DNA from: Desulfobacteraceae bacterium | GTDB lineage: Bacteria > Desulfobacterota > Desulfobacteria > Desulfobacterales > ETH-SRB1 | DNA length: 55,292 nucleotides | NCBI GenBank assembly: GCA_028571455.1 | Contig: JAPVVG010000061.1 | Span: 1 to 55,292, forward strand | Direction of reading: 5' to 3' | Shown here: in pieces, positions 1 through 55,292 of the stretch | Layout: each line of letters opens with the position of its first letter | Numbering within the stretch: position 1 is the first letter of the stretch | The notes under the pieces: model-generated | Told to the model about the DNA's origin: nothing | The model's database searches: none | What the model saw: only the letters and a program-made list of their open reading frames with translations | Made by a program: the position numbers and the translations under genes

Positions 1-20
1 AAACTTTTTATGTCGTTCAT
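1..20 (-). CDS. possible 5' end of an ORF leaving the window (MNDIKS...)
   Basis: A minus-strand ATG at 18-20 is preceded by GAGAGG about 7 nt upstream. Only 6 codons are visible, so the product cannot be determined. Confidence 0.2.
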
Positions 21-149
21 TGAAAGCCTCTCTTTCTGTTTGCCTTAAGCGGTTCACAAATCGAGAGGCTTTCTTAAAATCCCGGAAATGTCAAACTTTG
101 GGAGTCACCCGGCAAAGCCGGGAGTTTACCTAATTTAATTATGAATTTA

Positions 150-215
150 GGAATTCACGAATTAAAAATCAATCAATCCCCTAATTCCTCAATCCCTCAA
201 TCCCTCAATTTTCAG
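150..215. repeat. octamer array (CCTCAATC-type) with inverted GAATT octamers
   Basis: In ctaattcctcaatccctcaatccctcaat the period is 8. Inverted ggaattcacgaatt copies lie upstream. Confidence 0.8.
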
Positions 216-278
216 TTCCTATCACTCCCCCGCCGATAACGGGACTCCGATACTGCCATAGGGGCGAAATCCCAAGTT

Positions 279-1160
279 CTATAAGTAATCAATCAGGCTC
301 AAGTTCATAACCTTGGCCGAAGAAGCAAGGGCAGCCTGGTATGCAAGCTCTTTTTGTTTCAACTCAATGATTGCTTCGGTTATATCGGCATCTTCAATAT
401 TCGAGAGCCTTTCGGTGTTGGCAATATCCATAGTTTGAAGGATATTGCCCTTAATCTCCATCCGGATCATCTTGGAACCTAAGTCGGAAATCTTGGTGGA
501 AATATGGTCAAAGTGATTATCCAGCCTGGTCATTGCATTCTGGATTCCGCTGACATTATCGTTTGTCAGCGCAGTTTTCAAATCCTCTAATGTCTTGAAA
601 ATATCATTGTCCTGTCCTGCAGTTCCAAAAACGGCCTCACCATCGCTTCCAACCTGAACCGTGCTATTTCTGCCTATGTTAATTGTAAAAGGATTGTTGT
701 CCCCATTATAAGTGCCGTCCTGATCGAATGGAGTGGTATCTGTCTTCGAACCTGCAAAGATATAACGACCGTTCAACTCGGTATTAGCCAATGAGACCAT
801 CTGATCTATAGTGTTTTGAACGGTCACCGCTGCGGAAGCCCTTCCTGCGCTCGACGTTGTGGCGGTAGCCATCTGAATGCAGAGGCTTTTGGTATCGGAA
901 ATCAGATCCTGCACATGGTTCATGGCGCTCTCTGAAGCCACAAGCCAGGTTTTGCCAAAGGCAATGTTCCGATCCATCTGTTCGATATTAGCAAGAGTAG
1001 ACTTGATGATGAGGGCCTGGTTGAGTCCCACCGGGTCGTCTGATAGATTGTTGATACGTTTTCCAGTGGAAACGACATTGCTGGCTTTATTTAATTCCTC
1101 GGTGATGTTGCCCAGGTTAAACTTAACCATCTCATAAATCGTTGTGTTGGCCACTCTCAT
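279..1160 (-). CDS. flgL: flagellar hook-filament junction protein FlgL (HAP3)
   Basis: 293 aa. It has a flagellin-like N-terminus (GKRINNLSDDPVG) and a conserved helical C-terminus, and it lies directly after flgK. Confidence 0.9.
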   Translation of the reverse strand: MRVANTTIYEMVKFNLGNITEELNKASNVVSTGKRINNLSDDPVGLNQALIIKSTLANIEQMDRNIAFGKTWLVASESAMNHVQDLISDTKSLCIQMATATTSSAGRASAAVTVQNTIDQMVSLANTELNGRYIFAGSKTDTTPFDQDGTYNGDNNPFTINIGRNSTVQVGSDGEAVFGTAGQDNDIFKTLEDLKTALTNDNVSGIQNAMTRLDNHFDHISTKISDLGSKMIRMEIKGNILQTMDIANTERLSNIEDADITEAIIELKQKELAYQAALASSAKVMNLSLIDYL

Positions 1161-1170
1161 AATAATTTTC

Positions 1171-2934
1171 CTATTTTACGCTAAGCAATGTATTCAGCAT
1201 TTCGTCGGAGATGCTGATAAGCTTGGCTGCGGCCTGAAAGGCACGCTGGAATTTGATGATATTTGTCATCTCCTCGTCAAGAGAGACAGCAGAAATACTG
1301 TCGCGAATTTCCCCGATTTTATTTGCCATCACCGCATTAAAGGCCCTGCTCCTTGAGATGCTTGAAGATTTGATTCCAATAGAACTTACCATGGAATGAT
1401 AGTAGTTGTCGATAGTCGCGGTCACGCTGCCTTCTGTGTTTCCGTCGATCCTGTCGCATGTCCACAGTGAAATATCTATGGACGTATATTGCAGGTCGGC
1501 AATAGCAAGGGCATTGGTGTTGTCTCCCGAAGCATAGTGACCGCTGGCATCTATCTGGGCGGCGGCGATGTAGTTCTTGTCAAGACTGATTTTGTTGTTT
1601 AGGTCCATGCCCCCGGCATTCGCGCCCGTGAAAAGTGTATTGATACCAAGGGCCGCAAGGACATTGCTTGTATCATCGGAAAATGCGAATGTGTATCCGG
1701 TGCCCGCGTCAATCTTGAGCTTTCCGCCTGTTATGATTGCGCTTATGTTAGCAACCCCATCTATGGTGTCCCTGAGGTCTGTGAGTTTTGTGCCGCCCGC
1801 ATTCGCGTCCACGATGATAACACTTGGCTCTCCAGTATCAAGATCTCCGTTAGAATCATAGACCCAAAGGTTAAAGGTGCCATCTGAAATTTTGTCATAG
1901 TAATTCAGGCCGGAAGCTTCAGTCCCGAGCTCCTCTCCAGCATCTGATACAGCGTATATTCCTGTAACAGCGCTAAAGGCCTCCATTCCCACACCCTGGC
2001 TGTGCTGCTGGTTGACTGTCCAGATAAATTCCTCTGCCATGGCATTGAGGTCCAGTTTATACTTTTCAATGATCTCGTCCCGCATCTCAAGCCATCCACC
2101 CATCTTTCCCCTGGTAATGTTGTTAGTGAGGTCCCCTGTAGCGACGCCGTCCTTTCCCCCCCACATAATCCTGTCTCCGTTATCTCCTCCAGAAACGAGA
2201 TTATAATTGTCGTTTCCGTGGACAAGAACGCAACCTTTGGCAGTGATTATAGTAAGAGAGCCGTTTGTCTGCTCAAAAGTCTTCACATCTATGTACTGGG
2301 CGAGTTCTGAAGTCAGCGTATTGCGCTTATCTCTTAAGTCATTAGCTATGCTTGTTGCCGCCTCCATGGCGACGAGCCGGCCATTCACCTGTGCTATCTC
2401 ATTTGTGATCTCATTGATTTGAACAATACCACCACTTAACGCCCTTGTTAAATCTGTTTGAATCTGTATTAGATCGGTGTTCAGGGTTTTCAATTGATCG
2501 GACATAAGGATGCTGTGCTCGTAGAGGGCGACCCGTTCCGTGGACCCGGAGGGGTTATTTGCAATGTCTTGCCATAAGTTCCAGAATTTTGACATCATCA
2601 TGCTGATACTTGTTTCCGAGTTTTCGTTAAACAGGCCCTCCATGACCTGCATATAATTCTCCAACTCTTGAGAAGTCGACATGTCCGATTTTCGGTCCAT
2701 GAGTTGGCTTTCTATAAATTGGTCGCTTGCTCTCAGCACCTGCGTTACATCCACCCCTCGGCCAAGGAGTAGGCCGCCGTAAGGCGCTGGTTCCCTTGCC
2801 TCGTTTACAGAGGTCTGCCTTGAATAGCCTTCTGTATTGACGTTAGCAATATTGTGGCCGGTTACATTGATGCCATATTGCTGAGCTGCCAGAGCGTCCC
2901 TGGCAATGCTTAATATCAATCCCAGTCCGGACAT
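1171..2934 (-). CDS. flgK: flagellar hook-associated protein FlgK (HAP1)
   Basis: 587 aa. The N-terminus ARDALAAQQYGINVTGHNIANVNTEGYSRQ and the C-terminus FQAAAKLISISDEMLNTLL are typical of FlgK. Confidence 0.95.
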   Translation of the reverse strand: MSGLGLILSIARDALAAQQYGINVTGHNIANVNTEGYSRQTSVNEAREPAPYGGLLLGRGVDVTQVLRASDQFIESQLMDRKSDMSTSQELENYMQVMEGLFNENSETSISMMMSKFWNLWQDIANNPSGSTERVALYEHSILMSDQLKTLNTDLIQIQTDLTRALSGGIVQINEITNEIAQVNGRLVAMEAATSIANDLRDKRNTLTSELAQYIDVKTFEQTNGSLTIITAKGCVLVHGNDNYNLVSGGDNGDRIMWGGKDGVATGDLTNNITRGKMGGWLEMRDEIIEKYKLDLNAMAEEFIWTVNQQHSQGVGMEAFSAVTGIYAVSDAGEELGTEASGLNYYDKISDGTFNLWVYDSNGDLDTGEPSVIIVDANAGGTKLTDLRDTIDGVANISAIITGGKLKIDAGTGYTFAFSDDTSNVLAALGINTLFTGANAGGMDLNNKISLDKNYIAAAQIDASGHYASGDNTNALAIADLQYTSIDISLWTCDRIDGNTEGSVTATIDNYYHSMVSSIGIKSSSISRSRAFNAVMANKIGEIRDSISAVSLDEEMTNIIKFQRAFQAAAKLISISDEMLNTLLSVK

Positions 2935-2936
2935 TA

Positions 2937-3422
2937 TCAGGCCTCCCTTCTGAGCAGAATATTGGCGCCAGACTTAGTAATATGGCGCTTATCATTGTAC
3001 ATGATCTTTGATTCGGTATGGCCTGTTATAATCGATATCATCTCATCCAGAAAATTGAGCGAGTCGTCAATAAAGAGCTTGTTTTCCTTTCTCAAGGCCT
3101 GAGCCTCGCCATTTAATCGTATAAGTACTTGGTATAGTTCCCGAAACTTAGGCCTATTCCCCTTTGGGATCATGCCCAGTATCTGGTTGGGATCAAAGGT
3201 CTCCTGGTCTGCCGATGGGTTAGCGGTAGAAACGATTTCCTGCCTGATAGAGTCTATCTTTGAGCATATTTCCTCTTTTTCTTCAGATATCCGCCATAGT
3301 TTATCTAAATCTATATTGATCAAAAAATCTCTTTCCTCCATAAAAGAATGAAGCAGGTCATTGTAAAGCAAGATCTTATCGCAAATAAGCTTTTCAATGG
3401 ATTGAACAATGGTATCTTCCAT
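2937..3422 (-). CDS. flgN: FlgN-like flagellar export chaperone (putative)
   Basis: 161 aa and helical. It sits 2 nt upstream of flgK and immediately downstream of a sigma-28 promoter. The call rests on position and size and has no strong motif. Confidence 0.5.
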   Translation of the reverse strand: MEDTIVQSIEKLICDKILLYNDLLHSFMEERDFLINIDLDKLWRISEEKEEICSKIDSIRQEIVSTANPSADQETFDPNQILGMIPKGNRPKFRELYQVLIRLNGEAQALRKENKLFIDDSLNFLDEMISIITGHTESKIMYNDKRHITKSGANILLRREA

Positions 3423-3441
3423 AAATAGACTCCCTTTTTAT

Positions 3442-3469
3442 TTATCGGCATGTCATGATATAAACTTGA
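3442..3469 (-). promoter_or_regulatory. sigma-28 (FliA) promoter for flgN-flgK-flgL
   Basis: The minus strand reads TCAAGTTT-atatcatgacat-GCCGATAA. The -10 element is a perfect GCCGATAA, the -35-like element is AAGTTT, and the spacer is 1 nt longer than consensus. The element ends 20 nt upstream of the flgN ATG. Confidence 0.75.
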
Positions 3470-3481
3470 TTATTTGGAATT

Positions 3482-3757
3482 TTATGCCTTTAGTCGTTCA
3501 AAAAACATCTCTCCAAGCCCTATACCCCCTCCCTTTGCAATACTTAAGGCAAGATTTTCATCGAACATTGATCTAATAATTTTACCTTCATTGTTGTTCA
3601 AAAGAATGCCCTCTCCAGCAATACTTGTCCTCATTGATTTCAACATATAGGTAATAAATATAGATTCGAACTCGGCGCAGGCCTTTTTGAGTCTGTCAGA
3701 AGATATATCCTTATGCGATCCTGGTATACCAGGATCCAATGAAATCCCATCCAACAT
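3482..3757 (-). CDS. flgJ: rod-binding protein (FlgJ N-terminal domain only, no muramidase domain)
   Basis: 91 aa. KKACAEFESIFITYMLKSMR...GGGIGLG matches the FlgJ rod-binding domain. Confidence 0.75.
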   Translation of the reverse strand: MLDGISLDPGIPGSHKDISSDRLKKACAEFESIFITYMLKSMRTSIAGEGILLNNNEGKIIRSMFDENLALSIAKGGGIGLGEMFFERLKA

Positions 3758-3769
3758 AGTTATTCTCCT

Positions 3770-4936
3770 TTAAATTATTTCCAATTCCGCCTGGAGAGCT
3801 CCGGCGGCCTTTATGGCCTGCAAAATAGTGATCAGATCTCTCGGAGTAACGCCAATTGCATTTAGAGCCCTGACTAACTCGCCAATTGTCCTTCCCTCCG
3901 GAACCAGAAGAAGCCGATTTTTTTCCTCAGAGACCGATACATCGCTTTTTGGAGAAACAACTGTGCTTCCCCCCGGCGCAACTATTACGCCTTCCTCCGT
4001 TTCCGTCAGAGCAGACCCCTCACCTGATGGCGCAAAGGGAAGAGGTTGCGAGACCTCTTTTGCCTCTTTTATCTCAATGCTCAGGTTTCCATGGGCAACA
4101 GCAACTTTTGAGATTCTGACATTTTCTCCGATTACTACTGTGCCGGTCCTTTCATTGACTATAACCTTTGCCATGGTATCCGGAACTACCTCGAGTTGGC
4201 CGATTTGAGCAAGCAGGTCAACCGTCCTGTCATGGAATTCGTGAGGGATCCGAAATTTCAAAGTGCCGGAGTCTATTGGTTTGGCAATGTCATCTCCAAA
4301 TCGCGAGTTGATCACGCCGGCAATCCTAAGGGCTGTAATAAAATCAGGATTATTTAAAATAATGGTTAATTCCTGTTTATTTTTGAGCGACAAAGGGATT
4401 TCTCTTTCTACTGTAGCTCCTCCACTGATTCTCCCTACAGTAGGATGGTTTTTTGTAACACCTCCCCCAGCGTCCCCGCCGGCGCTGAAACCACCAATGC
4501 ATATAGCGCCCTGGGCAAGAGCATATACCTTGCCGTCAACCCCTTTCAGGGGAGTTAGAAGAAGATTCCCTCCCTGCAGGCTTTTGGCGTCGCCAATAGA
4601 GGATATTGTTATATCAATCTTTTGCCCTATCCTGGCAAATGGCGGAAGCATAGCGCTAACTACTACCGAGGCAACATTGCTCACCTTCAGATTCGTCGCA
4701 CTAACATGAATCCCCATATGTTCCAGCATATTAGCAAGGCCCTGAATGGTAAAACTTGCTCCAGCTTTATCGCCGCTGCCATTCAAGCCAATGATCAGAC
4801 CATACCCAAAAAGCTGATTTGGCCTGATACCTTTAATTGAGACAATATCCTTTATCCTTGCCGCCTCACCAATGGAAGGTGAAAAGAGAATAAAGGCTAA
4901 AATGACTAATAATAAAAACCTAAAACGGCCATACAT
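3770..4936 (-). CDS. flgI: flagellar P-ring protein FlgI
   Basis: 388 aa with a signal peptide. The C-terminus LVRALNAIGVTPRDLITILQAIKAAGALQAELEII is conserved. Confidence 0.95.
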   Translation of the reverse strand: MYGRFRFLLLVILAFILFSPSIGEAARIKDIVSIKGIRPNQLFGYGLIIGLNGSGDKAGASFTIQGLANMLEHMGIHVSATNLKVSNVASVVVSAMLPPFARIGQKIDITISSIGDAKSLQGGNLLLTPLKGVDGKVYALAQGAICIGGFSAGGDAGGGVTKNHPTVGRISGGATVEREIPLSLKNKQELTIILNNPDFITALRIAGVINSRFGDDIAKPIDSGTLKFRIPHEFHDRTVDLLAQIGQLEVVPDTMAKVIVNERTGTVVIGENVRISKVAVAHGNLSIEIKEAKEVSQPLPFAPSGEGSALTETEEGVIVAPGGSTVVSPKSDVSVSEEKNRLLLVPEGRTIGELVRALNAIGVTPRDLITILQAIKAAGALQAELEII

Positions 4937-5633
4937 GATCGATTATCCTCCCTAACCAGCCAGGTTTTTGCTTGTCTGCCAGAGGACCGATGCCGGCATA
5001 ATTTATCTTGGCATCAGCCACATATGTGGAAGAAATCTCGTTTGACAGGCTTATGTCCTCCGGCCTTATTATGCCTGACAGGGCTATATACTGTGTTTCA
5101 TTATTGACCTTGATCTCTCTTTTTCCATTGATGTAAAAGTTTCCGTTGGGAAGGACCTTTATAATTACAGCGGAAATATATGCCTTTATATGTCCATCCC
5201 TGTCACTGGAAGCCTTTCCATCAAACTTTGAAGCAAGAGTCGCATTTATCAGGTCGTCAGTACCTGGATTTTGGGCAAGCCTGGAATTTTTGCCGGCCAG
5301 GGCCTTCATGTAACCCAAAAACTTGAGCTTTGCGCCCATACTCGAGGACCTGCTCGTGCTGGTATTGGCATTCAGTTTTGCTTCCGGATCCTCCACAATC
5401 CTTACGATAACAATATCTCCTACCTTTCTTGCCCTTTTGTCAGGATAAAGACTAATGCCGCTTGTTTCCGACCATAATGATCCCTCCGCTATTTCAGGGG
5501 GTTTATAATCTGGAAATTGCGGGTCCTGAATCCTTTTTACTGCAGGAACATCAGAGGTGCTTAACGGAAAAGCAGCGCAACCGGTCAGGAAAAAAATCAT
5601 TACTAATAAAAATGCAAACTTTTGGGAGACCAT
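4920..5633 (-). CDS. flgH: flagellar L-ring lipoprotein FlgH
   Basis: 237 aa. It has a lipobox (LTGC) and an FlgH-like core (GDIVIVRIVE..., NGNFYINGKREIKVNNE). Confidence 0.9.
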   Translation of the reverse strand: MVSQKFAFLLVMIFFLTGCAAFPLSTSDVPAVKRIQDPQFPDYKPPEIAEGSLWSETSGISLYPDKRARKVGDIVIVRIVEDPEAKLNANTSTSRSSSMGAKLKFLGYMKALAGKNSRLAQNPGTDDLINATLASKFDGKASSDRDGHIKAYISAVIIKVLPNGNFYINGKREIKVNNETQYIALSGIIRPEDISLSNEISSTYVADAKINYAGIGPLADKQKPGWLGRIIDHVWPF

Positions 5634-5642
5634 TTTTTTCCT

Positions 5643-6398
5643 TTAAAAATCTACCTTTACAGTTAAGTTATTAATTACCCTTGCGTACAGTCTTTTTTTA
5701 GTCATTACGTTTTGAACCCTTATAATCTCGCCTGAGTAGCCTTTATCCAGGACTTTGCCAGGAACAGTCACCTTTAGGCCATCTGATTCCGCCAGGATAG
5801 TTACCATATCCCCCTTTTTTACTATTGGAGATTTTTTCAGCATCCATCCCTTAAGACAGGTATCTGCTTTTACATTATGTTTTATCATGAAACCGACCAC
5901 CTTGCTCAATTCACCTATAATGTCTGCACGCAGGTAGGAGATGTTTTTTCTTTCTAAATAAACGTCGCCCTTTTTAATGATCTCTTTCCTTTTCAGATCA
6001 CGGGAAGCGCAAACTACAGATTCGAACACATCAACCCACGCAACAAGTTGCACCCTGTTTTTTACTATTCCGTTTACACTTATAATGGCATTTAACCTCA
6101 CATATCCGGCAAGTTTTGTCTTGCCCTTCTGGAGTAAGCGGATACTCACCTCACCTGCAGGAACAGGCCTGTTGCGGAGAACCTTGAATCTGGATATAAT
6201 TATATCTGATTGTTCTTTTTCTAAATGCCTGCAAAGATATTTACTAAAGCATTCCCGGAACCTGGCCTCTGGTATGGATTGACAGGTTTGATTGATTGCA
6301 GCCTTATTAGTCTTTTTTGCAGCCGGTTCCGCGTTAAGAGGGAAACAAATGCCCCAAAAACAGGCCCAAAAAATCATGATGTGTATATTTTTAACCAT
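5643..6398 (-). CDS. flgA: P-ring assembly chaperone FlgA
   Basis: 251 aa with a signal peptide. The SAF/ChapFlgA-like C-terminus reads KKGDMVTILAESDGLKVTVPGKVLDKGYSGEIIRVQN. Confidence 0.8.
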   Translation of the reverse strand: MVKNIHIMIFWACFWGICFPLNAEPAAKKTNKAAINQTCQSIPEARFRECFSKYLCRHLEKEQSDIIISRFKVLRNRPVPAGEVSIRLLQKGKTKLAGYVRLNAIISVNGIVKNRVQLVAWVDVFESVVCASRDLKRKEIIKKGDVYLERKNISYLRADIIGELSKVVGFMIKHNVKADTCLKGWMLKKSPIVKKGDMVTILAESDGLKVTVPGKVLDKGYSGEIIRVQNVMTKKRLYARVINNLTVKVDF

Positions 6399-6404
6399 GA
6401 TGAA

Positions 6405-7187
6405 CTACCTCTTAATGTTATTGGCTATCTGCAACATGCTGTCTGCTGTCTGTATGGCCTTGCTGTTTATCTCATAGGCTCTCTGGGCCGCAATCATGGA
6501 AACCATCTCCTTGACTACATCCACATTAGACATCTCGAGAAACCCCTGGAGTATAGTTCCTACACCGTCTGAACCCGGCGTGCCGGAAATGGCCTCGCCT
6601 GATGCATCCGTGCTTCTATATAAATTATGCCCAATACTAAAAAGACCCGCGGTGTTTGGAAAGGTATATAATTCTATTTCCCCAAGGGATGTCCCCTCAC
6701 CTGAAGAATTAAAGACTGTTACTGTTCCGGCTCCGTCAATCGTAATGTTGACAGTATCTGCTGTAACAGCCATCTCCGGTTGCAACTTGTCTCCATTTGC
6801 CGTGCAGATGTTTCCATCTGCATCTAATTTAAAGTTGCCGGCCCTGGTATACAGTTCCTCGTCATTGCTGAGTACTTTAAAAAAGCCTTTTCCCTCTATA
6901 ACCATGTCCAGCTCATTTTTTGTCTCTTGAAAATCTCCCTGCATAAACACCTTATGCACACCAAGAGGCATTGTCCCCATGCCGATTTGGATGCCTGTAG
7001 GAATCTGACTGCCACCCGATGTTTCTGCGCCGGACTGACTTATGGTCTGATACATCAAGTCTTGAAATTCGGCGCGGCTCTTTTTGAAACTTGTTGTATT
7101 TACATTGGCCAGATTATTGGCAATAACATCGATCGTCATTTGCTGGGCGGCCATTCCTGATGCCGCTGACCACATTCCCCTTAACAT
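6405..7187 (-). CDS. flgG: distal rod protein FlgG
   Basis: 260 aa. N-terminus: AASGMAAQQMTIDVIANNLANVNTTSFKKSR. C-terminus: SNVDVVKEMVSMIAAQRAYEINSKAIQTAD. Confidence 0.92.
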   Translation of the reverse strand: MLRGMWSAASGMAAQQMTIDVIANNLANVNTTSFKKSRAEFQDLMYQTISQSGAETSGGSQIPTGIQIGMGTMPLGVHKVFMQGDFQETKNELDMVIEGKGFFKVLSNDEELYTRAGNFKLDADGNICTANGDKLQPEMAVTADTVNITIDGAGTVTVFNSSGEGTSLGEIELYTFPNTAGLFSIGHNLYRSTDASGEAISGTPGSDGVGTILQGFLEMSNVDVVKEMVSMIAAQRAYEINSKAIQTADSMLQIANNIKR

Positions 7188-7204
7188 GATTATCTCCTCC
7201 TCTA

Positions 7205-7888
7205 TTATTGCATGCCAAGACTATTAACCATTTGACTGGTCATTTCATCCATGCACTGAATTACCTTTTGGGCCGACTCAAAGGCCCTGAATGTCTCTAT
7301 CATCTTAACCATTTCTTCTGTTGGATTAACATTGGATTTCTCTAAATAACTTTGCCGAACATCGACATTTTCGGCTGTAAATATTTCTTCCTCCCTCCCT
7401 TGATACATATAGTATGAAAATCCTTCCTTTCTAAGAAGTTGCGGGCGTTTAAAATCTACCACCAATATCCTGTCAACAGGCTGGTTGTCCACTAAGACCT
7501 GTCCGTCATTTTCTATTGACACCTTGATTCCATTGATACTTATAGCGCCGTTTTGGCCCAATACTTTATCACCCTTCCGGGTTACCAGAAAGCGCTGAGC
7601 ATTTATGGTAAATGAGCCGTTTCTTGTATATCTGATACCCTGGGATGTCTGTATCTTAAAGAGTCCCTGAGTGGCCAGCGCCACATCGAGTTCGTTCCCA
7701 GTATAAACTACAGGACCCGGGCTGAAGTCTGTTTCGGAAACATGTTTCATGGAAAGTGTCTGATTAAATGAGATGATGTCCTTTTTAAAGGCATTTGTAT
7801 TAATATTTGCAAGATTATTAGCGATGTTATCAAACCTGAGCTTTTGAACCATGGCGCCATCTACTATATTATGAATTCCTGATATCAA
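7205..7888 (-). CDS. flgF: proximal rod protein FlgF
   Basis: 227 aa with a TTG start. It has rod-family N-terminal (NIANNLANINTNAFKKD) and C-terminal (SNVNPTEEMVKMIETFRAFE) motifs and lies upstream of flgG. Confidence 0.8.
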   Translation of the reverse strand: MISGIHNIVDGAMVQKLRFDNIANNLANINTNAFKKDIISFNQTLSMKHVSETDFSPGPVVYTGNELDVALATQGLFKIQTSQGIRYTRNGSFTINAQRFLVTRKGDKVLGQNGAISINGIKVSIENDGQVLVDNQPVDRILVVDFKRPQLLRKEGFSYYMYQGREEEIFTAENVDVRQSYLEKSNVNPTEEMVKMIETFRAFESAQKVIQCMDEMTSQMVNSLGMQ

Positions 7889-7958
7889 CTTGTCTCACCC
7901 TTTTTATGTTTTGAGTCAGCCGTAATCCCGACAGAGAAGAATTTTATTACTTTAGTAA

Positions 7959-7974
7959 AGCAATATTAATGCCA
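7959..7974 (-). promoter_or_regulatory. sigma-54 promoter upstream of flgF
   Basis: The minus strand reads TGGCATTAATATTGCT (consensus TGGCAC-N5-TTGCW, GG-N10-GC spacing exact). It lies about 70 nt upstream of the flgF start. Confidence 0.7.
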
Positions 7975-8116
7975 GAAAAGCCAAAATTTTAACGCTGCGT
8001 AATATGCTGATAATAAAGAAAAAACAATTAGACGCAAAACAGGTTGGAATGGGTGATGAGGAAAAAAATGCCTACTCTAACTTTTTGCTCACTTGTGGTT
8101 TTTGTTCAAGCACTAA

Positions 8117-8296
8117 TTAGCGGGGCCTATTTCGCAATTTCTTCTTGAACATGAGGCAATCCATCCCCGAAATGCTGCGAACAACGATGTTAGGCGACTT
8201 TCGGCTTTTGAATCCAATACCGCGGCACCCATGTGGGAAATTCTTGTCCCAGGTAATGTAGTAATGCTCGCATTTGTGGCAGACAACAGGTGTCAT
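8117..8296 (-). CDS. 59-aa Cys-rich small protein (CxxC...C...C), not in the supplied ORF track
   Basis: Hand translation gives MTPVVCHKCEHYYITWDKNFPHGCRGIGFKSRKSPNIVVRSISGMDCLMFKKKLRNRPR. The ATG lies 4 nt after the stop of the upstream gene. There is no obvious SD, so translation may be coupled. Confidence 0.45.
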   Translation of the reverse strand: MTPVVCHKCEHYYITWDKNFPHGCRGIGFKSRKSPNIVVRSISGMDCLMFKKKLRNRPR

Positions 8297-8299
8297 CGG

Positions 8300-8770
8300 C
8301 TATTCGTTCTTAAAATCTACTATCAATCCCATATTTTCAAGCATGTCCCAGGCTCTCCGGTGTTCTTCATCATCTCTGTTCATCGATCCGGACACTATTG
8401 ACTTAATCACGTCATCACTCACACCGGCCTTCTTGAGCTCAATAATGTCCTTTGTGCTCATGGGCTTTATTGACCTGGCATTATTTCCGTAAACTACAGG
8501 CGCCGCATCCTTCATGAAAGAGCCTTTTTTGATTATCCCACAAATGGCTTCATCGCTCAGGCCTGCCTTTTTTAGATCCAGAATTTCTTGCACCGTAAAA
8601 GCGCACGTCTCAATCACTTTTTCATCTATTATTGTCTGAATTGTCTCTACGCTTATTCCCGCCTTTTTTAGCCTGACCATATCTTCGCTGTCTAACGAAA
8701 ATGCCGGGCCTGATATAAGTAAAGGGAATAATATTGAAAGCAGAACGTATAATATATCCTTGTTTTTCAT
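8300..8770 (-). CDS. secreted small protein with three [DE]hhxLKKAGhSx[ED]xI repeats
   Basis: 156 aa. It has a signal peptide (LLISGPAFS) and three internal repeats: MVRLKKAGISVETIQTII, ILDLKKAGLSDEAICGII and IIELKKAGVSDDVIKSIV. A good SD (AAAGAGGTGAGAA) precedes the ATG. Confidence 0.75.
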   Translation of the reverse strand: MKNKDILYVLLSILFPLLISGPAFSLDSEDMVRLKKAGISVETIQTIIDEKVIETCAFTVQEILDLKKAGLSDEAICGIIKKGSFMKDAAPVVYGNNARSIKPMSTKDIIELKKAGVSDDVIKSIVSGSMNRDDEEHRRAWDMLENMGLIVDFKNE

Positions 8771-8783
8771 TTCTCACCTCTTT

Positions 8784-9066
8784 GGATTGATGATTTATGA
8801 TTGTTGATTGATGATTGATGTCCCGCCTGGGCGGGATTCGCCCTGCCCGCCACCTGCCCGCAATGCCCTCGATGCGGGCGGGCTTGCTCAGACGAGGCAG
8901 GCGGGTCTATCTTTTCAATCGCCAATCATCAATCCTTGCTCTGACCTCCGACCCCGATTTTCGCGGCTGAAAGCCGCTCCCACTCAACCACTCGACCACT
9001 CGACCACTCGACCACTGGGCCTCTGACATCTGACATCTGACTTCTGACTTCTGACCTCTGACATCT
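8784..9066. repeat. composite repeat block: TGATTGA heptamers / GC hairpins / inverted CAATCAT / 9-mers CCACTCGAC x3 / CTGACYT heptamers
   Basis: This was read directly from the sequence. The outer ggattgatgatt...caatcatcaatcc arms are inverted repeats around stacked cccgcc/ggcggg hairpins. Confidence 0.9.
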
Positions 9067-9349
9067 GGGGTTCAGGGTTACCTTTCATTGAATTAAGAGA
9101 ATATACAAAGGCCAACAATTCTGCGACAATAACATAAAGGGCAGGGGGGATCTCTTCATTCAAATCAAGCTGTGATAAAACCTCTATCAGATCCGGGTCA
9201 TTGTGGATGTGTATATTATGCTCTCTTGCGATCTCGATGATCTTCTCGGCCACTTTTCCCTTTCCCATGGCTGTGACCCTGGGCGCTTTGTCTAATTCAG
9301 GCTGATACTTTAAGGCAACAGCCCTGTTTTGTCCTTTTCTTCTTTTCAT
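8984..9349 (-). CDS. stand-alone FlhB C-terminal-domain protein (YlqH/FlhB-C-like)
   Basis: 121 aa. ALKYQPELDKAPRVTAMGKGKVAEKIIEIAREHNIHIHNDPDLIEVL...IPPALYVIVAELLAFVY matches the FlhB cytoplasmic subdomain after NPTH. The last ~30 aa are translated from intergenic repeats. Confidence 0.8.
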   Translation of the reverse strand: MKRRKGQNRAVALKYQPELDKAPRVTAMGKGKVAEKIIEIAREHNIHIHNDPDLIEVLSQLDLNEEIPPALYVIVAELLAFVYSLNSMKGNPEPQMSEVRSQKSDVRCQRPSGRVVEWSSG

Positions 9350-10432
9350 TTAAGCGACAAGGCAAATGGCGCTGCCTTCCTCCTGAATAATTTCTTTGAC
9401 AAGCGATTTTCTGACTATCCCCGGTTCCTTAAGATGGCACTCTATATGGTGGATTGTGAAGCCCCTGTCTTTCAGGTTGCTGATAAAAGATAAAATATTA
9501 TTCTCAATAAGTAATTTTGTCTTCTCTTTAGCAAGCAGGAACCTTCCGTCAATCTCTTCTCCTTTAATAGTAAGATCTGCCCTGACAGGGCCAAGATTAG
9601 ACAACTCTAATAAAAAGGTTATACTGAAGAATTTTTTGTCGATTCTTTTCTTTCCACATTCATCCTTTTCTTCTTGAGGCAGATGTATCAACAACTGACC
9701 CACGGTAAAAAGCCCATTGGAAAATTGAATCGGAATAGGCAGAAAAATTTTCCTCTCATGCTCCAGTCCGAAGTGATTAAGAAGCTGGATGTTTTCTATG
9801 GTAGATACAAATCTTTTCAAAAGAACGCTTTTCCCTTCATTAAGGTTAAGGAATCTTGAAACCAGGCCTTTCAGGTCTCCTCCCATGAGTTTATTGAGAT
9901 TATTCCCGGCGATTGTCTTATTTATGAATGCCTTTCGAAGTTTTGCCTCCCAACTCAAACCCGATTTTTCAATCAGCGTCTTTAGCAGGTCCGGGGCGGA
10001 TTTTAAAGATAATCGAAGCAACAGGTCGTCCATCAATTCCCTGAACCGGGATATTTCTGCTTGCGGCAGGCCATGGTGATCTATGTTTTCATGTATAGAT
10101 TTCCACAGATTTTCCTTCATTGCAGACAGTATAATAGAAATATTAATTGCATCTGAATCTGCGAATCTAATTCCAAGGAGTTTGAGGGTTGGGGTGGGTC
10201 TAATCTCTTCAACTTTCAGGGATAGAACACTCCCTTCCCTCAGCAGGACATGGGTTCTTGCCGTCACCTCTTTTCCCTTGATGAGAAGCAGAACATTGCC
10301 TGAAGAAAAAGATTTTAATACCTTTCCCTCAACAACCTCATTTGTGCGCAATTTAGGTGGGGATGCAACATCCTGATCAGGCTTGAGAAATATTTTTGAT
10401 ACTGAATACGGGGTACTATTAACATGTATCAA
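9350..10432 (-). CDS. hypothetical protein, translationally coupled to the FlhB-C-like gene
   Basis: 360 aa. Its stop codon TAA abuts the downstream ATG. The N-terminal segment VVEGKVLKSFSSGNVLLLIKGKEVTARTHVLLREGSVLSLKV resembles segments seen in FliK-like proteins. The function is unknown. Confidence 0.7.
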   Translation of the reverse strand: MIHVNSTPYSVSKIFLKPDQDVASPPKLRTNEVVEGKVLKSFSSGNVLLLIKGKEVTARTHVLLREGSVLSLKVEEIRPTPTLKLLGIRFADSDAINISIILSAMKENLWKSIHENIDHHGLPQAEISRFRELMDDLLLRLSLKSAPDLLKTLIEKSGLSWEAKLRKAFINKTIAGNNLNKLMGGDLKGLVSRFLNLNEGKSVLLKRFVSTIENIQLLNHFGLEHERKIFLPIPIQFSNGLFTVGQLLIHLPQEEKDECGKKRIDKKFFSITFLLELSNLGPVRADLTIKGEEIDGRFLLAKEKTKLLIENNILSFISNLKDRGFTIHHIECHLKEPGIVRKSLVKEIIQEEGSAICLVA

Positions 10433-10926
10433 GGCACACCTTCTTTACTTCCTATCCGGGAGAGTTTTTTCTTTAAATCCAGGACAAGCTTTATCTTGCC
10501 CTTGGGGATTGAAAGTATCCGGGCTGTTTTTTCTAAATCGCAACCCTCTCTTGCCAGTCTTAAAATCTCTTTTTCCTGGCTTTTAAGAGAAACCAGGTTA
10601 TCATTCGCGTCGACAGATCCCATTTCACAGGAAGAAAGCGCTGCGTCAGCCCTGTTTAACAACACATTCAAACTCATTATCCTCTTATCCAGTTTTTCAT
10701 TAAGACCTTTTATGAGTTGATGTTTTTCTTCTAACTCTTCCCTTAATTGACCTGATATTTTATCTGCATCAATAAGCAAAGATTCAAATATTTTTGTTCC
10801 TTTATGGAACGATTTGTCGCTATTGAAAGACGCTAACTTCCTGATGAAGAAAACAAAAAAAATAATAATGGCAATATCAATTCCTATCAGTGCAAGAATC
10901 AGCAACTTTAACTCGATGAATGGCAT
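10429..10926 (-). CDS. membrane-anchored coiled-coil protein with C-terminal HTH (DUF2802-like)
   Basis: 165 aa. It has an N-terminal TM helix, a coiled coil, and a C-terminal EKEILRLAREGCDLEKTARILSIPKGKIKLVL helix-turn-helix. Confidence 0.65.
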   Translation of the reverse strand: MPFIELKLLILALIGIDIAIIIFFVFFIRKLASFNSDKSFHKGTKIFESLLIDADKISGQLREELEEKHQLIKGLNEKLDKRIMSLNVLLNRADAALSSCEMGSVDANDNLVSLKSQEKEILRLAREGCDLEKTARILSIPKGKIKLVLDLKKKLSRIGSKEGVP

Positions 10927-10928
10927 GA

Positions 10929-11234
10929 TCAGGCCTCTATATCTATAAGGCTTCCTTCTGATGAGTCGAGGACTTCTTTTGATTTTTTCTTTTTTGAACC
11001 TTCTTCATCATACCTGGAGTCTTCCCTGTTCTTTTTCTCTTCGTCACCCTTAATCTCTATCCTGTTTTCTGTTTCAAAATCCTGGACCTTTTTCTTGTCC
11101 TCCTTTTTCTTGTCCTCTGTTTTTTGTGCAACAAGTTGCTGATTCAATTCCAGATTCTGCCTCCCGACATTATGCACTTCCTTTATGGCGCTTCCCTGAC
11201 CCAGGACGATATTCATATCAGTTGTATTTGACAT
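10929..11234 (-). CDS. Lys/Glu-rich small hypothetical protein
   Basis: About 101 aa counted from the ATG (MSNTTD...), which has GGAGGTGGAA immediately upstream. The ORF-track start at 11246 is a TTG inside that SD. Confidence 0.55.
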   Translation of the reverse strand: MSNTTDMNIVLGQGSAIKEVHNVGRQNLELNQQLVAQKTEDKKKEDKKKVQDFETENRIEIKGDEEKKNREDSRYDEEGSKKKKSKEVLDSSEGSLIDIEA

Positions 11235-11249
11235 TTCCACCTCCAAAAC

Positions 11250-11855
11250 TCAAACAGCTAAAAAATCGGTTATATAGGCCTCATTGATCCTCCCCATAGA
11301 TAAAGCCCCATTAACTGCTCTGATAATACACTTCTTAAGTTTCTCCAGTGAAGGGACATCTTTGAGTCCATTTATCTCTTCTGTCAACATATCATAGATG
11401 ATTCCTCTAAGCCGATTTTTCTCCTGTATCATTTGTTCCCTTAATTCTTTATCCGGCAACTTAAAGGCAATAGTTAAAGAGATATAGGTAAATTTTTTAC
11501 TCTGTTTAAAGGGAATAACAAATGAGTGAAATACGAGTAATTGATCTTTCGGGATCGCAAATCTCTCAGGTCCTTCCTTTTGATTAGATGTTACAAGAGA
11601 CATTTCTCCTTTCATATAAAGATATCCTGTCCCTGTTAAAAGGCAGAGCCCAATTGCAATACATAACAATAACCTTTTCTTTTCTCTACAGAGTCCTGCT
11701 AAAATAAGTAACCACAACCTTTTTCTCTCTCTATTCTTCACCTCAAGGTTGTTAGAATCTTCCTCTTCCGGAATTGATGGTACATCTAATTCATCTAATT
11801 CAAGTCCGCTAAATTGGTTATTATTTTCTTCGCCATTTGAAGAAATCATGATCAA
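11250..11855 (-). CDS. FliL-like basal-body-associated protein (second paralog)
   Basis: 201 aa. It has a long acidic N-terminus, one TM helix, and a FliL-like C-terminus (..FTYISLTIAFKLPDKELREQMIQEKNRLRGIIYDML...AYITDFLAV). Confidence 0.6.
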   Translation of the reverse strand: MIMISSNGEENNNQFSGLELDELDVPSIPEEEDSNNLEVKNRERKRLWLLILAGLCREKKRLLLCIAIGLCLLTGTGYLYMKGEMSLVTSNQKEGPERFAIPKDQLLVFHSFVIPFKQSKKFTYISLTIAFKLPDKELREQMIQEKNRLRGIIYDMLTEEINGLKDVPSLEKLKKCIIRAVNGALSMGRINEAYITDFLAV

Positions 11856-11875
11856 CCTCCATGAGGCGTGTTACA

Positions 11876-13021
11876 TTATTTTCTTTTCATCAAATAATCC
11901 AGGAGTCGCCACGCGGGTTCTGTAGGCTTTGATTTTACGCACTCTTCGAGCACCACTATCGCTTCTTCAATTCTGCCAATTTCAAAATAGACTCTTCCTA
12001 AATTATAAAGGATAACATGATTTCCTGGGGCGAGGCTCAAACACTTCAGGTATTGTTGAATGGCTGCCTCGTGCTGCCCAATTTTTCTCAATTCTACAGC
12101 ATACTTGTTAAAGGTCTCAACTGTTTGTGGAATTGGATCGATAGTTTGATCTAAAAAATTCCCTGCCTTTTTTATGTCACCGGAATCGAGATAAACTTTT
12201 CCCATGTCCACGAGATTGAGATCGGTCGGATTTGTATCCGCTATAGCATCAAATATTTCAGTGGCTTCATTTGCTAACCCTAACTTCGCATACACCTTCC
12301 CCAGTTCTATTTTCCTGCTCCTGTTCAATGGATTCTTTATGCTAGCTTGCTTGTAGTATTGAAGGGCTTCTTCATACTTTTCTTCTTTCATGCAGAGATT
12401 GCCCAGCAAGTTAAGCGCCTTGCTGTCTATTTTTATATCCATTAACCTGTCAATATATTTTCTCGCATTTTCAAAGTCTCCGGAATTAAAGTAGCACTCG
12501 GCTAAAATAGAAAGAACGGTTGGATGTTCCTTTTGCATTAGGAGTTTTTGGGCATAGTCTATCGCCTCATCGTATCTCTCGTAAACTTTAAGGAGGGATA
12601 ACTTTTGTATTTGGTGTTGCATTTCATCTGGATTTAATCGTTTTCTAAAAATGCTTCTTATTGCATCCATTATGCGTTCTTCAGTAAAAGGCTTTTGCTG
12701 ATAACCATCAACGCCCTCTTCGACTGCGTAAATGACCTTGTCTTCGGACATTTCCTCTGTAACCATCAGAACAGGCAGGCTATGGTATTTTGAATCGCTT
12801 CTTATCCTTGTTAACAGTTCAATACCGCTCATATTGGGCATTCCCCAATCAGTAATAACAAAGTCAATATTAGTCTTTTTAAGTATAGCAAGAGCAGCTT
12901 TTCCACTATTACATGTGGAAACTTGTCTATAACCATTACTTCTTAAAATTCCCCTTAATAGCTGTATAATGAGATCCTGGTCATCTACAATTAAGAAAGT
13001 GTAATTTTGTCTATCTAACAT
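11876..13021 (-). CDS. response regulator receiver + TPR repeat protein
   Basis: 381 aa. The REC domain is canonical (LIVDDQ..., DFVITDWGMPNMSG, KPF) and is followed by multiple TPR-like repeats. Confidence 0.85.
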   Translation of the reverse strand: MLDRQNYTFLIVDDQDLIIQLLRGILRSNGYRQVSTCNSGKAALAILKKTNIDFVITDWGMPNMSGIELLTRIRSDSKYHSLPVLMVTEEMSEDKVIYAVEEGVDGYQQKPFTEERIMDAIRSIFRKRLNPDEMQHQIQKLSLLKVYERYDEAIDYAQKLLMQKEHPTVLSILAECYFNSGDFENARKYIDRLMDIKIDSKALNLLGNLCMKEEKYEEALQYYKQASIKNPLNRSRKIELGKVYAKLGLANEATEIFDAIADTNPTDLNLVDMGKVYLDSGDIKKAGNFLDQTIDPIPQTVETFNKYAVELRKIGQHEAAIQQYLKCLSLAPGNHVILYNLGRVYFEIGRIEEAIVVLEECVKSKPTEPAWRLLDYLMKRK

Positions 13022-13145
13022 GCCTCACTCCATTTGTAAGAAATTCGTAACACTTTAGCGCTTTTAAATATTATTTTTCATCTTCCGGTTCATCCAATTC
13101 ATTCCCGGAGAATTGTTCATCTTTTTCTTCCATTTTTTCTTTGCC

Positions 13146-13910
13146 TTATGAACCTTCATAATATGATCGAAGTTTTGCCCTTAATTTTATTATTGCCTCT
13201 GAATGGATTTGAGATACCCTTGACTCTGTCAAATCCAACACTCTGCCTATTTCCTTTAATGTCAACTCATCATAATAATATAGTGAAACAACTAACTGTT
13301 CCTTTTTTGAAATCCTTAAAAGCGCCTTAGATATGACCTGTTTCAATTCCCTTATTTTTAATTCATCAAAAGGCGAGGGTGTGTCGGATGTCCGATTTGT
13401 AAATTTTGGGACAGCACCGTCCGGCATGATCTCGTCAAGGCTTAAAAGTCTGATTCCCTGTGCTCTCCAGGTCATCCTGTAGTATGAATCAATATCGACT
13501 TCCATCTCCCGGGCGACCTCAAAATCCTCCGGCTCCCTGTCAAATCTGAATCTAAGGGTGCTCAGAGCGTCTTCAATTCTGTGAATATCTTTCATGGCAG
13601 ACCTGGAAGCCCAGCCCATTTTTCGCAATTCGTCTAACATGGCTCCTTTTATCCTGTACTCTGCATATGTCTGAAATTTAGCCCCCTTTTCTGAATCGAA
13701 TTTATCAAGGGCATCATATAGCCCTACTATTCCTGCGCTCGTCAGATCTTCTTTCGACATACTGCGGGGCAGTCGAATCGCCATTCTGTCCGCAATGTAT
13801 TTTACAAGAGGGGCATATTCGAGAATAAGGTCTTCTCTGGCCTTTGTATCCATATAACCTTGATCTGTTTGGAACGCCTGCTTGTATTTACTAATCTGCG
13901 CTCTCATCAT
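13146..13910 (-). CDS. fliA: flagellar sigma factor FliA (sigma-28)
   Basis: 254 aa. It has sigma-70 family regions 2-4 (YAPLVKYIADRM..., GIVGLYDALDKFD, LTLKEIGRVLDLTESRVSQIH) and follows flhG. Confidence 0.92.
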   Translation of the reverse strand: MMRAQISKYKQAFQTDQGYMDTKAREDLILEYAPLVKYIADRMAIRLPRSMSKEDLTSAGIVGLYDALDKFDSEKGAKFQTYAEYRIKGAMLDELRKMGWASRSAMKDIHRIEDALSTLRFRFDREPEDFEVAREMEVDIDSYYRMTWRAQGIRLLSLDEIMPDGAVPKFTNRTSDTPSPFDELKIRELKQVISKALLRISKKEQLVVSLYYYDELTLKEIGRVLDLTESRVSQIHSEAIIKLRAKLRSYYEGS

Positions 13911-13911
13911 C

Positions 13912-14823
13912 TTAACCCTCTGCTTTGCTCATCAGTCTTTTCCAGAAGAATTTTATATTTCCGTCAACTGGTCTTTTATCTGTCTGGTTTAAAAGGTAAT
14001 TAGCCAGTTTTTTAAAACTGTTGCTTGAAGATGCTCCAGGATAACAACATAGAACAGGCTCTCTTCTGCTTACCGCCTTTTGCAAGAAATCATCCCTTGG
14101 GATATATCCGGCATACTCTATAGATATGCCTCTCAGAAATCTGTCCACCACCCTGCTCAGATTCTTGTAAACCGATCTTGCCTCTTTTTCGTTTCTAACC
14201 ATATTTAACAGAACGAAAAAATTCCTGGTCCCGTGCTGGCAAAACATGACTTTTAAAAGAGCATAGGCATCCGTAATTGATGTGGGTTCAGGGGTCACAA
14301 CTATGATCCTTTCCTGCGCTGCCAGGTTAAAATAGATAACATTGGAGGAAATCCCTGCGCCGGTGTCAATCAGCAAAATATCAAACATGCTGTTCAAGTT
14401 ATCAAATTCATTTAACAGGTTTATCTTATGGCCTTCCGTTAGATTGACCAGTTCCTGTATACCGGAACTGGCTGGTATGACCGACACACCTTCCGGTCCT
14501 TTAACGATAATCTGAGATAGCTCTTTTTCTCCCCTGACGACCTCATCAATGTTATGCTCCGGGTTAAAACCAAAGATAATATCAATATTGGCGAGTCCGA
14601 GATCAGCATCAAAGATTAAAACCCTTTTTCCCATCCGCTGACATGCAATAGCCAGATTACCAGCTATATTTGTTTTGCCGACACCCCCCTTGCCGCTGGT
14701 AACGGCAATAACTCTGGGAGTATTTGCTGTGGGAAATAATCCATTTTCATCATCCTTCTTGAGCATATAAATTTTGTCGGATTCTCCCTTTACTATCCTT
14801 CTTAAATGTGCGGCCTGATCCAT
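13912..14823 (-). CDS. flhG: MinD/ParA-type ATPase FlhG (FleN/YlxH)
   Basis: 303 aa. It carries the N-terminal DQAAHLR motif and the deviant Walker A SGKGGVGKT. Confidence 0.9.
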   Translation of the reverse strand: MDQAAHLRRIVKGESDKIYMLKKDDENGLFPTANTPRVIAVTSGKGGVGKTNIAGNLAIACQRMGKRVLIFDADLGLANIDIIFGFNPEHNIDEVVRGEKELSQIIVKGPEGVSVIPASSGIQELVNLTEGHKINLLNEFDNLNSMFDILLIDTGAGISSNVIYFNLAAQERIIVVTPEPTSITDAYALLKVMFCQHGTRNFFVLLNMVRNEKEARSVYKNLSRVVDRFLRGISIEYAGYIPRDDFLQKAVSRREPVLCCYPGASSSNSFKKLANYLLNQTDKRPVDGNIKFFWKRLMSKAEG

Positions 14824-14863
14824 TTTTCAATTCTCCTAAAGAGACTTTTTTTCAAGTGTTGCC

Positions 14864-15919
14864 CTAATTTCTATTCAGTAACAGTTTTAAGATCTTTCTC
14901 TTATCTGCCTGCTCAATATCCTCAGGCACATTCTGTCCGGCAGTAATGTATGAAATGGGTAATCTTAATTTTATTATCTGATTTATAACCGAACCAAACC
15001 TTTCTGCTTCATCTATCTTGGTAAATATATAGGTCTGAAATTTTAATGGACCAAAGCTGATAGCCGTCTTGATCATCTCAGACTGCGTAGTTCCAACACT
15101 CAGGAGAAGGTGTGAGCTAATAGTTAAATCATCGGCAATCATTGTCTTTAGTTCCTCTATTCTAAGCATATCGTACTGGCTCCGTCCTGCTGTGTCGATC
15201 AAGACAACATCTCTTCCTTCCATTTTTCTAAGGGCAAAGAGTAAATCTTTCCTTTTAAATGCCTGGAAACAAGGGATGCCCAAAATATTTGCGTAGGTCC
15301 TCAGTTGTTCTATGGCCCCTATTCGATAGGTATCTATCGAGATTAAGCCCACCTTTTTTCTGTCTTTAAGCATAAGCTGTGCGGCAAGCTTTGCAATTGT
15401 AGTAGTCTTACCTACGCCTGTTGTCCCAATAAACGCCGCTATTATCTGTTTGTTATCTTTTGCCTCAAATGGATCTTTTACATCTATGACCCGCATTAGC
15501 TCTTTGATTGCTTTCTTCCCGATATTATCCGCGTGATTGTGAGGGCTGTCTTTGAGCGCTCCGGCCCTTTCCAGAATATTTCTTGCATAATGATCATCAA
15601 CTCCCTCCCTGATCAATTTTGCATAGAGACTGAGAGCAGCAGGATTCATCATCAAGTTTTCTATAGCGCTATCTGAATGATTCAGGAGGAAAATCATTTC
15701 TTTTATACTCACCAGCTCGGCTTTTACCTCGCTAAAGGGACTTGAAATCTTATTGGAAATATCAGCTCCTCCCGGCACTGCGGATATCTCAAACAAATCA
15801 CTTTCATCCCTTTCCCTTAATCTCTTAGTGGAAATTATCATTGCATCCGGGCCTAAGGAATTTTTGACCTTTGCGGTAGCCTCTTTAATTGTTCTCGCAC
15901 AGTATTTATTAGCCTGCAT
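14864..15919 (-). CDS. flhF: SRP-type GTPase FlhF
   Basis: 351 aa with G1 GTTGVGKTTTIAKLA and DTAGRS. It lies between flhA and flhG. Confidence 0.9.
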   Translation of the reverse strand: MQANKYCARTIKEATAKVKNSLGPDAMIISTKRLRERDESDLFEISAVPGGADISNKISSPFSEVKAELVSIKEMIFLLNHSDSAIENLMMNPAALSLYAKLIREGVDDHYARNILERAGALKDSPHNHADNIGKKAIKELMRVIDVKDPFEAKDNKQIIAAFIGTTGVGKTTTIAKLAAQLMLKDRKKVGLISIDTYRIGAIEQLRTYANILGIPCFQAFKRKDLLFALRKMEGRDVVLIDTAGRSQYDMLRIEELKTMIADDLTISSHLLLSVGTTQSEMIKTAISFGPLKFQTYIFTKIDEAERFGSVINQIIKLRLPISYITAGQNVPEDIEQADKRKILKLLLNRN

Positions 15920-17996
15920 AATCCAAATTTACTTCTCCGATTGATTTAAAGCTTATATCACTTAAGAGCTCACTCTGGGACAGTACCATTAAGGAAGGGA
16001 CAAAATATTCCACCATCTTTTTCAAATGCCTTCGTATCGCTGGTGAAGTCATAAGAATGGGTTGGACATTTTTTGCCATGGCCTTTTCCGCCTCCTTTTT
16101 GATGGAAGTAATAATGGGATTTGCAACCTTTGGATCAATGGAAAGATACGAGCCGTGTTCTGTTTTCTGGATCCCTTTAAGGAGCAAATCCTCTACATCC
16201 TGGGCCATGGTTATCAGTTCCAACACGCCATCTTCTCCTATGTAAGGGCTGATGATAGATCTGGAAAGCTTGTGCCTGACATATTCGGTTAAGAGCTCCG
16301 GATCCTTGGTCAATGGAGCATAGTCAGCAAGCGTCTCAACGATAGTTAACATATCCTTGATAGATATTTGCTCCTGCAAAAGATTTTGCAAAACCTTTAG
16401 CACAGCGCCCAAAGAAAGAAGATTTGGCGTCAACTCCTCAACAGCCTTTGGATAGGGCTTGCTCAGGTTATCGAGCAGGTTTTGAACCTCCTGCCTTCCC
16501 AGCAATTCCGATGCGTGTTTTCGAAGAACCTCGGTCAAATGGGTAGCCATTACTGTGACAGAATCAACTACCGTATAACCTGCAAGCTTTGCCTCCTCTT
16601 TCTTGCCCTCTGGTATCCAGGCTGCAGGCAAATTGAATGCAGGTTCCTTTGTCTCTACCCCTTCAATTTTCCTTGTAGAGTCTCCAGGGTCCATAATGAG
16701 ATAATGATTCACCATTAATTCAGCGCCGGCGATCTTTACCCCTTTAAGAAGAATCTGGTACTCGGTTGATTTTATTTGGAGGTTGTCCCTGATATGGATT
16801 GGAGGTATAACCAGCCCCATCTCAAGCGCGAACTGCCGTCTGATTGAGCGTACCCTGTCAAGAAACTCTCCCCCCTGTTCTCTGTCTACCAGGCTAATAA
16901 GGCCGTATCCTACTTCTACCTCAAGAGGATCAACCAGAAGCAGGTGTTCTACAGGTTCCGGGCCAACCGCGGCTTTTTGCTTCTTCCTGTCTTCAATCTC
17001 TTTTACCTTTGATACTTTCTTTTTCCCTGTCAATAGATAAAGACTTCCTCCAATGAGTATGGAAAGCATTATAAACGGGATATGAGGCAAACCCGGGATG
17101 AGGCCGAAAAAGAAGATCGTAAGCGCTGAAAGATAGATCGCCTTTGGGTATTTAATGAACTGTTTGGCAAAATCGCTTCCCATGGTGCCCTCAGAACCCG
17201 CTCTACTTACAACAATTCCGGCAGCAGTTGATATGATGAGGGCGGGAATCTGGGATACGAGCCCGTCACCGACAGTTAAGAGGGTATAATTCTGGGCAGC
17301 GTCAATGAACGCCATGTTTTTTTGAAATACCCCGATTATAAATCCACCAAAAATATTGATAACGGTAATTATTATCCCGGCAATGGCATCTCCCCTTACA
17401 AATTTAGCCGCTCCATCCATTGCTCCATTGAATTCAGCCTCTCTCGTTATTATCCTCCTGCGTTGTTTTGCTTCATTTTCGTCTATAAGCCCGGCGTTTA
17501 AGTCCGCATCAACACCCATCTGCTTGCCGGGCATAGCATCGAGTGTAAACCTTGCAGCAACCTCAGCGATTCTGGTTGCGCCCTTGGTAATAACCACAAA
17601 ATTGATGATAACCAGGATAATAAAGACAATCATGCCGACAACATAATTCCCCCCTACCACAAAACTGCCAAATGACTTGATAACCATTCCTGCGGCCAGG
17701 GGTCCCTCATTGCCATGGAGAAGTATTAAGCGGGTAGATGCCACATTAAGCGAAAGCCTGAAGAGGGTCGTCACGAGAAGAAGGGATGGGAATATGGAAA
17801 AGTCCAGGGATTTCACCGTATACATGGCAATCAAAAGGATAGTTATTGCAATGGTAATATTCAGGGCCAGAAGGAAATCGAGAAGCATCGGCGGCAACGG
17901 GATAATCATGACCACAAGGATAGTAACCACTCCAATGACTGTCATGATCTCACTAACGGCAGCAATATTAAATTTTGATTCTATGATCTCTTCCAT
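15909..17996 (-). CDS. flhA: flagellar export gate protein FlhA
   Basis: 695 aa with an FHIPEP-type TM region and cytoplasmic domain. Confidence 0.97.
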   Translation of the reverse strand: MEEIIESKFNIAAVSEIMTVIGVVTILVVMIIPLPPMLLDFLLALNITIAITILLIAMYTVKSLDFSIFPSLLLVTTLFRLSLNVASTRLILLHGNEGPLAAGMVIKSFGSFVVGGNYVVGMIVFIILVIINFVVITKGATRIAEVAARFTLDAMPGKQMGVDADLNAGLIDENEAKQRRRIITREAEFNGAMDGAAKFVRGDAIAGIIITVINIFGGFIIGVFQKNMAFIDAAQNYTLLTVGDGLVSQIPALIISTAAGIVVSRAGSEGTMGSDFAKQFIKYPKAIYLSALTIFFFGLIPGLPHIPFIMLSILIGGSLYLLTGKKKVSKVKEIEDRKKQKAAVGPEPVEHLLLVDPLEVEVGYGLISLVDREQGGEFLDRVRSIRRQFALEMGLVIPPIHIRDNLQIKSTEYQILLKGVKIAGAELMVNHYLIMDPGDSTRKIEGVETKEPAFNLPAAWIPEGKKEEAKLAGYTVVDSVTVMATHLTEVLRKHASELLGRQEVQNLLDNLSKPYPKAVEELTPNLLSLGAVLKVLQNLLQEQISIKDMLTIVETLADYAPLTKDPELLTEYVRHKLSRSIISPYIGEDGVLELITMAQDVEDLLLKGIQKTEHGSYLSIDPKVANPIITSIKKEAEKAMAKNVQPILMTSPAIRRHLKKMVEYFVPSLMVLSQSELLSDISFKSIGEVNLDYAG

Positions 17997-18020
17997 AGTA
18001 TCTTCTATAACCTCTAACCT

Positions 18021-19100
18021 CTAACCTCTGAACCCTGAACCTTCTGTCTTGAGCTTATAAATGTAAGCCAAAACCTCAGCAACAGACTGGTATAAAAAGG
18101 CAGGTATTTCCTGACCTATCTCAACTATTGAATACAGGCTCCTGGCGAGTTCCTTGTTCTCTACAATCGGGATGTCATGCTTTTCTGCCAAATCTTTGAT
18201 CCTTTTGGCTATTTCTCCCGCTCCCTTAGCAAGTAAATTTGGCGCATTCATAACAGACTCATCATACATTAAAGCCACTGCAAGATGGGTAGGATTGGTA
18301 ATGACCACATCTGCCTTTGGAACGTCTTGCATCATCCTTTTTCTGGCCATCTGCAATTGAATGCTTCTTATCCTTGATTTTATCAGCGGATCACCTTCCG
18401 TCCTTTTTAACTCATCCTTCACATCTTTTTTGCTCATCCTGAGCCTCTTTTCAAAATCCCACTTCTGGAAGGCATAATCGATGGCTACAATAAAAATCAT
18501 CGCCAGAGTGCATCTGACAAAAAGCTTAAAGATGGTGACAAGGATATAGGCAATAATTGAATTCAGCTCCATATCGCCTAAAAGAAAAAGATTTTTCATT
18601 TCACCCTTTATTGTGAGATATCCTACTCCTCCGACAATAGCCAACTTCAGCAAAGACTTGAGTAGTTCCATAAATGACCGCTTTGAAAAGAGCCTTCCAA
18701 AACCCTTAATCGGATCTAATTTTGACATCTTGGGTTTGATCGATTCACCGGACAGCATAAAGCCAACCTGCATGATATTGGATAAAATCGCTGCAACAAC
18801 AATGGCTATCAGGAGGGGACATAATGTTAAGATAAACAAGAAGACCATCTCCCGGGCAAAAGCCATAAAATCAGGAACATTCAGATCATTCAAAATAGGA
18901 AGAGAAAATGCCAATCCCATGATAGTTTTGATATGAGTATACATATAGGATCCAAAGATGGTCAGGGCAATCAAACTGGCCAGGAGAACAGCCACTGAAG
19001 GCAACTCCCTGCTTTTTGCCACTTCCCCCTTTTTTCTGGCCTCTTGCCTCTTCTTTGGCGTTGCTTTTTCAGTCTTATCTTCAAAACTCTTTTCAGCCAT
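18021..19100 (-). CDS. flhB: flagellar export switch protein FlhB
   Basis: 359 aa. It has an N-terminal KTEKATPKKRQEARKKG segment, four TM helices, and the NPTH autocleavage site (VVITNPTHLAVAL). Confidence 0.97.
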   Translation of the reverse strand: MAEKSFEDKTEKATPKKRQEARKKGEVAKSRELPSVAVLLASLIALTIFGSYMYTHIKTIMGLAFSLPILNDLNVPDFMAFAREMVFLFILTLCPLLIAIVVAAILSNIMQVGFMLSGESIKPKMSKLDPIKGFGRLFSKRSFMELLKSLLKLAIVGGVGYLTIKGEMKNLFLLGDMELNSIIAYILVTIFKLFVRCTLAMIFIVAIDYAFQKWDFEKRLRMSKKDVKDELKRTEGDPLIKSRIRSIQLQMARKRMMQDVPKADVVITNPTHLAVALMYDESVMNAPNLLAKGAGEIAKRIKDLAEKHDIPIVENKELARSLYSIVEIGQEIPAFLYQSVAEVLAYIYKLKTEGSGFRG

Positions 19101-19116
19101 TCCCTATATCCCATCC

Positions 19117-19247
19117 ACAGATTTCGCAGATTCTCGCAGATTATTAAAAAACAATTCCATAATAACCTCAATCACCACTCCAATTATTGCATAAGTTTTT
19201 TTATCTTTTATATTCTTAATCCGTGTAATCTGCGTAATCTGCGGATC
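19117..19247. repeat. inverted pair of tandem 9-10-mers (CGCAGATT / AATCTGCG) flanking an AT-rich core, between fliR and flhB
   Basis: The left arm is cagatttcgcagattctcgcagatt and the right arm is gtaatctgcgtaatctgcgg. They can form two 8-bp helices. Confidence 0.85.
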
Positions 19248-19258
19248 TCAATCCCTAA

Positions 19259-20041
19259 TTACGCCTTTAGACAGTTCATAGTATTAATTAACAGAAAACC
19301 AAGATCTCCAAGATATCTTTCCATAAATCTAAAAATCACATTTAAGCATACACCAAAGAATATCAGGCCAATAACTATCTGGATAGGAAATGCTACGATC
19401 ATAATGTTCATCTGCGGTATGAGCTTTGTAATCAGCCCAAAAACCACCTTGGTAAAGAGAAGGGCGGCAATAGCCGGCGCCCCGATCTTTATGGCAATAA
19501 CAAACATATCACCGGAAGCGTTGATGATTTCCTGAAATATCCGTCTGTCCAAGCTTAATGAGCCTACATTTATAATCTCAAAACTCTCCCTTATTGCATT
19601 CAGTAATATATGGTGGCCATTTAAAATAAGGAAGATCACCATGGCCACAAGGTACGCCATATTAGAAAAAATCGAGACCTGTATACCACTTTGAGGGTCA
19701 AGGATGTTGGTGATTGCAAAGCCTGTTTGAAAGCCTACGAGTTGACCCATCATCCTGATCCCCTCAAAAACTATTTGAACCAGTAGCCCTAAAATCATGC
19801 CGATTATGAGTTCCGCGGTTATCATCTGAACCATTCCACACAACGTATCAGGAAATTCAACCACCTTATTATCTATAACCGAAAAAAGGATTATGGTTAT
19901 TATAAGGACTAATCCTGCCTTGGCTAAAACCGGAATAACCCGGGAACTAAAGAATGGAAACATCAATAAAATAACGCTAACCCTTATTAGTATAAGAAAA
20001 AACGCCTTAAATTCTTGATATTGTATAGGCAAAAAATTCAT
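19259..20041 (-). CDS. fliR: flagellar export gate protein FliR
   Basis: 260 aa, polytopic, and overlaps the fliQ stop. Confidence 0.9.
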   Translation of the reverse strand: MNFLPIQYQEFKAFFLILIRVSVILLMFPFFSSRVIPVLAKAGLVLIITIILFSVIDNKVVEFPDTLCGMVQMITAELIIGMILGLLVQIVFEGIRMMGQLVGFQTGFAITNILDPQSGIQVSIFSNMAYLVAMVIFLILNGHHILLNAIRESFEIINVGSLSLDRRIFQEIINASGDMFVIAIKIGAPAIAALLFTKVVFGLITKLIPQMNIMIVAFPIQIVIGLIFFGVCLNVIFRFMERYLGDLGFLLINTMNCLKA

Positions 20042-20310
20042 TATCTTATATAAAACGGTATCTGCTCAATAGTAGTCACAGTAAATGCCATCAAATGCTC
20101 AAGCATCCAGTTGGCAAAAAAAAGCAGCGCCAGTAAAACGACCAATATCTTTGGCACAAATGTCAGGGTCATCTCATTGATCTGGGTCACAGCCTGAAAT
20201 ATGCTTACTATCAGACCTACAGCGAGTCCCAGGCCAAGCATGGGCATAGATACAAGTATGGTTGTTTTAATCGCCTCCTGTGCAAAAGTAACAACAAATT
20301 CCGGTGTCAT
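20041..20310 (-). CDS. fliQ: flagellar export gate protein FliQ
   Basis: 89 aa counted from the ATG (MTPEFVV...). The ORF-track start at 20319 is a GTG inside the SD-like AGTGAGG repeat. Confidence 0.9.
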   Translation of the reverse strand: MTPEFVVTFAQEAIKTTILVSMPMLGLGLAVGLIVSIFQAVTQINEMTLTFVPKILVVLLALLFFANWMLEHLMAFTVTTIEQIPFYIR

Positions 20311-20485
20311 ATTCCTCACTCCTCACTCCTCACTCCTTACTCCTTACTCCCTATTCTCTATTCCCTATTCCCTATCCTCTTTGCTGGTTCTCCGACCCCA
20401 GACCTCTGACTTCTGACTTCCGACTTCCGACCTCCGACTTCCGACTTCTGACTCCAGACCTCTGACCTCTGACCTCTGACCTCTA
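20311..20485. repeat. heptamer arrays CCTCACT/CCTTACT, CCCTATT, CTGACYT/CCGACTT between fliQ and fliP
   Basis: Three successive heptamer modules are joined by the conserved junction cctctttgctggttctccgac. Confidence 0.95.
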
Positions 20486-20493
20486 CTTATCAA

Positions 20494-21324
20494 CTACCCG
20501 CCTGCAAAACTCTTTACAAGTGATCCGACAATCAAATGCCAGCCATCTACCAGAACAAAAAGCATCAGCTTAAATGGAAGGGAGATCATGATTGGCGGGA
20601 GCATCATCATCCCCATGCTGAGCAAAACACTTGCCACAACCATATCTATAACAAGGAAAGGCACATATAAAACAAATCCAACAATAAAGGCTGTCTTTAG
20701 CTCACTTATGACAAAGGCAGGAATGAGAACCGACGTAGGGATTTCCTCACGATTTTCCGGTCTCTCTTTTTTTGCCATCCTGACAAATAGGGCCAAATCT
20801 TTTTCCCGTGTCTGCTTGAACATAAACTGCCTGATTGGATGTATAGCCGCCTTCAGCGCAACTTCCTGAGAAATTTGTTCATTCAGATATGGTTGCAATG
20901 CATTATCATTAATCTTTTGCCAGACAGGCATCATAATAAAAAAAGTCAGGAATAGAGCCAGTCCGGCAATAATCTGGTTAGAAGGTGTCTGCTGAGTGCC
21001 AAGGGCGTGTCGCAAAAAGGAAAAGACCACGGCCAGTCTGGTGAAGGATGTTGTAAGTATAAGGATGGCCGGTGCAAGGGTTAGAATGGTTAAAAGAAAG
21101 ATAATCTGCAGTAAAACGGAAATATCGCCTGGATCACCTCCCTTTTCTATGCCTATATTCAATGAGGGAAGAAGGAGATCACCGGCAAAGGCATTATCTG
21201 TAAATGAAACGCAAATGACGAGAAAAAGGGCAAAAAGAAATAAATTGCAGAATTTCCCGGACATAAAATTGGACGTAAAATTGGATGTAAAATTATTATC
21301 CTTTGTTCTCATGGATTTTTCCAT
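20494..21324 (-). CDS. fliP: flagellar export gate protein FliP
   Basis: 276 aa with the FliP core (LTSFTRLAVVFSFLRHALGTQQTPSNQI...). The exact start is uncertain; candidate Met codons are at 21324, 21312 and 21264. Confidence 0.93.
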   Translation of the reverse strand: MEKSMRTKDNNFTSNFTSNFMSGKFCNLFLFALFLVICVSFTDNAFAGDLLLPSLNIGIEKGGDPGDISVLLQIIFLLTILTLAPAILILTTSFTRLAVVFSFLRHALGTQQTPSNQIIAGLALFLTFFIMMPVWQKINDNALQPYLNEQISQEVALKAAIHPIRQFMFKQTREKDLALFVRMAKKERPENREEIPTSVLIPAFVISELKTAFIVGFVLYVPFLVIDMVVASVLLSMGMMMLPPIMISLPFKLMLFVLVDGWHLIVGSLVKSFAGG

Positions 21325-21592
21325 TTGAATCGTTAAGTTTGGTTATATAGCTGATGCTGCCCGGGGCAATACCCAATACAATCCTTTTACCGGAAATTTC
21401 TATGACTTCAATCCTCTCTTTTGATGACAGATGGAGCGAAGAGACAACTTTGATAGCTAAATCTCCCTTTGCCTCTCTCCTAAAGAATAAAAACCTTTTC
21501 ATAAGGTAGAGAACAAGGACCAGCAGACCAAGCACAATAAAAAGCATGGCCGCTGTCTTAATGATCGTGTTCAACTCAAATATTCCATTCAT
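21296..21592 (-). CDS. fliO: FliO/FliZ-type export apparatus protein
   Basis: 98 aa with a single TM helix, located between fliN and fliP. Confidence 0.7.
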   Translation of the reverse strand: MNGIFELNTIIKTAAMLFIVLGLLVLVLYLMKRFLFFRREAKGDLAIKVVSSLHLSSKERIEVIEISGKRIVLGIAPGSISYITKLNDSNGKIHENKG

Positions 21593-21924
21593 TTCAAAGA
21601 CTTAACCCTCTCAAGGGGGCTGGCGATATCAGTCACCCTTATGCCATATTTCTCATCTACGACCACAACTTCACCCCTGGCAACCAATTTGCCGTTTACA
21701 TAAATGTCGAGAGGTTCATCAGCCGGTTTGTTCAAGTCGACTATTGATCCCTGCCCCAACTGGAGCAGATCATTTACAAGCATCTTGACCTTTCCCAATT
21801 CTACAGATAGGTCAAGAGGGATATCAAGAATGAGATTAATGTCATATTCTTCCTTTTGGCTTGACTCATTCTCCTTTGACGGCTCTACATGATTGTTGCC
21901 TTCCAAATTCCCACTTTTGTTCAT
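21589..21924 (-). CDS. fliN: C-ring protein FliN
   Basis: 111 aa. The SpoA-domain C-terminus reads LSVELGKVKMLVNDLLQLGQGSIVDLNK...VNGKLVARGEVVVVDEKYGIRVTDI. Confidence 0.92.
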   Translation of the reverse strand: MNKSGNLEGNNHVEPSKENESSQKEEYDINLILDIPLDLSVELGKVKMLVNDLLQLGQGSIVDLNKPADEPLDIYVNGKLVARGEVVVVDEKYGIRVTDIASPLERVKSLK

Positions 21925-22898
21925 CGTTCACTCCTTATTAATCTTTCACTTATTCTTATGGCCTTATTGTTACTATAAGACCCTGGATAACCCTTAAATT
22001 TTGGAATACCCTCAACCTTGACAAGGATCGAATCGCCTGTTTTTTGATCCAGCAATATAACATCATCAACCTTTATCTCCAGCAACTCCCTGGCACTTAT
22101 CTTTGTGGTACCCATGGTGCAATTTAAACTGACTGCTGTTTCCCCTATTTTTTCCCCAATATATATCCGCCACCTCTTATCAACCTCCAATCGTTCACCA
22201 CGAAACTTTTGTTTAAGCTTATCTTTTATCGGTTCGATTGTGGAACAGGGTATGCAGAAACTGATTGCTCCCGAGACATTTGTGAGGGATATTACGAATT
22301 TGATTCTAATGATCATATCGTCAGGTTTGACAATTGATGCAAATTGCGGATCTATTTCCGAGCGTGAGAAAGTCATGTTTACTTTATGAACATCCGACCA
22401 TGCTTGCTGTAAGTCGCCTAAGATTACTGTGGTTATCCTTTCTATGATCTTTGACTCAATGGCCGTAAAGGCTCTTCCTTCAAGTTTCGCAGGATTCAGC
22501 CCCTTTCCTCCAAAGAAGGCCTCAACAAAGGAAAATACAAGCGCGCCTTCCAGAGCAAGGATGGCAGATCCCCTTAAGGGTTCGATTTTGAAGATATTCA
22601 GGCTTGCCGGAAGGGGAAGAGAACGACAGAATTCACTAAAGCTGAGCAATTCGTTAGTTGACAGTTTTACCTCTACATTAGAGTTTGTGATTGAAGAGAG
22701 ACTATCTCTTAAGAAACCAACAAATCTTTCATTAATAACTTGAAGGGTGGGCATATTTACAGGCCCGGACTGGGCGGCAAAATTGTATACCTCAAATCCC
22801 TCGTCTTTTTCAGGGGTATCTGTCTCGGTTTTAACACTTCCCTCATCTATCCCGCCAAGAAGGGAGTCAACCTCGTCCTGTGATAAAACACTTGCCAT
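21921..22898 (-). CDS. fliM: C-ring protein FliM
   Basis: 325 aa. The N-terminal LSQDEVDSLL is the CheY-P binding motif. Confidence 0.95.
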   Translation of the reverse strand: MASVLSQDEVDSLLGGIDEGSVKTETDTPEKDEGFEVYNFAAQSGPVNMPTLQVINERFVGFLRDSLSSITNSNVEVKLSTNELLSFSEFCRSLPLPASLNIFKIEPLRGSAILALEGALVFSFVEAFFGGKGLNPAKLEGRAFTAIESKIIERITTVILGDLQQAWSDVHKVNMTFSRSEIDPQFASIVKPDDMIIRIKFVISLTNVSGAISFCIPCSTIEPIKDKLKQKFRGERLEVDKRWRIYIGEKIGETAVSLNCTMGTTKISARELLEIKVDDVILLDQKTGDSILVKVEGIPKFKGYPGSYSNNKAIRISERLIRSER

Positions 22899-22909
22899 GG
22901 CTTTACCTA

Positions 22910-23416
22910 CTATTGCACCACAAATTCCGTAAAATAGATCCTGCGAACGACTGCCTCGCTCAAAATCTGATTGACCCTCAACAGGAGCTCTTGTTTTAAT
23001 TCAAGCTTTCCTTCCATTGTGCTAATCTCTTTGAATGACTTGCTTGAAAGGAGAATGAGAATAGTATCCCTTAATTGTGGTTTATACTTTTTCAACATCA
23101 TGCCTTGTTCTTGATTGCCGATTTCAAGAATTATCCCGGCCTTCAGGTATCTTTTTCCTGATCCGGATTTATCCATAAGATTGACAATAAATGTATCAAG
23201 AGGGTATGTGATGAGCGCCTCTTCTTTGTTTTTCTGGGGCTGGGTTTCGGAAATCTGCGCCTCGTTTTTGCCTTCCTTTATAAACATGTCCCATCCCAGA
23301 TAACCCCCGACTCCAAGAACGATTACCAAAACCACTAAGATTATTAATTTAAGAAAAGACCGCTTAGACTTTTTCTCTTCAGGCTTTTTCTCTTCAGGCT
23401 TTTTCTCTTTAGGCAT
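22910..23416 (-). CDS. fliL: basal-body-associated protein FliL
   Basis: 168 aa. It has a KPEEKK repeat N-terminus, a TM helix, and a FliL C-terminus (..YFTEFVVQ). Confidence 0.88.
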   Translation of the reverse strand: MPKEKKPEEKKPEEKKSKRSFLKLIILVVLVIVLGVGGYLGWDMFIKEGKNEAQISETQPQKNKEEALITYPLDTFIVNLMDKSGSGKRYLKAGIILEIGNQEQGMMLKKYKPQLRDTILILLSSKSFKEISTMEGKLELKQELLLRVNQILSEAVVRRIYFTEFVVQ

Positions 23417-23426
23417 TTATATCTCC

Positions 23427-24164
23427 TTATAAATATTTAAAGATTATCTCGACTCTTCTGTTAATGGCTCTTTTTTCCGGAGTATCGTTTGGATGTAGAG
23501 GCATGGACGCGCCATACCCCCCGACAAAAAAGCGTGATGGTGACAGCCCTTTTTCCTCTAAAAAGTATTCAAGAACAGAAAGCCCCCTGTATAATGAAAG
23601 CTCCTGGTTTGATTTATATAACCTGCTTTTAATCGGGATGTTGTCTGTATGACCCATAATGAGAATTTCATTGGGGCATGATTCCATGGCCTCGGCAATT
23701 GAGTCGAGAAACTGGAATACCTCCTTTTTGATAGTCGTCTTTCCGGAATCAAAAAGTATATCCCCATGAAAGGATATTGTAATACCCCTTGCATCATCTT
23801 TTATACTGATTAGTTCATTAAAATTCTTTAGCGTCCCCTTTATATTTTTATCTGATTTAAGCGAAGGCATGAGAAGACTCTTAATAAGCTCCTGATCAAT
23901 CACCAATAAGCCTGCGGAAGTTTGATATTTTTTGATAAGGGTTGCAAAATCAGTGATTTCACTTGAACCAGCAAATTCAAGTACGCCGGAAGGCGTACTA
24001 AAATGCATAAATGTTTCTTTCAGTTTCTTTATGTCTATCGAAGACATGGTAAGAAGCATTACAAAAAAGGTGAGGAGAAGCATAACAAGGTCTGAAAATG
24101 TTACCAGCCACGCGTTGGCATCCACCGTTGTATCAGATGAAAGGTTTTTTTTTCTCTTGACCAT
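23427..24164 (-). CDS. motB: stator protein MotB (canonical)
   Basis: 245 aa. The TM segment WLVTFSDLVMLLLTFFVML carries the conserved Asp. The OmpA-like C-terminus has GHTDN, NQELSLYRG and NRRVEI. Confidence 0.9.
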   Translation of the reverse strand: MVKRKKNLSSDTTVDANAWLVTFSDLVMLLLTFFVMLLTMSSIDIKKLKETFMHFSTPSGVLEFAGSSEITDFATLIKKYQTSAGLLVIDQELIKSLLMPSLKSDKNIKGTLKNFNELISIKDDARGITISFHGDILFDSGKTTIKKEVFQFLDSIAEAMESCPNEILIMGHTDNIPIKSRLYKSNQELSLYRGLSVLEYFLEEKGLSPSRFFVGGYGASMPLHPNDTPEKRAINRRVEIIFKYL

Positions 24165-24167
24165 TAT

Positions 24168-24950
24168 TCAAAAAATCCTGAAGTCAAACTTCATATATGT
24201 AAAGACACCCGATGATTTCTTTCTGTAAATCCTTTTAATATAGGCTGGCGCACTAAAATTCAAAATAATATCCACCCTTCTGTTTTGAGCCCTTAATTGT
24301 CTTGTATCATTGGACGCAATTGATCTATGGCTGCCGCATCCATATGCCTCAAGTCTATCAGGGTGAATTCCGCCTGCCGACTTGAAATACTTAAAGACCT
24401 GCATCGCCATCAGCGCCGATAGCTCAAAGTTGGACTTATATCCCTTTTCTTCCGCCGGCCTGTTATCTGTATGCCCGGCTATCTCTACGGAATAATCCCC
24501 ATTTTTTATAAAATCGCATAGTTCACTTAACACAAGGTATGAAGAGGTTTTGAGCTTTAATTTATTCTCATCATTCTCATCAAAGAGGAATTTCTCATTT
24601 ATGGTGATTATTTCTTTGTCCTCATGTGATTTTAAACTAATCTTGTCCTTTTCCTTTACATCTATGTTTATGATATTTAACAGTTTATTATGGTCTAATC
24701 CTTTCTCTATCATTGGGGTGGAAGGTAGAGGGGTGAGTTTTCCTGTGTTCGATGCTGAAGATCCGCTGGTAAAACTGCCAAAAGCGCCTAAGAGTGAACC
24801 TAAGCTCAGGCGAATTTTTTTTTCGTCAAATACCGCGAGGGAATTGAGCAAAATAAAAAAGGTCAGGAGTATGAGAAAAAGAGAAACAGTCATAATTGCT
24901 CCTATGCCTGCTTTGAGTTCATCATCGATATTTTTTTTCTTTTTAGCCAT
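24168..24950 (-). CDS. MotB-like OmpA-domain protein lacking the channel Asp
   Basis: 260 aa. The TM segment GAIMTVSLFLILLTFFILL aligns to the MotB plug/TM region but has no acidic residue. The OmpA-like C-terminus has GHTDNRP, NFELSALMAM and NRRVDI. Confidence 0.8.
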   Translation of the reverse strand: MAKKKKNIDDELKAGIGAIMTVSLFLILLTFFILLNSLAVFDEKKIRLSLGSLLGAFGSFTSGSSASNTGKLTPLPSTPMIEKGLDHNKLLNIINIDVKEKDKISLKSHEDKEIITINEKFLFDENDENKLKLKTSSYLVLSELCDFIKNGDYSVEIAGHTDNRPAEEKGYKSNFELSALMAMQVFKYFKSAGGIHPDRLEAYGCGSHRSIASNDTRQLRAQNRRVDIILNFSAPAYIKRIYRKKSSGVFTYMKFDFRIF

Positions 24951-25708
24951 TAAGAAGACTTCCTCTGACTGGGGGGCACAAAGGCCAGAAGTTTCTGTTC
25001 AAGGATCCTGGGATTATCGCCATTGGAAAGGGATATTACTCCCTTAATAGTCAGCTCCTTGGTCAACACCTCCTCCTTGCTCCGTGTCCTGAGCTTTCCC
25101 GCTATGGGCATGCACACTATATTGGCGATGACAGAACCATAAAAAGTTGTAAGCAAGGCCACAGCCATGGCCGGTCCTATTGTACTCGGGTCATCCATGT
25201 TCTGGAGCATCTGCACCAATCCTATAAGAGTTCCGATCATACCAAGGGCAGGGGCGTATGTTCCCATGGTGCTAAATATCTCTGCCCCTAACTGGTGCCT
25301 GGTTCTGATAAAATCAAGTTCTGTTTCCAGTAAATTAGCGATCTCCTGGGGTTCCAGTCCATCGATAGAAAGCTGAACTCCCTTTTTTAAGAATTCATCT
25401 CTCACATTCTTAATATCACTCTCTAAAGACAAAATGCCTTCTTTGCGGGACTTGCGGGCCAAATCTAAGAATCTTTTGATGAGTTTATCTGTGGATATGT
25501 TTTTTGTTAAAAGCGCTTTTTTAACAACACTTAAAACCCCAAATACATCCTTTAAGGGATAATTAATCATAGTCGCCCCGAGTGTGCCGCCAACAACTAT
25601 CATCAATGCAGGAATATTTACAAAAAGCTGAATTCCAGCGCCTATGGAAATAGCTAAAAATACAAGGCCAAATGCCGATATAACGCCTAATAAAGTCGCA
25701 ATGTCCAT
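24950..25708 (-). CDS. motA: stator protein MotA
   Basis: 252 aa in the MotA/TolQ/ExbB family (..YAPALGMIGTLIGLVQML..., AVALLTTFYGSVIAN). Confidence 0.93.
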   Translation of the reverse strand: MDIATLLGVISAFGLVFLAISIGAGIQLFVNIPALMIVVGGTLGATMINYPLKDVFGVLSVVKKALLTKNISTDKLIKRFLDLARKSRKEGILSLESDIKNVRDEFLKKGVQLSIDGLEPQEIANLLETELDFIRTRHQLGAEIFSTMGTYAPALGMIGTLIGLVQMLQNMDDPSTIGPAMAVALLTTFYGSVIANIVCMPIAGKLRTRSKEEVLTKELTIKGVISLSNGDNPRILEQKLLAFVPPSQRKSS

Positions 25709-25721
25709 AAGTCTCCTTAAA

Positions 25722-25895
25722 GGTTCAGGGTTGCTCGTTACTCGTTACTCGTTGCTCGTCATTTGTTATTGATTATTAATTCAGGGTTCAAGGTTCCGAT
25801 TTCCGGTTTTCGACTTCCGATTTCCGACTTCTGACCTCTGACTTCCGACTTCTGACCTCTGCCTGCCCGCCGTCCTTCTGGCGGGACTTCCGGGT
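25722..25895. repeat. heptamer arrays GGTTCAG, CTCGTTR, CYGAYTT plus GC hairpin in the motA leader
   Basis: This was read directly from the sequence. The block ends with cctgcccgccgtccttctggcgggac (25862-25887). Confidence 0.95.
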
Positions 25896-25934
25896 TTATC
25901 TAAACGCCTTAGATGATATTTTTAATGAATATAT

Positions 25935-25950
25935 AGCAATCTTTGTGCCA
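25935..25950 (-). promoter_or_regulatory. sigma-54 promoter upstream of motA operon
   Basis: The minus strand reads TGGCACAAAGATTGCT, a perfect -24/-12 match. It lies about 227 nt upstream of the motA ATG and just downstream of the flgE terminator. Confidence 0.75.
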
Positions 25951-26025
25951 TTTATCTTAACACGGGGTTATTTAACTTTGAGGAGGTTATATATTCTTAG
26001 GAGTGAAAAAAGTGAGGGAGATATG

Positions 26026-26118
26026 GCAGGCGGGTTTTGGTCATTGTAATTTACCTGCCCGCCATCGGCTTCGCCTACAGGCGAGGCGGGCGGGTTTGTT
26101 ATTTGTTATTTGTTATTT
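26026..26118. repeat. GC hairpin element plus TGTTATT heptamers
   Basis: cctgcccgccatcggcttcgcctacaggcgaggcgggcggg is followed by three tgttatt units. Confidence 0.85.
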
Positions 26119-26170
26119 CAAGAAAGGAAATTCCTATACTATTAAATTATTGAAGTCTTATGTGTGAAGC

Positions 26171-26216
26171 CACGTCAAGAAACAGGGCAGGTGTCAGGAT
26201 CTTGACACCTGCCTTG
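26171..26216 (-). terminator. intrinsic terminator after flgE
   Basis: A 14-bp stem (core GGCAGGTGTCA/TGACACCTGCC) with a 6-nt loop starts 7 nt after the flgE stop. On the minus strand it is followed by UUUCUU. Confidence 0.65.
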
Positions 26217-26222
26217 TTTTTA

Positions 26223-27992
26223 CTACCTCTTTAAATTAATAAGCTCTGCCAGCATCTGATCTGTTACCGTAATAATCTTGGCATTGGCCTGGAACCCTCG
26301 TTGTGTGGTTATCATCTTGACGAACTCGGTGGCAAGATCCACGTTAGATTGTTCAAGGGAGTTGGGCGAGATGCTGCCCAGACCGCCGGACCCTGGCTTG
26401 CCGGTAATTGGGTCGCCGCTCAGCCTGGTCTCCCTGAAAAGATTGCCGCCAACCTTGAACAGGGCCTGATTATTCTGAAACTTGGCCAGAGCCACCCTGA
26501 ACAAAGGAATTACCTGTCCGTTGGAGTACTGGCCGGTAAGGGCGCCGTCTGTTCCCACGGTAATCGACTGGAGATCACCGGCCCCATAGCCGTCTGCGGA
26601 CTGAAACGCGGTGGTTGAAGCAGCCGAATATTGAGTGGTGGAAAGCGAGTCGTTCGCCCAGCTCTCGTTCGTCGAGTTATAGGAGGAACCAAAGTCAAGA
26701 TCAATATTCATGCTTGTGTCTGCGCCCCCGAGAAAGTCGGCGGTAGTAAAGAAATATCCATTGGCGCTGAGGTCGCCGGATACGGTTTCGGATTTCGTGA
26801 CCCAGCAGTTGGAGTTTCCAACATCATGGTCGCTGTAGCAGGTTACGGTAAAGTTATCATCCAGAACAAAGTCAGGATCATCAGCGTCGGCTGTCCAAGT
26901 GATTTCTAAGCCATCAGCATCAGTAATAGTCTGAGTACCAGCTGTTGGGGTGAAGGTGTTGTCCCAACTTGTCCCGTCTGTGCACCACTTCATCTCAGCC
27001 ACGATGAATTCGCCCCCAGTCGTCACCTTGAAGTAGTACGTTTTGGTGCTGGTTCCGGTATATGTCCCCCCAGAGGTTGGGTCGGTGCCAGCGTCATCAG
27101 GGTTCCATGTCAAATTCGCAACGGAGCCTATCTTCGTTAGCGTATTTGATGCGTTAAAGGCACTAAAGTCGATGTCGGATATTGCGCCGGATGCCTCGTT
27201 AAAGGTAATAATCCCCCTGCCCAACATCCCCACACCTGTCTGATCGGAATCTATTTCAGACCTGTTGTCCTCATCAGGATTGCAGGTCACGATATATTCA
27301 TACTTTGTACTGGCATCTCCTCTGTCATAATACACGGTGATATCATGGGTGCTTCCCAGGGAATCATACACCTTAAGTGTGGTCTGGTACTCGTAGTTGT
27401 TTTCGCCAATGTAAGCATTGTTTGAATCAGAGCCATCCCATGATGAAGAAAGAGTCGCGGCTTTGCTGGATGCATCGGCATCGAGATTGGTAATCAGTGA
27501 CAGCTTGCCTGTCTTTAGAGGCGATGATGTAAATGACGTGAGCACAACATCGGTAATGGAGCCCTTGTTTTCACCGGTGGTAGAGTCGAGTTCCCATCCG
27601 CGAACAATGTATCCTGCCGGATTGGTAAAATTGCCGTCCTTGTCAAAACGAAATTCACCGGCACGAGTGTAATATTCATTTTCCACATTGCCGGGATCCC
27701 GAACTATAAAAAAACCTTTTCCACCAATGGCCAGATCCGTAGTGCTGTCGGTGGATTCAAACGATCCCTGTGAAAAACTGCTTGTAATATCTGCCAGAGA
27801 TGTGCCGCGCCCTACCTGAGCCGTGCCGGCGGTTGTGGCCACGGTCTGGCTTAAAACGTCCTGGAATGTTACACGGCTTCCCTTAAACCCGACTGTATTG
27901 ACGTTGGCAATATTATCGCCTATCACCGTCATGGCATTGCCAAGCGTGCTCAAGCCGCTGATGCCTGAAAAAAGTGAGCTTGCAAGTCCCAT
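26223..27992 (-). CDS. flgE: flagellar hook protein FlgE (long form with large central insert)
   Basis: 589 aa. N-terminus: MGLASSLFSGISGLSTLGNAMTVIGDNIANVNTVGFK. C-terminus: SNVDLATEFVKMITTQRGFQANAKIITVTDQML. Confidence 0.95.
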   Translation of the reverse strand: MGLASSLFSGISGLSTLGNAMTVIGDNIANVNTVGFKGSRVTFQDVLSQTVATTAGTAQVGRGTSLADITSSFSQGSFESTDSTTDLAIGGKGFFIVRDPGNVENEYYTRAGEFRFDKDGNFTNPAGYIVRGWELDSTTGENKGSITDVVLTSFTSSPLKTGKLSLITNLDADASSKAATLSSSWDGSDSNNAYIGENNYEYQTTLKVYDSLGSTHDITVYYDRGDASTKYEYIVTCNPDEDNRSEIDSDQTGVGMLGRGIITFNEASGAISDIDFSAFNASNTLTKIGSVANLTWNPDDAGTDPTSGGTYTGTSTKTYYFKVTTGGEFIVAEMKWCTDGTSWDNTFTPTAGTQTITDADGLEITWTADADDPDFVLDDNFTVTCYSDHDVGNSNCWVTKSETVSGDLSANGYFFTTADFLGGADTSMNIDLDFGSSYNSTNESWANDSLSTTQYSAASTTAFQSADGYGAGDLQSITVGTDGALTGQYSNGQVIPLFRVALAKFQNNQALFKVGGNLFRETRLSGDPITGKPGSGGLGSISPNSLEQSNVDLATEFVKMITTQRGFQANAKIITVTDQMLAELINLKR

Positions 27993-28038
27993 TTTATTTG
28001 CCTCCTGTGTTTGATATTATTTTTTAATTAGATCCGCC

Positions 28039-28707
28039 TTATTTGGTTTTCGAAACACTGATATCTACGACCTGCGATATGGGTACAGGAATTTCATCTA
28101 CATAGAGCAACGGGAATATCCCCTCTAAGTTCACCGCGGTTACCTGACCGGTAATCTGTGTTTCCACAGGCAATAACTGCCCATTCTCTGTCATGGCCGT
28201 GATTTCAAAGCCATAGACACCAGCCTCCTGCATATTTCCCGCATTATCGCGGCCATCCCACTCAAAATCATGCCTGCCCGGTTGCAGATGTCCCAGAGAT
28301 ATTTTCCTGACAGGATATCCATTTGTGTCGGTTATCATGACACTACAATCAGCCATATCATCTATCTTAAAGCTGCCCATGGAAGTTTCACCCTGTTTTA
28401 ATGACAGCATTTCACCTTCAGCTACAATCTCTTTTCCGATAAAATCCAGAGACTGAAAACGGGAGTCCTGGTCCTGACCGGATTTTATTAACTCAAGATT
28501 CCGGTCGATACTGAAAAGTTGCTCCAGGCTGCTGAATTGTGCCAGTTGTGCAGTAAATTCTGCGCTTCCAAGCGGGTTTAAAGGATCTTGATGTTTTAGT
28601 TGTGCTACAAGCAGTGTCAAAAAATCCTCCTTTCCCAGTTCCATTTCGGGAGCAGAAGAAGAAGAAGATGTCTCCCCATAAGTTGCTCCAAATCCTTCTA
28701 TAAACAT
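28039..28707 (-). CDS. flgD: hook capping/assembly protein FlgD
   Basis: The motif DFLTLLVAQLKHQDPLNPL is present. I chose the start at MFIEG because GGGAGG lies 8 nt upstream. The ORF-track start at 28764 runs into a palindromic repeat. Confidence 0.9.
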   Translation of the reverse strand: MFIEGFGATYGETSSSSSAPEMELGKEDFLTLLVAQLKHQDPLNPLGSAEFTAQLAQFSSLEQLFSIDRNLELIKSGQDQDSRFQSLDFIGKEIVAEGEMLSLKQGETSMGSFKIDDMADCSVMITDTNGYPVRKISLGHLQPGRHDFEWDGRDNAGNMQEAGVYGFEITAMTENGQLLPVETQITGQVTAVNLEGIFPLLYVDEIPVPISQVVDISVSKTK

Positions 28708-28737
28708 GGTTCTATTCCTCCCTTCCTTATTTAGTGC

Positions 28738-29112
28738 CTGAACGAAAACCCCTCTTTTTGTCATTTCGACCGTAGGGAGAAATCTTTAATGCCTGTATTT
28801 TCAGTATGATAAGATTTCTCGCTTTGCTCGAAATGACAGCTTTGGTTAGTTTTCGTTCAGACACTATTTAGTATACGTTCAGAGTTCTAAGTTCTGGGTT
28901 CCCTTTATTTTGTTAACCTTTACTAACCCTGAACCGTTGAACGATTCTGTCCCCGCCAGACTGACGGCGGGCAAGCTCTGACCTCTGACCTCTGACCTCT
29001 GACCTCTGACCTCTGTCCTCTGACTTCTGACTTCCGACCTCAGACCTCTGACTTCTGACCTCAGACCTCTGCCTGCCCGCCGTCCTTCTGGCGGGACCTC
29101 CGACCTCTGTCC
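28738..29112. repeat. palindromic element (arms 28760-28785 / 28812-28837) plus hairpins and CTGACYT array between fliK and flgD
   Basis: gtcatttcgaccgtagggagaaatct pairs with agatttctcgctttgctcgaaatgac. An outer inverted repeat ctgaacgaaaac/gttttcgttcag is also present. Hairpins lie at 28952-28971 and 29072-29097. Confidence 0.92.
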
Positions 29113-29117
29113 TAACC

Positions 29118-30848
29118 CTATACTATTAAATCCAATAAACAATCGCCTCTTGACACAATCCGCTGCATGATTTGTGATTCACTTTCTCCAATGAATGGAA
29201 TCGAATTCATCCCTTTATTCCACCTCTGATTCTGCTTTGTCGACTCCTTTGAGTCAGCCAGGGACTGGCCAAAATTGTAATTGATCTGAACATCTAATTT
29301 GTCGAGCTTTACCCCCTGTTCCACCAGGGCATGTTTGAGCTCATGGACATTGGAAAGCAGGAGTTCCTTTACCGAACTATTCTCAGCTATCATTCCAAGC
29401 TTCAGGATATTGCCTTTAATATTCATCTCGATCTTCACAGTCCCTAAGTCAGGGGGTTTCAATTGAAGTCTTATGACCCTTTCGCCCCTGAGAATAGACC
29501 TGGAAATCTGTTTTCCTACCTGATTAATCAAATAAGCCGGCAATAAATTCCTCGCAGACCCTGGCTGCTGTTTGACGTTATTGATGATATCTGAGGAGGT
29601 GGAACTTCCAATATTGCAGGGGACATCCATTTTACCTGTTTCTGATTTGATTATATGCCCCTCTTCTTTACCCCCCATCTTTAATGTGAGACCGGTATCG
29701 CGAGTCCGGGTTATTGAGCTTATCTCATTCTCGCTCAGATGAGACGGGCGGGCATTGGCGCCATTCTTTTTCAGAAGAGATGGTATATTCTCCTTTTCCG
29801 CTGCTTTATTCTTTCCTGTTTTCTTATTGGAATGTAAAGCGGTTAACTCCGGTCTGGAATCAGAATGTAAAGCGGTTAACTCCGGTCTGGAATCAGAATG
29901 TAAAGCGGTTAACCCCGGTCTGGAATCAGAATGTAAAGCGGTTAACTCCGGTCTGGAAAAGGATAATAGAGAAGATACGAGGCTCTCTTTTTCTGCGCTC
30001 ACAGCCACCTTTTCTACTATCTGGTCAATGGAAGCTTTTACATCAGCCGGCAACAGACCTCCTTTACCCGGGCCTCCTGCCATTTGTTCCAGCGCTGTTA
30101 TCAGGTCTTTGATTGAAACCCGGCCATCCATTTTCTTAGTTGGTATCTGAATTCCTATCCCTTCAAGTTTTTTTAAGACCTTGCAGACCACATCTCGATC
30201 AATAGTCACTTGATTTCTTTCAGGATCTCTTGGATTTATCTGGTTGCTGATCTCTTTTAATTTTATGACAAGTCTTTTCAGATCCAATTTCCCGCCTTCA
30301 AGTTTTGCATAGCTGAAAACATGATCCAGTTCTTTTGGCGACAGACCAAAATCTCTCAATAATGATTCAAGATGGGGAATAACCGAAATATCCAGGGCAA
30401 CAGGTTGATATGACTTTTTCTCAGGAGGTTCAAGCTCGGTTAGTTTATGGAAAAACTCGGACAGATTAATCTCTCCACTAAGTTTATTCTCGGCCAGTCC
30501 CTGTAAGAACTTTTCCACGCTTTCCTGGGAAAAACCACAATGGTAAAGAAATTTTTTTAACACAAAAAGATCCTTTTTGTTTAGAGAGATTTTATTTAAT
30601 GGTTTCCCCCTAACTAAAAGTCCTTTTCTGAGAGATTCAATATAGAATTTATATCCTTTTTTAAGGGCCGGTCCGGTTTGAGCAGGCCTGGTAGGATGAT
30701 GAAAGGGCTTTTTTTGAGCCGAATTCAGTAATTTCTGGATAGAGGCGAAAAAATCCCCTGTCCCTTTTACCGATTTTAAGAGACTCCCGTTATTGCCTCC
30801 CTGGCAATTAATGGGTGATGAAATAATTTTTAAGATTATTGGGTTCAT
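29118..30848 (-). CDS. fliK: hook-length control protein FliK
   Basis: 576 aa. The C-terminal FliK domain reads IRLQLKPPDLGTVKIEMNIKGNILKLGMIAENSSVKELL. The gene lies upstream of flgD-flgE and contains 3.8 copies of a 33-nt in-frame repeat. Confidence 0.85.
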   Translation of the reverse strand: MNPIILKIISSPINCQGGNNGSLLKSVKGTGDFFASIQKLLNSAQKKPFHHPTRPAQTGPALKKGYKFYIESLRKGLLVRGKPLNKISLNKKDLFVLKKFLYHCGFSQESVEKFLQGLAENKLSGEINLSEFFHKLTELEPPEKKSYQPVALDISVIPHLESLLRDFGLSPKELDHVFSYAKLEGGKLDLKRLVIKLKEISNQINPRDPERNQVTIDRDVVCKVLKKLEGIGIQIPTKKMDGRVSIKDLITALEQMAGGPGKGGLLPADVKASIDQIVEKVAVSAEKESLVSSLLSFSRPELTALHSDSRPGLTALHSDSRPELTALHSDSRPELTALHSNKKTGKNKAAEKENIPSLLKKNGANARPSHLSENEISSITRTRDTGLTLKMGGKEEGHIIKSETGKMDVPCNIGSSTSSDIINNVKQQPGSARNLLPAYLINQVGKQISRSILRGERVIRLQLKPPDLGTVKIEMNIKGNILKLGMIAENSSVKELLLSNVHELKHALVEQGVKLDKLDVQINYNFGQSLADSKESTKQNQRWNKGMNSIPFIGESESQIMQRIVSRGDCLLDLIV

Positions 30849-30891
30849 AATTTTTCACCAATCCTGTTCAAGGATTTGCTTATAATGAATT

Positions 30892-30907
30892 AGCAAATGT
30901 TATACCA
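30892..30907 (-). promoter_or_regulatory. sigma-54 promoter upstream of fliK
   Basis: The minus strand reads TGGTATAACATTTGCT. It lies about 45 nt upstream of the fliK ATG and is nearly identical to the pilZ promoter motif. Confidence 0.6.
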
Positions 30908-31105
30908 AAACCCAAAGATATGGAGATATTCTATTAATACAATAGGTTAAGAAAAGTACATGATGGCATTCAAGGGATGTGAATGTTTAAAAGGAAATAA
31001 TTTGCCCCCCAAAAAGGTTAAAAAGGAAAATATTTCCCTTTGAAATATTGACTTTTGAGATTCTTTATAGTAGGAATATTTAAGATATAAATTAGGAGTG
31101 TAAAA

Positions 31106-31297
31106 ATGACTGTCGAGGTTAGCAACAATTTGCCATTAACGGCCATTGTCCCGCTAAAGGATATTAGCCTTCAAAAAAATTTGAGCGCTAATCTGCCATC
31201 GCAAAATCCGCGAGATTTTGTTATCCTGGATAATCCAATAGAACTTGAGTCTGATACCTTCCGGGAAAAAGGAACATTTATAGATATCTATATCTGA
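31106..31297 (+). CDS. hypothetical 63-aa protein, the only credible internal plus-strand ORF
   Basis: AGGAG lies 8 nt upstream of the ATG. The ORF occupies an otherwise empty 666-nt gap between the ylxF-like gene and fliK. It has no recognisable motif. Confidence 0.4.
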   Translation: MTVEVSNNLPLTAIVPLKDISLQKNLSANLPSQNPRDFVILDNPIELESDTFREKGTFIDIYI

Positions 31298-31320
31298 GAA
31301 ACCTTCGCAAAATACCCATA

Positions 31321-31510
31321 CCTCCGACCTCTCTGGATTGTTGATTTATGATTGATGGAATCGCTCCTGTCTGCGTGCGGACACGCACAGGCAGGTTGCT
31401 CTATATCTTTTCAATCGACAATCATCAATCGACAATCATCAATCCTTGCTCCGACTTCTGACCTCCGACCTCTGTCCTCCGACCTCTGACTTCTGACTTC
31501 TGACTTCTGA
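31321..31510. repeat. composite block: GATTGAT-type arms, central hairpin, CAATCATCAATCGA repeats, CYGACYT array
   Basis: The architecture matches 8784-9066 (ggattgttgatttatgattgatgg...caatcatcaatccttgctccgac). Confidence 0.9.
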
Positions 31511-31514
31511 ACGG

Positions 31515-32090
31515 TTACTTTTTAAGAAGCCCTTCACTTATTTTAGCGGCTTTCTCTATATCCACAAAAGAAAGGATATCCCCAACAATATCTCCTTTCA
31601 TCCTGGAAAAAAGTTCAATGACAAGCTTTAAGTCCAGTTTTTCAATCAAGCTTGCTGCTTTCTGTGGTTTCATGGCCGAATATATCTTTATAAGATGCTT
31701 AAGTTTCCGGTCCTCACCAGTCTTTTTCACGGCCATTTCAGCTCTTATTTCATTCCTTAACCGGGTAAGCGCTGCGATTTTATTGTTTATCTCCTCCTGG
31801 AGAGCAACAAGTTGTATCTTTCTTTTTTCAAGATATTTTTCTTTTTCTTTGAGCTCAGCCTTCTTCCTGAGGAAACTCGAATTGATCGTTTTTTTCACGC
31901 CCGCCCTGGCTGAAGCCTCGCTACGCCGGGCGGGCTCTGCTGCCACTTCAGGATTTTTTGGGGGTTCTGATGCTATAGCAATTGTTCCCGTGAATAAGGA
32001 AGTAAATCGTATCTCGTAAAGAAAAATAGACCCCAATACAATCTTTACAATGATTAAGGAGGTCAGAAAAATCTGTATCAGCAACTTCAT
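31515..32090 (-). CDS. membrane-anchored coiled-coil flagellar protein with MgtE-N/MotE-like C-terminus (YlxF position)
   Basis: 191 aa. It has a TM helix, a coiled coil, and KHLIKIYSAMKPQKAASLIEKLDLKLVIELFSRMKGDIVGDIL. Its start overlaps the fliJ stop by 4 nt. Confidence 0.6.
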   Translation of the reverse strand: MKLLIQIFLTSLIIVKIVLGSIFLYEIRFTSLFTGTIAIASEPPKNPEVAAEPARRSEASARAGVKKTINSSFLRKKAELKEKEKYLEKRKIQLVALQEEINNKIAALTRLRNEIRAEMAVKKTGEDRKLKHLIKIYSAMKPQKAASLIEKLDLKLVIELFSRMKGDIVGDILSFVDIEKAAKISEGLLKK

Positions 32091-32530
32091 GCCTTTTCAC
32101 CCCTTCTTATTATAACCATTTCATCCATGTACTTTTGTTCCTCTTGCTCTAATCTTTTCATGTAATCTTTCAACTGTAAATCCTTTAAATTTTCCAGCGC
32201 CTTTTTCTTTATGGATTCCTTTTTTAAGATTTTTTCCTGCGCCTTTACTTTCTTTTCTTCCTCCTGAAAGTCCATATGAGCTCTTTCAAGATCGTGGTCT
32301 AACTTTTGCAAAAAGGCCTGATAGATTTTATACATGGAAACATCCAGGCCCTTCATCGCTTCATCTCTGCATTGAATTACGCTCTCTATTCTTTTCCCGG
32401 CCAACCTTTTAACTCTGTTTTCCCTCTCCATACGCTGGTTCCTGACATCGAATAAATCTCTCTGGGCCTTTTTTTCCAGGTAATTTCTGTAATTAAGTAT
32501 ATTATCAAGCCTGAAAGAAAATCGTTTCAC
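32087..32530 (-). CDS. fliJ: flagellar export chaperone/stalk FliJ
   Basis: 147 aa coiled coil. The N-terminus FSFRLDNILNYRNYLEKKAQRDL is FliJ-like, and an ATGA overlap links it to fliI. Confidence 0.8.
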   Translation of the reverse strand: MKRFSFRLDNILNYRNYLEKKAQRDLFDVRNQRMERENRVKRLAGKRIESVIQCRDEAMKGLDVSMYKIYQAFLQKLDHDLERAHMDFQEEEKKVKAQEKILKKESIKKKALENLKDLQLKDYMKRLEQEEQKYMDEMVIIRRGEKA

Positions 32531-33867
32531 TGGACAATCCGATCCTCAAACAGATCCTTCAACCGGTCAACACTTTCTTTAAAGCTCACCTTCTGGTAAA
32601 TATCCTGGCGTAGAAATGAATTAATTTTCCCGATAATCTTCTTGGCAACATCTATCTCCGGATCGCTGCCATCCACATAAGCGCCTATTCTAATCAAATC
32701 CTCCGCCCCCCTGTATGTAGAAAAAACTTCAATCAACTTTTTAGCATTATTATAATGCTCGGAGTCGATAATATCTTTCATTACCCTGCTAATACTTGTC
32801 AACACATCCACTGCAGGATAGTGTCCTTTATGGGAAAGGGATCGGGACAGCACTATATGCCCGTCTGCGACAGAGCGAACACAGTCTGTTATGGGTTCAT
32901 TCATATCATCGCCTTCGACCAAAACATTATATATTCCTGTAATGCTCCCTGTTTTTTCGACTGTTCCAGCCCTTTCAAGGAGTTTTGGTATCTCGCTGAA
33001 AACACTCGGGGTATAACCTTTTGCTGAAGGCGGCTCCCCTGCAGCCAATCCTACCTCCCTTAACGACATGGCAAATCTGGTAATAGAATCCATGACCAGG
33101 ATAACATCCAGGCCTTTATCCCTGAAGTATTCTGCCAGGGTGGTGGCTACATAAGCCCCTCTTATCCTTACCAGGGGAGGGGAATCAGACGTAGCCACTA
33201 CAACAACCGATTTCTTAAGCCCTTCTTCTCCAAGGGTGTTTTCGATGAATTCTCTCACCTCCCTGCCTCGCTCCCCGATCAAGGCCATTACAATGACATC
33301 CGCGGATGTATTCCTGGCTATCATACCGATCAGAACGCTCTTCCCTACACCGGATCCTGACATTATCGCTATCCTTTGACCCTTTCCAATAGTCAGCAGC
33401 GCATTGATAGAACATATCCCGACATCTATGACATCATGTATAATCTCCCGTTTCAAAGGATTAAGAACATCTGCATAGATCGGATATTCTTTTTCTCCCC
33501 TTATTATACCTTTCCCATCAATTGGGCGGCCAAGGCCATCTACGACTCTGCCAAGGTATGCCTCTCCGACCTGAACACCAGGCTTTTTACTTATTGCAAG
33601 GATTTGGCTTCCAGGCTTTATTCCTCTCATTTCACCAAACGGCATGATAATGATACTTTTTTCGTTAAATCCTACCACTTCAGCCTGGATATTGAGGCCT
33701 TCTGAATTTTTTATTGCACAAAGGCTCCCGACACTTAGTCTCGGTCCATTCGCTTGGGCAACAATTCCTGCAACCTTTACTATCTTCCCCGCCAATGTAA
33801 CAGCCTGGCATGAGTTTGCGGCGTTGAAATATTTATCCCATTTGATTTTGTAATTGTCATTAGTCAT
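32527..33867 (-). CDS. fliI: flagellar export ATPase FliI
   Basis: 446 aa with Walker A GSGVGKS and an F1-ATPase-like core. Confidence 0.97.
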   Translation of the reverse strand: MTNDNYKIKWDKYFNAANSCQAVTLAGKIVKVAGIVAQANGPRLSVGSLCAIKNSEGLNIQAEVVGFNEKSIIIMPFGEMRGIKPGSQILAISKKPGVQVGEAYLGRVVDGLGRPIDGKGIIRGEKEYPIYADVLNPLKREIIHDVIDVGICSINALLTIGKGQRIAIMSGSGVGKSVLIGMIARNTSADVIVMALIGERGREVREFIENTLGEEGLKKSVVVVATSDSPPLVRIRGAYVATTLAEYFRDKGLDVILVMDSITRFAMSLREVGLAAGEPPSAKGYTPSVFSEIPKLLERAGTVEKTGSITGIYNVLVEGDDMNEPITDCVRSVADGHIVLSRSLSHKGHYPAVDVLTSISRVMKDIIDSEHYNNAKKLIEVFSTYRGAEDLIRIGAYVDGSDPEIDVAKKIIGKINSFLRQDIYQKVSFKESVDRLKDLFEDRIVQ

Positions 33868-33957
33868 TGGTCATTTATCATTGGTCATTGGTCATTGGTC
33901 ATTGGTCATTGGTCATTTATCATTGGTCATCTGACCTCTGACCTCTGTCATTTGTCA
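33857..33957. repeat. (TCATTGG)n heptamer array spanning the fliH stop to the fliI start
   Basis: There are about 14 heptamer units, including variants gtcatta, atcattg, gacctct and gtcattt. Both the fliI ATG and the fliH TGA lie inside units. Confidence 0.95.
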
Positions 33958-34697
33958 ATCCCCCTTGCTTGCTCCAGGCTCTGGTAGACCTTCTCTAACC
34001 GGGTTTCAACACTGGCATCTATATCACCATAACAGGTTTCCAAAAAACAACCTCCTCTCGTGATGGAAGGATCGGAAGTAATAGATATTGACTTCAGGTC
34101 ATTGACTTCAGCAAAAAACTGTGTCCGCGATTTTTCAATATAATCGATATCCTCCGGATTGACCCTAAGAATGACTTTACTTTTTTCAACTGCAAAATGA
34201 AGTGCATTAAGAACAGTGTCCCTTATAGCATTTTTATCAGAAGCAATCTCGCGGTGGATAATCTTTTTGGCAACAACAAAAATGAGATCCAGTATTTCCT
34301 TTTCATACTGCTTTGGGATTTCTTTCGCAAGCCGGCTCAACTCAATCAAAATACTCTCAATATTTTCAATTAGCTTTGCTGCCTTTTTTTCTCCCAATTC
34401 AAGACCATCTTTTTCTCCCTGGGCAAATCCCTTCTCATACGCCTCCTGCTCTAAAAGAGCGGCCTTTTCTCGAGCCTCTTGCAAAATATTCTCAGCCTCT
34501 TTTCTTTTCTCAGGATTATCCCCGCCTTTTTCAAGTGGAATAAAATCCGCCTTTTCCGTATCCGGTGTTTGAATCTCGATAAAATCGGTTTCATTCCTTT
34601 TTCCGGTTAAAGCATGGGATCCAAAGGACTCCATTTCAAATTTTTCCCAGGGTTGCCCAATTTTTGCTATTTCTGTTGAATGGTTAGACAAAAACAT
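33948..34697 (-). CDS. fliH: flagellar export regulator FliH
   Basis: It has a FliH-like central region (EAYEKGFAQGEKDGLELGEK). The start is uncertain (34718 or 34697) and overlaps the fliG stop. Confidence 0.85.
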   Translation of the reverse strand: MFLSNHSTEIAKIGQPWEKFEMESFGSHALTGKRNETDFIEIQTPDTEKADFIPLEKGGDNPEKRKEAENILQEAREKAALLEQEAYEKGFAQGEKDGLELGEKKAAKLIENIESILIELSRLAKEIPKQYEKEILDLIFVVAKKIIHREIASDKNAIRDTVLNALHFAVEKSKVILRVNPEDIDYIEKSRTQFFAEVNDLKSISITSDPSITRGGCFLETCYGDIDASVETRLEKVYQSLEQARGIDK

Positions 34698-35703
34698 CCT
34701 CTTTACCCTTTCCGGCAAAAACTATTTTTCCCTCGGCCTCAAGCTTCTTGGCAATTTTTACAATACCTTGCTGGGTCTCTTCAACCTCGCTCAGCCTGAC
34801 AGGGCCCATGACCTCCATATCTTCCTTCAGCATTTCCGAAGCCCGCTCGGACAAATTACGAAATACCTTTTCTTTCATCTCCTCAGATGCTGTTTTTAAT
34901 GCCTTTGACAATAGCTGATTATCCACATTCTGCAAGATTTCCTGGAAATTTTTATCCTCGATCCCTAAAAGATCTTCAAAAACAAACATCTTTTGTTTTA
35001 TCTTGTCTGCCAGATCACTATCCTGTTGCTCTACGTAGGATAGGATACTTTCCTCTGTCTTATTATCAACCACATTCAACATATTAGCCAATGCCTGCAC
35101 CCCGTCAAATTTTCTTTTAGTAATTCCAGTCGTGGAAAGATTACTTTTAATTGTCTGATCAAGCTCTTTTACAAATTCATCTTGAACCTGGCACACATCT
35201 GTTACTCTGAAAGCAACATCCGACTTAATATTGTCAGGAAGGATGCTTAATATTTCTGCGGCCTTTCCTTCCGGAAGGTAAGACAGTATTAATGCAATAG
35301 TTTGAGGATGTTCTCCCTTAATAATATTGCTCAGACTGTCTGCCGGCATATATGCCAGATCACTAAAAGGGATATTGCCTGTTTCGTTGCCTATGACCTT
35401 AAATACCTCTCTTGCTGTTTCTTCATCCAGTGTCTCGCTCACAACCCGCTCAAGGAAATTCTTGCCGGAGACTACCAGGTTATCATCATTTTTAAAACTC
35501 GCTAAAAAGTTATTCATAACCGCATTCAGGGTTTCAGAAGGAATATAGGATATCTCTGACATATATTTCCCGATTTTTGTTATGCTTTTTTCATCTAATC
35601 CTTCAAAAAATGAATTGGTAAATTTCTCCCCTACGGCCAAAAGAAAGATAGCTGCCTTCTCAGGTCCTTTTAAACTATCAGGATTTAGTTTATTAGCCGC
35701 CAT
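34684..35703 (-). CDS. fliG: rotor/switch protein FliG
   Basis: 339 aa. It has GPEKAAIFLLAVGE and a charged torque-helix region near the C-terminus. Confidence 0.96.
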   Translation of the reverse strand: MAANKLNPDSLKGPEKAAIFLLAVGEKFTNSFFEGLDEKSITKIGKYMSEISYIPSETLNAVMNNFLASFKNDDNLVVSGKNFLERVVSETLDEETAREVFKVIGNETGNIPFSDLAYMPADSLSNIIKGEHPQTIALILSYLPEGKAAEILSILPDNIKSDVAFRVTDVCQVQDEFVKELDQTIKSNLSTTGITKRKFDGVQALANMLNVVDNKTEESILSYVEQQDSDLADKIKQKMFVFEDLLGIEDKNFQEILQNVDNQLLSKALKTASEEMKEKVFRNLSERASEMLKEDMEVMGPVRLSEVEETQQGIVKIAKKLEAEGKIVFAGKGKEDVFV

Positions 35704-35708
35704 TATTT

Positions 35709-37277
35709 CTATTCACCTATCCAGCCCTTAATCACTTCTCCGGTTTTTTCCGGATTGCTCGTGCTTATTTCAAGAACCCTTTCCTTTTGACTCATCCCTT
35801 CTGATTCAGAAATCTCCACATATCCTTTTGTGCCTGGCGGCAACTCTTTTCTTTCAAAAACAGCTTCTTTGGCAATACCCTTTACACTCTTTAGCAAGGG
35901 CCTGACTATAAGAAAAAAAGCCAGGATTATCAGGAACAGATTGACTATTATTTTTCTATATTTCGCCATCAGCATTATGGGATCAAAATTTTTGCTCTTA
36001 ACTGCATCCTTCATATCAACGGGTATTGAACCTGAAAATGGGATGGAACTCACTGAAACCTGATCCTCCCTGTCCTCATTATAGCCCATGGCCCTCCTTA
36101 CAATATCTTCAAACTTTTTTAATTCCGCTTCCGTTCTCGGGATATAATCTTTTTTCGTGGTTCCATCCTTTAATTTCTCTAATTTATAGGTCCCGTCAAT
36201 GACTGCGGCAACCGAAAGGCGTTTGACTGTTCCTGCCGGTTTTATAATTTCCCGGGTTATTTTGTTGATCTCATAATTTGTAGCAATATCCTTTTTTGTC
36301 TTTGTTCTCTGAGCCCCGGTTGAAGACGGTACAACACCGGTTCTCCGGTTAAGTAATGTCTGAGAAGTTTCGGCTTCCCGTTGGGCTGTACGCATTGTCT
36401 CTTCAAAATTTCTTTTGCTTCTAACTGCTGTCGCTAAAGGATCGTATTCCTCTTCATTTAAGATGATTCTATTGAAATCGATCTCAGCGCTCACCCTTAC
36501 TATCGCCTTGCCCGGGCCTACAATTCCTTCCAGCATGGTTTGGACATTTTCTTTTATCTCATTTTCAATATTTCTTTTATAGTCAAGTTGTCCATTACTT
36601 AAGAGAGAAGACGTGCCATCCCCTGTTTCCCCTTTAAAGATAACCCTTCCTTTTGTATCCACGACTGTGACATGATCCGGCTCAAGTCCTTCTACTGCAT
36701 TTGCAACTAAATGAACAATGGCCGCAACCTTGCCTGTCGGCAATCTTGATTCCAGATCTAACTGGATTGATGCAGATACCGGTTTTTTATCCTCAATAAA
36801 AAGTGACTCCTTTGGTATGGCTAAAAATACCGCGGAGGCTTTAACCTTTTTGAACAGGTTTATGGTTCTTGCCAACTCGCCTTGCAACGCCCGCCTGTAA
36901 TTCAATTCTTGAACAAATTTAGTTGTTCTAAAATCCGCCTTGTCAAATATCTCGAAACCTACATTTCCTCCATTGGGAAGCCCATCGCCTGCTAAAGACA
37001 GGCGCAACTCGTATACTTTTTCTGCCGGGACCATAACTATAGTCCCGTTAGCTTCAACCCTGTAAGGGATGTTTTTTTCTTTCAGTTTAGTAACAATGGC
37101 GCCTCCATCCTGCGGGGAAAGATTATTAAACAAAACCTGATAATTTTCCTGGTTTGCCCAGAAAAACATAAAGGCAAATCCCGTAATCACAAGGATAAGG
37201 GTAAAGGCTATGCTGATCTTTTTGGAAAAGGGTAATGAGCCAACAAAATCAATAAATTGAGTAATAGAACCATTCAT
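35709..37277 (-). CDS. fliF: MS-ring protein FliF
   Basis: About 522 aa counted from MNGSITQF. The ORF-track start at 37316 lies inside a palindromic repeat, so the true start is uncertain. Confidence 0.93.
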   Translation of the reverse strand: MNGSITQFIDFVGSLPFSKKISIAFTLILVITGFAFMFFWANQENYQVLFNNLSPQDGGAIVTKLKEKNIPYRVEANGTIVMVPAEKVYELRLSLAGDGLPNGGNVGFEIFDKADFRTTKFVQELNYRRALQGELARTINLFKKVKASAVFLAIPKESLFIEDKKPVSASIQLDLESRLPTGKVAAIVHLVANAVEGLEPDHVTVVDTKGRVIFKGETGDGTSSLLSNGQLDYKRNIENEIKENVQTMLEGIVGPGKAIVRVSAEIDFNRIILNEEEYDPLATAVRSKRNFEETMRTAQREAETSQTLLNRRTGVVPSSTGAQRTKTKKDIATNYEINKITREIIKPAGTVKRLSVAAVIDGTYKLEKLKDGTTKKDYIPRTEAELKKFEDIVRRAMGYNEDREDQVSVSSIPFSGSIPVDMKDAVKSKNFDPIMLMAKYRKIIVNLFLIILAFFLIVRPLLKSVKGIAKEAVFERKELPPGTKGYVEISESEGMSQKERVLEISTSNPEKTGEVIKGWIGE

Positions 37278-37311
37278 TCTGAAAGTTTCCTTTTTTAATC
37301 CTCCTAAACTT

Positions 37312-37388
37312 GTCATTTCGAGCGAAGCGAGAAATCTTTGGCTTGTAACGTATTGAAAAACAAGATTTCTCCCTGTGGTCGAAATGAC
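37312..37388. repeat. palindromic element, second copy (inverted relative to the copy at 28760-28837)
   Basis: gtcatttcgagcgaagcgagaaatct pairs with agatttctccctgtggtcgaaatgac. It lies immediately upstream of fliF. Confidence 0.92.
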
Positions 37389-37420
37389 ACATTCGCTGAA
37401 TCCGACTTTTTACGAATTCA

Positions 37421-37711
37421 TCAATATTGCATATGCATTATTTCTCTGTATGCCTCGATAGCCTTATTCCTGACTGTAAGAAGCAATCGCATAGATATAT
37501 CAAATTTCTGAAGTCCTATCATTGACTCATGAATATCTGCATTTCCTTTCAAAAGATCAATAACAGATCTATCTGCCTCTTTTCCTAAATGATCGACCCT
37601 GCTGACGGCCTCTTTTATAACCTTGCCAAATTCTGCCTGATTTTTTTGCCTGACATTCTCAATATTTTTTACAAGGACTTGCTGCGGTTTTCCAATTCTT
37701 AGATCACTCAT
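37421..37711 (-). CDS. fliE: MS-ring/rod adaptor FliE
   Basis: 96 aa. The C-terminus MIGLQKFDISMRLLLTVRNKAIEAYREIMHMQ is typical of FliE. Confidence 0.9.
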   Translation of the reverse strand: MSDLRIGKPQQVLVKNIENVRQKNQAEFGKVIKEAVSRVDHLGKEADRSVIDLLKGNADIHESMIGLQKFDISMRLLLTVRNKAIEAYREIMHMQY

Positions 37712-37714
37712 CTC

Positions 37715-38140
37715 TTATCTCCCTATTTCAAGCGCTTTAAGGGCCATCTCCCTCACTGCTTTGATAGCCGCTATATTAGCCTCAAACGCCCTTCTTGCCG
37801 TAAGCATGTTTGTGTTTTCCACAATTAGATCCACATTTGGCTTGAGCAAATATCCTTCATTGTTTGCATCTGGATGAGCTGGATTAAATACCCTCTTAAA
37901 AGGACTTTCATCCTCGACAATATCGTCAATTTGAACTCCTTTAACCTCAAAACTCAAAATCTTGCCAAAGTCCAGCTCTGGTTGCTTTGTGCTCATCACA
38001 ACCATCTTTCTCCTGTAAGGTCCGCCTTTTTCCGTACGTGTTGTCTCAATATTGGCAAGGTTGGCGGCAATAATGTCCAGTCTTTTTCTCTGGGCGATGA
38101 GCCCGGAAACGCTTATATCAAAACATACCATAAAGTTCAT
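37715..38140 (-). CDS. flgC: proximal rod protein FlgC
   Basis: 141 aa with IIAANLANIETTRTEKGGPYRRK and the C-terminus MLTARRAFEANIAAIKA. Confidence 0.93.
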   Translation of the reverse strand: MNFMVCFDISVSGLIAQRKRLDIIAANLANIETTRTEKGGPYRRKMVVMSTKQPELDFGKILSFEVKGVQIDDIVEDESPFKRVFNPAHPDANNEGYLLKPNVDLIVENTNMLTARRAFEANIAAIKAVREMALKALEIGR

Positions 38141-38141
38141 C

Positions 38142-38546
38142 TTACCGTCCTCCCTCTCTTATGACCTCTTTGAGTATGGCTATCTTTCTCAAAAGGGTCT
38201 CAACTGCTGTTCTGTATATCAATTTATTCTCGGTCAGCTTTTTCATCTCGTTATCTATATTGACCCGGTTAATACCATTGTATTCACCTTCCTCCTCAAA
38301 TGGTTCAATCCTGTGTGCGGCGTTCATCCCCAAATCAATATGTCCGGGATCCGTCTTCATCAGATTGAGCTCACCACCTGCTTCCAATGCCCTGGCCATG
38401 GCGGTTTTAAAGTCAATATCTTTTGCCCTGAATCCGGGTGTATCTAAATTGCTGATATTGCCGGCTATAAGAGCATGCCTTTGTTGAGTTATGCTGATTG
38501 CGCATTCAAGTGCGCGAAACGTTTTGAACGTTAACTTATCCGGCAT
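38142..38546 (-). CDS. flgB: proximal rod protein FlgB
   Basis: The motif AGNISNLDTPGFRAKDIDF is present. I chose the ATG at MPDKL because AAGGGGA lies upstream. The ORF-track GTG at 38561 lies in that SD. Confidence 0.9.
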   Translation of the reverse strand: MPDKLTFKTFRALECAISITQQRHALIAGNISNLDTPGFRAKDIDFKTAMARALEAGGELNLMKTDPGHIDLGMNAAHRIEPFEEEGEYNGINRVNIDNEMKKLTENKLIYRTAVETLLRKIAILKEVIREGGR

Positions 38547-38567
38547 AATATTCCCCTTCACTACGTA

Positions 38568-38602
38568 GGTTCAGGGTTCAAAGGTTCAGGGTTCAGAGGT
38601 TC
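38568..38602. repeat. GGTTCAG/GGTTCAA heptamer array in the flgB leader
   Basis: The sequence is ggttcagggttcaaaggttcagggttcagaggttc. Confidence 0.9.
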
Positions 38603-38642
38603 TTTGAACATATTTCTGGATTCCCGCTTTCAGTTAATTTTA

Positions 38643-38658
38643 AGCAAATTACATGCCT
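38643..38658 (-). promoter_or_regulatory. sigma-54 promoter upstream of flgB
   Basis: The minus strand reads AGGCATGTAATTTGCT with correct GG-N10-GC spacing. It sits between the activator stop and the flgB start. Confidence 0.55.
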
Positions 38659-38662
38659 CTTT

Positions 38663-40003
38663 TTATTGTGTCTCCATCTTTTTTCTATACTCATCTAGTT
38701 TGTTTCTCAATGTACGCACGCTTATGCCTAAGATTTTCGCTGCATGGGTCCTGTTGTCATTGGTATGGTCAAGGGTGCGAAAAATAATATTTTTCTCCAT
38801 CTCTTTTAATGATACCACAGGCATAAAGGGATAACATGCATTTTCAGTCCGTGTATTTTTCTCGGTCATAAAAAGGTCGTCCTTATCTACTAATTCCCCT
38901 TCAGACATAAGAATCGCCCTTTCAATAATATTTTCAAATTCCCTTACATTTCCCTTCCATGACATTTGTATAAGCGATGTCATTGCCTCTTGTGTCAATC
39001 CTTTGACAGCCCTTTTATCTACCCTGTTGTACTTTTCAATAAAATAATTTGCCAGCAGAGGTATGTCGTCTCTCCTTTCCCTCAAAGGAGGCAAGTGAAA
39101 CGGAATAACATTCAAGCGATAATAAAGATCTTCCCTGAATTTTCCGTCCTTAAGCTGTTTTTCTATATCTTTGTTTGTGGTGGCAATAATCCTGAAATCC
39201 ACAGGAATGGGGACAATTCCCCCAACCCTGTCAATCTCCCTTTCCTGCAACACCCTCAAAAGCTTTGATTGAAGATGATAATCCATCTCGCTTATCTCAT
39301 CTAAAAGCAGGGTCCCGTGATTGGCTATCTCAAATTTACCCTTCTTTCTAACAAGTGCGCCTGTGAATGAACCCTTTTCATGGCCGAATAGTTCGCTCTC
39401 CAGCAAGGTTTCCGGCAGTGCGGCGCAGTTTATAGCTACAAAGGATTTATCCCTTCGATCACTGTAACGATGAATATATCTTGCAAAAAGTTCTTTGCCT
39501 GTACCGGACTCCCCCTGAATAAACACAGATGCCCGGCTGCCGGCTATCTCTCTTGCCTTCTGCAAAAGCCGGTTCATTTCCCTGTTTTTTGTGATTATAG
39601 TAAACCTTCCGTTTGACCTGCCTTTATCTGTCTCAGTCAAGTCATTGGATATCCGGGAGGTAATAATTTCTATCATTTTGAGTGTCAATGGCTTAACAAG
39701 GAAATCACTGGCGCCTAACTTCATTGCCTCTACGGCTTCCCTGACCCCGGCATTGGCCGAGGTAATGATAACGGGGAGGGATTTATTGAGTTCTTTTATC
39801 CTTCTTAACAGATCAAGACCGTTCATATGTGGTAAATTCAGCTCGATTATGACCAGGTCATAATGATCCCTGATTATTTCTTGAAGGGCTGACATGCCGT
39901 CTCCCGCTGTTGTAACATGATGACGTGATTCAACAAGAATCTTACTCATATTTGCCTGGTCATTCGCATTATTTTCAACCAGTAATGCCTTCTTCCTGCT
40001 CAT
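38663..40003 (-). CDS. sigma-54-dependent transcriptional activator with degenerate receiver domain (FlbD/FleQ-like)
   Basis: It has an AAA+ domain with Walker A GESGTGKE and GSFTGA, plus a C-terminal Fis-type HTH. In the receiver, the acidic pair is EN (LLVENN) and the phospho-acceptor position is Glu (LVIIELNLP). Confidence 0.9.
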   Translation of the reverse strand: MSRKKALLVENNANDQANMSKILVESRHHVTTAGDGMSALQEIIRDHYDLVIIELNLPHMNGLDLLRRIKELNKSLPVIITSANAGVREAVEAMKLGASDFLVKPLTLKMIEIITSRISNDLTETDKGRSNGRFTIITKNREMNRLLQKAREIAGSRASVFIQGESGTGKELFARYIHRYSDRRDKSFVAINCAALPETLLESELFGHEKGSFTGALVRKKGKFEIANHGTLLLDEISEMDYHLQSKLLRVLQEREIDRVGGIVPIPVDFRIIATTNKDIEKQLKDGKFREDLYYRLNVIPFHLPPLRERRDDIPLLANYFIEKYNRVDKRAVKGLTQEAMTSLIQMSWKGNVREFENIIERAILMSEGELVDKDDLFMTEKNTRTENACYPFMPVVSLKEMEKNIIFRTLDHTNDNRTHAAKILGISVRTLRNKLDEYRKKMETQ

Positions 40004-40027
40004 TTCCAAATACTATATCCTTTCAAC

Positions 40028-40296
40028 GGTTCAAGTCGCTTCGCTCCAGGAAAGAGAAAAGAGGTAAGAGAAAATAGGAAAGGCGCTCTATCCTCTATCC
40101 TCTTTACTCTATCCTCTTTACTCTATCCTCTTTACTCTATCCTCTTTACTCTTTGCTGGTTCTCCGACCTCTGACTTCTGACCTCTGACTTCTGACTTCT
40201 GACCTCTGACCTCTGACTTCTGACTTCTGACCTCCGACCTCTGACTTCTGACCTCTGACATCTGACTTCTGACCTCCGACCTCTGACTTCTGAGCC
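40028..40296. repeat. composite block: ggttcaagtcgcttcgctcc element, 14-mer CTATCCTCTTTACT x4, CTGACYT array (runs into TPR gene 3' end)
   Basis: This was read directly from the sequence. The junction ctttgctggttctccgac is conserved with 20381 and 42921 (reverse complement). Confidence 0.95.
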
Positions 40297-42797
40297 CTGA
40301 TTTCCCTATTAAAATTAATCTCTTCTATCCTCTCTTTAGCAAGATTACTCCAGAATGGATCGTCGAAGCTCGAGATCTGATCATAAAGCGCAAGGGAATC
40401 TTTCCTTTTATTTAACAGCCAATAGCATTGAGCAACCTTGAACTTGAGCGGAATTATATTTGCCTTATCTTTTGCCATCTCGATAGCCTGGTTAAAGATG
40501 GCAGCGGCCTCTTTGGGATAGCTGAGATTGAGATAGACGTCTCCTATCTCCTGATAAATGTAATCATGGACTGAGTCACAAGCTTCCTTTAAGCTATCTG
40601 CCTCCCTTACTGCCTCTAATGCCTTTTCATTAAAGCTGCACCTCGCCAACGCACCGGCCTTGTCCGTCAAGAGTATTGTTCTTTTGCATGGAGTTAAGGG
40701 ATATTTCAGGGCAGAAGAAAACATCTCCGCTGCCTGAACATATCTCTTTTGTGTCAAAAAAATACTACCCTTCAACCGGTATGCATATTGAGCGTATTTG
40801 TCAGACGGATAATTGTTTATCAAGAGGTTAAGTCTTGTCAGGGCGCTTTTGAGCTCTTCTTTTTCAGACAAACTCCTGCTCAAGAAAAAGAGAAGCTCAG
40901 GGGGTTTCTCTTTGTCAGGCAAAAGAGGATCAGCGATACTAAACATCTCTGTGGCCATGTTCTCAAGATTTAGATGTATGCATGCTTTTGCAATCATTAA
41001 AAAGGGTTCAGGAGAATCAATTTTTGAAAACAGTTCTTTTTCACGATCATAGATATTTATTATGTTAGCATATTTTTTTCTTTCCATATCCTTCTTAAGG
41101 ATCAATTCCATCGTGTTTTGCAAAATATATTTATACTCTTTTTTTAATGACGTCCGGGGATAACGCTTAAAGAACTTCTTTAAGGTCTCGAGGCTTTTGT
41201 TATAATCCTTTTGTTTCTGATATAAAACAGCAAGTTTGAACATGGCAAGCTGTGCCAGGGAATCTTTTTTATCTTTGCCAGAAGGATTGTTTATAATATT
41301 TTTATAAATTTCTTCGGGCTTGTCTATGTCTTTGCCTATTTTTACAGGAGACAATTCAATTATGTTTTCAACTATGCTTTCTGTCTTTAAGTTCCATTCT
41401 TCTTGTTGTTCTGCAAGCCTGATTATACTGATACGGGCGCCCTCTGTGTCTGGATAGCGTTCGCAGACCATCTGATAGATTTTTACAGCATCCTTGATCA
41501 GCCCATCATCTTGATAAGTATCTCCGATCCTGGTTAATATTAAATGGCTCATTTCTCTGTCAGGGCAGCTATTATAAAATCGAAACAGGTTTTCTCTGAC
41601 ACTGGCGTTATCTCCCAACTGGTAATAGATATCGCCAAGGCTTAGAGAAATCTCCGGGTACTGATAGATACTTTGAGGATTTGTTGTTCTAAGTTCAGAA
41701 AGAACATCAAGGGATTCATGGAAGGCATTCATTTCATAGAGGATCTTTGACATTTCTATCTTTGCTTCTGTTCTTTGGCGTATATCCGCATCTCTGGAAA
41801 CTACCTCTTTTAAAACAGACAGCGCCTTCCGCCTCCTTTTTTTCAGGTAAAAAATCTTAGCCTTCTGTATCATGGCGCTCATGGCACACAAAGCGCTTTT
41901 ATCTTTCCTCAAAATAAGGTTGTAATAGCCCATCGCCTCAGTGTAGCATTTGGTCTTGAAATACAGATTCCCAATGGCAAGCATGGCTCCCGGCACATAT
42001 ATGGATCTGGGGAATCTATTAACAGCATCCTTATAATGATTTCTAATATCGTTGAAATGAGTCGGAATAGAATCTGAATATAATTGCTCGTAAGATTTTG
42101 CCAGGAGAAAACAGGCCCTCTCTGTGTATCTGCCTGAGGGGTATATTTTGATGAAATGATTGAGCTTTTCAATTGTCCCGGACAGGTTTTGCTCCCTGTA
42201 TGCATTAAGGCCTTCCAAAAAAAGGGCTGTATCATCCTGACCGTCATCTACTTCCATTTGAGTAAGTTTTTTTTCAGGATCTTCCAGTTCTTTTTTTTCA
42301 TTGTTTATCTCGCTGTCCAGCAATGACAAATCAGAATTAAGCGCTTCCTCTTCATTCAACCCGTCAATCATTATAACTTCTTTATTTGTAATGATAACTT
42401 CTTTATTTGTAATGGCTTCTACTATTTTTTTCTGAGAGTCAAGCTTTGCAGGTATCTTGTCTGCATCTTTTTTTTCAGCCTCATTGCTGTTTTTTTCTAT
42501 CACGACTTTTTTATTTCTATCAAAGGCTACATACTTTGGCCTGTTTCTGACATACCCTGTAACTTGTTTAGTGGATATCTTGAGCCATCCTCCTATACCC
42601 CCTCTCTGGTCAAGGATAGTGACTTTTGTTCCTTTTTGAAGAATATCCACAACAGAAGAATCCCGGGAAGGCTCTTTTCTTACATTAAGATGCCAGCAAC
42701 TTACTTCTCCCTGCAACACAGCCCCATTATTGTCTACAGCCCCGGCTGAAAAAGCAGTAAACAGAAAAACAACGCTGGCAAACAGAATATATTTCAT
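40146..42797 (-). CDS. large secreted SH3b + multi-TPR protein
   Basis: 883 aa. It has a signal peptide (FSAGAVD), an SH3b-like segment (WHLNVRKEPSRDSSVVDILQKGTKVTILD..GWLKI) and many TPR-like repeats. It carries a perfect 21-nt in-frame duplication (42373-42414). The C-terminal ~50 aa are translated from heptamer repeats. Confidence 0.85.
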   Translation of the reverse strand: MKYILFASVVFLFTAFSAGAVDNNGAVLQGEVSCWHLNVRKEPSRDSSVVDILQKGTKVTILDQRGGIGGWLKISTKQVTGYVRNRPKYVAFDRNKKVVIEKNSNEAEKKDADKIPAKLDSQKKIVEAITNKEVIITNKEVIMIDGLNEEEALNSDLSLLDSEINNEKKELEDPEKKLTQMEVDDGQDDTALFLEGLNAYREQNLSGTIEKLNHFIKIYPSGRYTERACFLLAKSYEQLYSDSIPTHFNDIRNHYKDAVNRFPRSIYVPGAMLAIGNLYFKTKCYTEAMGYYNLILRKDKSALCAMSAMIQKAKIFYLKKRRRKALSVLKEVVSRDADIRQRTEAKIEMSKILYEMNAFHESLDVLSELRTTNPQSIYQYPEISLSLGDIYYQLGDNASVRENLFRFYNSCPDREMSHLILTRIGDTYQDDGLIKDAVKIYQMVCERYPDTEGARISIIRLAEQQEEWNLKTESIVENIIELSPVKIGKDIDKPEEIYKNIINNPSGKDKKDSLAQLAMFKLAVLYQKQKDYNKSLETLKKFFKRYPRTSLKKEYKYILQNTMELILKKDMERKKYANIINIYDREKELFSKIDSPEPFLMIAKACIHLNLENMATEMFSIADPLLPDKEKPPELLFFLSRSLSEKEELKSALTRLNLLINNYPSDKYAQYAYRLKGSIFLTQKRYVQAAEMFSSALKYPLTPCKRTILLTDKAGALARCSFNEKALEAVREADSLKEACDSVHDYIYQEIGDVYLNLSYPKEAAAIFNQAIEMAKDKANIIPLKFKVAQCYWLLNKRKDSLALYDQISSFDDPFWSNLAKERIEEINFNREIRAQKSEVGGQKSDVRGQKSEVGGQKSEVRGQRSEVRSQRSEVRGRRTSKE

Positions 42798-42809
42798 ACT
42801 GGTCTTAAC

Positions 42810-42825
42810 AGCAATTACTATGCCA
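42810..42825 (-). promoter_or_regulatory. sigma-54 promoter abutting the TPR/SH3 gene start
   Basis: The minus strand reads TGGCATAGTAATTGCT. The -12 C is at 42811 and the ATG begins at 42797, so the predicted leader is about 2 nt. Confidence 0.6.
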
Positions 42826-42835
42826 ATGAAATGAT

Positions 42836-43070
42836 CAGAGGTCGGAGGTCGGAGATCAGCCGTCTACGCAAAGCTACGCCGAGCCAGGGAGGTCTGAGGT
42901 CTGAGGTCGGAGGTCTGAGGTCGGAGAACCAGCAAAGAGAATAGAGAATAGAGCAAAGGGAATAGGGAATGGAGAACGGGGAATGATGAATAATGGTAGG
43001 GCCGTCCTGCGTGGCGGCTAATTAAGGGAACCAGCAACCCTGAACCCTGAACCTTGAACCTTGAACCCTG
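42836..43070. repeat. composite block in reverse orientation (GAGGTCR, GAATAGR, GAACCYT heptamers)
   Basis: This is the only block whose modules are the reverse complement of the others. It contains cagccgtctacgcaaagctacgccgagccaggg, which also occurs inverted at 53938-53971. Confidence 0.9.
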
Positions 43071-43113
43071 CAAAGGGGTGTGTCATTATTTTGACGGTGG
43101 ACGTTTGACGGAC

Positions 43114-44496
43114 CTATGCGGAGACTGCGTCAGCCATGTTCTGCTTTTTGATCTTCTCCACCAGGGTAGTCCTTTTGATATTCAGGAGTTTGGCGGCCTT
43201 TGTTTTAACTCCATCGCTCTTCTCCAGGGCTTCAAGAATGAGCCTTTTTTCAAAATTCTTGACAGCCCCGGAAAATGTTCCTCCTCTTTCAAGCAAATCC
43301 TCTTCAACGGGTTGGATTAAAACGCTGTTTTGCTGAAGATGTTCGGGAAGGTCATCAAAACCTGCCACCTGATTATCACAAAGAATTATGATTCTTTTTA
43401 CGAGATTTTCAAGTTCTCTGACATTGCCGGGCCAGTCATACATGAGCATTGCATCCATTGCAGCAGGGGAAAATCCTTTGATCCTTTGTTTCTTCCCGCG
43501 CTGAAGTTTTTTCAGAAAAAAATCAACAAGTAGTTTAATATCAGATTTTCGTTGTTTTAATGACGGGACTTTGATTGGAATGACATTTAATCTATAATAC
43601 AGGTCTTCACGAAAGGTTCCGTTGTTTATGGCGATTGTTAAATTCTTGTTAGTGGCTGCGATAATCCTGATATCTACATGAATGCTTTTTGTCCCGCCTA
43701 CTCTTTCAAACTTTCTTTCCTGGAGTACTCGCAACAGCTTTACCTGCAATGCCGGAGTCATTTCCGCTACTTCATCTAAAAAAATGGTCCCGCTGTTTGC
43801 CATCTCAAATCGGCCGATCCTAACTTTATGTGCGCCTGTGAAGGCCCCTTTTTCGTGTCCAAAGAGTTCGCTCTCAAGCAATTCCTCCGGGATAGCTCCA
43901 CAATTAATAACAACCATTGGTTTGTCATTCCGGCTGCTGTTATAATGAATTGCCCTTGCTATCAATTCCTTCCCCGTGCCGGTTGCTCCGGAGATTAAAA
44001 TAGTGCCGTCCGTATCAGCAACCTTTTCTATAAGGTCATATATTTTCTTGATGGGCTCACTTGTCCCGATAAAATTATCATATCTGTATTTCCGTCGCAG
44101 CTCCTTTTTAAGTCTGATATTTTCTTTCTCAAGACTTCTAAACTTGAGGGCCTTTTCAACAGAGACTAATAGCCTGGGAGCCGTTACAGGCTTGGTAATG
44201 TAGTCAAAAGCGCCTTTTTTTATTGCCTTAACCGAGCTCTTAATTGTTCCATAACCTGTGAGAATGATGCATATGGTTTCAGGTGAATTGGCCAGCACAT
44301 GCTCAAGCACCTCCATACCCCCGACGTCTGTCATCATGAGGTCCGTAATGACAAGATCATAACTATTACTCTCTAACTCTTTTATCCCTGACTCACCGTC
44401 AGGGGCGGTTAATGCTTCATAACCATTAGCCTTTAATATGTCAGCAATGACATTTAATACTACAGGATCATCATCTATAACCAGTACTCTTGCCAT
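43114..44496 (-). CDS. sigma-54-dependent response regulator (NtrC family, canonical receiver)
   Basis: 460 aa. The REC domain has VIDDD, DLVITDLMM and KPV. The AAA+ domain has GATGTGKE and GAFTGA. A C-terminal HTH is present. Confidence 0.92.
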   Translation of the reverse strand: MARVLVIDDDPVVLNVIADILKANGYEALTAPDGESGIKELESNSYDLVITDLMMTDVGGMEVLEHVLANSPETICIILTGYGTIKSSVKAIKKGAFDYITKPVTAPRLLVSVEKALKFRSLEKENIRLKKELRRKYRYDNFIGTSEPIKKIYDLIEKVADTDGTILISGATGTGKELIARAIHYNSSRNDKPMVVINCGAIPEELLESELFGHEKGAFTGAHKVRIGRFEMANSGTIFLDEVAEMTPALQVKLLRVLQERKFERVGGTKSIHVDIRIIAATNKNLTIAINNGTFREDLYYRLNVIPIKVPSLKQRKSDIKLLVDFFLKKLQRGKKQRIKGFSPAAMDAMLMYDWPGNVRELENLVKRIIILCDNQVAGFDDLPEHLQQNSVLIQPVEEDLLERGGTFSGAVKNFEKRLILEALEKSDGVKTKAAKLLNIKRTTLVEKIKKQNMADAVSA

Positions 44497-44658
44497 AAGT
44501 TTCTTTCTGTGGAGCCAATTTCAAAACGCCCCCTTTTGCCCGATCTCTACGTCAGTCTCAAATTTTAATCCTCGAAATACTCAATGTATTCCTGTGGTTA
44601 AAATTTTTACCTTCCTTGACATCGAACAAAATTGAACATTTTGAAACCGGCTCTGTGA

Positions 44659-45057
44659 TTATACATAATCCCCGCGATGAAACTTAAATACAGCCACATT
44701 TGCAATGACAGTCAGGTCTTTGATAAACTGCTCAAATTCACTGTCATTTTGGACCTTATCCGCAGCCTCAGCTTGGATCAGGCTCGCTTCTTTTTCAATA
44801 GTTTCCACTAAAGGCCCAATATGTTTTAGTGTCTTTTGAGAATCACTCAAATCTCTTGCATAATCATCCAAAAGGTTAAGGATTTTATCGCCATGCTCTA
44901 AGACATCGGCCTTGCCGCCAGGAGGGACAGGGGCGCCTGCTAAGTTTATTCCGGCAATCTTCTTGTCAAAAATTTGCCTGAATCCATTATCTTTATTAAC
45001 TTTATCGGCAAACCGCGGCTTTGCCTCGTATATAATATCTATTCCATTGATATCCAT
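44659..45057 (-). CDS. hypothetical protein
   Basis: 132 aa with no recognisable motif, located 19 nt downstream of cheY. Confidence 0.6.
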   Translation of the reverse strand: MDINGIDIIYEAKPRFADKVNKDNGFRQIFDKKIAGINLAGAPVPPGGKADVLEHGDKILNLLDDYARDLSDSQKTLKHIGPLVETIEKEASLIQAEAADKVQNDSEFEQFIKDLTVIANVAVFKFHRGDYV

Positions 45058-45076
45058 TTTTTAAACCCCCTTTCAA

Positions 45077-45454
45077 TCAACTGCCAAATACCTTCTCTAA
45101 TTTTCCACTTATGGTTTCTGCGGTAAAGGGTTTCACAACGTAATTGCTCACCCCTGCCTGGACTGCCTCTATAATATTATCTTTCCGCGCCTCGGCCGTA
45201 ATCATTACAAATGGTATGTCCTTTATTTCATTATCAGACCTGACCTTATTTAACAGCTCTAAACCAGACATTTCCGGCATATTCCAGTCACATAATATCA
45301 GATCAAATTTCTGTTTTTTCAGCATAGTTAGAGCGCTTTTACCATGATCAGCCTCATAAATATTTGTAAAGCCGATTTGCCTGAGGATATTCTTTAAAAT
45401 ACGCCTCATGGTGGCAAAATCATCAACAATAAGAACATCCATATTTAAATCCAT
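45077..45454 (-). CDS. cheY: chemotaxis response regulator CheY
   Basis: 125 aa, single REC domain: LIVDDFATMRRI, DLILCDWNMPEMSG, VVKPFT. Confidence 0.92.
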   Translation of the reverse strand: MDLNMDVLIVDDFATMRRILKNILRQIGFTNIYEADHGKSALTMLKKQKFDLILCDWNMPEMSGLELLNKVRSDNEIKDIPFVMITAEARKDNIIEAVQAGVSNYVVKPFTAETISGKLEKVFGS

Positions 45455-45466
45455 AAAATATCATCC

Positions 45467-45745
45467 TCTTGCTCGTTGCTCGTTGCTCGTTGCTCGTTGC
45501 TGGTTGCTGGTTACTCGTTGCTGGTTACTGGTTCTCTGACCCCCGCCCGCCATCGCTTCGCTCAGGCGAGGCGGGCAGGTCTGACTTCTGTTCCTTTTGT
45601 TTTTCATTCGATGTTGGACGTTCGATGTTCGATGTTGGACGTTCATCTTTTGCTTGTTTCTCGTTTCTCGTTGCTGGTTTTCTGACCTCCGACCTCCGAC
45701 CTCTGCCTGCCCGCCGTCCTTCTGGCGGGACTTCTGACCTCTGGC
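45467..45745. repeat. composite block incl. CTCGTTG/CTGGTTR heptamers, 112-nt element copy 1 (45536-45647), hairpin 45706-45731
   Basis: This was read directly from the sequence. Confidence 0.95.
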
Positions 45746-45749
45746 ATCT

Positions 45750-46538
45750 TCAAAGATTGTCCAAAAGATCGTCTATGCCTGCCTGATCAAGACCATGGCC
45801 TTGTTTTTGCGGACCTGACAACTCTTCAACCTTTTCATCCACCACCTTCTGCAACTCATCCTGGGAAATATGAGGGTTTTTCTCCCTCTCATTGAGTTTA
45901 AGACCAAATGATATAACCATCCCCTTAATTTTTTTCTCTATTTCGCTTACAAGATTTATAATACTTTTAATCCTCTGGCCTGTCAAGTCCTGGAAACTCA
46001 TCTGAATGAACGAATCAGATATCAAAGACAGATAATTTTCGTTACTCGACTCCACGTAGTCAATAAGGGGAGAGATACTTTTTACCGCTTTTTTATCTAT
46101 TTTAATTTGATGATTATCTTTTCCCTGACCTGGGACCGCTATTGTCCCTTGTCTCAGAGAGGCAAATATTTTCCTGGTTTCTCCAATATTTTGTTCCATG
46201 TTTTCCAGATTATCCATGATCTTATTGGCGGCCATTTCAGTTGTCTCAATGACCCCCTCTAACTGATCAGCAGCCTGGGGGATATACTTTGTCGCTATAT
46301 CGGTTATATTGGGATGAATCTTTGATTTTAGTTCCCTTCTAAAATCAATGAGCAACAGGGCCAGGTCCTTGACACCTCCTGTCATTTCAGAGGTAAGGTT
46401 TCTGAAAAAACTGTCATCATCCTGGTCCATGCCATTGGCCATTGCCTGCTTGAAAAAAACCGTCAATTGCTCTGTCTCATTGCCTGTAAGCTTGCCGGCT
46501 ACGATATCGCTGATTTCCTTTTTAAAATTTTCTTTCAT
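45750..46538 (-). CDS. cheZ: CheY-P phosphatase CheZ
   Basis: 262 aa. FQDLTGQRIKSI matches the CheZ catalytic D/Q motif (QDLTGQ). The C-terminal GIDDLLDNL resembles the CheY-binding peptide. Confidence 0.8.
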   Translation of the reverse strand: MKENFKKEISDIVAGKLTGNETEQLTVFFKQAMANGMDQDDDSFFRNLTSEMTGGVKDLALLLIDFRRELKSKIHPNITDIATKYIPQAADQLEGVIETTEMAANKIMDNLENMEQNIGETRKIFASLRQGTIAVPGQGKDNHQIKIDKKAVKSISPLIDYVESSNENYLSLISDSFIQMSFQDLTGQRIKSIINLVSEIEKKIKGMVISFGLKLNEREKNPHISQDELQKVVDEKVEELSGPQKQGHGLDQAGIDDLLDNL

Positions 46539-46562
46539 ACTCTCATCCCTTTGCAGGCTTTA

Positions 46563-46754
46563 AGGTTCAGGGTTCAGGGTTCAGGGTTCAGGGTTACTCG
46601 TTACTGGTTGCTGGTTACTGGTTACTGGTTCTCTGACTTCTGACCTCTGACTTCTGACTTCTGACTTCTGACCTCTGACCTCTGACCTCTAATTCCTCAA
46701 TTCCTTAATTCCTCAATTCCTTAATTCCTCAATCCTCTATCCTCTTTGCTCTAT
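46563..46754. repeat. modular block GGTTCAG x4 / CTSGTTR x6 / CTGACYT x9 / AATTCCTY octamers x5 / CCTCTAT
   Basis: This was read directly from the sequence. The block lies between cheB and cheZ. Confidence 0.95.
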
Positions 46755-48277
<1,523 letters not shown>

Positions 48278-48662
48278 CTTCCTCTCCTATTATGCTGATT
48301 AATGTCCTTTTTACATCCTCCGGCAGAAATGGCTTCTTTACATAGCCGCTTGCGCCTGAATCCATGGCTTCCTGCATCTTTTTTTCACTGCCTTCAGTTG
48401 TAATCATCACTACCGGAATGGAACGCAGCAGCTCATCTTTCTTCATTTCGGCCATCAGTTCCATCCCGTTCATATTGGGCATATTTATATCTGTTAAAAC
48501 AATGTCCACCCATTCATTTGCCAACACCTTGAGGGCCTCTTTACCATCCGACACATCCCAAAACTCTCCAACATCGAATCCTGAGACCTTAATTATCTTT
48601 TTTACGATAGCCCTCATCGAAGAAGAGTCATCCACAATCAAGACATTAAATGCCATTTGCTG

Positions 48663-49517
48663 TTATCCTCCTGATATACTGACCAGTTCCTCAATATCCT
48701 CAAGCTTCCCACTGAAACCGGCTATGGTTTTCTGGATATCAATATCAGAAAAATGCAGCCTGTCCACAATATCCTGATAATGCCTGTAGGCGAGCCCGTC
48801 AGATCCCACACCCATCCCCATCATCATGCAAATGCAATCAGCCATGTAAACGATCGGAATCGACAGGTCACCAGGCAACGCTTTTTCAGGATGGTGATGA
48901 TTTCTGATTATATTCACCATAACAGGACTGAAATTCCACTGTTCAGCCACCCTGGCTCCCAACTCGGCGTGGTCAATGCCGATGACCTCTTTTTCAGCAT
49001 CTATAAATGTAATGCCTTTGCTTTGAACCGCTTTATTGATGGCTTCAAAGGAGTCCTTTACATAAGTATTTAATATGACCTTTCCTATATCTTTCAAAAG
49101 AGCGGAAGTAAATATAAGGGAAATATTATTGAGATTCCTTTTTTCCGCCAAATCCTGAGCCATGAGCGCTGAAGACACTGAATATCTCCACAGCTCGCCT
49201 TCGGTAAGATCGTAACCTGCCTGGGCCTCCCTGAAATTATCTGCGCTATTTCCCATCATGGCAAGAGAGGCCACCTTATCTATCCCCAGGTAAGCCACTG
49301 CCTGCTTGACTGATGTTATTTTCTTTGCAAGACCAAAATAAGCGGAATTGCATATTCTTAGAAGATTTGCGGTCATGCCCTGATCATATTTGACAATACC
49401 CACAAGCTCTGCGAGAGAGCTGTCAGGATTGGAAATAATTTCCATTATTTTGTCGCGAATGTAAGAGACCGGTTTTAACCTGTCGATCTCTTTAATTATT
49501 TTCTCTATTTCCTTCAT
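48663..49517 (-). CDS. HDOD domain protein
   Basis: It has an HDOD signature (SLAELVGIVKYDQGMTANLLRICNSAYFGLAKKITSVKQAVAYLG) and an HD-like region. I chose the start at 49517, which gives an ATGA overlap with the cheD stop. Confidence 0.8.
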   Translation of the reverse strand: MKEIEKIIKEIDRLKPVSYIRDKIMEIISNPDSSLAELVGIVKYDQGMTANLLRICNSAYFGLAKKITSVKQAVAYLGIDKVASLAMMGNSADNFREAQAGYDLTEGELWRYSVSSALMAQDLAEKRNLNNISLIFTSALLKDIGKVILNTYVKDSFEAINKAVQSKGITFIDAEKEVIGIDHAELGARVAEQWNFSPVMVNIIRNHHHPEKALPGDLSIPIVYMADCICMMMGMGVGSDGLAYRHYQDIVDRLHFSDIDIQKTIAGFSGKLEDIEELVSISGG

Positions 49518-49993
49518 ATTTTCTTCATCCCTGCGCCTGATATCTTTAACCATGCCTGGCCGGTTTTTATCTCAAGCTTCAATGTCCTGTTAACCGTGCC
49601 GCCCACATCTTCAAAATCAATCATCACATTGTTTTTCCAGAACATCTTCCTGAGGACAGTATGGTTTCTCTTGCCGATATTAAACAGGCCTTTCTGGTCG
49701 AGAATTTGAGAGCCACCCGCTACAATAATTTGAAGACGATTCTTTTTTGCCCCAAATTTATAGGTTTCTTTAAAAAGAACGGGTATCCCGATGTCACCGA
49801 ACATATAGGGATTCTTTCTGGCTTTTTGCACATCCAGGCTGGACTCAGGCAGCATATAGTGAAGCAATCCGCCAACCTTTGCCACAGGGTCATATATGGC
49901 CAGAGCTATGCATGAGCCTAAAGAATAGGTAACAAGAACGGATTCAGGGTCATTACTCACCTTCATGTCTCCAACCCCAACGACAAGATTCAT
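49514..49993 (-). CDS. cheD: chemoreceptor glutamine deamidase CheD
   Basis: 159 aa with VGVGDMKVSNDPESVLVTYSLGSCIALAIYD. An ATGA overlap links it to the cheA stop. Confidence 0.9.
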   Translation of the reverse strand: MNLVVGVGDMKVSNDPESVLVTYSLGSCIALAIYDPVAKVGGLLHYMLPESSLDVQKARKNPYMFGDIGIPVLFKETYKFGAKKNRLQIIVAGGSQILDQKGLFNIGKRNHTVLRKMFWKNNVMIDFEDVGGTVNRTLKLEIKTGQAWLKISGAGMKKI

Positions 49994-52233
49994 TCTGATT
50001 CTCCTGAAGATATGTCGAAAATTCCTGCAATATCAAGAATAAGGCTGATTTTACCATCCCCCATAATTGCCCCGCCGGCCACCCCTTTTATATTTTTAAG
50101 CGCTCCGCCAAGATTTTTAATAACTATCTCTTCCTTGCTAATTAATTCATCTACGAGCAGGCATCTTCTTCCCCCCTGGTTTTCCACAACTACCACCAAT
50201 CTTTGCCAGGGATGGCTGTCTATTTTATTTGACAAGGAATTTCCCTTGAGTCCAAACATCTGATCAAGCCTGACTAAAGGAAGTAAATGATCCCTGAACA
50301 TGATCATCTCCCCCTCTCCCTTTACTGTGTGGCATTCGGTCCTCTTAGGTCTAAAAGACTCCTGGATAGTCAGGGTGGGAATAACATATCTCTCGTCACA
50401 GACTTTTACAATCATTCCATCGATTATTGCCAGGGTGAGAGGCACCCGGGTATAAACCGTTGTGCCTTTACCAGGCATTGACTGCACATCAACTCTCCCC
50501 TTTAGTTTTTCAACAATCCTGTTTTTTACTACATCCATGCCTACGCCCCTGCCGGATATATCGGTTACCTTTTCCGCAGTAGAAAGGCCTGGATGAAATA
50601 TAAGGTTGTCGATCTCTACATCGGTCAATTTTTCATCTTCCTTTATCAGACCGCTGGATATGGCCTTTTTCAGGATTTGTTCCCTGTTTAAACCCTGGCC
50701 GTCATCCTCGATTTCTATTACAATATTGCCTCCCTTGTGATATGCTTTTAAATATATGGTTCCCTGTCGGGGTTTATTTGCGGCCTCCCTTTCATCCGGC
50801 AGTTCCAGGCCATGGTCTATTGAATTTCTGATCATATGGACTATGGGCTCATATATTTCTTCCACCATATTCCTGTCTATCTCTGTATCTTCACCTGACA
50901 TGACAAGCTGCGCTTCCTTGCCCGCCTTTTTTGCCAGGTCTCTTATAAGCCGCAGCATCTTTTGAAAGGTGCTCTTGATCGGCACCATCCTGAGCGACAT
51001 GACCGTTTTCTGCAATCCGGAAGTAAGCAGGTTCAACCGATTAACTATCTGATCCAGATCCCTGTCCCTGCTTGCCATGATTAACTTATTTTGTCTGAAC
51101 ATTGACTGGGCAATTGCCAGTTCTCCAACCATGTCCACTATATTATCGAGTTTGCCTGTATCCACCTTTACATGAAGAGCAACCAGCCGGCCAAATCCTT
51201 TCTGTTCCCTGAGCGCGGATACAACCTCCTTTGTTTCAACCTTTTTCTGTTCAACAAGTATCTCTCCAATTTTCTTGCCGTCCTGTTTCTTTTGGATATC
51301 AAGGACATCTTTAACATCCTGGTCAGAAACCACCCCCTTTTCAATCAGCATCTCGCCCAGGGGCTTATCACCATCCCCTTGGGCCTTTGCAAGAAAATGT
51401 TCAATCCTGACAATAATTTGTTTAGTGTCTATATCCCCTTCTAATGGAGTTCCAGTATCAAGAGAGGCCTGGACATTTTCAATCATGCTCTTCAACATAT
51501 CCACGCTTTCGAGTATAATATCTACTATTTCCCCATCTATAGAAAGCTCTTTGTTTCTGACCTTATCTAAAAGATTTTCCGATATATGGGCAAGTTTATT
51601 GATCTTATTGAAATTGAGAAAGCCGGACACCCCTTTAACCGTATGAAAAGGTCTAAATATGGCATTTATCGTTTCAAGGTCGGAAGGATCCTGTTCAAGA
51701 TCCATTAATTTAATTTCAATGGTACCTAAGTTGTCCAGAGACTCGGTCACAAAATCAATGATAATCTCTTTGTCCTCATCACCTATTATACCGGGCGTTC
51801 CTTCCAAACCCTGAACCTCTGAACCCCGCCCGCCATCGCTTCGCTCAGGCGAGGCGGGCAAGCCTTGAACCTTATAACCAAGACTCTTGAGAAGGGGGGA
51901 AATATCCTTATCAGACTCCTTCCCGTCAGCCAGATCTCTACACAGTTTCTGCAGTTCGGAGACGCCTGCCTCAAAAGGGGATAAATCAGATGTCTCATTC
52001 AAAATGACCTTTTCCAAATATCCTTTCATCCCTGATATTACAGGTATCAAAAATTTTTGATCGAGTTTCCCGGCCAAATCCTTTATGGATTCGAGAGATT
52101 TTAGAGTCTTGCCAAGACCAGGTATATCTTCCGGGTCCAGCATGACAGTATCCAGGGCAAGAGAATCAATGAGTCTGGTAATCTTTTTTAATGATTTTTT
52201 CATGATAAATAAGGTTCCGGGTTCAAAGTTCAC
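49990..52233 (-). CDS. cheA: chemotaxis histidine kinase CheA (with N-terminal extension and in-frame repeat insertion)
   Basis: 747 aa. It has an Hpt domain (FRPFHTVKGVSGFL), a dimerisation domain, an HATPase domain (DDGQGL, GRGVGMD) and a CheW-like P5 domain. The start is either the GTG at 52233 or the ATG at 52203. Confidence 0.93.
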   Translation of the reverse strand: MNFEPGTLFIMKKSLKKITRLIDSLALDTVMLDPEDIPGLGKTLKSLESIKDLAGKLDQKFLIPVISGMKGYLEKVILNETSDLSPFEAGVSELQKLCRDLADGKESDKDISPLLKSLGYKVQGLPASPERSDGGRGSEVQGLEGTPGIIGDEDKEIIIDFVTESLDNLGTIEIKLMDLEQDPSDLETINAIFRPFHTVKGVSGFLNFNKINKLAHISENLLDKVRNKELSIDGEIVDIILESVDMLKSMIENVQASLDTGTPLEGDIDTKQIIVRIEHFLAKAQGDGDKPLGEMLIEKGVVSDQDVKDVLDIQKKQDGKKIGEILVEQKKVETKEVVSALREQKGFGRLVALHVKVDTGKLDNIVDMVGELAIAQSMFRQNKLIMASRDRDLDQIVNRLNLLTSGLQKTVMSLRMVPIKSTFQKMLRLIRDLAKKAGKEAQLVMSGEDTEIDRNMVEEIYEPIVHMIRNSIDHGLELPDEREAANKPRQGTIYLKAYHKGGNIVIEIEDDGQGLNREQILKKAISSGLIKEDEKLTDVEIDNLIFHPGLSTAEKVTDISGRGVGMDVVKNRIVEKLKGRVDVQSMPGKGTTVYTRVPLTLAIIDGMIVKVCDERYVIPTLTIQESFRPKRTECHTVKGEGEMIMFRDHLLPLVRLDQMFGLKGNSLSNKIDSHPWQRLVVVVENQGGRRCLLVDELISKEEIVIKNLGGALKNIKGVAGGAIMGDGKISLILDIAGIFDISSGESE

Positions 52234-52332
52234 AGTTCTGGATCATAAGCGCTGAGTTATTTTGTAAACGGTTTGCATTTATGCTATACGGGATTATTTT
52301 AAAAGATGAACGTCCAACACGTGTCTTGGCAT

Positions 52333-52348
52333 AGCATTTGCGAAGCCA
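52333..52348 (-). promoter_or_regulatory. weak sigma-54-like motif upstream of cheA
   Basis: The minus strand reads TGGCTTCGCAAATGCT. It overlaps a better plus-strand match, TGGCATAGCATTTGCG, at 52327-52342, so the functional orientation is ambiguous. Confidence 0.3.
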
Positions 52349-52371
52349 GATCGAACAAAAAAACAAACACC

Positions 52372-52757
52372 GAACCTTGATGGAATCGCTTCGTTCTATC
52401 TTTTTCCATAGACAATCATAAATCCTTGCTCCGCCCACTGCTTACTGCTTACGGCTTACTGCCCTGCGACATCTGACTTCTGAGCTCTGCCCTCTGACCC
52501 CCGCCCGCCATCGCTTCGCTCAGGCGAGGCGGGCAGGTCTGACTTCTGTTCCTTTTGTTTTTCATTCGACGTTGGACGTTCGATGTTCGATGTTGGACGT
52601 TCATCCCTTTTCCTTCTGATTTCTGGTTTCTGACCTCTGACATCTGACTTCTGATTTCTGATCTCTGACCTCTGACTTCTGATTTCTGATCTCTGACCTC
52701 TGACTTCTGACCTCTGACCTCTGACCTCCGACTTCTAATCCCTCAATTCCTAAATTC
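52372..52757. repeat. composite block incl. CTGCTTA heptamers, 112-nt element copy 2 (52494-52605), long CTGAYYT array, octamers
   Basis: This was read directly from the sequence. The block lies between cheR and cheA. Confidence 0.95.
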
Positions 52758-53594
52758 CTAAATCTTCTTATAGACACTTGGTTGAATATACTTGAAAGAA
52801 TGTTTTATGCCGGTCAAACTTTCTGCGTGACCTATCAAAAAATATCCATTATCAGCGAGGTTGTGGAAAAATTTTCCCACCAATACCTCTTTTGTCGGGT
52901 TGTCAAAATAGATCATGACATTGCGGCAAAAAATAACATCAAAAGGTTCTCCAAAATGAAATTCCTCCATGAAATTCAGCCTCTGGAAACTTATTTTTTT
53001 CTTCACCTCCTTTTTTACCCTGAAATAGCCATTCCATCTGTTGTCACCTTTCTGGAAATACCTTTTTCTTAATTCATACGGTATCTTTTCTATTTTCTTT
53101 GTCTCATAAATTCCGGCGCTCGCTCTTGACAAAACACTGGTTGAAAGATCGGTTGCCAGGATTTTAATCTGCCATTTTCCCCGATTATTAAGGGCTTCAC
53201 TAATAGTCATGGCAATACTATATGGCTCTTCTCCTGAAGAACAGCCTGCGCTCCAAATCTTTAAACAATTGTTTTTCGAAGCATTCTCTCTTTTCATTAT
53301 CTCAGGCAGGGCTTTGTTCTTTAAAAAATCAAAATGTTCAGACTCTCGAAAAAAATAGGTCAGATTGGTGGAAATAGAATCAAGAAGGAGTATTAGTTCA
53401 TGTCCGGTTTTGTCATTTACCACATGGTCGTAATACTGTCTAAAAGACCGGAAATTTCTCTGCCTGAGAATCTTTCCAAGCCTTGCCTTGAGCAACTCCT
53501 TTTTACCTCCATGCAGATTGATCCCGCACGTATCATAAACATAACGGCTAAATTTATTAAACTCGCTGTCCTTTAATACCGGTTCTTGCATCAC
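52758..53594 (-). CDS. cheR: chemotaxis methyltransferase CheR
   Basis: 278 aa with IWSAGCSSGEEPYSIAM and FCRNVMIYF. Confidence 0.93.
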   Translation of the reverse strand: MMQEPVLKDSEFNKFSRYVYDTCGINLHGGKKELLKARLGKILRQRNFRSFRQYYDHVVNDKTGHELILLLDSISTNLTYFFRESEHFDFLKNKALPEIMKRENASKNNCLKIWSAGCSSGEEPYSIAMTISEALNNRGKWQIKILATDLSTSVLSRASAGIYETKKIEKIPYELRKRYFQKGDNRWNGYFRVKKEVKKKISFQRLNFMEEFHFGEPFDVIFCRNVMIYFDNPTKEVLVGKFFHNLADNGYFLIGHAESLTGIKHSFKYIQPSVYKKI

Positions 53595-53604
53595 AACAAA
53601 CCTT

Positions 53605-54006
53605 GTTCAGGGTTCAAGTCGCTTCGCTCCAGAAAAGAGGATAGAGAATAGAGAAAATAGGAAAGGTCCTCTATCCTCAAGTCGCTTCGCTCTATCCTCT
53701 ATTCTGGTTACTCGTTGCTGGTTGCTGGTTACTGGTTGCTGGTTGCTCGTTGGCTTTGTTTGTGGGAGTGGCTTTCACAAATCATCCAATCCACGAATCC
53801 ACTAATCATCCTACTCGTTCCAGCATCCAATCATCCAATCAACGAATCAATCAATTCCCCACTCGACTACTCGACTACTCGACTACTCGACTACTGGGCC
53901 TCTGACTTCTGATCTCTGACCTCTGACCTCTGACCTCCCTGGCTCGGCGTAGCTTTGCGTAGACGGCTGACCTCTGATTTCTGATTTCTGATTTCTGATC
54001 TCTGCC
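53605..54006. repeat. composite block: ggttcaagtcgcttcgctcc element x2, CTGGTTR heptamers, CAATC-type repeats, 9-mer CTCGACTAC x4, CTGAYYT arrays (runs into pilZ gene 3' end)
   Basis: This was read directly from the sequence. Confidence 0.95.
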
Positions 54007-54550
54007 TTTTAAATACACGGGAGATAATTTTTTCCCTTTCATTTATATCAAGATCGAGGAATTTTATGCCAAGCAGGTAAACGTTCTTGCCGTCCTCATT
54101 TACAGGCTCTGTACGGACAACTTCACCAAACACATCAATAAATATGAAAGGAAACGTTGATAGAACAAGGTTTATCTGAATAATCCGTCCATGTTCAACA
54201 GGACTATCCACCGTCATTTTCATCCCGGCGCCTCCGATATCTACTCCAACCCCCTGATTAAAAAGCACAATATCCGGCTCATCTTTGGATAACACGGTGA
54301 GTATGCGGTCCAGTTTCTCATCCATATGAAACAGAAAATCCACAAGACATTGATTTCCTGTAATATCATTAGACCTGTTATCGGTATCAACGCCGTCAAA
54401 TATTAGTCCTTTGTTATCTGAAAACAGAATTTGGTCGCGGGTTTCCTTAATTTCTTCGTATTCCTTCTGGGTGATAACCCTGAATTTAACTTTAAAGGAC
54501 AAATTTGCCCTCACAAAAGAACGCTTCTCCTTTGGCTCTATGTCAACCAC
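53891..54550 (-). CDS. PilZ-domain protein (putative c-di-GMP receptor)
   Basis: 219 aa with a GTG start and AGGAGG 5 nt upstream. KRSFVRANLSF is RxxxR-like, and VGVDIGGAGMKM is D-x-S/G-x-x-G-like. The last ~38 aa are translated from repeats. Confidence 0.7.
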   Translation of the reverse strand: MVDIEPKEKRSFVRANLSFKVKFRVITQKEYEEIKETRDQILFSDNKGLIFDGVDTDNRSNDITGNQCLVDFLFHMDEKLDRILTVLSKDEPDIVLFNQGVGVDIGGAGMKMTVDSPVEHGRIIQINLVLSTFPFIFIDVFGEVVRTEPVNEDGKNVYLLGIKFLDLDINEREKIISRVFKRQRSEIRNQKSEVSRLRKATPSQGGQRSEVRDQKSEAQ

Positions 54551-54600
54551 ACATTCCTCCTGTCAAAAAAAACCTGAAAATAAGAAATTAAAATCATTGA

Positions 54601-54616
54601 TGCAATTGTTATACCA
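54601..54616 (-). promoter_or_regulatory. sigma-54 promoter upstream of pilZ-domain gene
   Basis: The minus strand reads TGGTATAACAATTGCA, about 50 nt upstream of the GTG start. Confidence 0.6.
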
Positions 54617-54619
54617 CCA

Positions 54620-54908
54620 GGGTTCAGGGTTGCTCGTTGCTGGTTACTGGTTACTGGTTGCTGGTTCTCTGACTTCTGTCTGCCCGCCGTCCTTCTGGCG
54701 GGACCTCCGACTTCCGACTTCCGGCCTCTGTCTGCCCGCCGTCCTTCTGGCGGGACTTCCGACTTCCGACTTCCGGCCTCCGACCTCTGCCTGCCCGCCG
54801 TCCTTCTGGCGGGACCTCTGACCTCTAATCCCTCAATTCCCCGTTCTCCATTCCCTATTCCCTATTCCCTATCCTCTTTCCTCTATCCTCTTTCCTGATC
54901 CCTGATCA
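54620..54908. repeat. modular block GGTTCAG / CTSGTTR / three copies of the 26-nt GC hairpin with CCGACTT spacers / octamers / CCCTATT / CCTCTTTCCTCTAT
   Basis: Hairpin copies lie at 54679-54704, 54731-54756 and 54790-54815. Confidence 0.95.
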
Positions 54909-55059
54909 AGAGCGTCAACTTGTCCGTCACAGGAGTCAAAATTTTGACACTGCCATCCTTCCTTATCTTAAAAACTGACATCAGTTTCGATTCAAGAAAC
55001 TTGGCCTGACTGCCGATAGAATCAGTAGGTTGGGTTGAGCGAAACCCAACACATCATTC

Positions 55060-55075
55060 TGGCAGGAATATTGCA
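55060..55075 (+). promoter_or_regulatory. sigma-54-like motif on plus strand
   Basis: TGGCAGGAATATTGCA lies about 150 nt upstream of the plus-strand ORF at 55228. Confidence 0.35.
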
Positions 55076-55168
55076 ATTAGTATCTATAATTTAAGAAACC
55101 TCGGATGCGAAGATAAAAAAAATCCTTCGTGTTCTTCGTGGTGATTAATACCTAGTGTCATGTCAAGC

Positions 55169-55197
55169 TTGTAATGTCGTATAGCTTGTGATATAAT
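55169..55197 (+). promoter_or_regulatory. sigma-70-type promoter for the plus-strand ORF
   Basis: TTGTAA-N17-TATAAT lies 30 nt upstream of the ATG at 55228. Confidence 0.45.
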
Positions 55198-55227
55198 TTT
55201 TTCATAATCAACACAGGAGGGTTGAAA

Positions 55228-55292
55228 ATGAAAAAATATATCGTGACACTTACTGCTAATGAACGGGAAATGCTTGGTGGACTCACCTTCAA
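55228..55292 (+). CDS. 5' end of a plus-strand ORF (MKKYIVTLTANEREMLGGLTF...)
   Basis: AGGAGGG lies 7 nt upstream of the ATG, and a TTGTAA-N17-TATAAT promoter lies upstream. The N-terminus is vaguely reminiscent of IS630-type transposase HTH openings, but that cannot be established from 21 aa. Confidence 0.5.
   Translation, partial: MKKYIVTLTANEREMLGGLTF

Follow-up and report, generated by a model that had tools for sequence, protein, structure and literature searches.

The gaps between the flagellar and chemotaxis genes in the analysed stretch of DNA from a sediment bacterium (55,292 nt, hereafter the window) are occupied by short tandem repeats, which raises the question of whether these arrays belong to the motility genes or represent a more general kind of intergenic repeat, and what their common direction reflects. 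Tandem Repeats Finder (TRF) reported 109 array rows in the whole window, covering 2300 bp for periods of 7, 8, 14, 21 and 28 nt and 2944 bp for all periods; at a score of at least 40 the arrays comprised 2291 bp, versus 0-87 bp in 10 dinucleotide shuffles. They make up 27% of the non-coding DNA (1738 of 6396 nt) and 1.1% of the coding DNA (553 of 48896 nt), the latter mostly in three ORF 3' ends reading through AGRTCAG arrays. Modular blocks between genes, as described in the original prediction, are real, and the units, junctions, shared 11-mer and strand bias were all confirmed; the expected number of at least 18 blocks came out at about 16-18, and the tally of about 3.5 kb (6%) was somewhat high (4.2%-5.3% by TRF).

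Ends of short-read contigs often fall at the arrays, and positions 1-136 of the window conflict with five other assemblies, as might be expected if the arrays were assembly or sequencing artefacts. However, the arrays at 173-209, 8785-9067, 20313-20488, 25730-25861 and 46661-46754 are base-for-base the same in independent assemblies from other samples: the first is shared by L105-L110, which agree down to position 137, the whole 20311-20493 block by L004-L007, and the 46661-46754 array by L111, from an unrelated sample, while the 25709-25950 leader shows zero differences in L004. Identical arrays occur in ENA and Logan sample assemblies made with different pipelines, and related composites are present in JGI, NCBI and IMG/VR contigs. 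The artefact explanation is thus effectively refuted.

The blocks are built from about ten families of 7-8-nt tandem units and two small G+C-rich hairpin elements (Table 1). On the sense strand, the heptamers are A (AGRTCRG), B (YAACSAG), C (CTGAACC), E (AATAGGG), F (AGTGAGG), G (ATGACCA/CCAATGA) and I (GAACATC), and the octamers are D (GATTGAGG/GAGGGATT, also GAGGAATT) and J (GTCGAGTG). The canonical composite reads (AGRTCRG)n-AGAACCAG-(YAACSAG)n-(CTGAACC)n-RBS-ATG. After a stop codon, purine-rich units with GGG or GAGG (AATAGGG, GAGGAATT) come first, followed by A-AGAACCAG-B-C, the RBS and the start codon. The preferred module order claimed earlier was indeed seen, with D-A-B-C in full at 46564-46754 and 54620-54896 and in part at 25730-25861, 45469-45749 and 52437-52763. 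The recurring form of the conserved junction is an 18-nt core, CTTTGCTGGTTCTCCGAC, at 20379(+), 40151(+) and 42920(-), and not the full 21-mer, which is exact at 20376 only; ACTGGGCCTCTGAC occurs at 9014 and 53893, and TCGCTTCGCTC seven times in the window. The blocks are satellite-like intergenic repeats whose composites tend to keep one 5'-to-3' module order with respect to the genes beside them.

Table 1. Repeat blocks and associated elements in the window.
Position (strand)	Feature	Composition and context	Detection
173..209 (-)	D octamer array, 4.6 copies	Directly after flgL stop codon	TRF
8771..8983 (-)	Palindromic composite upstream of ORF 8300-8770	GATTGAT-type array, G+C-rich hairpins, inverted ATCAATC array; folds strongly (MFE -88.6, z -5.3)	TRF 8785-8820
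8980..9067 (-)	J octamer array and A array (AGRTCAG, 6.6 copies)	Translated as C-terminal tail of FlhB-C-like ORF 8984-9349	TRF
20311..20493 (-)	fliP-fliQ intercistronic spacer, arrays throughout	A (13 units), junction GAGAACCAGCAAAGAGG, E, F; last F unit is the fliQ Shine-Dalgarno sequence	TRF, junction search
25709..25950 (-)	Predicted motA 5' leader	Predicted sigma-54 promoter TGGCACAAAGATTGCT (25950-25935), hairpin CCCGCCAGAAGGACGGCGGG, A array (25794-25861), C-like units, B array (25730-25759), RBS	Arrays and predicted sigma-54 promoter
28976..29095 (-)	A array, 13.7 units	Type-1 hairpin embedded	TRF
31336..31510 (-)	A array (31449-31510), then palindromic composite	GATTGAT/hairpin/ATCAATC	TRF
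33856..33947 (-)	fliH-fliI spacer	A units, then G array (10.7 copies) running into fliI start codon	TRF
38567..38658 (-)	Sigma-54-like promoter (38658-38643), then C array (CTGAACC, ~4.8 copies)	Predicted leader of downstream ORF 38142-38561	
40048..40304 (-)	A array (19 units, 40162-40304), junction, 14-mer E array, inverted E-like segment	A array translated as TPR protein tail; 14-mer AGTAAAGAGGATAG x4.3, 100% matches	
42838..43070 (+)	Sole reversed composite	A, junction, E, B, C on + strand; between sigma-54 activator gene stop codon and predicted sigma-54 promoter 42825-42810	
45455..45749 (-)	Mosaic block	A, type-1 hairpin, A, B, I, type-2 hairpin bearing GAGCGAAGCGA, B	
46539..46754 (-)	cheB-cheZ spacer, canonical composite	E, D (GAGGAATT), A, AGAACCAG, B, C, RBS, ATG	
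51807..51880 (+)	Type-2 hairpin between CTGAACC-like units	In frame within cheA linker, orientation reversed	
52437..52763 (-)	Block 3' of cheR stop codon, cheR-cheA intergenic	D, A (17.7 units, 28-nt higher-order period), I, type-2 hairpin, A, TAAGCAG array	TRF
53631..54004 (-)	Block between PilZ gene and cheR	Two A arrays (translated as PilZ tail), J, GATTGGAT array, B, inverted E segments with GAGCGAAGCGA	TRF
54601..54896 (-)	Composite followed by promoter	E, D, A (three type-1 hairpins, 52-nt higher-order repeat), B, C, then predicted sigma-54-type promoter TGGTATAACAATTGCA (54616-54601)	

The arrays had been described as woven through a motility regulon, a link that did not hold. At least three other lineages, represented by related metagenome contigs, carry the canonical composite ahead of tgt, queA, gatB and methylmalonyl-CoA epimerase/mutase genes, and a close form of it was found in a phage head operon (L119) as stop-(AGGTCGG)4-TTGAACT CTGAACC-AAGGAGG-ATG. 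The composite is absent from the nearest genome in the collection, whose FlhA is 75% identical. Since the same grammar accompanies ordinary metabolic genes and at least one phage, the arrays are a genome-wide kind of intergenic repeat that is not tied to motility; breaks at arrays in contigs of the same organism fit many genome-wide copies.

The A units are strongly polarised: 113 units in 14 runs lie in the mRNA sense versus 8 units in 2 runs on the opposite strand, the latter all in one block (42838-42926), which bears out the predicted co-orientation with transcription. Nearly all genes in the window are on one strand, so this bias is inseparable there from a replication-strand bias and the orientation had to be assessed at loci elsewhere. 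At the loci of other organisms, B, C and D always share the orientation of the A array closest to them (14 of 14 cases). Most arrays of L098 are sense-up on the strand of the genes beside them, on either side of a divergent gene pair, with one array breaking the rule. In the phage, each of the three A arrays points the same way as the terL, portal and capsid genes, as do the D array and one I array of the two. High-G+C viral contigs gave 14 co-oriented and 16 opposite arrays under a crude longest-ORF rule, an unreliable scoring.

The two strands differ in their properties. As predicted, AGGTCAG contains no stop in any of the three frames, and on the complementary strand a TGA recurs at 7-nt intervals. 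The sense strand of the arrays is 64% purine and carries 5.75 Shine-Dalgarno-like 4-mers per 100 nt; the density is 0.58 for the antisense strand and 1.92 for the sense strand of coding DNA. In base composition the sense arrays have 38% G and 15% C. Blocks made purely of arrays fold weakly, as in fliP-fliQ and the TPR tail (-23.7 versus a window background of -36.6+-9.8, and -27.6 versus -50.2+-7.9, respectively). Inside the repeat blocks no terminator-like site faces the sense strand, and seven face the antisense, including 14-15-pair stems at 45607-45645 and 52573-52603.

These properties suggest, at roughly even confidence, that the satellite-like repeats form part of mRNAs, where they would serve as purine-rich spacers with little structure and a Shine-Dalgarno-like character, their function being inferred. 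Judging only from operon context and predicted promoters, the arrays would lie within transcripts, as spacers in fliPQ, fliHI and cheB-cheZ and as leaders downstream of predicted sigma-54 promoters (at 25950 and 38658). The fliH-fliI and cheB-cheZ gaps are wholly array-filled, and the fliP-fliQ gap contains 183 nt of arrays, where the orthologous gap measures about 24 nt in L010, 10 nt in L012 and 15 nt in L013. Arrays may gain and lose copies through slippage or unequal exchange; the higher-order periods of 14, 16, 21, 28 and 52 nt found by TRF suggest this. The stable copy numbers of strains 99.7-100% identical, the remodelling seen in the relative L093 and the different repeat families that L096 and L098 carry at the same site are in keeping with such satellite dynamics. 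The repeats may spread between sites and genomes through array-array recombination, through insertion of the small hairpins at one constant position within the A unit (AGGT^CAG) and, probably, with phages. Selection at the transcript level would set the direction, polarity reflecting what mRNA tolerates or uses: A arrays are stop-free in sense, thus the upstream ORF would only gain a tail, all-frame stops stand just ahead of the next RBS, and the sense strand is rich in GAGG/AGGA, while the C-rich, G-poor opposite strand holds TGA in every frame and the sole terminator-like hairpins of the blocks. The effect is likely generic (spacing, ribosome standby or RBS supply, read-through tolerance, a block to antisense expression), and the repeats are likely not a motility-specific regulatory code. 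Two composites, 54620-54896 in gene sense and 42838-43070 reversed, lie upstream of the next gene's predicted sigma-54 promoter, therefore an mRNA-level role cannot explain all placements.

The same asymmetry would also be expected if the composites were direction-dependent insulators, letting the operon transcript and ribosomes pass in sense and stopping expression in antisense, or where a composite lies reversed between two transcription units, by all-frame UGA, a long, unstructured, rut-like tract for Rho that is rich in C and poor in G, and hairpin-plus-U terminators. The regular TGA of the A-array complement, the antisense orientation of all seven terminator-like sites and the G-rich, C-poor sense arrays agree with this role, as does the reversed composite, whose gene-sense RNA (42838-42992, 155 nt) is 39% C and 15% G and separates a gene end from the next gene's own predicted sigma-54 promoter. 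We nevertheless regard insulation as distinctly improbable: the window holds a single reversed composite, B and C modules are themselves richer in C than G on the sense strand, total terminator-like counts equal the shuffle expectation and Rho dependence is pure inference.

Against the spacer reading, junctions and module order persist across lineages with FlhA only 63% identical, and compact phage genomes carry arrays too. Both facts argue for selection of a more specific kind than mere tolerance, for instance through a dedicated binding factor. The arrays would then be multimeric sites for one or more trans-acting factors, together a global regulatory layer: an RNA-binding protein reading 7-nt periodic motifs on leader and spacer RNA, or a nucleoid-associated or IHF/HU-like DNA-binding protein, as proposed for the Geobacter metallireducens classes. 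Four variants account for 83 of the 113 A units, which differ mostly by A/G exchange at positions 2 and 6, although the rule of at most one mismatch per unit partly imposes conservation elsewhere. Junctions and module order are kept in at least four lineages (partly in a phage), arrays flank predicted sigma-54 promoters on both sides, csrA and fliW adjoin the cluster, and for TAACTGA repeats MacGregor suggested binders of the S1, Csp or CsrA type. However, the length and composition of arrays at orthologous sites are entirely different in relatives whose flanking genes are 96-97% identical, a turnover that a site-specific regulon would not easily tolerate: in L093 (cheR 96.8% identical) the arrays are wholly remodelled, including the 53631..54004 block, with the promoter and A-B-C order of 54601..54896 kept. 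Copy numbers span 3 to 19, GGA (the CsrA core) is enriched just 1.4-1.7x and absent from the two commonest units, and no candidate factor was identified, which makes such a layer unlikely.

The remodelling in L093 could also be read as phase variation, with frequent copy-number changes switching or tuning flagellar or chemotaxis genes; short tandem repeats located in promoters, in leaders or at the ends of genes are a classic substrate for it, and heptamers are not multiples of three. This reading is very doubtful. Copy number is unchanged among strains 99.7-100% identical and in arrays covered by 4-7 independent assemblies, albeit consensus assemblies, which hide minority variants, and L004 keeps the same copy numbers with adjacent genes differing by 2.5%. 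Strain differences are in-frame coding indels of 6, 9 and 12 nt, length changes would leave ORFs on because A arrays are open in all frames, and the arrays of relatives flank housekeeping genes.

Intergenic heptamer repeats with strand and position rules have been published (PMC4692102, PMC4679880, PMC2700814), and the placement, transcription and turnover of the arrays are paralleled in PMC4692102. The G. metallireducens class-3 unit MTYCTGA includes CTTCTGA (PMC2700814), a rotation of the CTGACTT found here, and CTGACTT, CTGACTC, CTGAATT and GTTGCTYN are annotated there as putative global-regulator sites. These units are near-identical to units found here and lend some weight to the binding-factor proposal, but their paired inverted arrangement was not seen in A arrays. 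Further likenesses are the Xanthomonas/Nostoc GGGNATC, TAACTGA and cyanobacterial STRR repeats. The novelty originally claimed was overstated as regards similar heptamers and placement rules; for the multi-family composite with conserved order, no published description was found. TCATTGG is, as noted originally, a rotation of TTGGTCA, which we take to be the cyanobacterial STRR2 unit.

The repeat blocks of the window are real, intergenic, polar and modular. Tandem Repeats Finder (TRF) returned 109 rows, with arrays of up to 19 units, and covered 2300 bp with periods of 7, 8, 14, 21 and 28 nt and 2944 bp with all periods; the abundance claimed in the original prediction stands, while its tally of 3.5 kb was somewhat high. 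At TRF scores of at least 40, arrays amounted to 2291 bp, compared with 0–87 bp across ten dinucleotide shuffles. They made up 27% of the non-coding nucleotides of the window versus 1.1% of the coding ones, and 4.2% of the window versus at most 1.2% in each of 80 FlhA loci from other genomes. The window is a contig assembled from a metagenome; nearly all of its genes lie on the minus strand (hereafter the sense strand) and encode flagellar and chemotaxis products, namely FlhA/B/F/G, FliA, FliMNOPQR, MotAB, FliHI, CheA/B/R/Z, PilZ, two sigma-54 activators and a TPR protein.

Residue-for-residue identical copies of the FlhA of the window were found on contigs from several ENA and Logan samples. 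The closest genome by FlhA is an uncultured 'Desulfobacterium sp.' MAG (75% identity), followed by Thermodesulfobacteriota or delta-proteobacterial MAGs at no more than 61%. No contigs encoding identical cheZ, sigma-54 activator, cheR or fliF products were found, probably because start codons were called differently. Independent assemblies of the same organism reproduced the arrays exactly over 137-26827 and 46661-50601, a support that excludes the stretch from 27 kb to 46.6 kb, and we give next to no credence to an assembly artefact. In one of these assemblies (L004) the arrays are the same as in the window although the neighbouring genes differ by 2.5%. Contig ends tend to fall in or beside arrays (e.g., at 137, 173, 183, 9088, 9147 and 46661), as is expected if the same repeats recur many times elsewhere in the genome. 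Unlike phase-variable contingency repeats, the arrays of five blocks were equal in length in four to seven independent consensus assemblies, where minority variants are invisible, and phase variation seems very improbable as the reason for their presence.

The units fall into families A–J (see the table), joined into composites in two recurrent orders. The first, (E)-D-A-AGAACCAG-B-C-RBS-ATG, is present at 46539-46754 and 54620-54896 and in part at 25730-25861; the second, A-GAGAACCAGCAAAGAGG-E-(F), is present at 20311-20493 and 40048-40304 and, reversed, at 42838-43070. Two junctions, of 18 and 14 nt, and the 11-mer core were located at the places stated in the original prediction, and the strand bias it described was borne out, with 113 AGRTCRG units in sense orientation (28 of them AAGTCAG) versus 8 in the opposite one, all 8 in one block. 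TRF also reported higher-order periods of 14, 16, 21, 28 and 52 nt, which are the signature of slippage or unequal exchange of multi-unit blocks.

Repeat families (unit sequences in sense orientation) and sigma-54-type promoters of the window
Feature	Unit or position	Strand	Remark
Family A	AGRTCRG	sense	four variants make up 83/113 units
Family B	YAACSAG	sense	
Family C	CTGAACC	sense	
Family D	GAGGAATT / GAGGGATT	sense	
Family E	AATAGGG, GATAGAG, 14-mer AGTAAAGAGGATAG	sense	
Family F	AGTGAGG	sense	
Family G	CCAATGA	sense	
Family H	GATTGAT	sense	
Family I	GAACATC	sense	
Family J	GTCGAGTG	sense	
Sigma-54-type promoter	25950-25935	minus	upstream of array
Sigma-54-type promoter	38658-38643	minus	upstream of array
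Sigma-54-type promoter	42825-42810	minus	downstream of composite
Sigma-54-type promoter	54616-54601		downstream of composite; conserved in the close relative L093
Sigma-54-type promoter	7974-7959	minus	
Sigma-54-type promoter	55060-55075	plus	

Two types of small G+C-rich hairpins are embedded in the arrays. Type 1 (CCCGCCAGAAGGACGGCGGG) occurs in six copies, all oriented alike and each placed within an A unit at AGGT^CAG; type 2, which carries GAGCGAAGCGA, occurs in three, one of them in frame within cheA. The element in cheA (ORF 49990-52233) is located at 51807-51880, reads CCCGCCTCGCCTGAGCGAAGCGATGGCGGGCGGGG in reversed orientation with CTGAACC-like flanks, and is translated as a linker, KVQGLPASPERSDGGRGSEVQGLEG, preceding the Hpt domain. 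Only the H and I units form inverted pairs, placed around hairpins. Other interspersed elements were seen at 37320-37400, 28817-28845 and 55029-55050. They include a pair of inverted GTCATTTCGAGCGAAGCGAGAAATC-type arms after fliE and a hairpin, GTTGGGTTTCGCTCAACCCAAC, that is conserved in L093; both resemble repeats from which spurious short ORFs are called in many environmental genomes.

In the fliP-fliQ, fliH-fliI and cheB-cheZ gaps, repeats fill the space from the stop codon to the RBS. The Shine-Dalgarno (SD) sequence of fliQ is part of the last F unit, the G array overlaps the start codon of fliI, the E and D arrays begin at the cheB stop codon, and three ORFs (FlhB-C-like, TPR and PilZ) read through A arrays to give RSEVRGQ-type tails. 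The D array at 173-209 starts approximately 70 nt past the flgL stop (279), and (GGGTTCA)n, the C family read on the antisense strand, ends 14–25 nt ahead of the cheZ and motA starts. C arrays end 10–30 nt before start codons in the window, in metagenome contigs of other lineages (L090, L096, L097, L098 and L099) and in the viral contig L119. The fliP-fliQ gap is 183 nt long in the window versus around 24 nt in the syntenic nearest relative, L010, and around 10–15 nt in the FlhA loci L012 and L013 of other genomes. As L010 also has no A-type run and almost no arrays, the arrays represent lineage-specific insertions into a normally compact operon. In L013, from a delta-proteobacterial MAG, (CAGGGTT)8.6 followed by (GAACCCC)2.7 was noted at 9424-9574 in a 600-nt gap upstream of flhA; these inverted C-family arrays could form a long hairpin.

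The sigma-54-type promoters at 25950-25935 and 38658-38643 lie upstream of arrays, which places those arrays in predicted leaders. Sigma-70-like matches remained at shuffle level, with a mild excess only in 40–55 kb (41 vs. 27.9±5.9). A near-consensus sigma-28 promoter, TCAAG-N15-GCCGATAA, is located at 3442-3469 (minus strand), upstream of a FlgN-family ORF (2937-3422). The sole strong intrinsic terminator on the sense strand is at 26213-26186, and all seven terminator-like sites within repeat blocks face the antisense strand. Arrays serving as direction-dependent insulators might be pictured from this bias, a role that we regard as improbable.

The sense strand of the arrays is 64% purine and contains 5.75 SD-like 4-mers per 100 nt, compared with 1.92 in the coding sense and 0.58 in the array antisense. 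Pure-array blocks fold more weakly than the window background in a folding analysis that used mononucleotide shuffles. Stops are absent from A arrays and present in B, C, D, E and G; the complement of A arrays is C-rich, with TGA every 7 nt, and C accounts for 39% and G for 15% of the gene-sense strand of the reversed composite. Several candidate roles were rejected. The idea of a CsrA sponge, which in the CsrB/RsmZ type carries numerous GGA motifs, most of them in the loops of hairpins, came from csrA-fliW beside the cluster, but GGA is just 1.4–1.7-fold enriched (3.4 per 100 nt in sense arrays vs. 2.4 in the coding sense) and missing from the commonest units, AGGTCAG and AAGTCAG, and a scan of the entire window against Rfam (E≤0.1) gave no match. 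A G-quadruplex role was dismissed on finding a single G4-type motif in 55 kb (46570-46593), the dominant A family having no G-tract, and membership of the TAACTGA repeats on finding no tandem copy in the window, only one copy per strand.

The metagenome scan with the A-to-B junction GTCRGAGAACCAGYAACSAG (20-mer) gave 15 matches, eight of which were true composites at seven distinct loci and seven chance occurrences. The true composites stop a few to approximately 30 nt short of a start codon, whose place is taken in L093 by the conserved promoter. L093 is orthologous to 52897-55112, with cheR 96.8% identical and arrays thoroughly remodelled: hairpins and E/D modules are missing upstream of PilZ, and other families occupy the PilZ-cheR gap. 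Near-identical strains have stable arrays, and relatives of around 96% identity have fluid ones. In the more distant L090 and L094 (FlhA around 63% identical) A-B-C precedes flhB, and in L099 (FliF around 47% identical) a composite follows fliE. In four further contigs (L096, L097, L098 and L101), which share 87–93% amino-acid identity with one another, arrays adjoin tgt, queA, gatB, an aminotransferase gene, and methylmalonyl-CoA epimerase and mutase genes. Specificity for motility is therefore not a feature of the system, and the motility-regulon link drawn in the original prediction is not supported; its observation was confirmed and its interpretation supported in part.

In L098, to either side of a divergent gene pair, most arrays are sense-up on the strand of the adjoining genes, with one exception. 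At loci outside the species of the window, B, C and D were oriented like the nearest A array in all 14 cases, while I and J were mixed; some of these loci had been chosen via the A-B junction, a choice that affects neither the C and D orientations nor L119. A search with the A-encoded peptide retrieved 169 small ORFs from public protein data, with MAG labels of Desulfobacterales, Desulfobulbaceae, Moorena, Blastocatellia, Verrucomicrobia and Bacteroidota. The two checked as DNA were perfect (AAGTCAG)15-18 arrays, and a Moorena genome contains AAGTCAG arrays of 18 copies.

The distribution of the arrays is patchy and includes at least one phage. In IMG/VR, 29 contigs have A arrays at least 4.7 units long, and many of these contigs contain several heptamer families. 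L119 (IMGVR_UViG_3300035698_020833) is a true phage: its terminase, portal, head-morphogenesis and capsid genes all lie on one strand, and their orientation is shared by all three A arrays, by the D array and by one I array of two. Past the capsid stop it reads (AGGTCGG)4 - TTGAACT CTGAACC - AAGGAGG - ATG. L115 (IMGVR_UViG_3300048999_000098) encodes a phage capsid gene with A arrays on the same strand, and its GTCATTG arrays are oriented opposite to the G family of the window. In both contigs several heptamer arrays were seen at the ends of, or between, head genes, with AGRTCRG, GAGGGATT, GAACATC and GTCATTG among the families of the two; the G+C content of L115 is 41% versus around 42% for the window. 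Over the 29 viral contigs a longest-ORF rule, which shadow ORFs mislead at 55–69% G+C, scored 14 arrays as co-oriented versus 16 as opposite. The junction 17-mer had 20 matches in viral contigs, none accompanied by arrays, so these are chance matches.

We hold it about an even chance that the arrays are co-transcribed repeats whose polarity is set by what the mRNA tolerates or uses, and which spread via recombination, insertion of small hairpins and phages. They would be transcribed together with the flanking genes, and the weakly structured, purine-rich, SD-like sense strand would be tolerated or put to use in the message. An open A family, stops just ahead of the next RBS and a hostile antisense strand would form the basis of the polarity. 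The weak points of this mRNA reading are that two composites lie upstream of promoters, that gene direction and replication strand are confounded within the window, and that there is a single reversed composite. More speculatively, and with little probability attached, the composite may be a polar cis-element class, not recognised before, of several Desulfobacterota-like lineages and at least one phage, acting as a cistron 'linker' that couples or insulates. Sense transcription and translation would pass, with ribosomes handed to the next start, and antisense or reversed read-through would be killed by stops in all frames, C-rich RNA of rut-like character and terminators that face the antisense strand; a dedicated factor may also read the composite. 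A phage would carry such a linker because the host expression machinery would depend on it.

Several known systems resemble the arrays in part. The GGGAATC and GGGGA(C/T)T heptamers of Xanthomonas and Nostoc are genome-wide, strongly intergenic and favoured between co-directional ORFs (Rehm et al. 2015, PMC4692102). Their G-rich strand is the coding strand just after stops and the non-coding strand just before starts, within 50 bp of either; most of them are transcribed, close relatives have them at the same sites but with other lengths and sequences, and they have no link to surface genes and no known function (PMC4692102). Similarly, the E (GGGAATA) and D arrays of the window follow stops and (GGGTTCA)n precedes starts in antisense; the cheB E/D arrays and the cheZ and motA (GGGTTCA)n keep within the 50-bp rule, which the D array at 173-209 exceeds. 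The Xanthomonas and Nostoc system is a single family with a four-unit preference and G-quadruplex potential (PMC4692102), whereas the window, from a different phylum, has around ten concatenated, ordered families. No GGGNATC unit with four-unit G4 potential was found in it, GGGAATA being the nearest unit.

A related 'delta-proteobacterial' parallel is Geobacter metallireducens, in which classes 1–3 of multicopy intergenic repeats, some of them between genes of a single pathway (proB-proA), were listed as putative sites for global regulators, of unknown function (Aklujkar et al. 2009, PMC2700814). Class 3, MTYCTGA ×5 (CTGACTT, CTGACTC, CTGAATT), corresponds to the complement of the A units, as the rotation CTTCTGA (complement of AAGTCAG) fits and CCTCTGA has one mismatch, and class 1, GTTGCTYN ×4, resembles the complement of the B units (GGTTGCT). 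The G. metallireducens sites have a fixed 3–5 units in inverted pairs 80–110 bp apart, and IHF/HU binding is a proposal only (PMC2700814). In contrast, the A arrays of the window have 3–19 units and are direct, unpaired and co-oriented with genes, with families joined head to tail. That a dedicated binding factor reads the arrays, as these likenesses might suggest, appears rather unlikely.

The TAACTGA direct repeats of marine Beggiatoaceae, cyanobacteria and Bacteroidetes occur in forward orientation directly before start codons and also inside ribosomal-protein operons; their patchy cross-phylum spread suggests horizontal transfer, and a translational role was proposed (MacGregor 2015, PMC4679880). 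The C arrays are likewise forward and close upstream of start codons. Unlike that system, which is one family of 2–6 copies with stops in every frame (PMC4679880), the main family of the window lacks stops, is SD-like and has other families after it. Long simple sequence repeats (LSSR) are head-to-tail units of 5–11 nt, longer than chance predicts (Mrazek 2007, summarised in PMC4679880). The arrays of the window exceed chance length and are over-represented in non-coding sequence.

Our literature searches found no account of an ordered multi-family composite, its conserved junctions or its presence in phages, and nothing relevant on these repeat units or on tandem repeats of Desulfobacteraceae; coverage was incomplete. 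Intergenic heptamer repeats as a kind, with their position rules, are already published, while the composite, its junctions and the phage occurrence seem to be new to description. Mazel et al. (1990) reportedly described the cyanobacterial STRR heptamers, with the units CCCCAGT, TTGGTCA and CAACAGT. We take the G unit (TCATTGG/GTCATTG) to be a rotation of TTGGTCA; CCCCAGT and CAACAGT were not found in tandem in the window. Both systems have several heptamer families as tandem intergenic arrays, but STRR are known from (heterocystous) cyanobacteria and the window is Desulfobacterota-like, its best FlhA matches all being Desulfobacterota-type MAGs. To our knowledge, STRR families have not been described as ordered composites with conserved junctions. 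The REP/BIME elements of enterobacteria are transcribed extragenic mosaics of alternating inverted palindromic units and other short motifs, present in many copies per genome in operons and at gene ends and associated with RAYT (Y1) transposases. The window shares with them multicopy extragenic imperfect palindromes at fixed array points (six and three copies of the two hairpins), but it is built on long direct heptamer arrays, its type-1 hairpins keep one orientation in 6/6 cases, and no transposase gene was seen within it.

Heptamers are the commonest long simple repeats in bacteria, and we know of no bacterial heptamer repeat with an established function. The locus is a rich natural experiment, with around ten families in conserved order and polarity inside essential, usually compact operons, where arrays supply an RBS and lengthen the tails of three proteins; a closely related grammar occurs in a phage head operon. 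Should the polarity stem from a role at the RNA level (spacing, reinitiation or insulation), it would be a general, testable principle of how operons are built in a large group of sediment bacteria and would also explain the similar position rules in Xanthomonas, Nostoc and Beggiatoaceae. The conserved grammar, the insertion in essential operons and the phage link raise the importance of the system, and the published parallels lower it. In practice, the arrays break short-read assemblies and give spurious 'RSEVRGQ' ORFs, the 169 in public protein sets.

The assemblies also revealed differences outside the arrays. Five independent ones (L105–L108 and others) carry around 309 extra bases at 1537-1549 in flgK (ORF 1171-2934), so that FlgK has 686 aa there versus 587 aa in the window, which reflects either a real in-frame deletion or a collapsed repeat. 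Positions 1-136 diverge from all other assemblies, which run from the D array straight into csrA and fliW; either the contig was misjoined at its tip or the strain was rearranged at a repeat. Where the window and strain L004 differ in length (11782, 23271-23275 and 24644-24651), the change is coding and keeps the frame: one unit of 9 nt (CATCTAATT), 12 nt inserted in fliL, and 6 nt deleted. A 15-nt repeat in fliL (23369-23418) shows substitutions only relative to L004, and the intergenic heptamer arrays are unchanged. Coding repeats were also noted in the TPR gene, with a perfect 21-nt unit ×2 (ATAACTTCTTTATTTGTAATG) at 42373-42414, and in the ORF 29118-30848 (576 aa), where a 33-nt unit repeated 3.9 times with 97% identity (29830-29958) gives an 11-residue protein repeat.

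Follow-up and report, generated by a model that had tools for sequence, protein, structure and literature searches.

The stator locus of a Desulfobacteraceae bacterium (contig JAPVVG010000061.1) encodes two MotB paralogs directly behind its only motA, and the motA-proximal one, designated motB' here, lacks the transmembrane (TM) Asp. This invariant Asp carries the coupling ion in the stator B subunit (D32 in Escherichia coli, D24 in PomB). Gene order and phylogeny identify motB' as a predicted dedicated stator B-subunit paralogue that derives from one ancient motB duplication. The family is old, spans several phyla, and is apparently undescribed; we found no description of an Asp-less MotB paralogue in a literature search that covered few subscription journals, so that this absence is no proof. 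Our current hypothesis, to which we give a nearly even chance, is that MotB' contributes to a one-Asp stator of the composition MotA5:MotB:MotB', in which the motB' product would itself be unable to carry ions.

Results

The window, meaning the whole 55,292-nucleotide stretch of DNA that was analysed, carries on its minus strand motA (24950-25708), motB' (24168-24950), motB (23427-24164), and fliL (22910-23416), in that order. Both open reading frames that the initial annotation had read as MotB paralogs, the motA-proximal one without the channel Asp, are present, and Pfam matches and alignments agree with that reading. The motA stop codon shares one base with the motB' start codon (TAATG), and 3 nt separate the motB' stop from the motB start. 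The product of motA is a PomA/MotP-like stator A subunit of 252 aa (Pfam MotA_ExbB, 116 bits) whose top NCBIfam matches, PomA (284.8 bits) and MotP (264.7 bits), both fall below their equivalog cut-offs; it scores 229.8 bits against Clostridium sporogenes MotA and 199.5 bits against Vibrio PomA. A search for a second MotA_ExbB open reading frame across the window returned none, and a single motA is thus available to both B paralogues here, as in the surveyed loci. The distal paralog, motB, encodes a canonical stator B subunit of 245 aa (Pfam MotB_plug 54.2 bits, OmpA 65.9 bits; 136.6 bits against C. sporogenes MotB, 6ysf) with Asp25 (codon 24090-24092) inside WLVTFSDLVMLLLTFF and the Arg in NQELSLYRG (LSLYRG), as had been proposed. 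The gene that always directly follows motB in related loci, fliL, encodes a stator-associated protein (Pfam FliL, 92.9 bits). Two further proteins encoded in the window, an SH3+TPR protein of 883 aa and another FliL-like protein, are candidate scaffolds. Contigs of close relatives that span motA, motB', motB, and fliL occur in one metatranscriptome-labelled run; these are assembler products that may include DNA and are thus no proof of expression.

MotB' (260 aa) has a predicted TM helix at residues 15-39, GIGAIMTVSLFLILLTFFILLNSLA (24834-24908, minus strand), which contains a MotB-type LLTFF core, a conserved Asn36, and no Asp or Glu; the first acidic residues, D42 and E43, lie past the membrane. 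Alignments by phmmer with MotB (8ucs, 6ysf) and PomB (8bri, 8zyz) are ungapped over the TM helix and place Ser23 (codon TCT, 24882-24884, minus strand) opposite the stator Asp. The initial annotation was therefore right that this helix has no acidic residue, but the gap that it placed in IMTVS-LFL disappears, with a Ser in the Asp column. Across 152 MotB' orthologues this column holds Ser (99), Ala (39), Thr (7), Asn (4), Gly (2), or Cys (1), and Asp in none. An Asp or Glu hidden by misalignment, which was sought as a competing alignment, is rejected, as the TM core of all 152 sequences is free of either residue. In two deep-branching members a Glu lies at the cytoplasmic edge, five residues before the Asp column. 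In an alignment of 22 homologues with identities as low as 51%, F25 to F32 and the LLTFF core are invariant, and Ser/Cys at position 23 and Met at position 181 are nearly invariant or invariant. The substitutions at 23 and 181 are thus neither chance nor a feature of sequencing. AlphaFold2 (AF2) models, which were made for monomers and so confirm the MotB' domains while being silent on partners or complexes, place the helix at residues 15-39 (first model) or 16-57 (second model), with a pLDDT of 81-89 in the TM segment.

Where MotB has its plug helix, MotB' carries the motif GSLLGAFG (GxxxGxxG; residues 51-58, 24777-24800, minus strand), a signature of the family in which G51, S52, F57, and G58 are invariant in the MotB' alignments. 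The consensus after the TM helix is LGSLxGSFG in the MotB' family versus KLKEAFxHF in MotB. The window protein matches Pfam MotB_plug at 16.6 bits, under the 24-bit cut-off, and relatives from other phyla reach 35.5, 34.7, 28.7, and 26.1 bits.

The periplasmic part of MotB' is an OmpA-like domain (residues 104-231, 24258-24641, minus strand; Pfam OmpA 49.2 bits, cut-off 27.2; AF2 pLDDT about 76-97). Its best Foldseek matches are Helicobacter pylori MotB-C, Bacillus subtilis MotS-C, and PomB-C, with E values from 7.5e-12 to 3e-9. In such domains, the Asp of (G)HTD and the Arg of LSxxRA bind the diaminopimelate of peptidoglycan (PG). The window protein retains GHTD (D162) and has Met181 (codon ATG, 24408-24410, minus strand; invariant in A1) in place of the Arg. 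The loss of this Arg, which had been noted from the DNA before, is specific to the subclade of the window, and most of the wider MotB' family keeps the residue. Because the Arg is gone in the window lineage, wall anchoring by MotB' in the usual mode is unlikely, and the earlier suggestion of a peptidoglycan anchor for a periplasmic disk is a poor fit there; any anchoring by MotB' would need another route, such as the C-terminal beta-hairpin extension. This extension (residues 232-260, SAPAYIKRIYRKKSSGVFTYMKFDFRIF; 24171-24257, minus strand) is absent from MotB, conserved in A1 and A4, and predicted to form a short helix and an aromatic beta-hairpin (helix 236-242, strands 249-252 and 255-258; AF2 with 98 sequences, pLDDT 57-68). 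At least 25 aa follow the NxRV motif in 104 of 132 MotB' proteins versus 5 of 97 MotB proteins, and most Desulfobacterota MotB' members carry the extension.

The initial annotation treated the paralogs as a local pair, but the family is ancient and reaches into several phyla. At E ≤ 1e-5, MotB' has 725 homologues, which databases name either 'OmpA family protein' or 'chemotaxis protein MotB'. The order motA, Asp-less motB', Asp-bearing motB, fliL is constant in about 150 species-level genomes, and two surveys of 80 species-level loci extend it to fliM and fliN in 74 and about 70 loci, respectively. Carriers belong to the Desulfobacterales, Desulfatiglandales, Desulfarculia, Nitrospirota, Nitrospinia, Myxococcota, Sumerlaeota, and Bdellovibrionales, and include the cultured Desulfocarbo indianensis, Dethiosulfatarculus sandiegensis, and Desulfatibacillum alkenivorans. 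With residues classed in a MAFFT alignment that uses the window MotB as the reference, the proximal gene is non-Asp and the distal gene Asp in every pair. Median spacing across loci is 5 nt between motA and motB' and 2 nt between motB' and motB. A neighbor-joining tree built from capped distances places 133 of 133 MotB' proteins in one clade (F of at least 0.98 in 96 of 100 bootstraps), and MotB' thus arose from one old motB duplication. Identity among orthologues is 0.78 for MotB' versus 0.79 for MotB in the TM helix, 0.61 versus 0.50 in the post-TM segment, and 0.48 versus 0.50 in the OmpA domain. Purifying selection on MotB' equals that on MotB, the TM helix included. A pseudogene or chance open reading frame is ruled out by this conservation, and a generic, stator-unrelated OmpA protein by synteny; the initial annotation had entertained an OmpA-family protein that is not co-conserved with motA, and the motA-motB'-motB arrangement recurs in about 150 loci.

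The two paralogues also differ in which of them keeps the PG-binding motifs. Among 130 complete pairs, these motifs are intact in both proteins in 55, degenerate in MotB' and intact in MotB in 53, degenerate in MotB and intact in MotB' in 17, and partly degenerate in both in 5. The Myxococcota-type loci L115, L116, and L157 encode an Asp-bearing MotB with a MotB_plug match and no detectable OmpA domain, together with an Asp-less MotB' whose OmpA domain has GHTD/NWxLS/RA/NRR. Loss of the Asp in one paralogue and of OmpA motifs in the other is complementary and suggests that both act in one complex. The five loci in which both OmpA domains are partly degenerate weaken this argument, since anchoring can evidently vanish or shift.

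Discussion

Because the losses of Asp and of OmpA motifs are complementary across lineages, we infer a MotB/MotB' heterodimer in one MotA ring as the leading reading, one that was absent from the initial annotation. The TM helix of MotB' would enter the MotA pentamer beside that of MotB and give MotA5:MotB1:MotB'1. Ion coupling would come from MotB, and MotB', neutral at this position with its Ser or Ala, would behave as a partner helix that never carries charge. At the periplasmic mouth, the invariant GSLxGxFG motif would take the place of one of the plug helices, and the periplasmic dimer would consist of both OmpA-like domains. Cell-wall anchoring would be split between MotB and MotB', either of which could bear it. 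In the window lineage, MotB retains the PG-binding Arg as well as the Asp, and MotB', with Met181 and the C-terminal beta-hairpin, would presumably touch another periplasmic partner through its extension. In favor of such a mixed stator, the LLTFF helix of MotB' is kept as strictly as that of MotB and is thus constrained like a genuine MotB TM helix. The constant gene order, the short distances between the genes, the single origin of MotB', and the lone motA open to both paralogues also speak for it. Three points of background count against it. Substitutions of MotB D32 in E. coli were reportedly non-functional and dominant (Zhou et al., 1998), which would mean that mixed Asp/non-Asp dimers fail in the E. 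coli motor. The alternating two-Asp rotary model has no obvious room for a one-Asp unit, and members of the MotB family are normally homodimers.

Of the roles put forward initially, a scaffold, a plug, or a regulator that competes for MotA, each is possible and has less support than the heterodimer. In one version, MotB' would sit outside the MotA ring as a periplasmic accessory anchored in the inner membrane, like MotY/MotX, PflB, or FliL, and its OmpA-like domain and C-terminal hairpin would connect MotB or FliL with the wall or with a periplasmic ring. The ion-carrying residue is missing from all members, most Desulfobacterota members have a family-specific predicted beta-hairpin, the window protein is under the MotB_plug cut-off, and the window holds further candidate scaffolds in its SH3+TPR protein and second FliL-like protein, all of which agree with an accessory. 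A plain membrane anchor, however, is not expected to hold LLTFF near-invariant across phyla as MotB does, and the accessories MotY, PflA/B, and FlgT have no MotB-type TM helix. MotB' matches NCBIfam MotY at 32 bits, far from the cut-off of 400, through its OmpA part, and has a predicted TM helix in addition; in the window lineage, the lost Arg also speaks against the usual wall anchoring. We consider a role outside the ring unlikely.

Distinct MotA5:MotB'2 units are a second version of these roles. The initial statement that an Asp-less MotB cannot conduct ions by the established mechanism would hold for MotB' as a homodimer, and such rotor-proximal, non-conducting units might act as a placeholder, idler, brake, or load-dependent regulator that competes with MotA5:MotB2 for MotA and for sites at the motor. 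Homodimerisation is usual for MotB-family proteins, MotB' has kept a strongly conserved TM helix of the MotB type, motB' is predicted from gene spacing and order to be co-transcribed with the sole motA, and the window-lineage MotB alone has the Asp, plug, and Arg, which is all that an active stator needs. Nevertheless, the Myxococcota-type Asp-bearing MotB without a recognisable OmpA domain would leave the sole conducting unit unanchored, and in every genome the two genes are strictly paired 1:1 and closely spaced, which suits an obligate partner more than a competitor. We rate separate units as slightly less likely still than a role outside the ring. Finally, that motB' is a decaying or redundant motB duplicate, or a generic OmpA-family gene in the operon by chance, is barely credible: two residues held essential in MotB are lost and the database names are generic, but the frame is intact, the 725 homologues represent one multi-phylum clade, conservation is at the level of MotB, the gene position is invariant, and the motifs GSLxGxFG, Asn36, and the C-terminal hairpin are family-specific.

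To our knowledge, all current models of the stator and of the 5:2 motors ExbBD, TolQR, ZorAB, and AglRQS have two identical B subunits with alternating Asp residues. It is a serious possibility, albeit one that falls short of even chances, that many bacteria (Desulfobacterota, Nitrospirota, Nitrospinota, Myxococcota, Bdellovibrionota, and others) drive their flagella with an asymmetric one-Asp MotA5:MotB:MotB' stator. If so, a 5:2 motor is able to rotate although one of its two axle helices is always neutral and just the other is active, and these bacteria provide a natural test system for the alternating two-Asp mechanism of MotAB, PomAB, ExbBD, TolQR, and ZorAB. Should MotB' pair with MotB, the resulting natural one-Asp stator would directly test the need for both Asp residues; should it form separate units or a scaffold, it would be a new and widespread stator accessory. 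Annotation pipelines label MotB' as 'MotB' or 'OmpA family protein', and a study that equates the B subunit with whichever gene follows motA (as PMC12505986 does) would, in our extension beyond that paper, select the Asp-less paralogue in these phyla.

MotB, PomB, and MotS are among the closest known systems. MotB' shares with them a short basic N terminus, one TM helix with LLTFF, a post-membrane helix, a linker, and an OmpA-like domain, its gene directly follows motA, and its periplasmic domain is structurally closest to MotB-C, MotS-C, and PomB-C. Unlike them, the MotB' family replaces the TM Asp by Ser, Ala, Thr, Asn, Gly, or Cys and has GSLxGxFG in place of the plug, a conserved Asn36 toward the periplasmic helix end, a C-terminal beta-hairpin, and, in the subclade of the window, Met for the PG-binding Arg. 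TonB and TolA offer a parallel of another kind: their single TM helix lacks the Asp and acts jointly with an Asp-bearing B subunit (in ExbBD or TolQR) and a MotA-like A subunit. They differ from MotB' in being unrelated in sequence, in lacking an OmpA-like domain, and in delivering energy to the outer membrane rather than forming a stator. MotY/MotX of the T-ring, PflA/PflB, and FliL are accessories encoded with flagellar genes that stabilise or position stators, but they have no MotB-type TM helix and none is encoded between motA and motB. MotY, which has an OmpA-like domain in common with MotB', is a secreted protein that pairs this domain with a MotY N-terminal domain and has no TM helix. 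With respect to gene organization, the Aquifex aeolicus operon has one motA followed by motB1 and motB2, whose products have divergent periplasmic regions and each, as a chimera, drive rotation with MotA in E. coli (PMC4525482); both are thus active B subunits. By contrast, the proximal MotB' is without the Asp in every locus and forms a separate ancient clade. In the Myxococcus gliding motor AglR-AglQ-AglS and in ExbB-ExbD1-ExbD2 loci, one A subunit is accompanied by two B-type subunits, a mid-membrane Asp is predicted in both AglQ and AglS, and heterodimers within a 5:2 assembly are an open question (PMC9389320). The window locus resembles these systems in that one MotA/TolQ-like A gene accompanies two different B-type genes, and it differs in that AglQ and AglS both have the predicted Asp, resemble TolR and not OmpA in their periplasmic domains, and are non-flagellar.

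Gene context of the two B-subunit genes

The entire 55-kb window is taken up by a single minus-strand cluster of flagellar and chemotaxis genes. The DNA matches metagenomes of cold seep and marine sediment, and its closest named genomes are Desulfobacterales MAGs. The central block of this cluster consists of flgD (28039-28764), flgE (26223-27992), motA (24950-25708), motB' (24168-24950), motB (23427-24164), and fliL (22910-23416), all on the minus strand, followed by fliM, fliN, fliO, fliP, fliQ, and fliR. The stop codon of motA shares one base with the start codon of motB' (TAATG), 3 nt separate the motB' stop from the motB start, and no second motA was found within the window.

Several other features of the cluster were recorded. 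A second, divergent FliL-like gene (11250-11855, minus strand; Pfam FliL 28.6 bits) is distant from the motA-motB'-motB-fliL block and adjoins a gene for a response-regulator-TPR protein (11876-13021). Besides a full-length flhB (18021-19100), the cluster has a stand-alone ORF (8984-9349) that matches FlhB over its C-terminal portion alone (profile positions 262-335), and two FliK-like (Flg_hook) genes are present (9350-10432 and 29118-30848), the larger of which contains an in-CDS 33-nt repeat (3.9 copies, 97% match, 29830-29958); all four are on the minus strand. An 883-aa protein (40146-42797, minus strand) whose N-terminal SH3_3 domain is accompanied by numerous TPR repeats is, by analogy to the TPR proteins PflA and PflB, a possible candidate for a periplasmic motor scaffold. 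Minus-strand genes at the chemotaxis end code for a PilZ-domain protein (53891-54550), an HDOD protein (48663-49553), and CheZ-like (45750-46538) and CheX-like (47801-48277) phosphatases. Heptanucleotide tandem repeats, similar to the heptamer STRR repeats of cyanobacteria, occupy nearly all intergenic gaps, including the gap upstream of motA (20401-20488, 25794-25861, 28976-29071, 31449-31510, 40162-40304, 46631-46690, 52613-52736, and 53899-54004, with further sites at 33856-33930, 40086-40152, and 45469-45533). The repeat units on the plus strand are CTCTGAC, GACTTCT, GACCTCT, and other 7-mers. Metagenome contig depth rises from ∼150 to 500-3100 across 25725-26192, and the repeats are therefore multi-copy.

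The motA-proximal paralog lacks the stator Asp

The distal gene encodes an ordinary MotB. Its product matches the Pfam models MotB_plug (54.2 bits) and OmpA (65.9 bits), scores 136.6 bits against Clostridium sporogenes MotB, and carries Asp25 within FSDLVMLLLTFF and an Arg within NQELSLYRG. The proximal product, MotB', matches OmpA at 49.2 bits and MotB_plug at 16.6 bits, below the 24-bit cut-off. In phmmer alignments, the TM helix of MotB' is ungapped relative to full-length MotB (8ucs, 6ysf) and PomB (8bri, 8zyz), with Ser23 facing the stator Asp. The same register was obtained by BLASTP of MotB' against MotB (28% identity, E = 3e-23). No Asp or Glu is present in residues 15-39 of MotB', and Met181 replaces the Arg of LSxxRA; GHTD and NRRV are retained. 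The initial annotation had claimed an Asp-less proximal paralog that had also lost the Arg, and these residues confirm it. The gap in its alignment of the helix (IMTVS-LFL) is unnecessary, and its interpretation of MotB' overall is supported only in part.

Among 22 MotB' homologs (down to 51% identity), F25-L26-I27-L28-L29-T30-F31-F32, G51, S52, F57, G58, M181, and A182 are invariant and S23 is nearly so, Cys being the sole alternative. AF2 predicts a TM helix (15-39) followed by a helix extending past the membrane, a linker without order, and an OmpA-like domain modeled with confidence (104-231); given a 98-sequence alignment, it also places a short helix and a β-hairpin (E249-252/E255-258, pLDDT 57-68) in the C-terminal extension. 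The highest-ranked Foldseek matches were H. pylori MotB-C, B. subtilis MotS-C, and PomB-C.

Origin, constraint, and distribution of MotB'

Across the 152 MotB' sequences compared, Ser (99), Ala (39), Thr (7), Asn (4), Gly (2), or Cys (1) occupies the Asp column. Because Ala and Gly are tolerated, the side chain at this position plays no part in ion binding. An NJ tree of 133 MotB', 120 adjacent MotB, and 26 other MotB placed 133/133 MotB' in one clade with a single intruder, and the clade was at least 98% pure and complete in 96/100 bootstraps. The duplication was thus single and old, and the tree establishes MotB', at the level of phylogeny, as a MotB-type Asp-less paralog of single origin. 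In a deep-branching variant from Candidatus Desulfacyla and a relative (related loci L073, 1655-2410, and L076, 2027-2794), Gly occupies the Asp column and a Glu precedes it by five residues, at the cytoplasmic edge of the helix (WEIVYTGFILIMLSFF). This variant alone among MotB' falls outside the clade in an N-terminal-only tree.

Conservation among orthologs was 0.78 (TM helix), 0.61 (post-TM segment), and 0.48 (OmpA-like domain) for MotB' versus 0.79, 0.50, and 0.50 for MotB, and a broad sequence set gave the same pattern. Judged from these alignments, MotB' is conserved to the same degree as MotB, segment by segment, and its TM helix is demonstrably under strong constraint. The family is marked by GSLxGxFG at the plug-helix position of MotB, an Asn 13 residues after the Asp column, and the C-terminal extension. 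An extension of at least 25 aa after NxRV is found in 104/132 MotB' versus 5/97 MotB, and that of MotB' terminates in an aromatic hairpin motif (e.g., FTYKKFDFRIF, FTFKDFFFKVF, FKGFTFDLL).

A word-index search returned 725 MotB' homologs at E ≤ 1e-5. Scanning one genome per species yielded 80 loci, 74 of which are ordered flgD, flgE, motA, motB', motB, fliL, fliM, fliN, fliP; in every one of them, the Asp is absent from the proximal B gene and present in the distal one. Spacing is tight across loci, with medians of 5 nt (motA to motB') and 2 nt (motB' to motB). As far as gene order goes, these loci demonstrate an obligate genomic pairing of motB' with motA and motB.

Searching 1.84 billion cluster representatives with a profile yielded 271 matches at E ≤ 1e-30. 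Among the best 150 are many proteins whose Asp column is occupied by Ser or Ala and whose helix reads LLAFFILLN; these retain a normal Arg, and the C-terminal tail is often missing. When genomes were scanned with alignments of these profile-search groups, motA, Asp-less motB', Asp-bearing motB, fliL, fliM, and fliN were found in this order in many lineages beyond the clade of the window, namely Nitrospirota, Nitrospinia, Desulfarculia, Myxococcota (Polyangia, Bradymonadales), Sumerlaeota, Bdellovibrionales, and more Desulfobacterales. Cultured carriers include Desulfocarbo indianensis, Dethiosulfatarculus sandiegensis, and Desulfatibacillum alkenivorans DSM 16219. At one Nitrospinia locus (L106, 3193-4672), the genes that follow motA and Asp-less motB' are unrelated ones instead of motB and fliL; this genome may have a split pairing or a canonical motB elsewhere.

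Complementary loss of wall-anchoring motifs and a proposed stator

Peptidoglycan-binding residues (the GHTD Asp and the LSxxRA Arg) were scored in 130 complete MotB'/MotB pairs. Both paralogs are intact in 55 pairs, only MotB' is degenerate in 53 (including the Arg-to-Met subclade of the window), only MotB is degenerate in 17, and both are partly degenerate in 5. Scored on these motifs, anchor loss proves to be complementary and lineage-specific. In eight Myxococcota/Polyangia-type loci (L115, L116, L117, L128, L129, L135, L154, and L157), the distal Asp-bearing MotB has no recognizable OmpA motifs (no GHTD, no NRR). For L115, L116, and L157, Pfam detects MotB_plug and no OmpA domain in this protein; the Asp-less MotB' has OmpA with MotB_plug above the cut-off in L115 and L157 and just under it in L116 (22.6 bits). 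Some lineages thus have the ion-carrying Asp on one paralog and the wall anchor on the other, a division of labor which suggests that MotB' and MotB function within one assembly.

Our working model, held tentatively, is a central MotB'/MotB heterodimer inside the MotA pentamer (5:1:1), in which the helix supplied by MotB' would be neutral; MotB' would also provide a modified plug and one of the two halves of the periplasmic dimer. The MotB' of the window lineage, having lost the Arg, would use its C-terminal hairpin for another periplasmic contact. Substitutions of D32 in E. coli MotB are dominant-negative, which, with the alternating two-Asp model, is the main argument against such a heterodimer. 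MotB' could instead be a scaffold outside the MotA ring; this is unlikely, as its TM helix is conserved at the level of MotB. Separate, non-conducting MotA5:MotB'2 units are quite doubtful, given the lineages in which the Asp-bearing MotB has no anchor. Decay or irrelevance of motB' is refuted by its conservation, and we consider it ruled out, with a negligible probability.

Comparison with known systems

The gene motB' is a real feature, ancient and widespread, and apparently uncharacterized. No description of an Asp-less MotB paralog was found in the literature searched, no NCBIfam model matched MotB' at its cut-off, and databases name it "OmpA family protein" or "chemotaxis protein MotB". 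The most likely reading, a natural heteromeric stator with one Asp, would greatly interest the motor field if true; the cultured carriers make it testable. Canonical MotB is closest in working to MotB', but MotB' fails the family-defining test of the TM Asp and, in the window subclade, that of the peptidoglycan-binding Arg, and is therefore classed as a variant rather than a MotB ortholog. The motA-motB1-motB2 operon of Aquifex has a similar arrangement; however, its B subunits have TM regions that are 97% identical and are both active as chimeras (PMC4525482). AglQ and AglS are both predicted to retain the Asp (PMC9389320), whereas in the MotB'/MotB pair only MotB carries it.

Follow-up and report, generated by a model that had tools for sequence, protein, structure and literature searches.

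The question raised by this locus is how a hairpin repeat that otherwise occupies intergenic spacers came to lie in frame inside cheA, and whether it serves any purpose in the encoded signalling kinase. The window (i.e., the whole stretch of 55,292 nucleotides that was analysed, from a cold-seep bacterium) contained three exact copies of a 32-nt hairpin core, GCCCGCCATCGCTTCGCTCAGGCGAGGCGGGC, against 0 expected from 100 shuffles, one of them in cheA and two intergenic. The stem pattern GCCCGCC...GGCGGGC matched six times, again with 0 expected. The initial annotation had reported an intergenic-type hairpin in frame within cheA, and the sequence was as described; the two intergenic copies were also recovered, at coordinates shifted by 1–2 nt from the 45544-45575 and 52501-52532 given there. 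One of the four type-A copies in the window was genic. The copies and their relatives in the window were located as follows:

51828-51859, no strand assigned: 32-nt hairpin core in cheA, identical to both intergenic copies (exact-copy count)
45545-45576, no strand assigned: type-A hairpin, intergenic, in the spacer between cheZ and a cheY-like gene, within heptamer arrays (copy search)
52503-52534, no strand assigned: type-A hairpin, intergenic, in the cheR-cheA spacer (copy search)
26057-26091, plus strand: type-A variant in canonical form, intergenic, CCT GCCCGCC ATCGGCTTCGCCTACAGGCGA GGCGGGC GGG (pattern match; fold z = -4.8)
28952-28971, minus strand: type-B hairpin, intergenic, CTTG CCCGCC GTCAGTCT GGCGGG (allele and repeat comparison)
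54683-54813, minus strand: three type-D hairpins in heptamer arrays, CCCGCC AGAAGGAC GGCGGG (repeat search)

The type-A unit was 38–39 nt long, with a GCCCGCC/GGCGGGC stem of 7–10 bp and a structured loop of 18–19 nt. In the genome of the window, the hairpin repeats were housed in heptamer arrays filling intergenic spacers. A 114-nt block that included the type-A hairpin (45534-45647) was duplicated at 52492-52605 with 99% identity, and the cheR-cheA spacer measured 524 nt in the window and was shorter in L002 (154 nt) and L003 (17 nt). The heptamers flanking both intergenic type-A copies belonged to the GGTCAGA type, which reads TCTGACY in plus-strand orientation, and not to the GGTTCAG heptamers previously assigned to them; GGTTCAG arrays were found at other places (38567 and 46564) and on the opposite strand. 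The type-B copy was identical to the cheA-linker cassette of the relatives L005 and L008, and other type-D copies were located at 25866, 29076 and 45710.

Within cheA, the repeat and its surroundings could be divided into the following features:

49990-52203, minus strand: cheA, 737 aa from ATG, with Hpt, H-kinase_dim, HATPase_c and CheW domains (ORF, Pfam and orthologues)
51874-52203, minus strand: conserved CheA N-terminal extension of ~110 aa, a predicted helical bundle (14 orthologues; AF2)
51863-51871, minus strand: heptamer-like tract flanking the cassette 5', with VQG encoded by the sense sequence GGTTCAAGG (allele comparison)
51824-51862, minus strand: type-A cassette, loop-flipped, 39 nt or 13 codons, CTT GCCCGCC TCGCCTGAGCGAAGCGAT GGCGGGC GGGG
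51807-51823, minus strand: heptamer-like tract flanking the cassette 3', with SEVQGL encoded by the sense sequence TTCAGAGGTTCAGGGTT (allele comparison)
51466-51765, minus strand: CheA Hpt (P1) domain (PF01627, residues 157-256 in the numbering of the 747-aa ORF)

The Hpt, dimerisation, HATPase_c and CheW-like domains were found in order (Pfam) within a che operon, and cheR, cheD, cheY, cheX, cheB and cheZ were the che neighbours at orthologous loci. Although the reading frame is open as far as a GTG at 52233 (747-aa ORF), all orthologues start at the ATG at 52203 (MKKSL...), and this is almost certainly the true start; the N-terminal extension would thus comprise ~110 aa and not the ~125 aa of the initial annotation, whose placement of the element in a linker before Hpt, with the frame unbroken, was otherwise borne out. 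On the sense (minus) strand, positions 51871 to 51807 read GGTTCAAGG-CTTGCCCGCCTCGCCTGAGCGAAGCGATGGCGGGCGGGG-TTCAGAGGTTCAGGGTT, with the in-ORF translation VQGLPASPERSDGGRGSEVQGL. The 39-nt cassette codes for LPASPERSDGGRG, which spans residues 115-127 in the 737-aa form, and tryptic peptides predicted across it include VQGLPASPER and GSEVQGLEGTPGIIGDEDK. Its bounds were set against the alleles L004, L007 and L010 (GGTTCAAGG^TTCAGAGG or another cassette at the site), and its ends are fixed to within 1 nt only. Only one of the six frames of the type-A unit contains a stop, and it is not the one used in cheA.

The N-terminal extension contained 18 invariant columns among 14 orthologues, and AF2 predicted a helical bundle (helices 2-20, 27-46, 52-67, 75-92 and 102-107; pLDDT 70–88). 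A profile-profile comparison of the extension with Hpt, as a possible degenerate copy of that domain, was not significant (probability 0.3%). The position of Hpt places the insert upstream of that domain, and residues 113-138, between the two folded domains, showed pLDDT values of 26–37 and no secondary structure; the insert is thus predicted to occupy a disordered linker between the N-terminal helical domain and Hpt. With the extension conserved, a fold predicted for it and no stop before Hpt, the present evidence places the true start upstream of the element, although an additional internal start, at a TTG, may exist.

An assembly or chimera artefact from a high-copy repeat would be in keeping with a k-mer depth ~9 times that of the flanks at the cheA hairpin and with short-read unitigs that break there, but is highly improbable given the contigs that span the site. 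Contigs from independent samples bridge the hairpin, one with 0 differences over 51637-52128 and one with 21 differences; a contig of a different study covers 51500-52232. The same cassette was present at the same place in two further assemblies (L001 and L002), and the reading frame is intact. The cheA allele is not an assembly artefact. Metatranscriptome contigs were found on both sides of the cassette. In a metagenome scan, the exact 32-mer was matched at six loci only.

Orthologues were then compared for the origin of the two-domain arrangement. According to a further suggestion of the initial annotation, the long CheA arose when the element fused cheA to an upstream ORF that had once been separate, and the one observation in favour of this is that the repeat lies exactly between the two domains. 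The comparison refutes it, and such a fusion is exceedingly improbable: the N-terminal domain and Hpt were joined in one ORF in every full-length orthologue (~745 aa), down to 62% identity, including L009 (72% identical), which has the same two-domain ORF and no repeats at all. The acidic linker of the more distant orthologues is the ancestral connector, and orthologue DNA shows that both the N-terminal domain and an unbroken reading frame are ancestral as well. The linker itself was variable in composition and 47–77 residues long across 120 orthologues. Its VQG/SEVQG heptamer signature was seen only in orthologues of at least ~70% identity and was absent in L009, and the hairpin signature was confined to P0001-P0007 and P0018 among the 120. 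Orthologue alignment had been proposed as the way to decide whether the inserted segments are lineage-specific, and the cheA hairpin proves to be so.

Among close relatives, the content of the site changed rapidly. Alleles ~99% identical in their flanks carried type A, type B, two type-B hairpins, or heptamers only at one and the same site, and the cassette states overall were A, B, two B, two C and none. Upstream of it, the alleles of the window, L001, L003 and L004 differed at only 3–4 of 340 nt; downstream, 70 nt were free of differences. Their cassettes were A, A, BB and B, respectively. Each of the flank haplotypes AAG..CTT and AGG..CTC was found with both A and B cassettes, which implies either recurrent exchange or breakpoints within ~15 nt. 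The 5' 450 nt of cheA were ~99% identical vs ~90% for the rest of the gene and represent a recently exchanged segment; part of the apparent turnover may therefore be allele shuffling between strains. An empty site in a near-identical background was not found among the alleles compared, so insertion and replacement are not separable there. Cassette content was the fastest-changing part of cheA, and the orthologue DNA shows that intergenic repeat cassettes can land in a disordered linker between the domains of a core signalling kinase. CheA itself gave no sign of altered function.

The same alleles bear on whether the hairpin is a functional cis-element, i.e., an mRNA stem-loop that pauses ribosomes, protects the mRNA or sets the ratio of long to short CheA, the short form starting at an in-frame TTG (Leu in QGLEG) 8 nt after GAGG. 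One or more GCCCGCC-stem hairpins occupied the exact site in 8 of 10 alleles of at least 79% identity, a GAGG-N8-TTG arrangement follows the cassette, the 66-nt sense context folds at -27.7 kcal/mol, and REP elements elsewhere stabilise mRNA (PMC3733652). However, the z-score of that fold against shuffles was only -1.7, L009 and L010 have no hairpin, and loop sequence, stem number and length vary between near-identical alleles. The family is also mostly intergenic and occurs in unrelated genes in five frame/orientation combinations, while the TTG and its context belong to the repeat tract and are missing in more distant orthologues. We thus regard a cis-acting role as unlikely. Some GC hairpin was present in all close alleles but L007 and L010, which could mean that a hairpin is favoured at this site.

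A second in-frame hairpin, one of the six matches to the stem pattern, was found in the window, in agreement with the related hairpin reported earlier from a YlxF-like linker:

31899-31935, minus strand: hairpin GCCCGCCC...GGGCGGGC, located past the TM helix in the linker of a MotE/YlxF-like protein (ORF 31515-32090)

It encodes EPARRSEASARAG, and the ORF translation at this position reads AAEPARRSEASARAG. In L128 and L130, the MotE-like hairpin contained, nested at this site, an extra, sharply bounded 39-nt canonical type-A hairpin that lacked a target-site duplication. Judged by its orthologues, the MotE/YlxF-like hairpin is also lineage-specific and behaves like the one in cheA.

Beyond the window, the hairpin family was found at more than 117 places in GTDB genomes, mostly in Desulfobacterota MAGs; the search pattern fixed most paired positions, and the family alignment is therefore no test of structure. 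Matches in Streptomyces, Azospirillum and one Phycisphaerae contig were dropped as chance occurrences in high-GC coding DNA. About 5 of ~118 genuine copies lay in long, Pfam-confirmed ORFs, and ~95% fell outside long ORFs. Four Pfam-confirmed proteins contained in-frame copies, namely MurC and MurG of Doudnabacteria, PriA and a Maf-like protein, and a 38-nt copy broke the frame of an IS110 transposase gene. Five frame/orientation combinations were used in unrelated proteins, which argues that no particular peptide is selected. Near-identical sequences occurred across phyla (Desulfobacterota and CPR) and on predicted viral contigs. The association with heptamer arrays was a minority feature outside the window (4.4% of copies vs 0.7% of random positions). 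The hairpin was also not usually located at the apex of longer palindromes, a position seen in only ~8% of copies vs ~1% of permuted controls when pairing at 10 or more of the 14 flank positions was required.

Taken with the allele comparison, these findings make it likely that the cheA segment is a REP/RPE-like, non-autonomous, GC-clamped hairpin repeat, selfish or neutral, which is tolerated where the frame is kept. Tolerated hairpin passengers as such are already known, from the Rickettsia palindromic elements and REP elements. A short heptamer tract would first have colonised the disordered, length-variable linker between the CheA N-terminal domain and Hpt, and hairpin cassettes would then have entered this tract. 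The 39-nt copy, keeping the frame and introducing no stop, would add 13 Pro/Ala/Ser/Gly/Arg-rich residues to a linker that tolerates almost any sequence, and a frame-keeping copy in such a linker would thus persist as a neutral or nearly neutral passenger. Selection would remove copies that break essential frames, and the frame-breaking 38-nt copy would survive in the dispensable IS110 gene. Of the two fates first suggested for the elements, toleration is well supported, whereas domestication has no support: the cassettes vary in type and number among near-identical alleles, are absent in distant orthologues, and have no fixed frame or orientation. Pro/Ala/Arg/Gly-rich peptides (PASPERSDGGRG, PARH..., ACPPS...) in proteins of sediment MAGs are accordingly best regarded as hairpin repeats in translation and not as motifs with a function.

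Turnover at the cheA site most plausibly drew on other copies, through gene conversion or template switching, since the shared stems and flanking heptamers provide homology. Stems of 7–10 bp are short for homologous recombination, which counts against homology-driven turnover, and hairpin-specific transposition might also have contributed. A dedicated, hairpin-recognising ssDNA enzyme, e.g., an IS200/IS605-type Y1 (RAYT-like) transposase that inserts without target duplication and excises precisely, is a possible though rather doubtful source of movement. It would account for the discrete 39-nt gains and losses with sharp ends and no target-site duplication, for the strand-asymmetric flank mismatch (CCT...GGG in 103 of 120 copies), for near-identity across phyla and presence on predicted viral contigs, and for the excess of copies at the apex of other palindromes. 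When every ORF lying up to 2.5 kb from 112 hairpin loci was clustered, however, no recurrent transposase-like family emerged, only generic TPR and ABC-transporter families; these loci are genome fragments only, and the result is weak evidence. The GTAG/CGTC tag was also absent. This alternative concerns the mechanism of movement only and would leave the hairpin a tolerated passenger.

Several known classes were compared with this tolerated repeat. Membership of Rickettsia RPE-1 to RPE-8 (~100–150 bp) was rejected for a unit of 38–39 nt in Desulfobacterota and CPR, a comparison by length and host only, and MITEs (70–300 bp, with IS terminal inverted repeats) were rejected on unit length and on the lack of duplication at two resolved junctions. 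An intrinsic (Rho-independent) terminator was also discarded, as the stem is followed by GGGGUUCAGAGG (sense) or by AAGCCUUGAACC or AGGUCUGACUUC (other strand), with no U-run. A search of the whole window against Rfam 15 gave no match at gathering score, a permissive E-value around 45300-45900 yielded chance-level matches only, and a literature search for the hairpin sequence gave nothing relevant.

As in REPs, imperfect palindromes of 20–40 bp that occur in numerous copies, for the most part outside genes (Di Nocera et al. 2013, PMC3733652), the hairpins are short, dispersed, multicopy and largely extragenic, and both kinds of repeat are plausibly transcribed. A minority of REPs lie within known genes, including replication genes (PMC3733652), to which the PriA copy corresponds. 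Unlike REPs, the family carries no unpaired GTAG/CGTC tag on either strand (flank consensus [G/A]CCT...GGG[C/T/G]); its loop is long and internally structured, and the family is almost unchanged across distant phyla. No RAYT (Y1/HUH) gene came into view near the copies, among the ORF families that recur within 2.5 kb of the 112 loci. RPEs are dispersed palindromes found both intergenically and in frame within functional genes (Ogata et al. 2000; PMC3733652). Like them, the hairpins would add a further peptide to a surface or linker region that tolerates it, here a hypervariable linker of low pLDDT in a CheA that retains its four Pfam domains. RPEs are, however, larger, confined to Rickettsia and presumably unrelated in sequence, while the hosts of the hairpins are free-living sediment Desulfobacterota and CPR MAGs, and the cheA hairpin is embedded in heptamer tracts, with cassettes quickly replaced at one site.

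More tentatively, the copies may be members of a class of 38–39-nt GC-clamped cassettes, not described before, that spreads horizontally and is nearly unchanged between Desulfobacterota, CPR and some viral contigs. Such cassettes would target heptamer tracts and hairpin apices, insert within one another, and swap or invert loops via the common stem, with a mobility distinct from that of RAYT-driven REPs. If so, the linkers of CheA and MotE, and even the essential MurC, MurG and PriA, would contain fast-evolving, length-variable sites. As an untagged, cross-phylum hairpin family with no visible transposase, it could be used for studying REP-like spread.

The heptamers have counterparts elsewhere. 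Geobacter metallireducens has tandem heptamers (MTYCTGA, which is TCTGACY in another register) and GC-rich heptamer elements in and between genes (PMC2700814); these were read as regulator-binding sites or RNA elements, and no hairpin-cassette polymorphism in linkers was described (PMC2700814). The intergenic heptamer direct repeats of Beggiatoaceae and Cyanobacteria (TAACTGA, STRR-like) consist of other heptamers, and that account does not cover GC hairpin cassettes or in-frame coding copies, but their arrays are likewise gene-oriented, with one translatable orientation and a patchy cross-phylum spread (PMC4679880).

The in-frame repeat hairpin that the initial annotation had proposed for cheA was borne out by three exact copies of its 32-nt core in the window (45545, 51828, and 52503; 0 expected in shuffled sequence) and by a continuous translation. 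On the sense strand, 51871 to 51807 reads GGTTCAAGG CTT GCCCGCC TCGCCTGAGCGAAGCGAT GGCGGGC GGGG TTCAGAGGTTCAGGGTT, which is translated as VQG-LPASPERSDGGRG-SEVQGL. The looser pattern GCCCGCC-N10-30-GGCGGGC matched six times in the window versus 0 expected. The heptamers beside the intergenic copies, previously labelled GGTTCAG, are more precisely of the GGTCAGA type. All long ORFs of the window lie on the minus strand.

49990-52233, minus strand: cheA ORF
51874-52203, minus strand: CheA N-terminal domain of this Desulfobacterales clade, ~110 aa before Hpt, conserved in all relatives
26057: variant match to the looser pattern
31899-31935: match to the looser pattern within the MotE/YlxF-like ORF

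The cheA copy is real. The window originates from a cold-seep metagenome; a contig from a second sample covered 51637-52128 with 0 differences, and a contig of another study covered 51500-52232 with 21 differences. The k-mer depth at the hairpin was ~9× that of its flanks, as expected of a multi-copy repeat, and metatranscriptome contigs were found on either side of it (51595-51803 and 51887-52040).

Pfam assigned Hpt, H-kinase_dim, HATPase_c, and CheW domains to CheA, and its orthologues start in every case at the ATG equivalent to 52203 (MKKSL..., 737 aa). Nearly all of the best 120 homologues were 732-763 aa long with a query coverage of 98-99%, indicating that the joining of the N-terminal extension to Hpt is ancestral; this refutes the suggestion that the element fused a separate upstream ORF to cheA. 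The N-terminal domain had 18 invariant columns among 14 orthologues and was predicted by AlphaFold2 (55 orthologues) to be a bundle of 4-5 helices (pLDDT 70-88), followed by residues 113-138 without secondary structure (pLDDT 26-37), which include the insert (115-127), and by the Hpt helices from residue 142. Compared profile to profile, the extension showed no significant similarity to Hpt; the domain has LKSLESIKDLAG at the position where Hpt has FRPFHTVKGVSG.

The inter-domain linker comprised 47-77 residues; in distant relatives it was acidic and could not be aligned. The VQG/SEVQG motif encoded by the heptamers was confined to the clade at ~70% identity or above, and hairpin-encoded peptides to the closest relatives. 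The DNA of ten orthologous cheA loci (L001-L010) was compared at the linker site GGTTCAAGG^...^TTCAGAGG, where the cassettes varied between alleles; type A has the GCCCGCC/GGCGGGC stem.

Contents of the cheA linker site
Window, L001, L002: 39-nt type-A cassette
L004: 24-nt type-B cassette, CTT GCCTGCC GTCAGTCC GGCGGG
L003, L005, L008: two type-B cassettes
L006: two type-C cassettes, loop TCC
L007: GGTTCAG-type repeats only; N-terminal part out of frame
L010 (79% identity): heptamers and acidic linker
L009 (72% identity, 4.16-Mb genome): no repeats

The window, L001, L003, and L004 carry different cassettes, although the 340 nt preceding the site differed at only 3-4 positions and the 70 nt following it were identical. 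The left-flank haplotypes AAG...CTT and AGG...CTC were each found with both A and B cassettes, which requires either recurrent exchange or recombination inside a stretch of ~15 nt. The window's intergenic hairpin at 28952 was identical to the type-B cassette that the relatives carry. The cheR-cheA spacer showed the same instability, with lengths of 17 nt in L003 and 154 nt in L002 against 524 nt, including the 52503 hairpin, in the window. A regulatory role for the mRNA stem of the cheA hairpin is possible but disfavoured by this cassette variability.

Between the window and L001, the 5' 450 nt of cheA were ~99% identical and the remainder ~90%, and the gene is thus a recombinational mosaic. 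Relative to L001 and L002, cheA (49990-52203) had six differences in its first 450 nt, three in its last 150 nt, and 12-28 per 150 nt in the middle. The mosaic pattern indicates recent recombination between strains. At positions 1-700 of L007 (a GCA_001263465.1 contig), the second half of the cheA N-terminal domain was missing and the remaining part was not in frame with an expanded (SEVQG)n tract; either deletion between the repeats or collapse during assembly may explain this allele.

The second hairpin, proposed for the ylxF-like gene, likewise proved real on comparison of orthologues, and its site is also a hotspot. The protein, weakly matching MgtE_N and with homologues named MotE by JGI, contains EPARRSEASARAG, encoded by GCCCGCCC-N21-GGGCGGGC, and its close relatives diverge exactly at this segment. 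Two orthologous loci, L128 (89% identity to the window protein) and L130 (55%), carried a canonical 39-nt type-A hairpin (ACCT G[T/C]CCGCC ATCGC...CAGGC[C/G]A AGCAGGC GG) nested in the loop at an identical position (~1640-1700 in the locus), between CCCGGC and GT[A/C]GCGAGG, with sharp ends and no target-site duplication. The shared site implies one of two histories: the hairpin was lost precisely in the lineage of the window, or insertion recurred at this specific site. A third locus (L129, 70%) equalled the window in length and had a decayed left arm, and the linker of more distant orthologues held between one and three hairpin peptides of the PARH... type.

The pattern GCCCGCCATCG-N6-18-GGCGAGGCGGGC, searched in one genome per species, located the family in at least 117 places. 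Among the matches listed, most were in Desulfobacterales, Desulfatiglandales, and Syntrophobacteria MAGs, and others in Doudnabacteria (several contigs), Saccharibacteria, Aminicenantes, and PVC MAGs; a few in high-GC genomes were rejected as chance matches. The hairpin was also present on 12 predicted viral contigs (IMG/VR; ~5 distinct loci) beside GATTGTT/GATTGAT heptamers; these contigs could be what carried the family across phyla, or they could be host DNA called as provirus. Among the listed matches, ~8% of copies capped a longer copy-specific palindrome (~1% of controls), and 4.4% adjoined clean heptamer/octamer arrays (0.7% of random positions). Within 2.5 kb of copies at 112 loci, no recurrent protein family was found beyond generic TPR/ABC-transporter families, and an Rfam scan of the window found no family matching the hairpin.

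The family consensus was [G/A]CCT GCCCGCC ATCGC-variable-CTCAGGCGA GGCGGGC GGG. The CCT...GGG flank, whose T·G (U·G) pair exists on just one of the strands, occurred in 103 of 120 copies among the matches listed. The three identical window copies had the opposite polarity, with CCC...AGG on the ATCGC... strand, which puts the loop in reverse orientation to the flank. Only one other listed copy shared this state, and the exact same 32-mer was canonical at all six metagenome loci carrying it; the window copies thus have a rare derived state in common and are related by descent within their lineage. This form may plausibly have arisen by inversion of the loop through the inverted stem arms. The hairpin may have spread by conversion or template switching via common stems and heptamers, a route in keeping with the swapped and inverted loops and with cassettes identical to intergenic copies. 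The less likely route, a transposase acting on hairpins in single-stranded DNA, would fit the discrete unit, the missing target duplication, and the strand-asymmetric flank.

Pfam-confirmed in-frame hairpins were found in MurC and MurG (one Doudnabacteria MAG), PriA, and a Maf/MptE-like TPR protein, in which heptamers are translated as well. In the MurC and MurG genes (L089, a Candidatus Doudnabacteria CPR locus, 3762-5243 and 6484-7662), the hairpin was accompanied by longer flanking repeat sequence, and the MurG C-terminal domain match was divided into two stretches by the hairpin. An IS110-family transposase gene was interrupted and frameshifted by the exact 38-nt unit in two metagenomes (L132 5647-6093, and L133). 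The unit comprises the 32-nt hairpin, unchanged, and its CCT/GGG flanks; the hairpin was identical in the two contigs, and the coding DNA around it varied at codon-third-like positions. The family peptides (PARHRF..., LPAIALAQA..., RPPSLSLRRGGR, PPASPE...RWRA/SDGGR, and RPPRLSESDGGQ) represent five of the six possible frame and orientation combinations, of which only one contains a stop, so no particular peptide is selected. The filter on coding copies is frame and stop-codon compatibility together with a tolerant location.

The element is best seen as a hairpin repeat of REP/RPE-like character that is tolerated in frame: the tolerated linker of the initial annotation stands, while domestication is unsupported and the ORF fusion falls. 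That REPs and RPEs can lie within genes is established (PMC3733652), and the hairpin is an additional case of a known phenomenon. It is not assigned to the REP super-families, though behaving like them, because their defining GTAG/CGTC tag is absent and no companion RAYT was seen in the fragments around copies. Two features are of further interest: at one fixed site the cassettes turn over at strain level, and the hairpin family extends across phyla.

Nearly every intergenic spacer of the flagellar/chemotaxis cluster contained arrays of several heptamers and octamers in a single orientation, for example:

20391-20488, 28976-29071, 40162-40304, 46631-46690, 52613-52736: intergenic heptamer/octamer arrays

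Arrays of heptamers in a fixed orientation have been described in Beggiatoaceae and cyanobacteria (PMC4679880), and the TCTGACY heptamer is the MTYCTGA repeat of Geobacter metallireducens, where repeats 'within genes' and this same heptamer have been noted (PMC2700814). GGTCAGA-type heptamers are stop-free in all sense frames, with TGA on the opposite strand. Arrays extended into the 3' ends of ORFs (40146-40300, minus strand, and 53891-54010) and were translated as tails, as in an 883-aa SH3/TPR-like protein (...REIRAQKSEVGGQKSDVRGQKSEVGGQKSEVRGQRSEVRSQRSEVRGRRTSKE) and a PilZ protein (...QRSEIRNQKSEV...GGQRSEVRDQKSEAQ). A 33-nt unit (29830-29958; 3.9 copies, 97% identity) within a 576-aa ORF (29118-30848) encoded an 11-aa protein repeat unrelated to the heptamers. 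At 8845-8883, an intergenic heptamer/octamer block contained a compound GC-rich palindrome with nested arms, GCCCGCCACCTGCCCGCAATGCCCTCGATGCGGGCGGGC, possibly two mutually nested hairpin cassettes.
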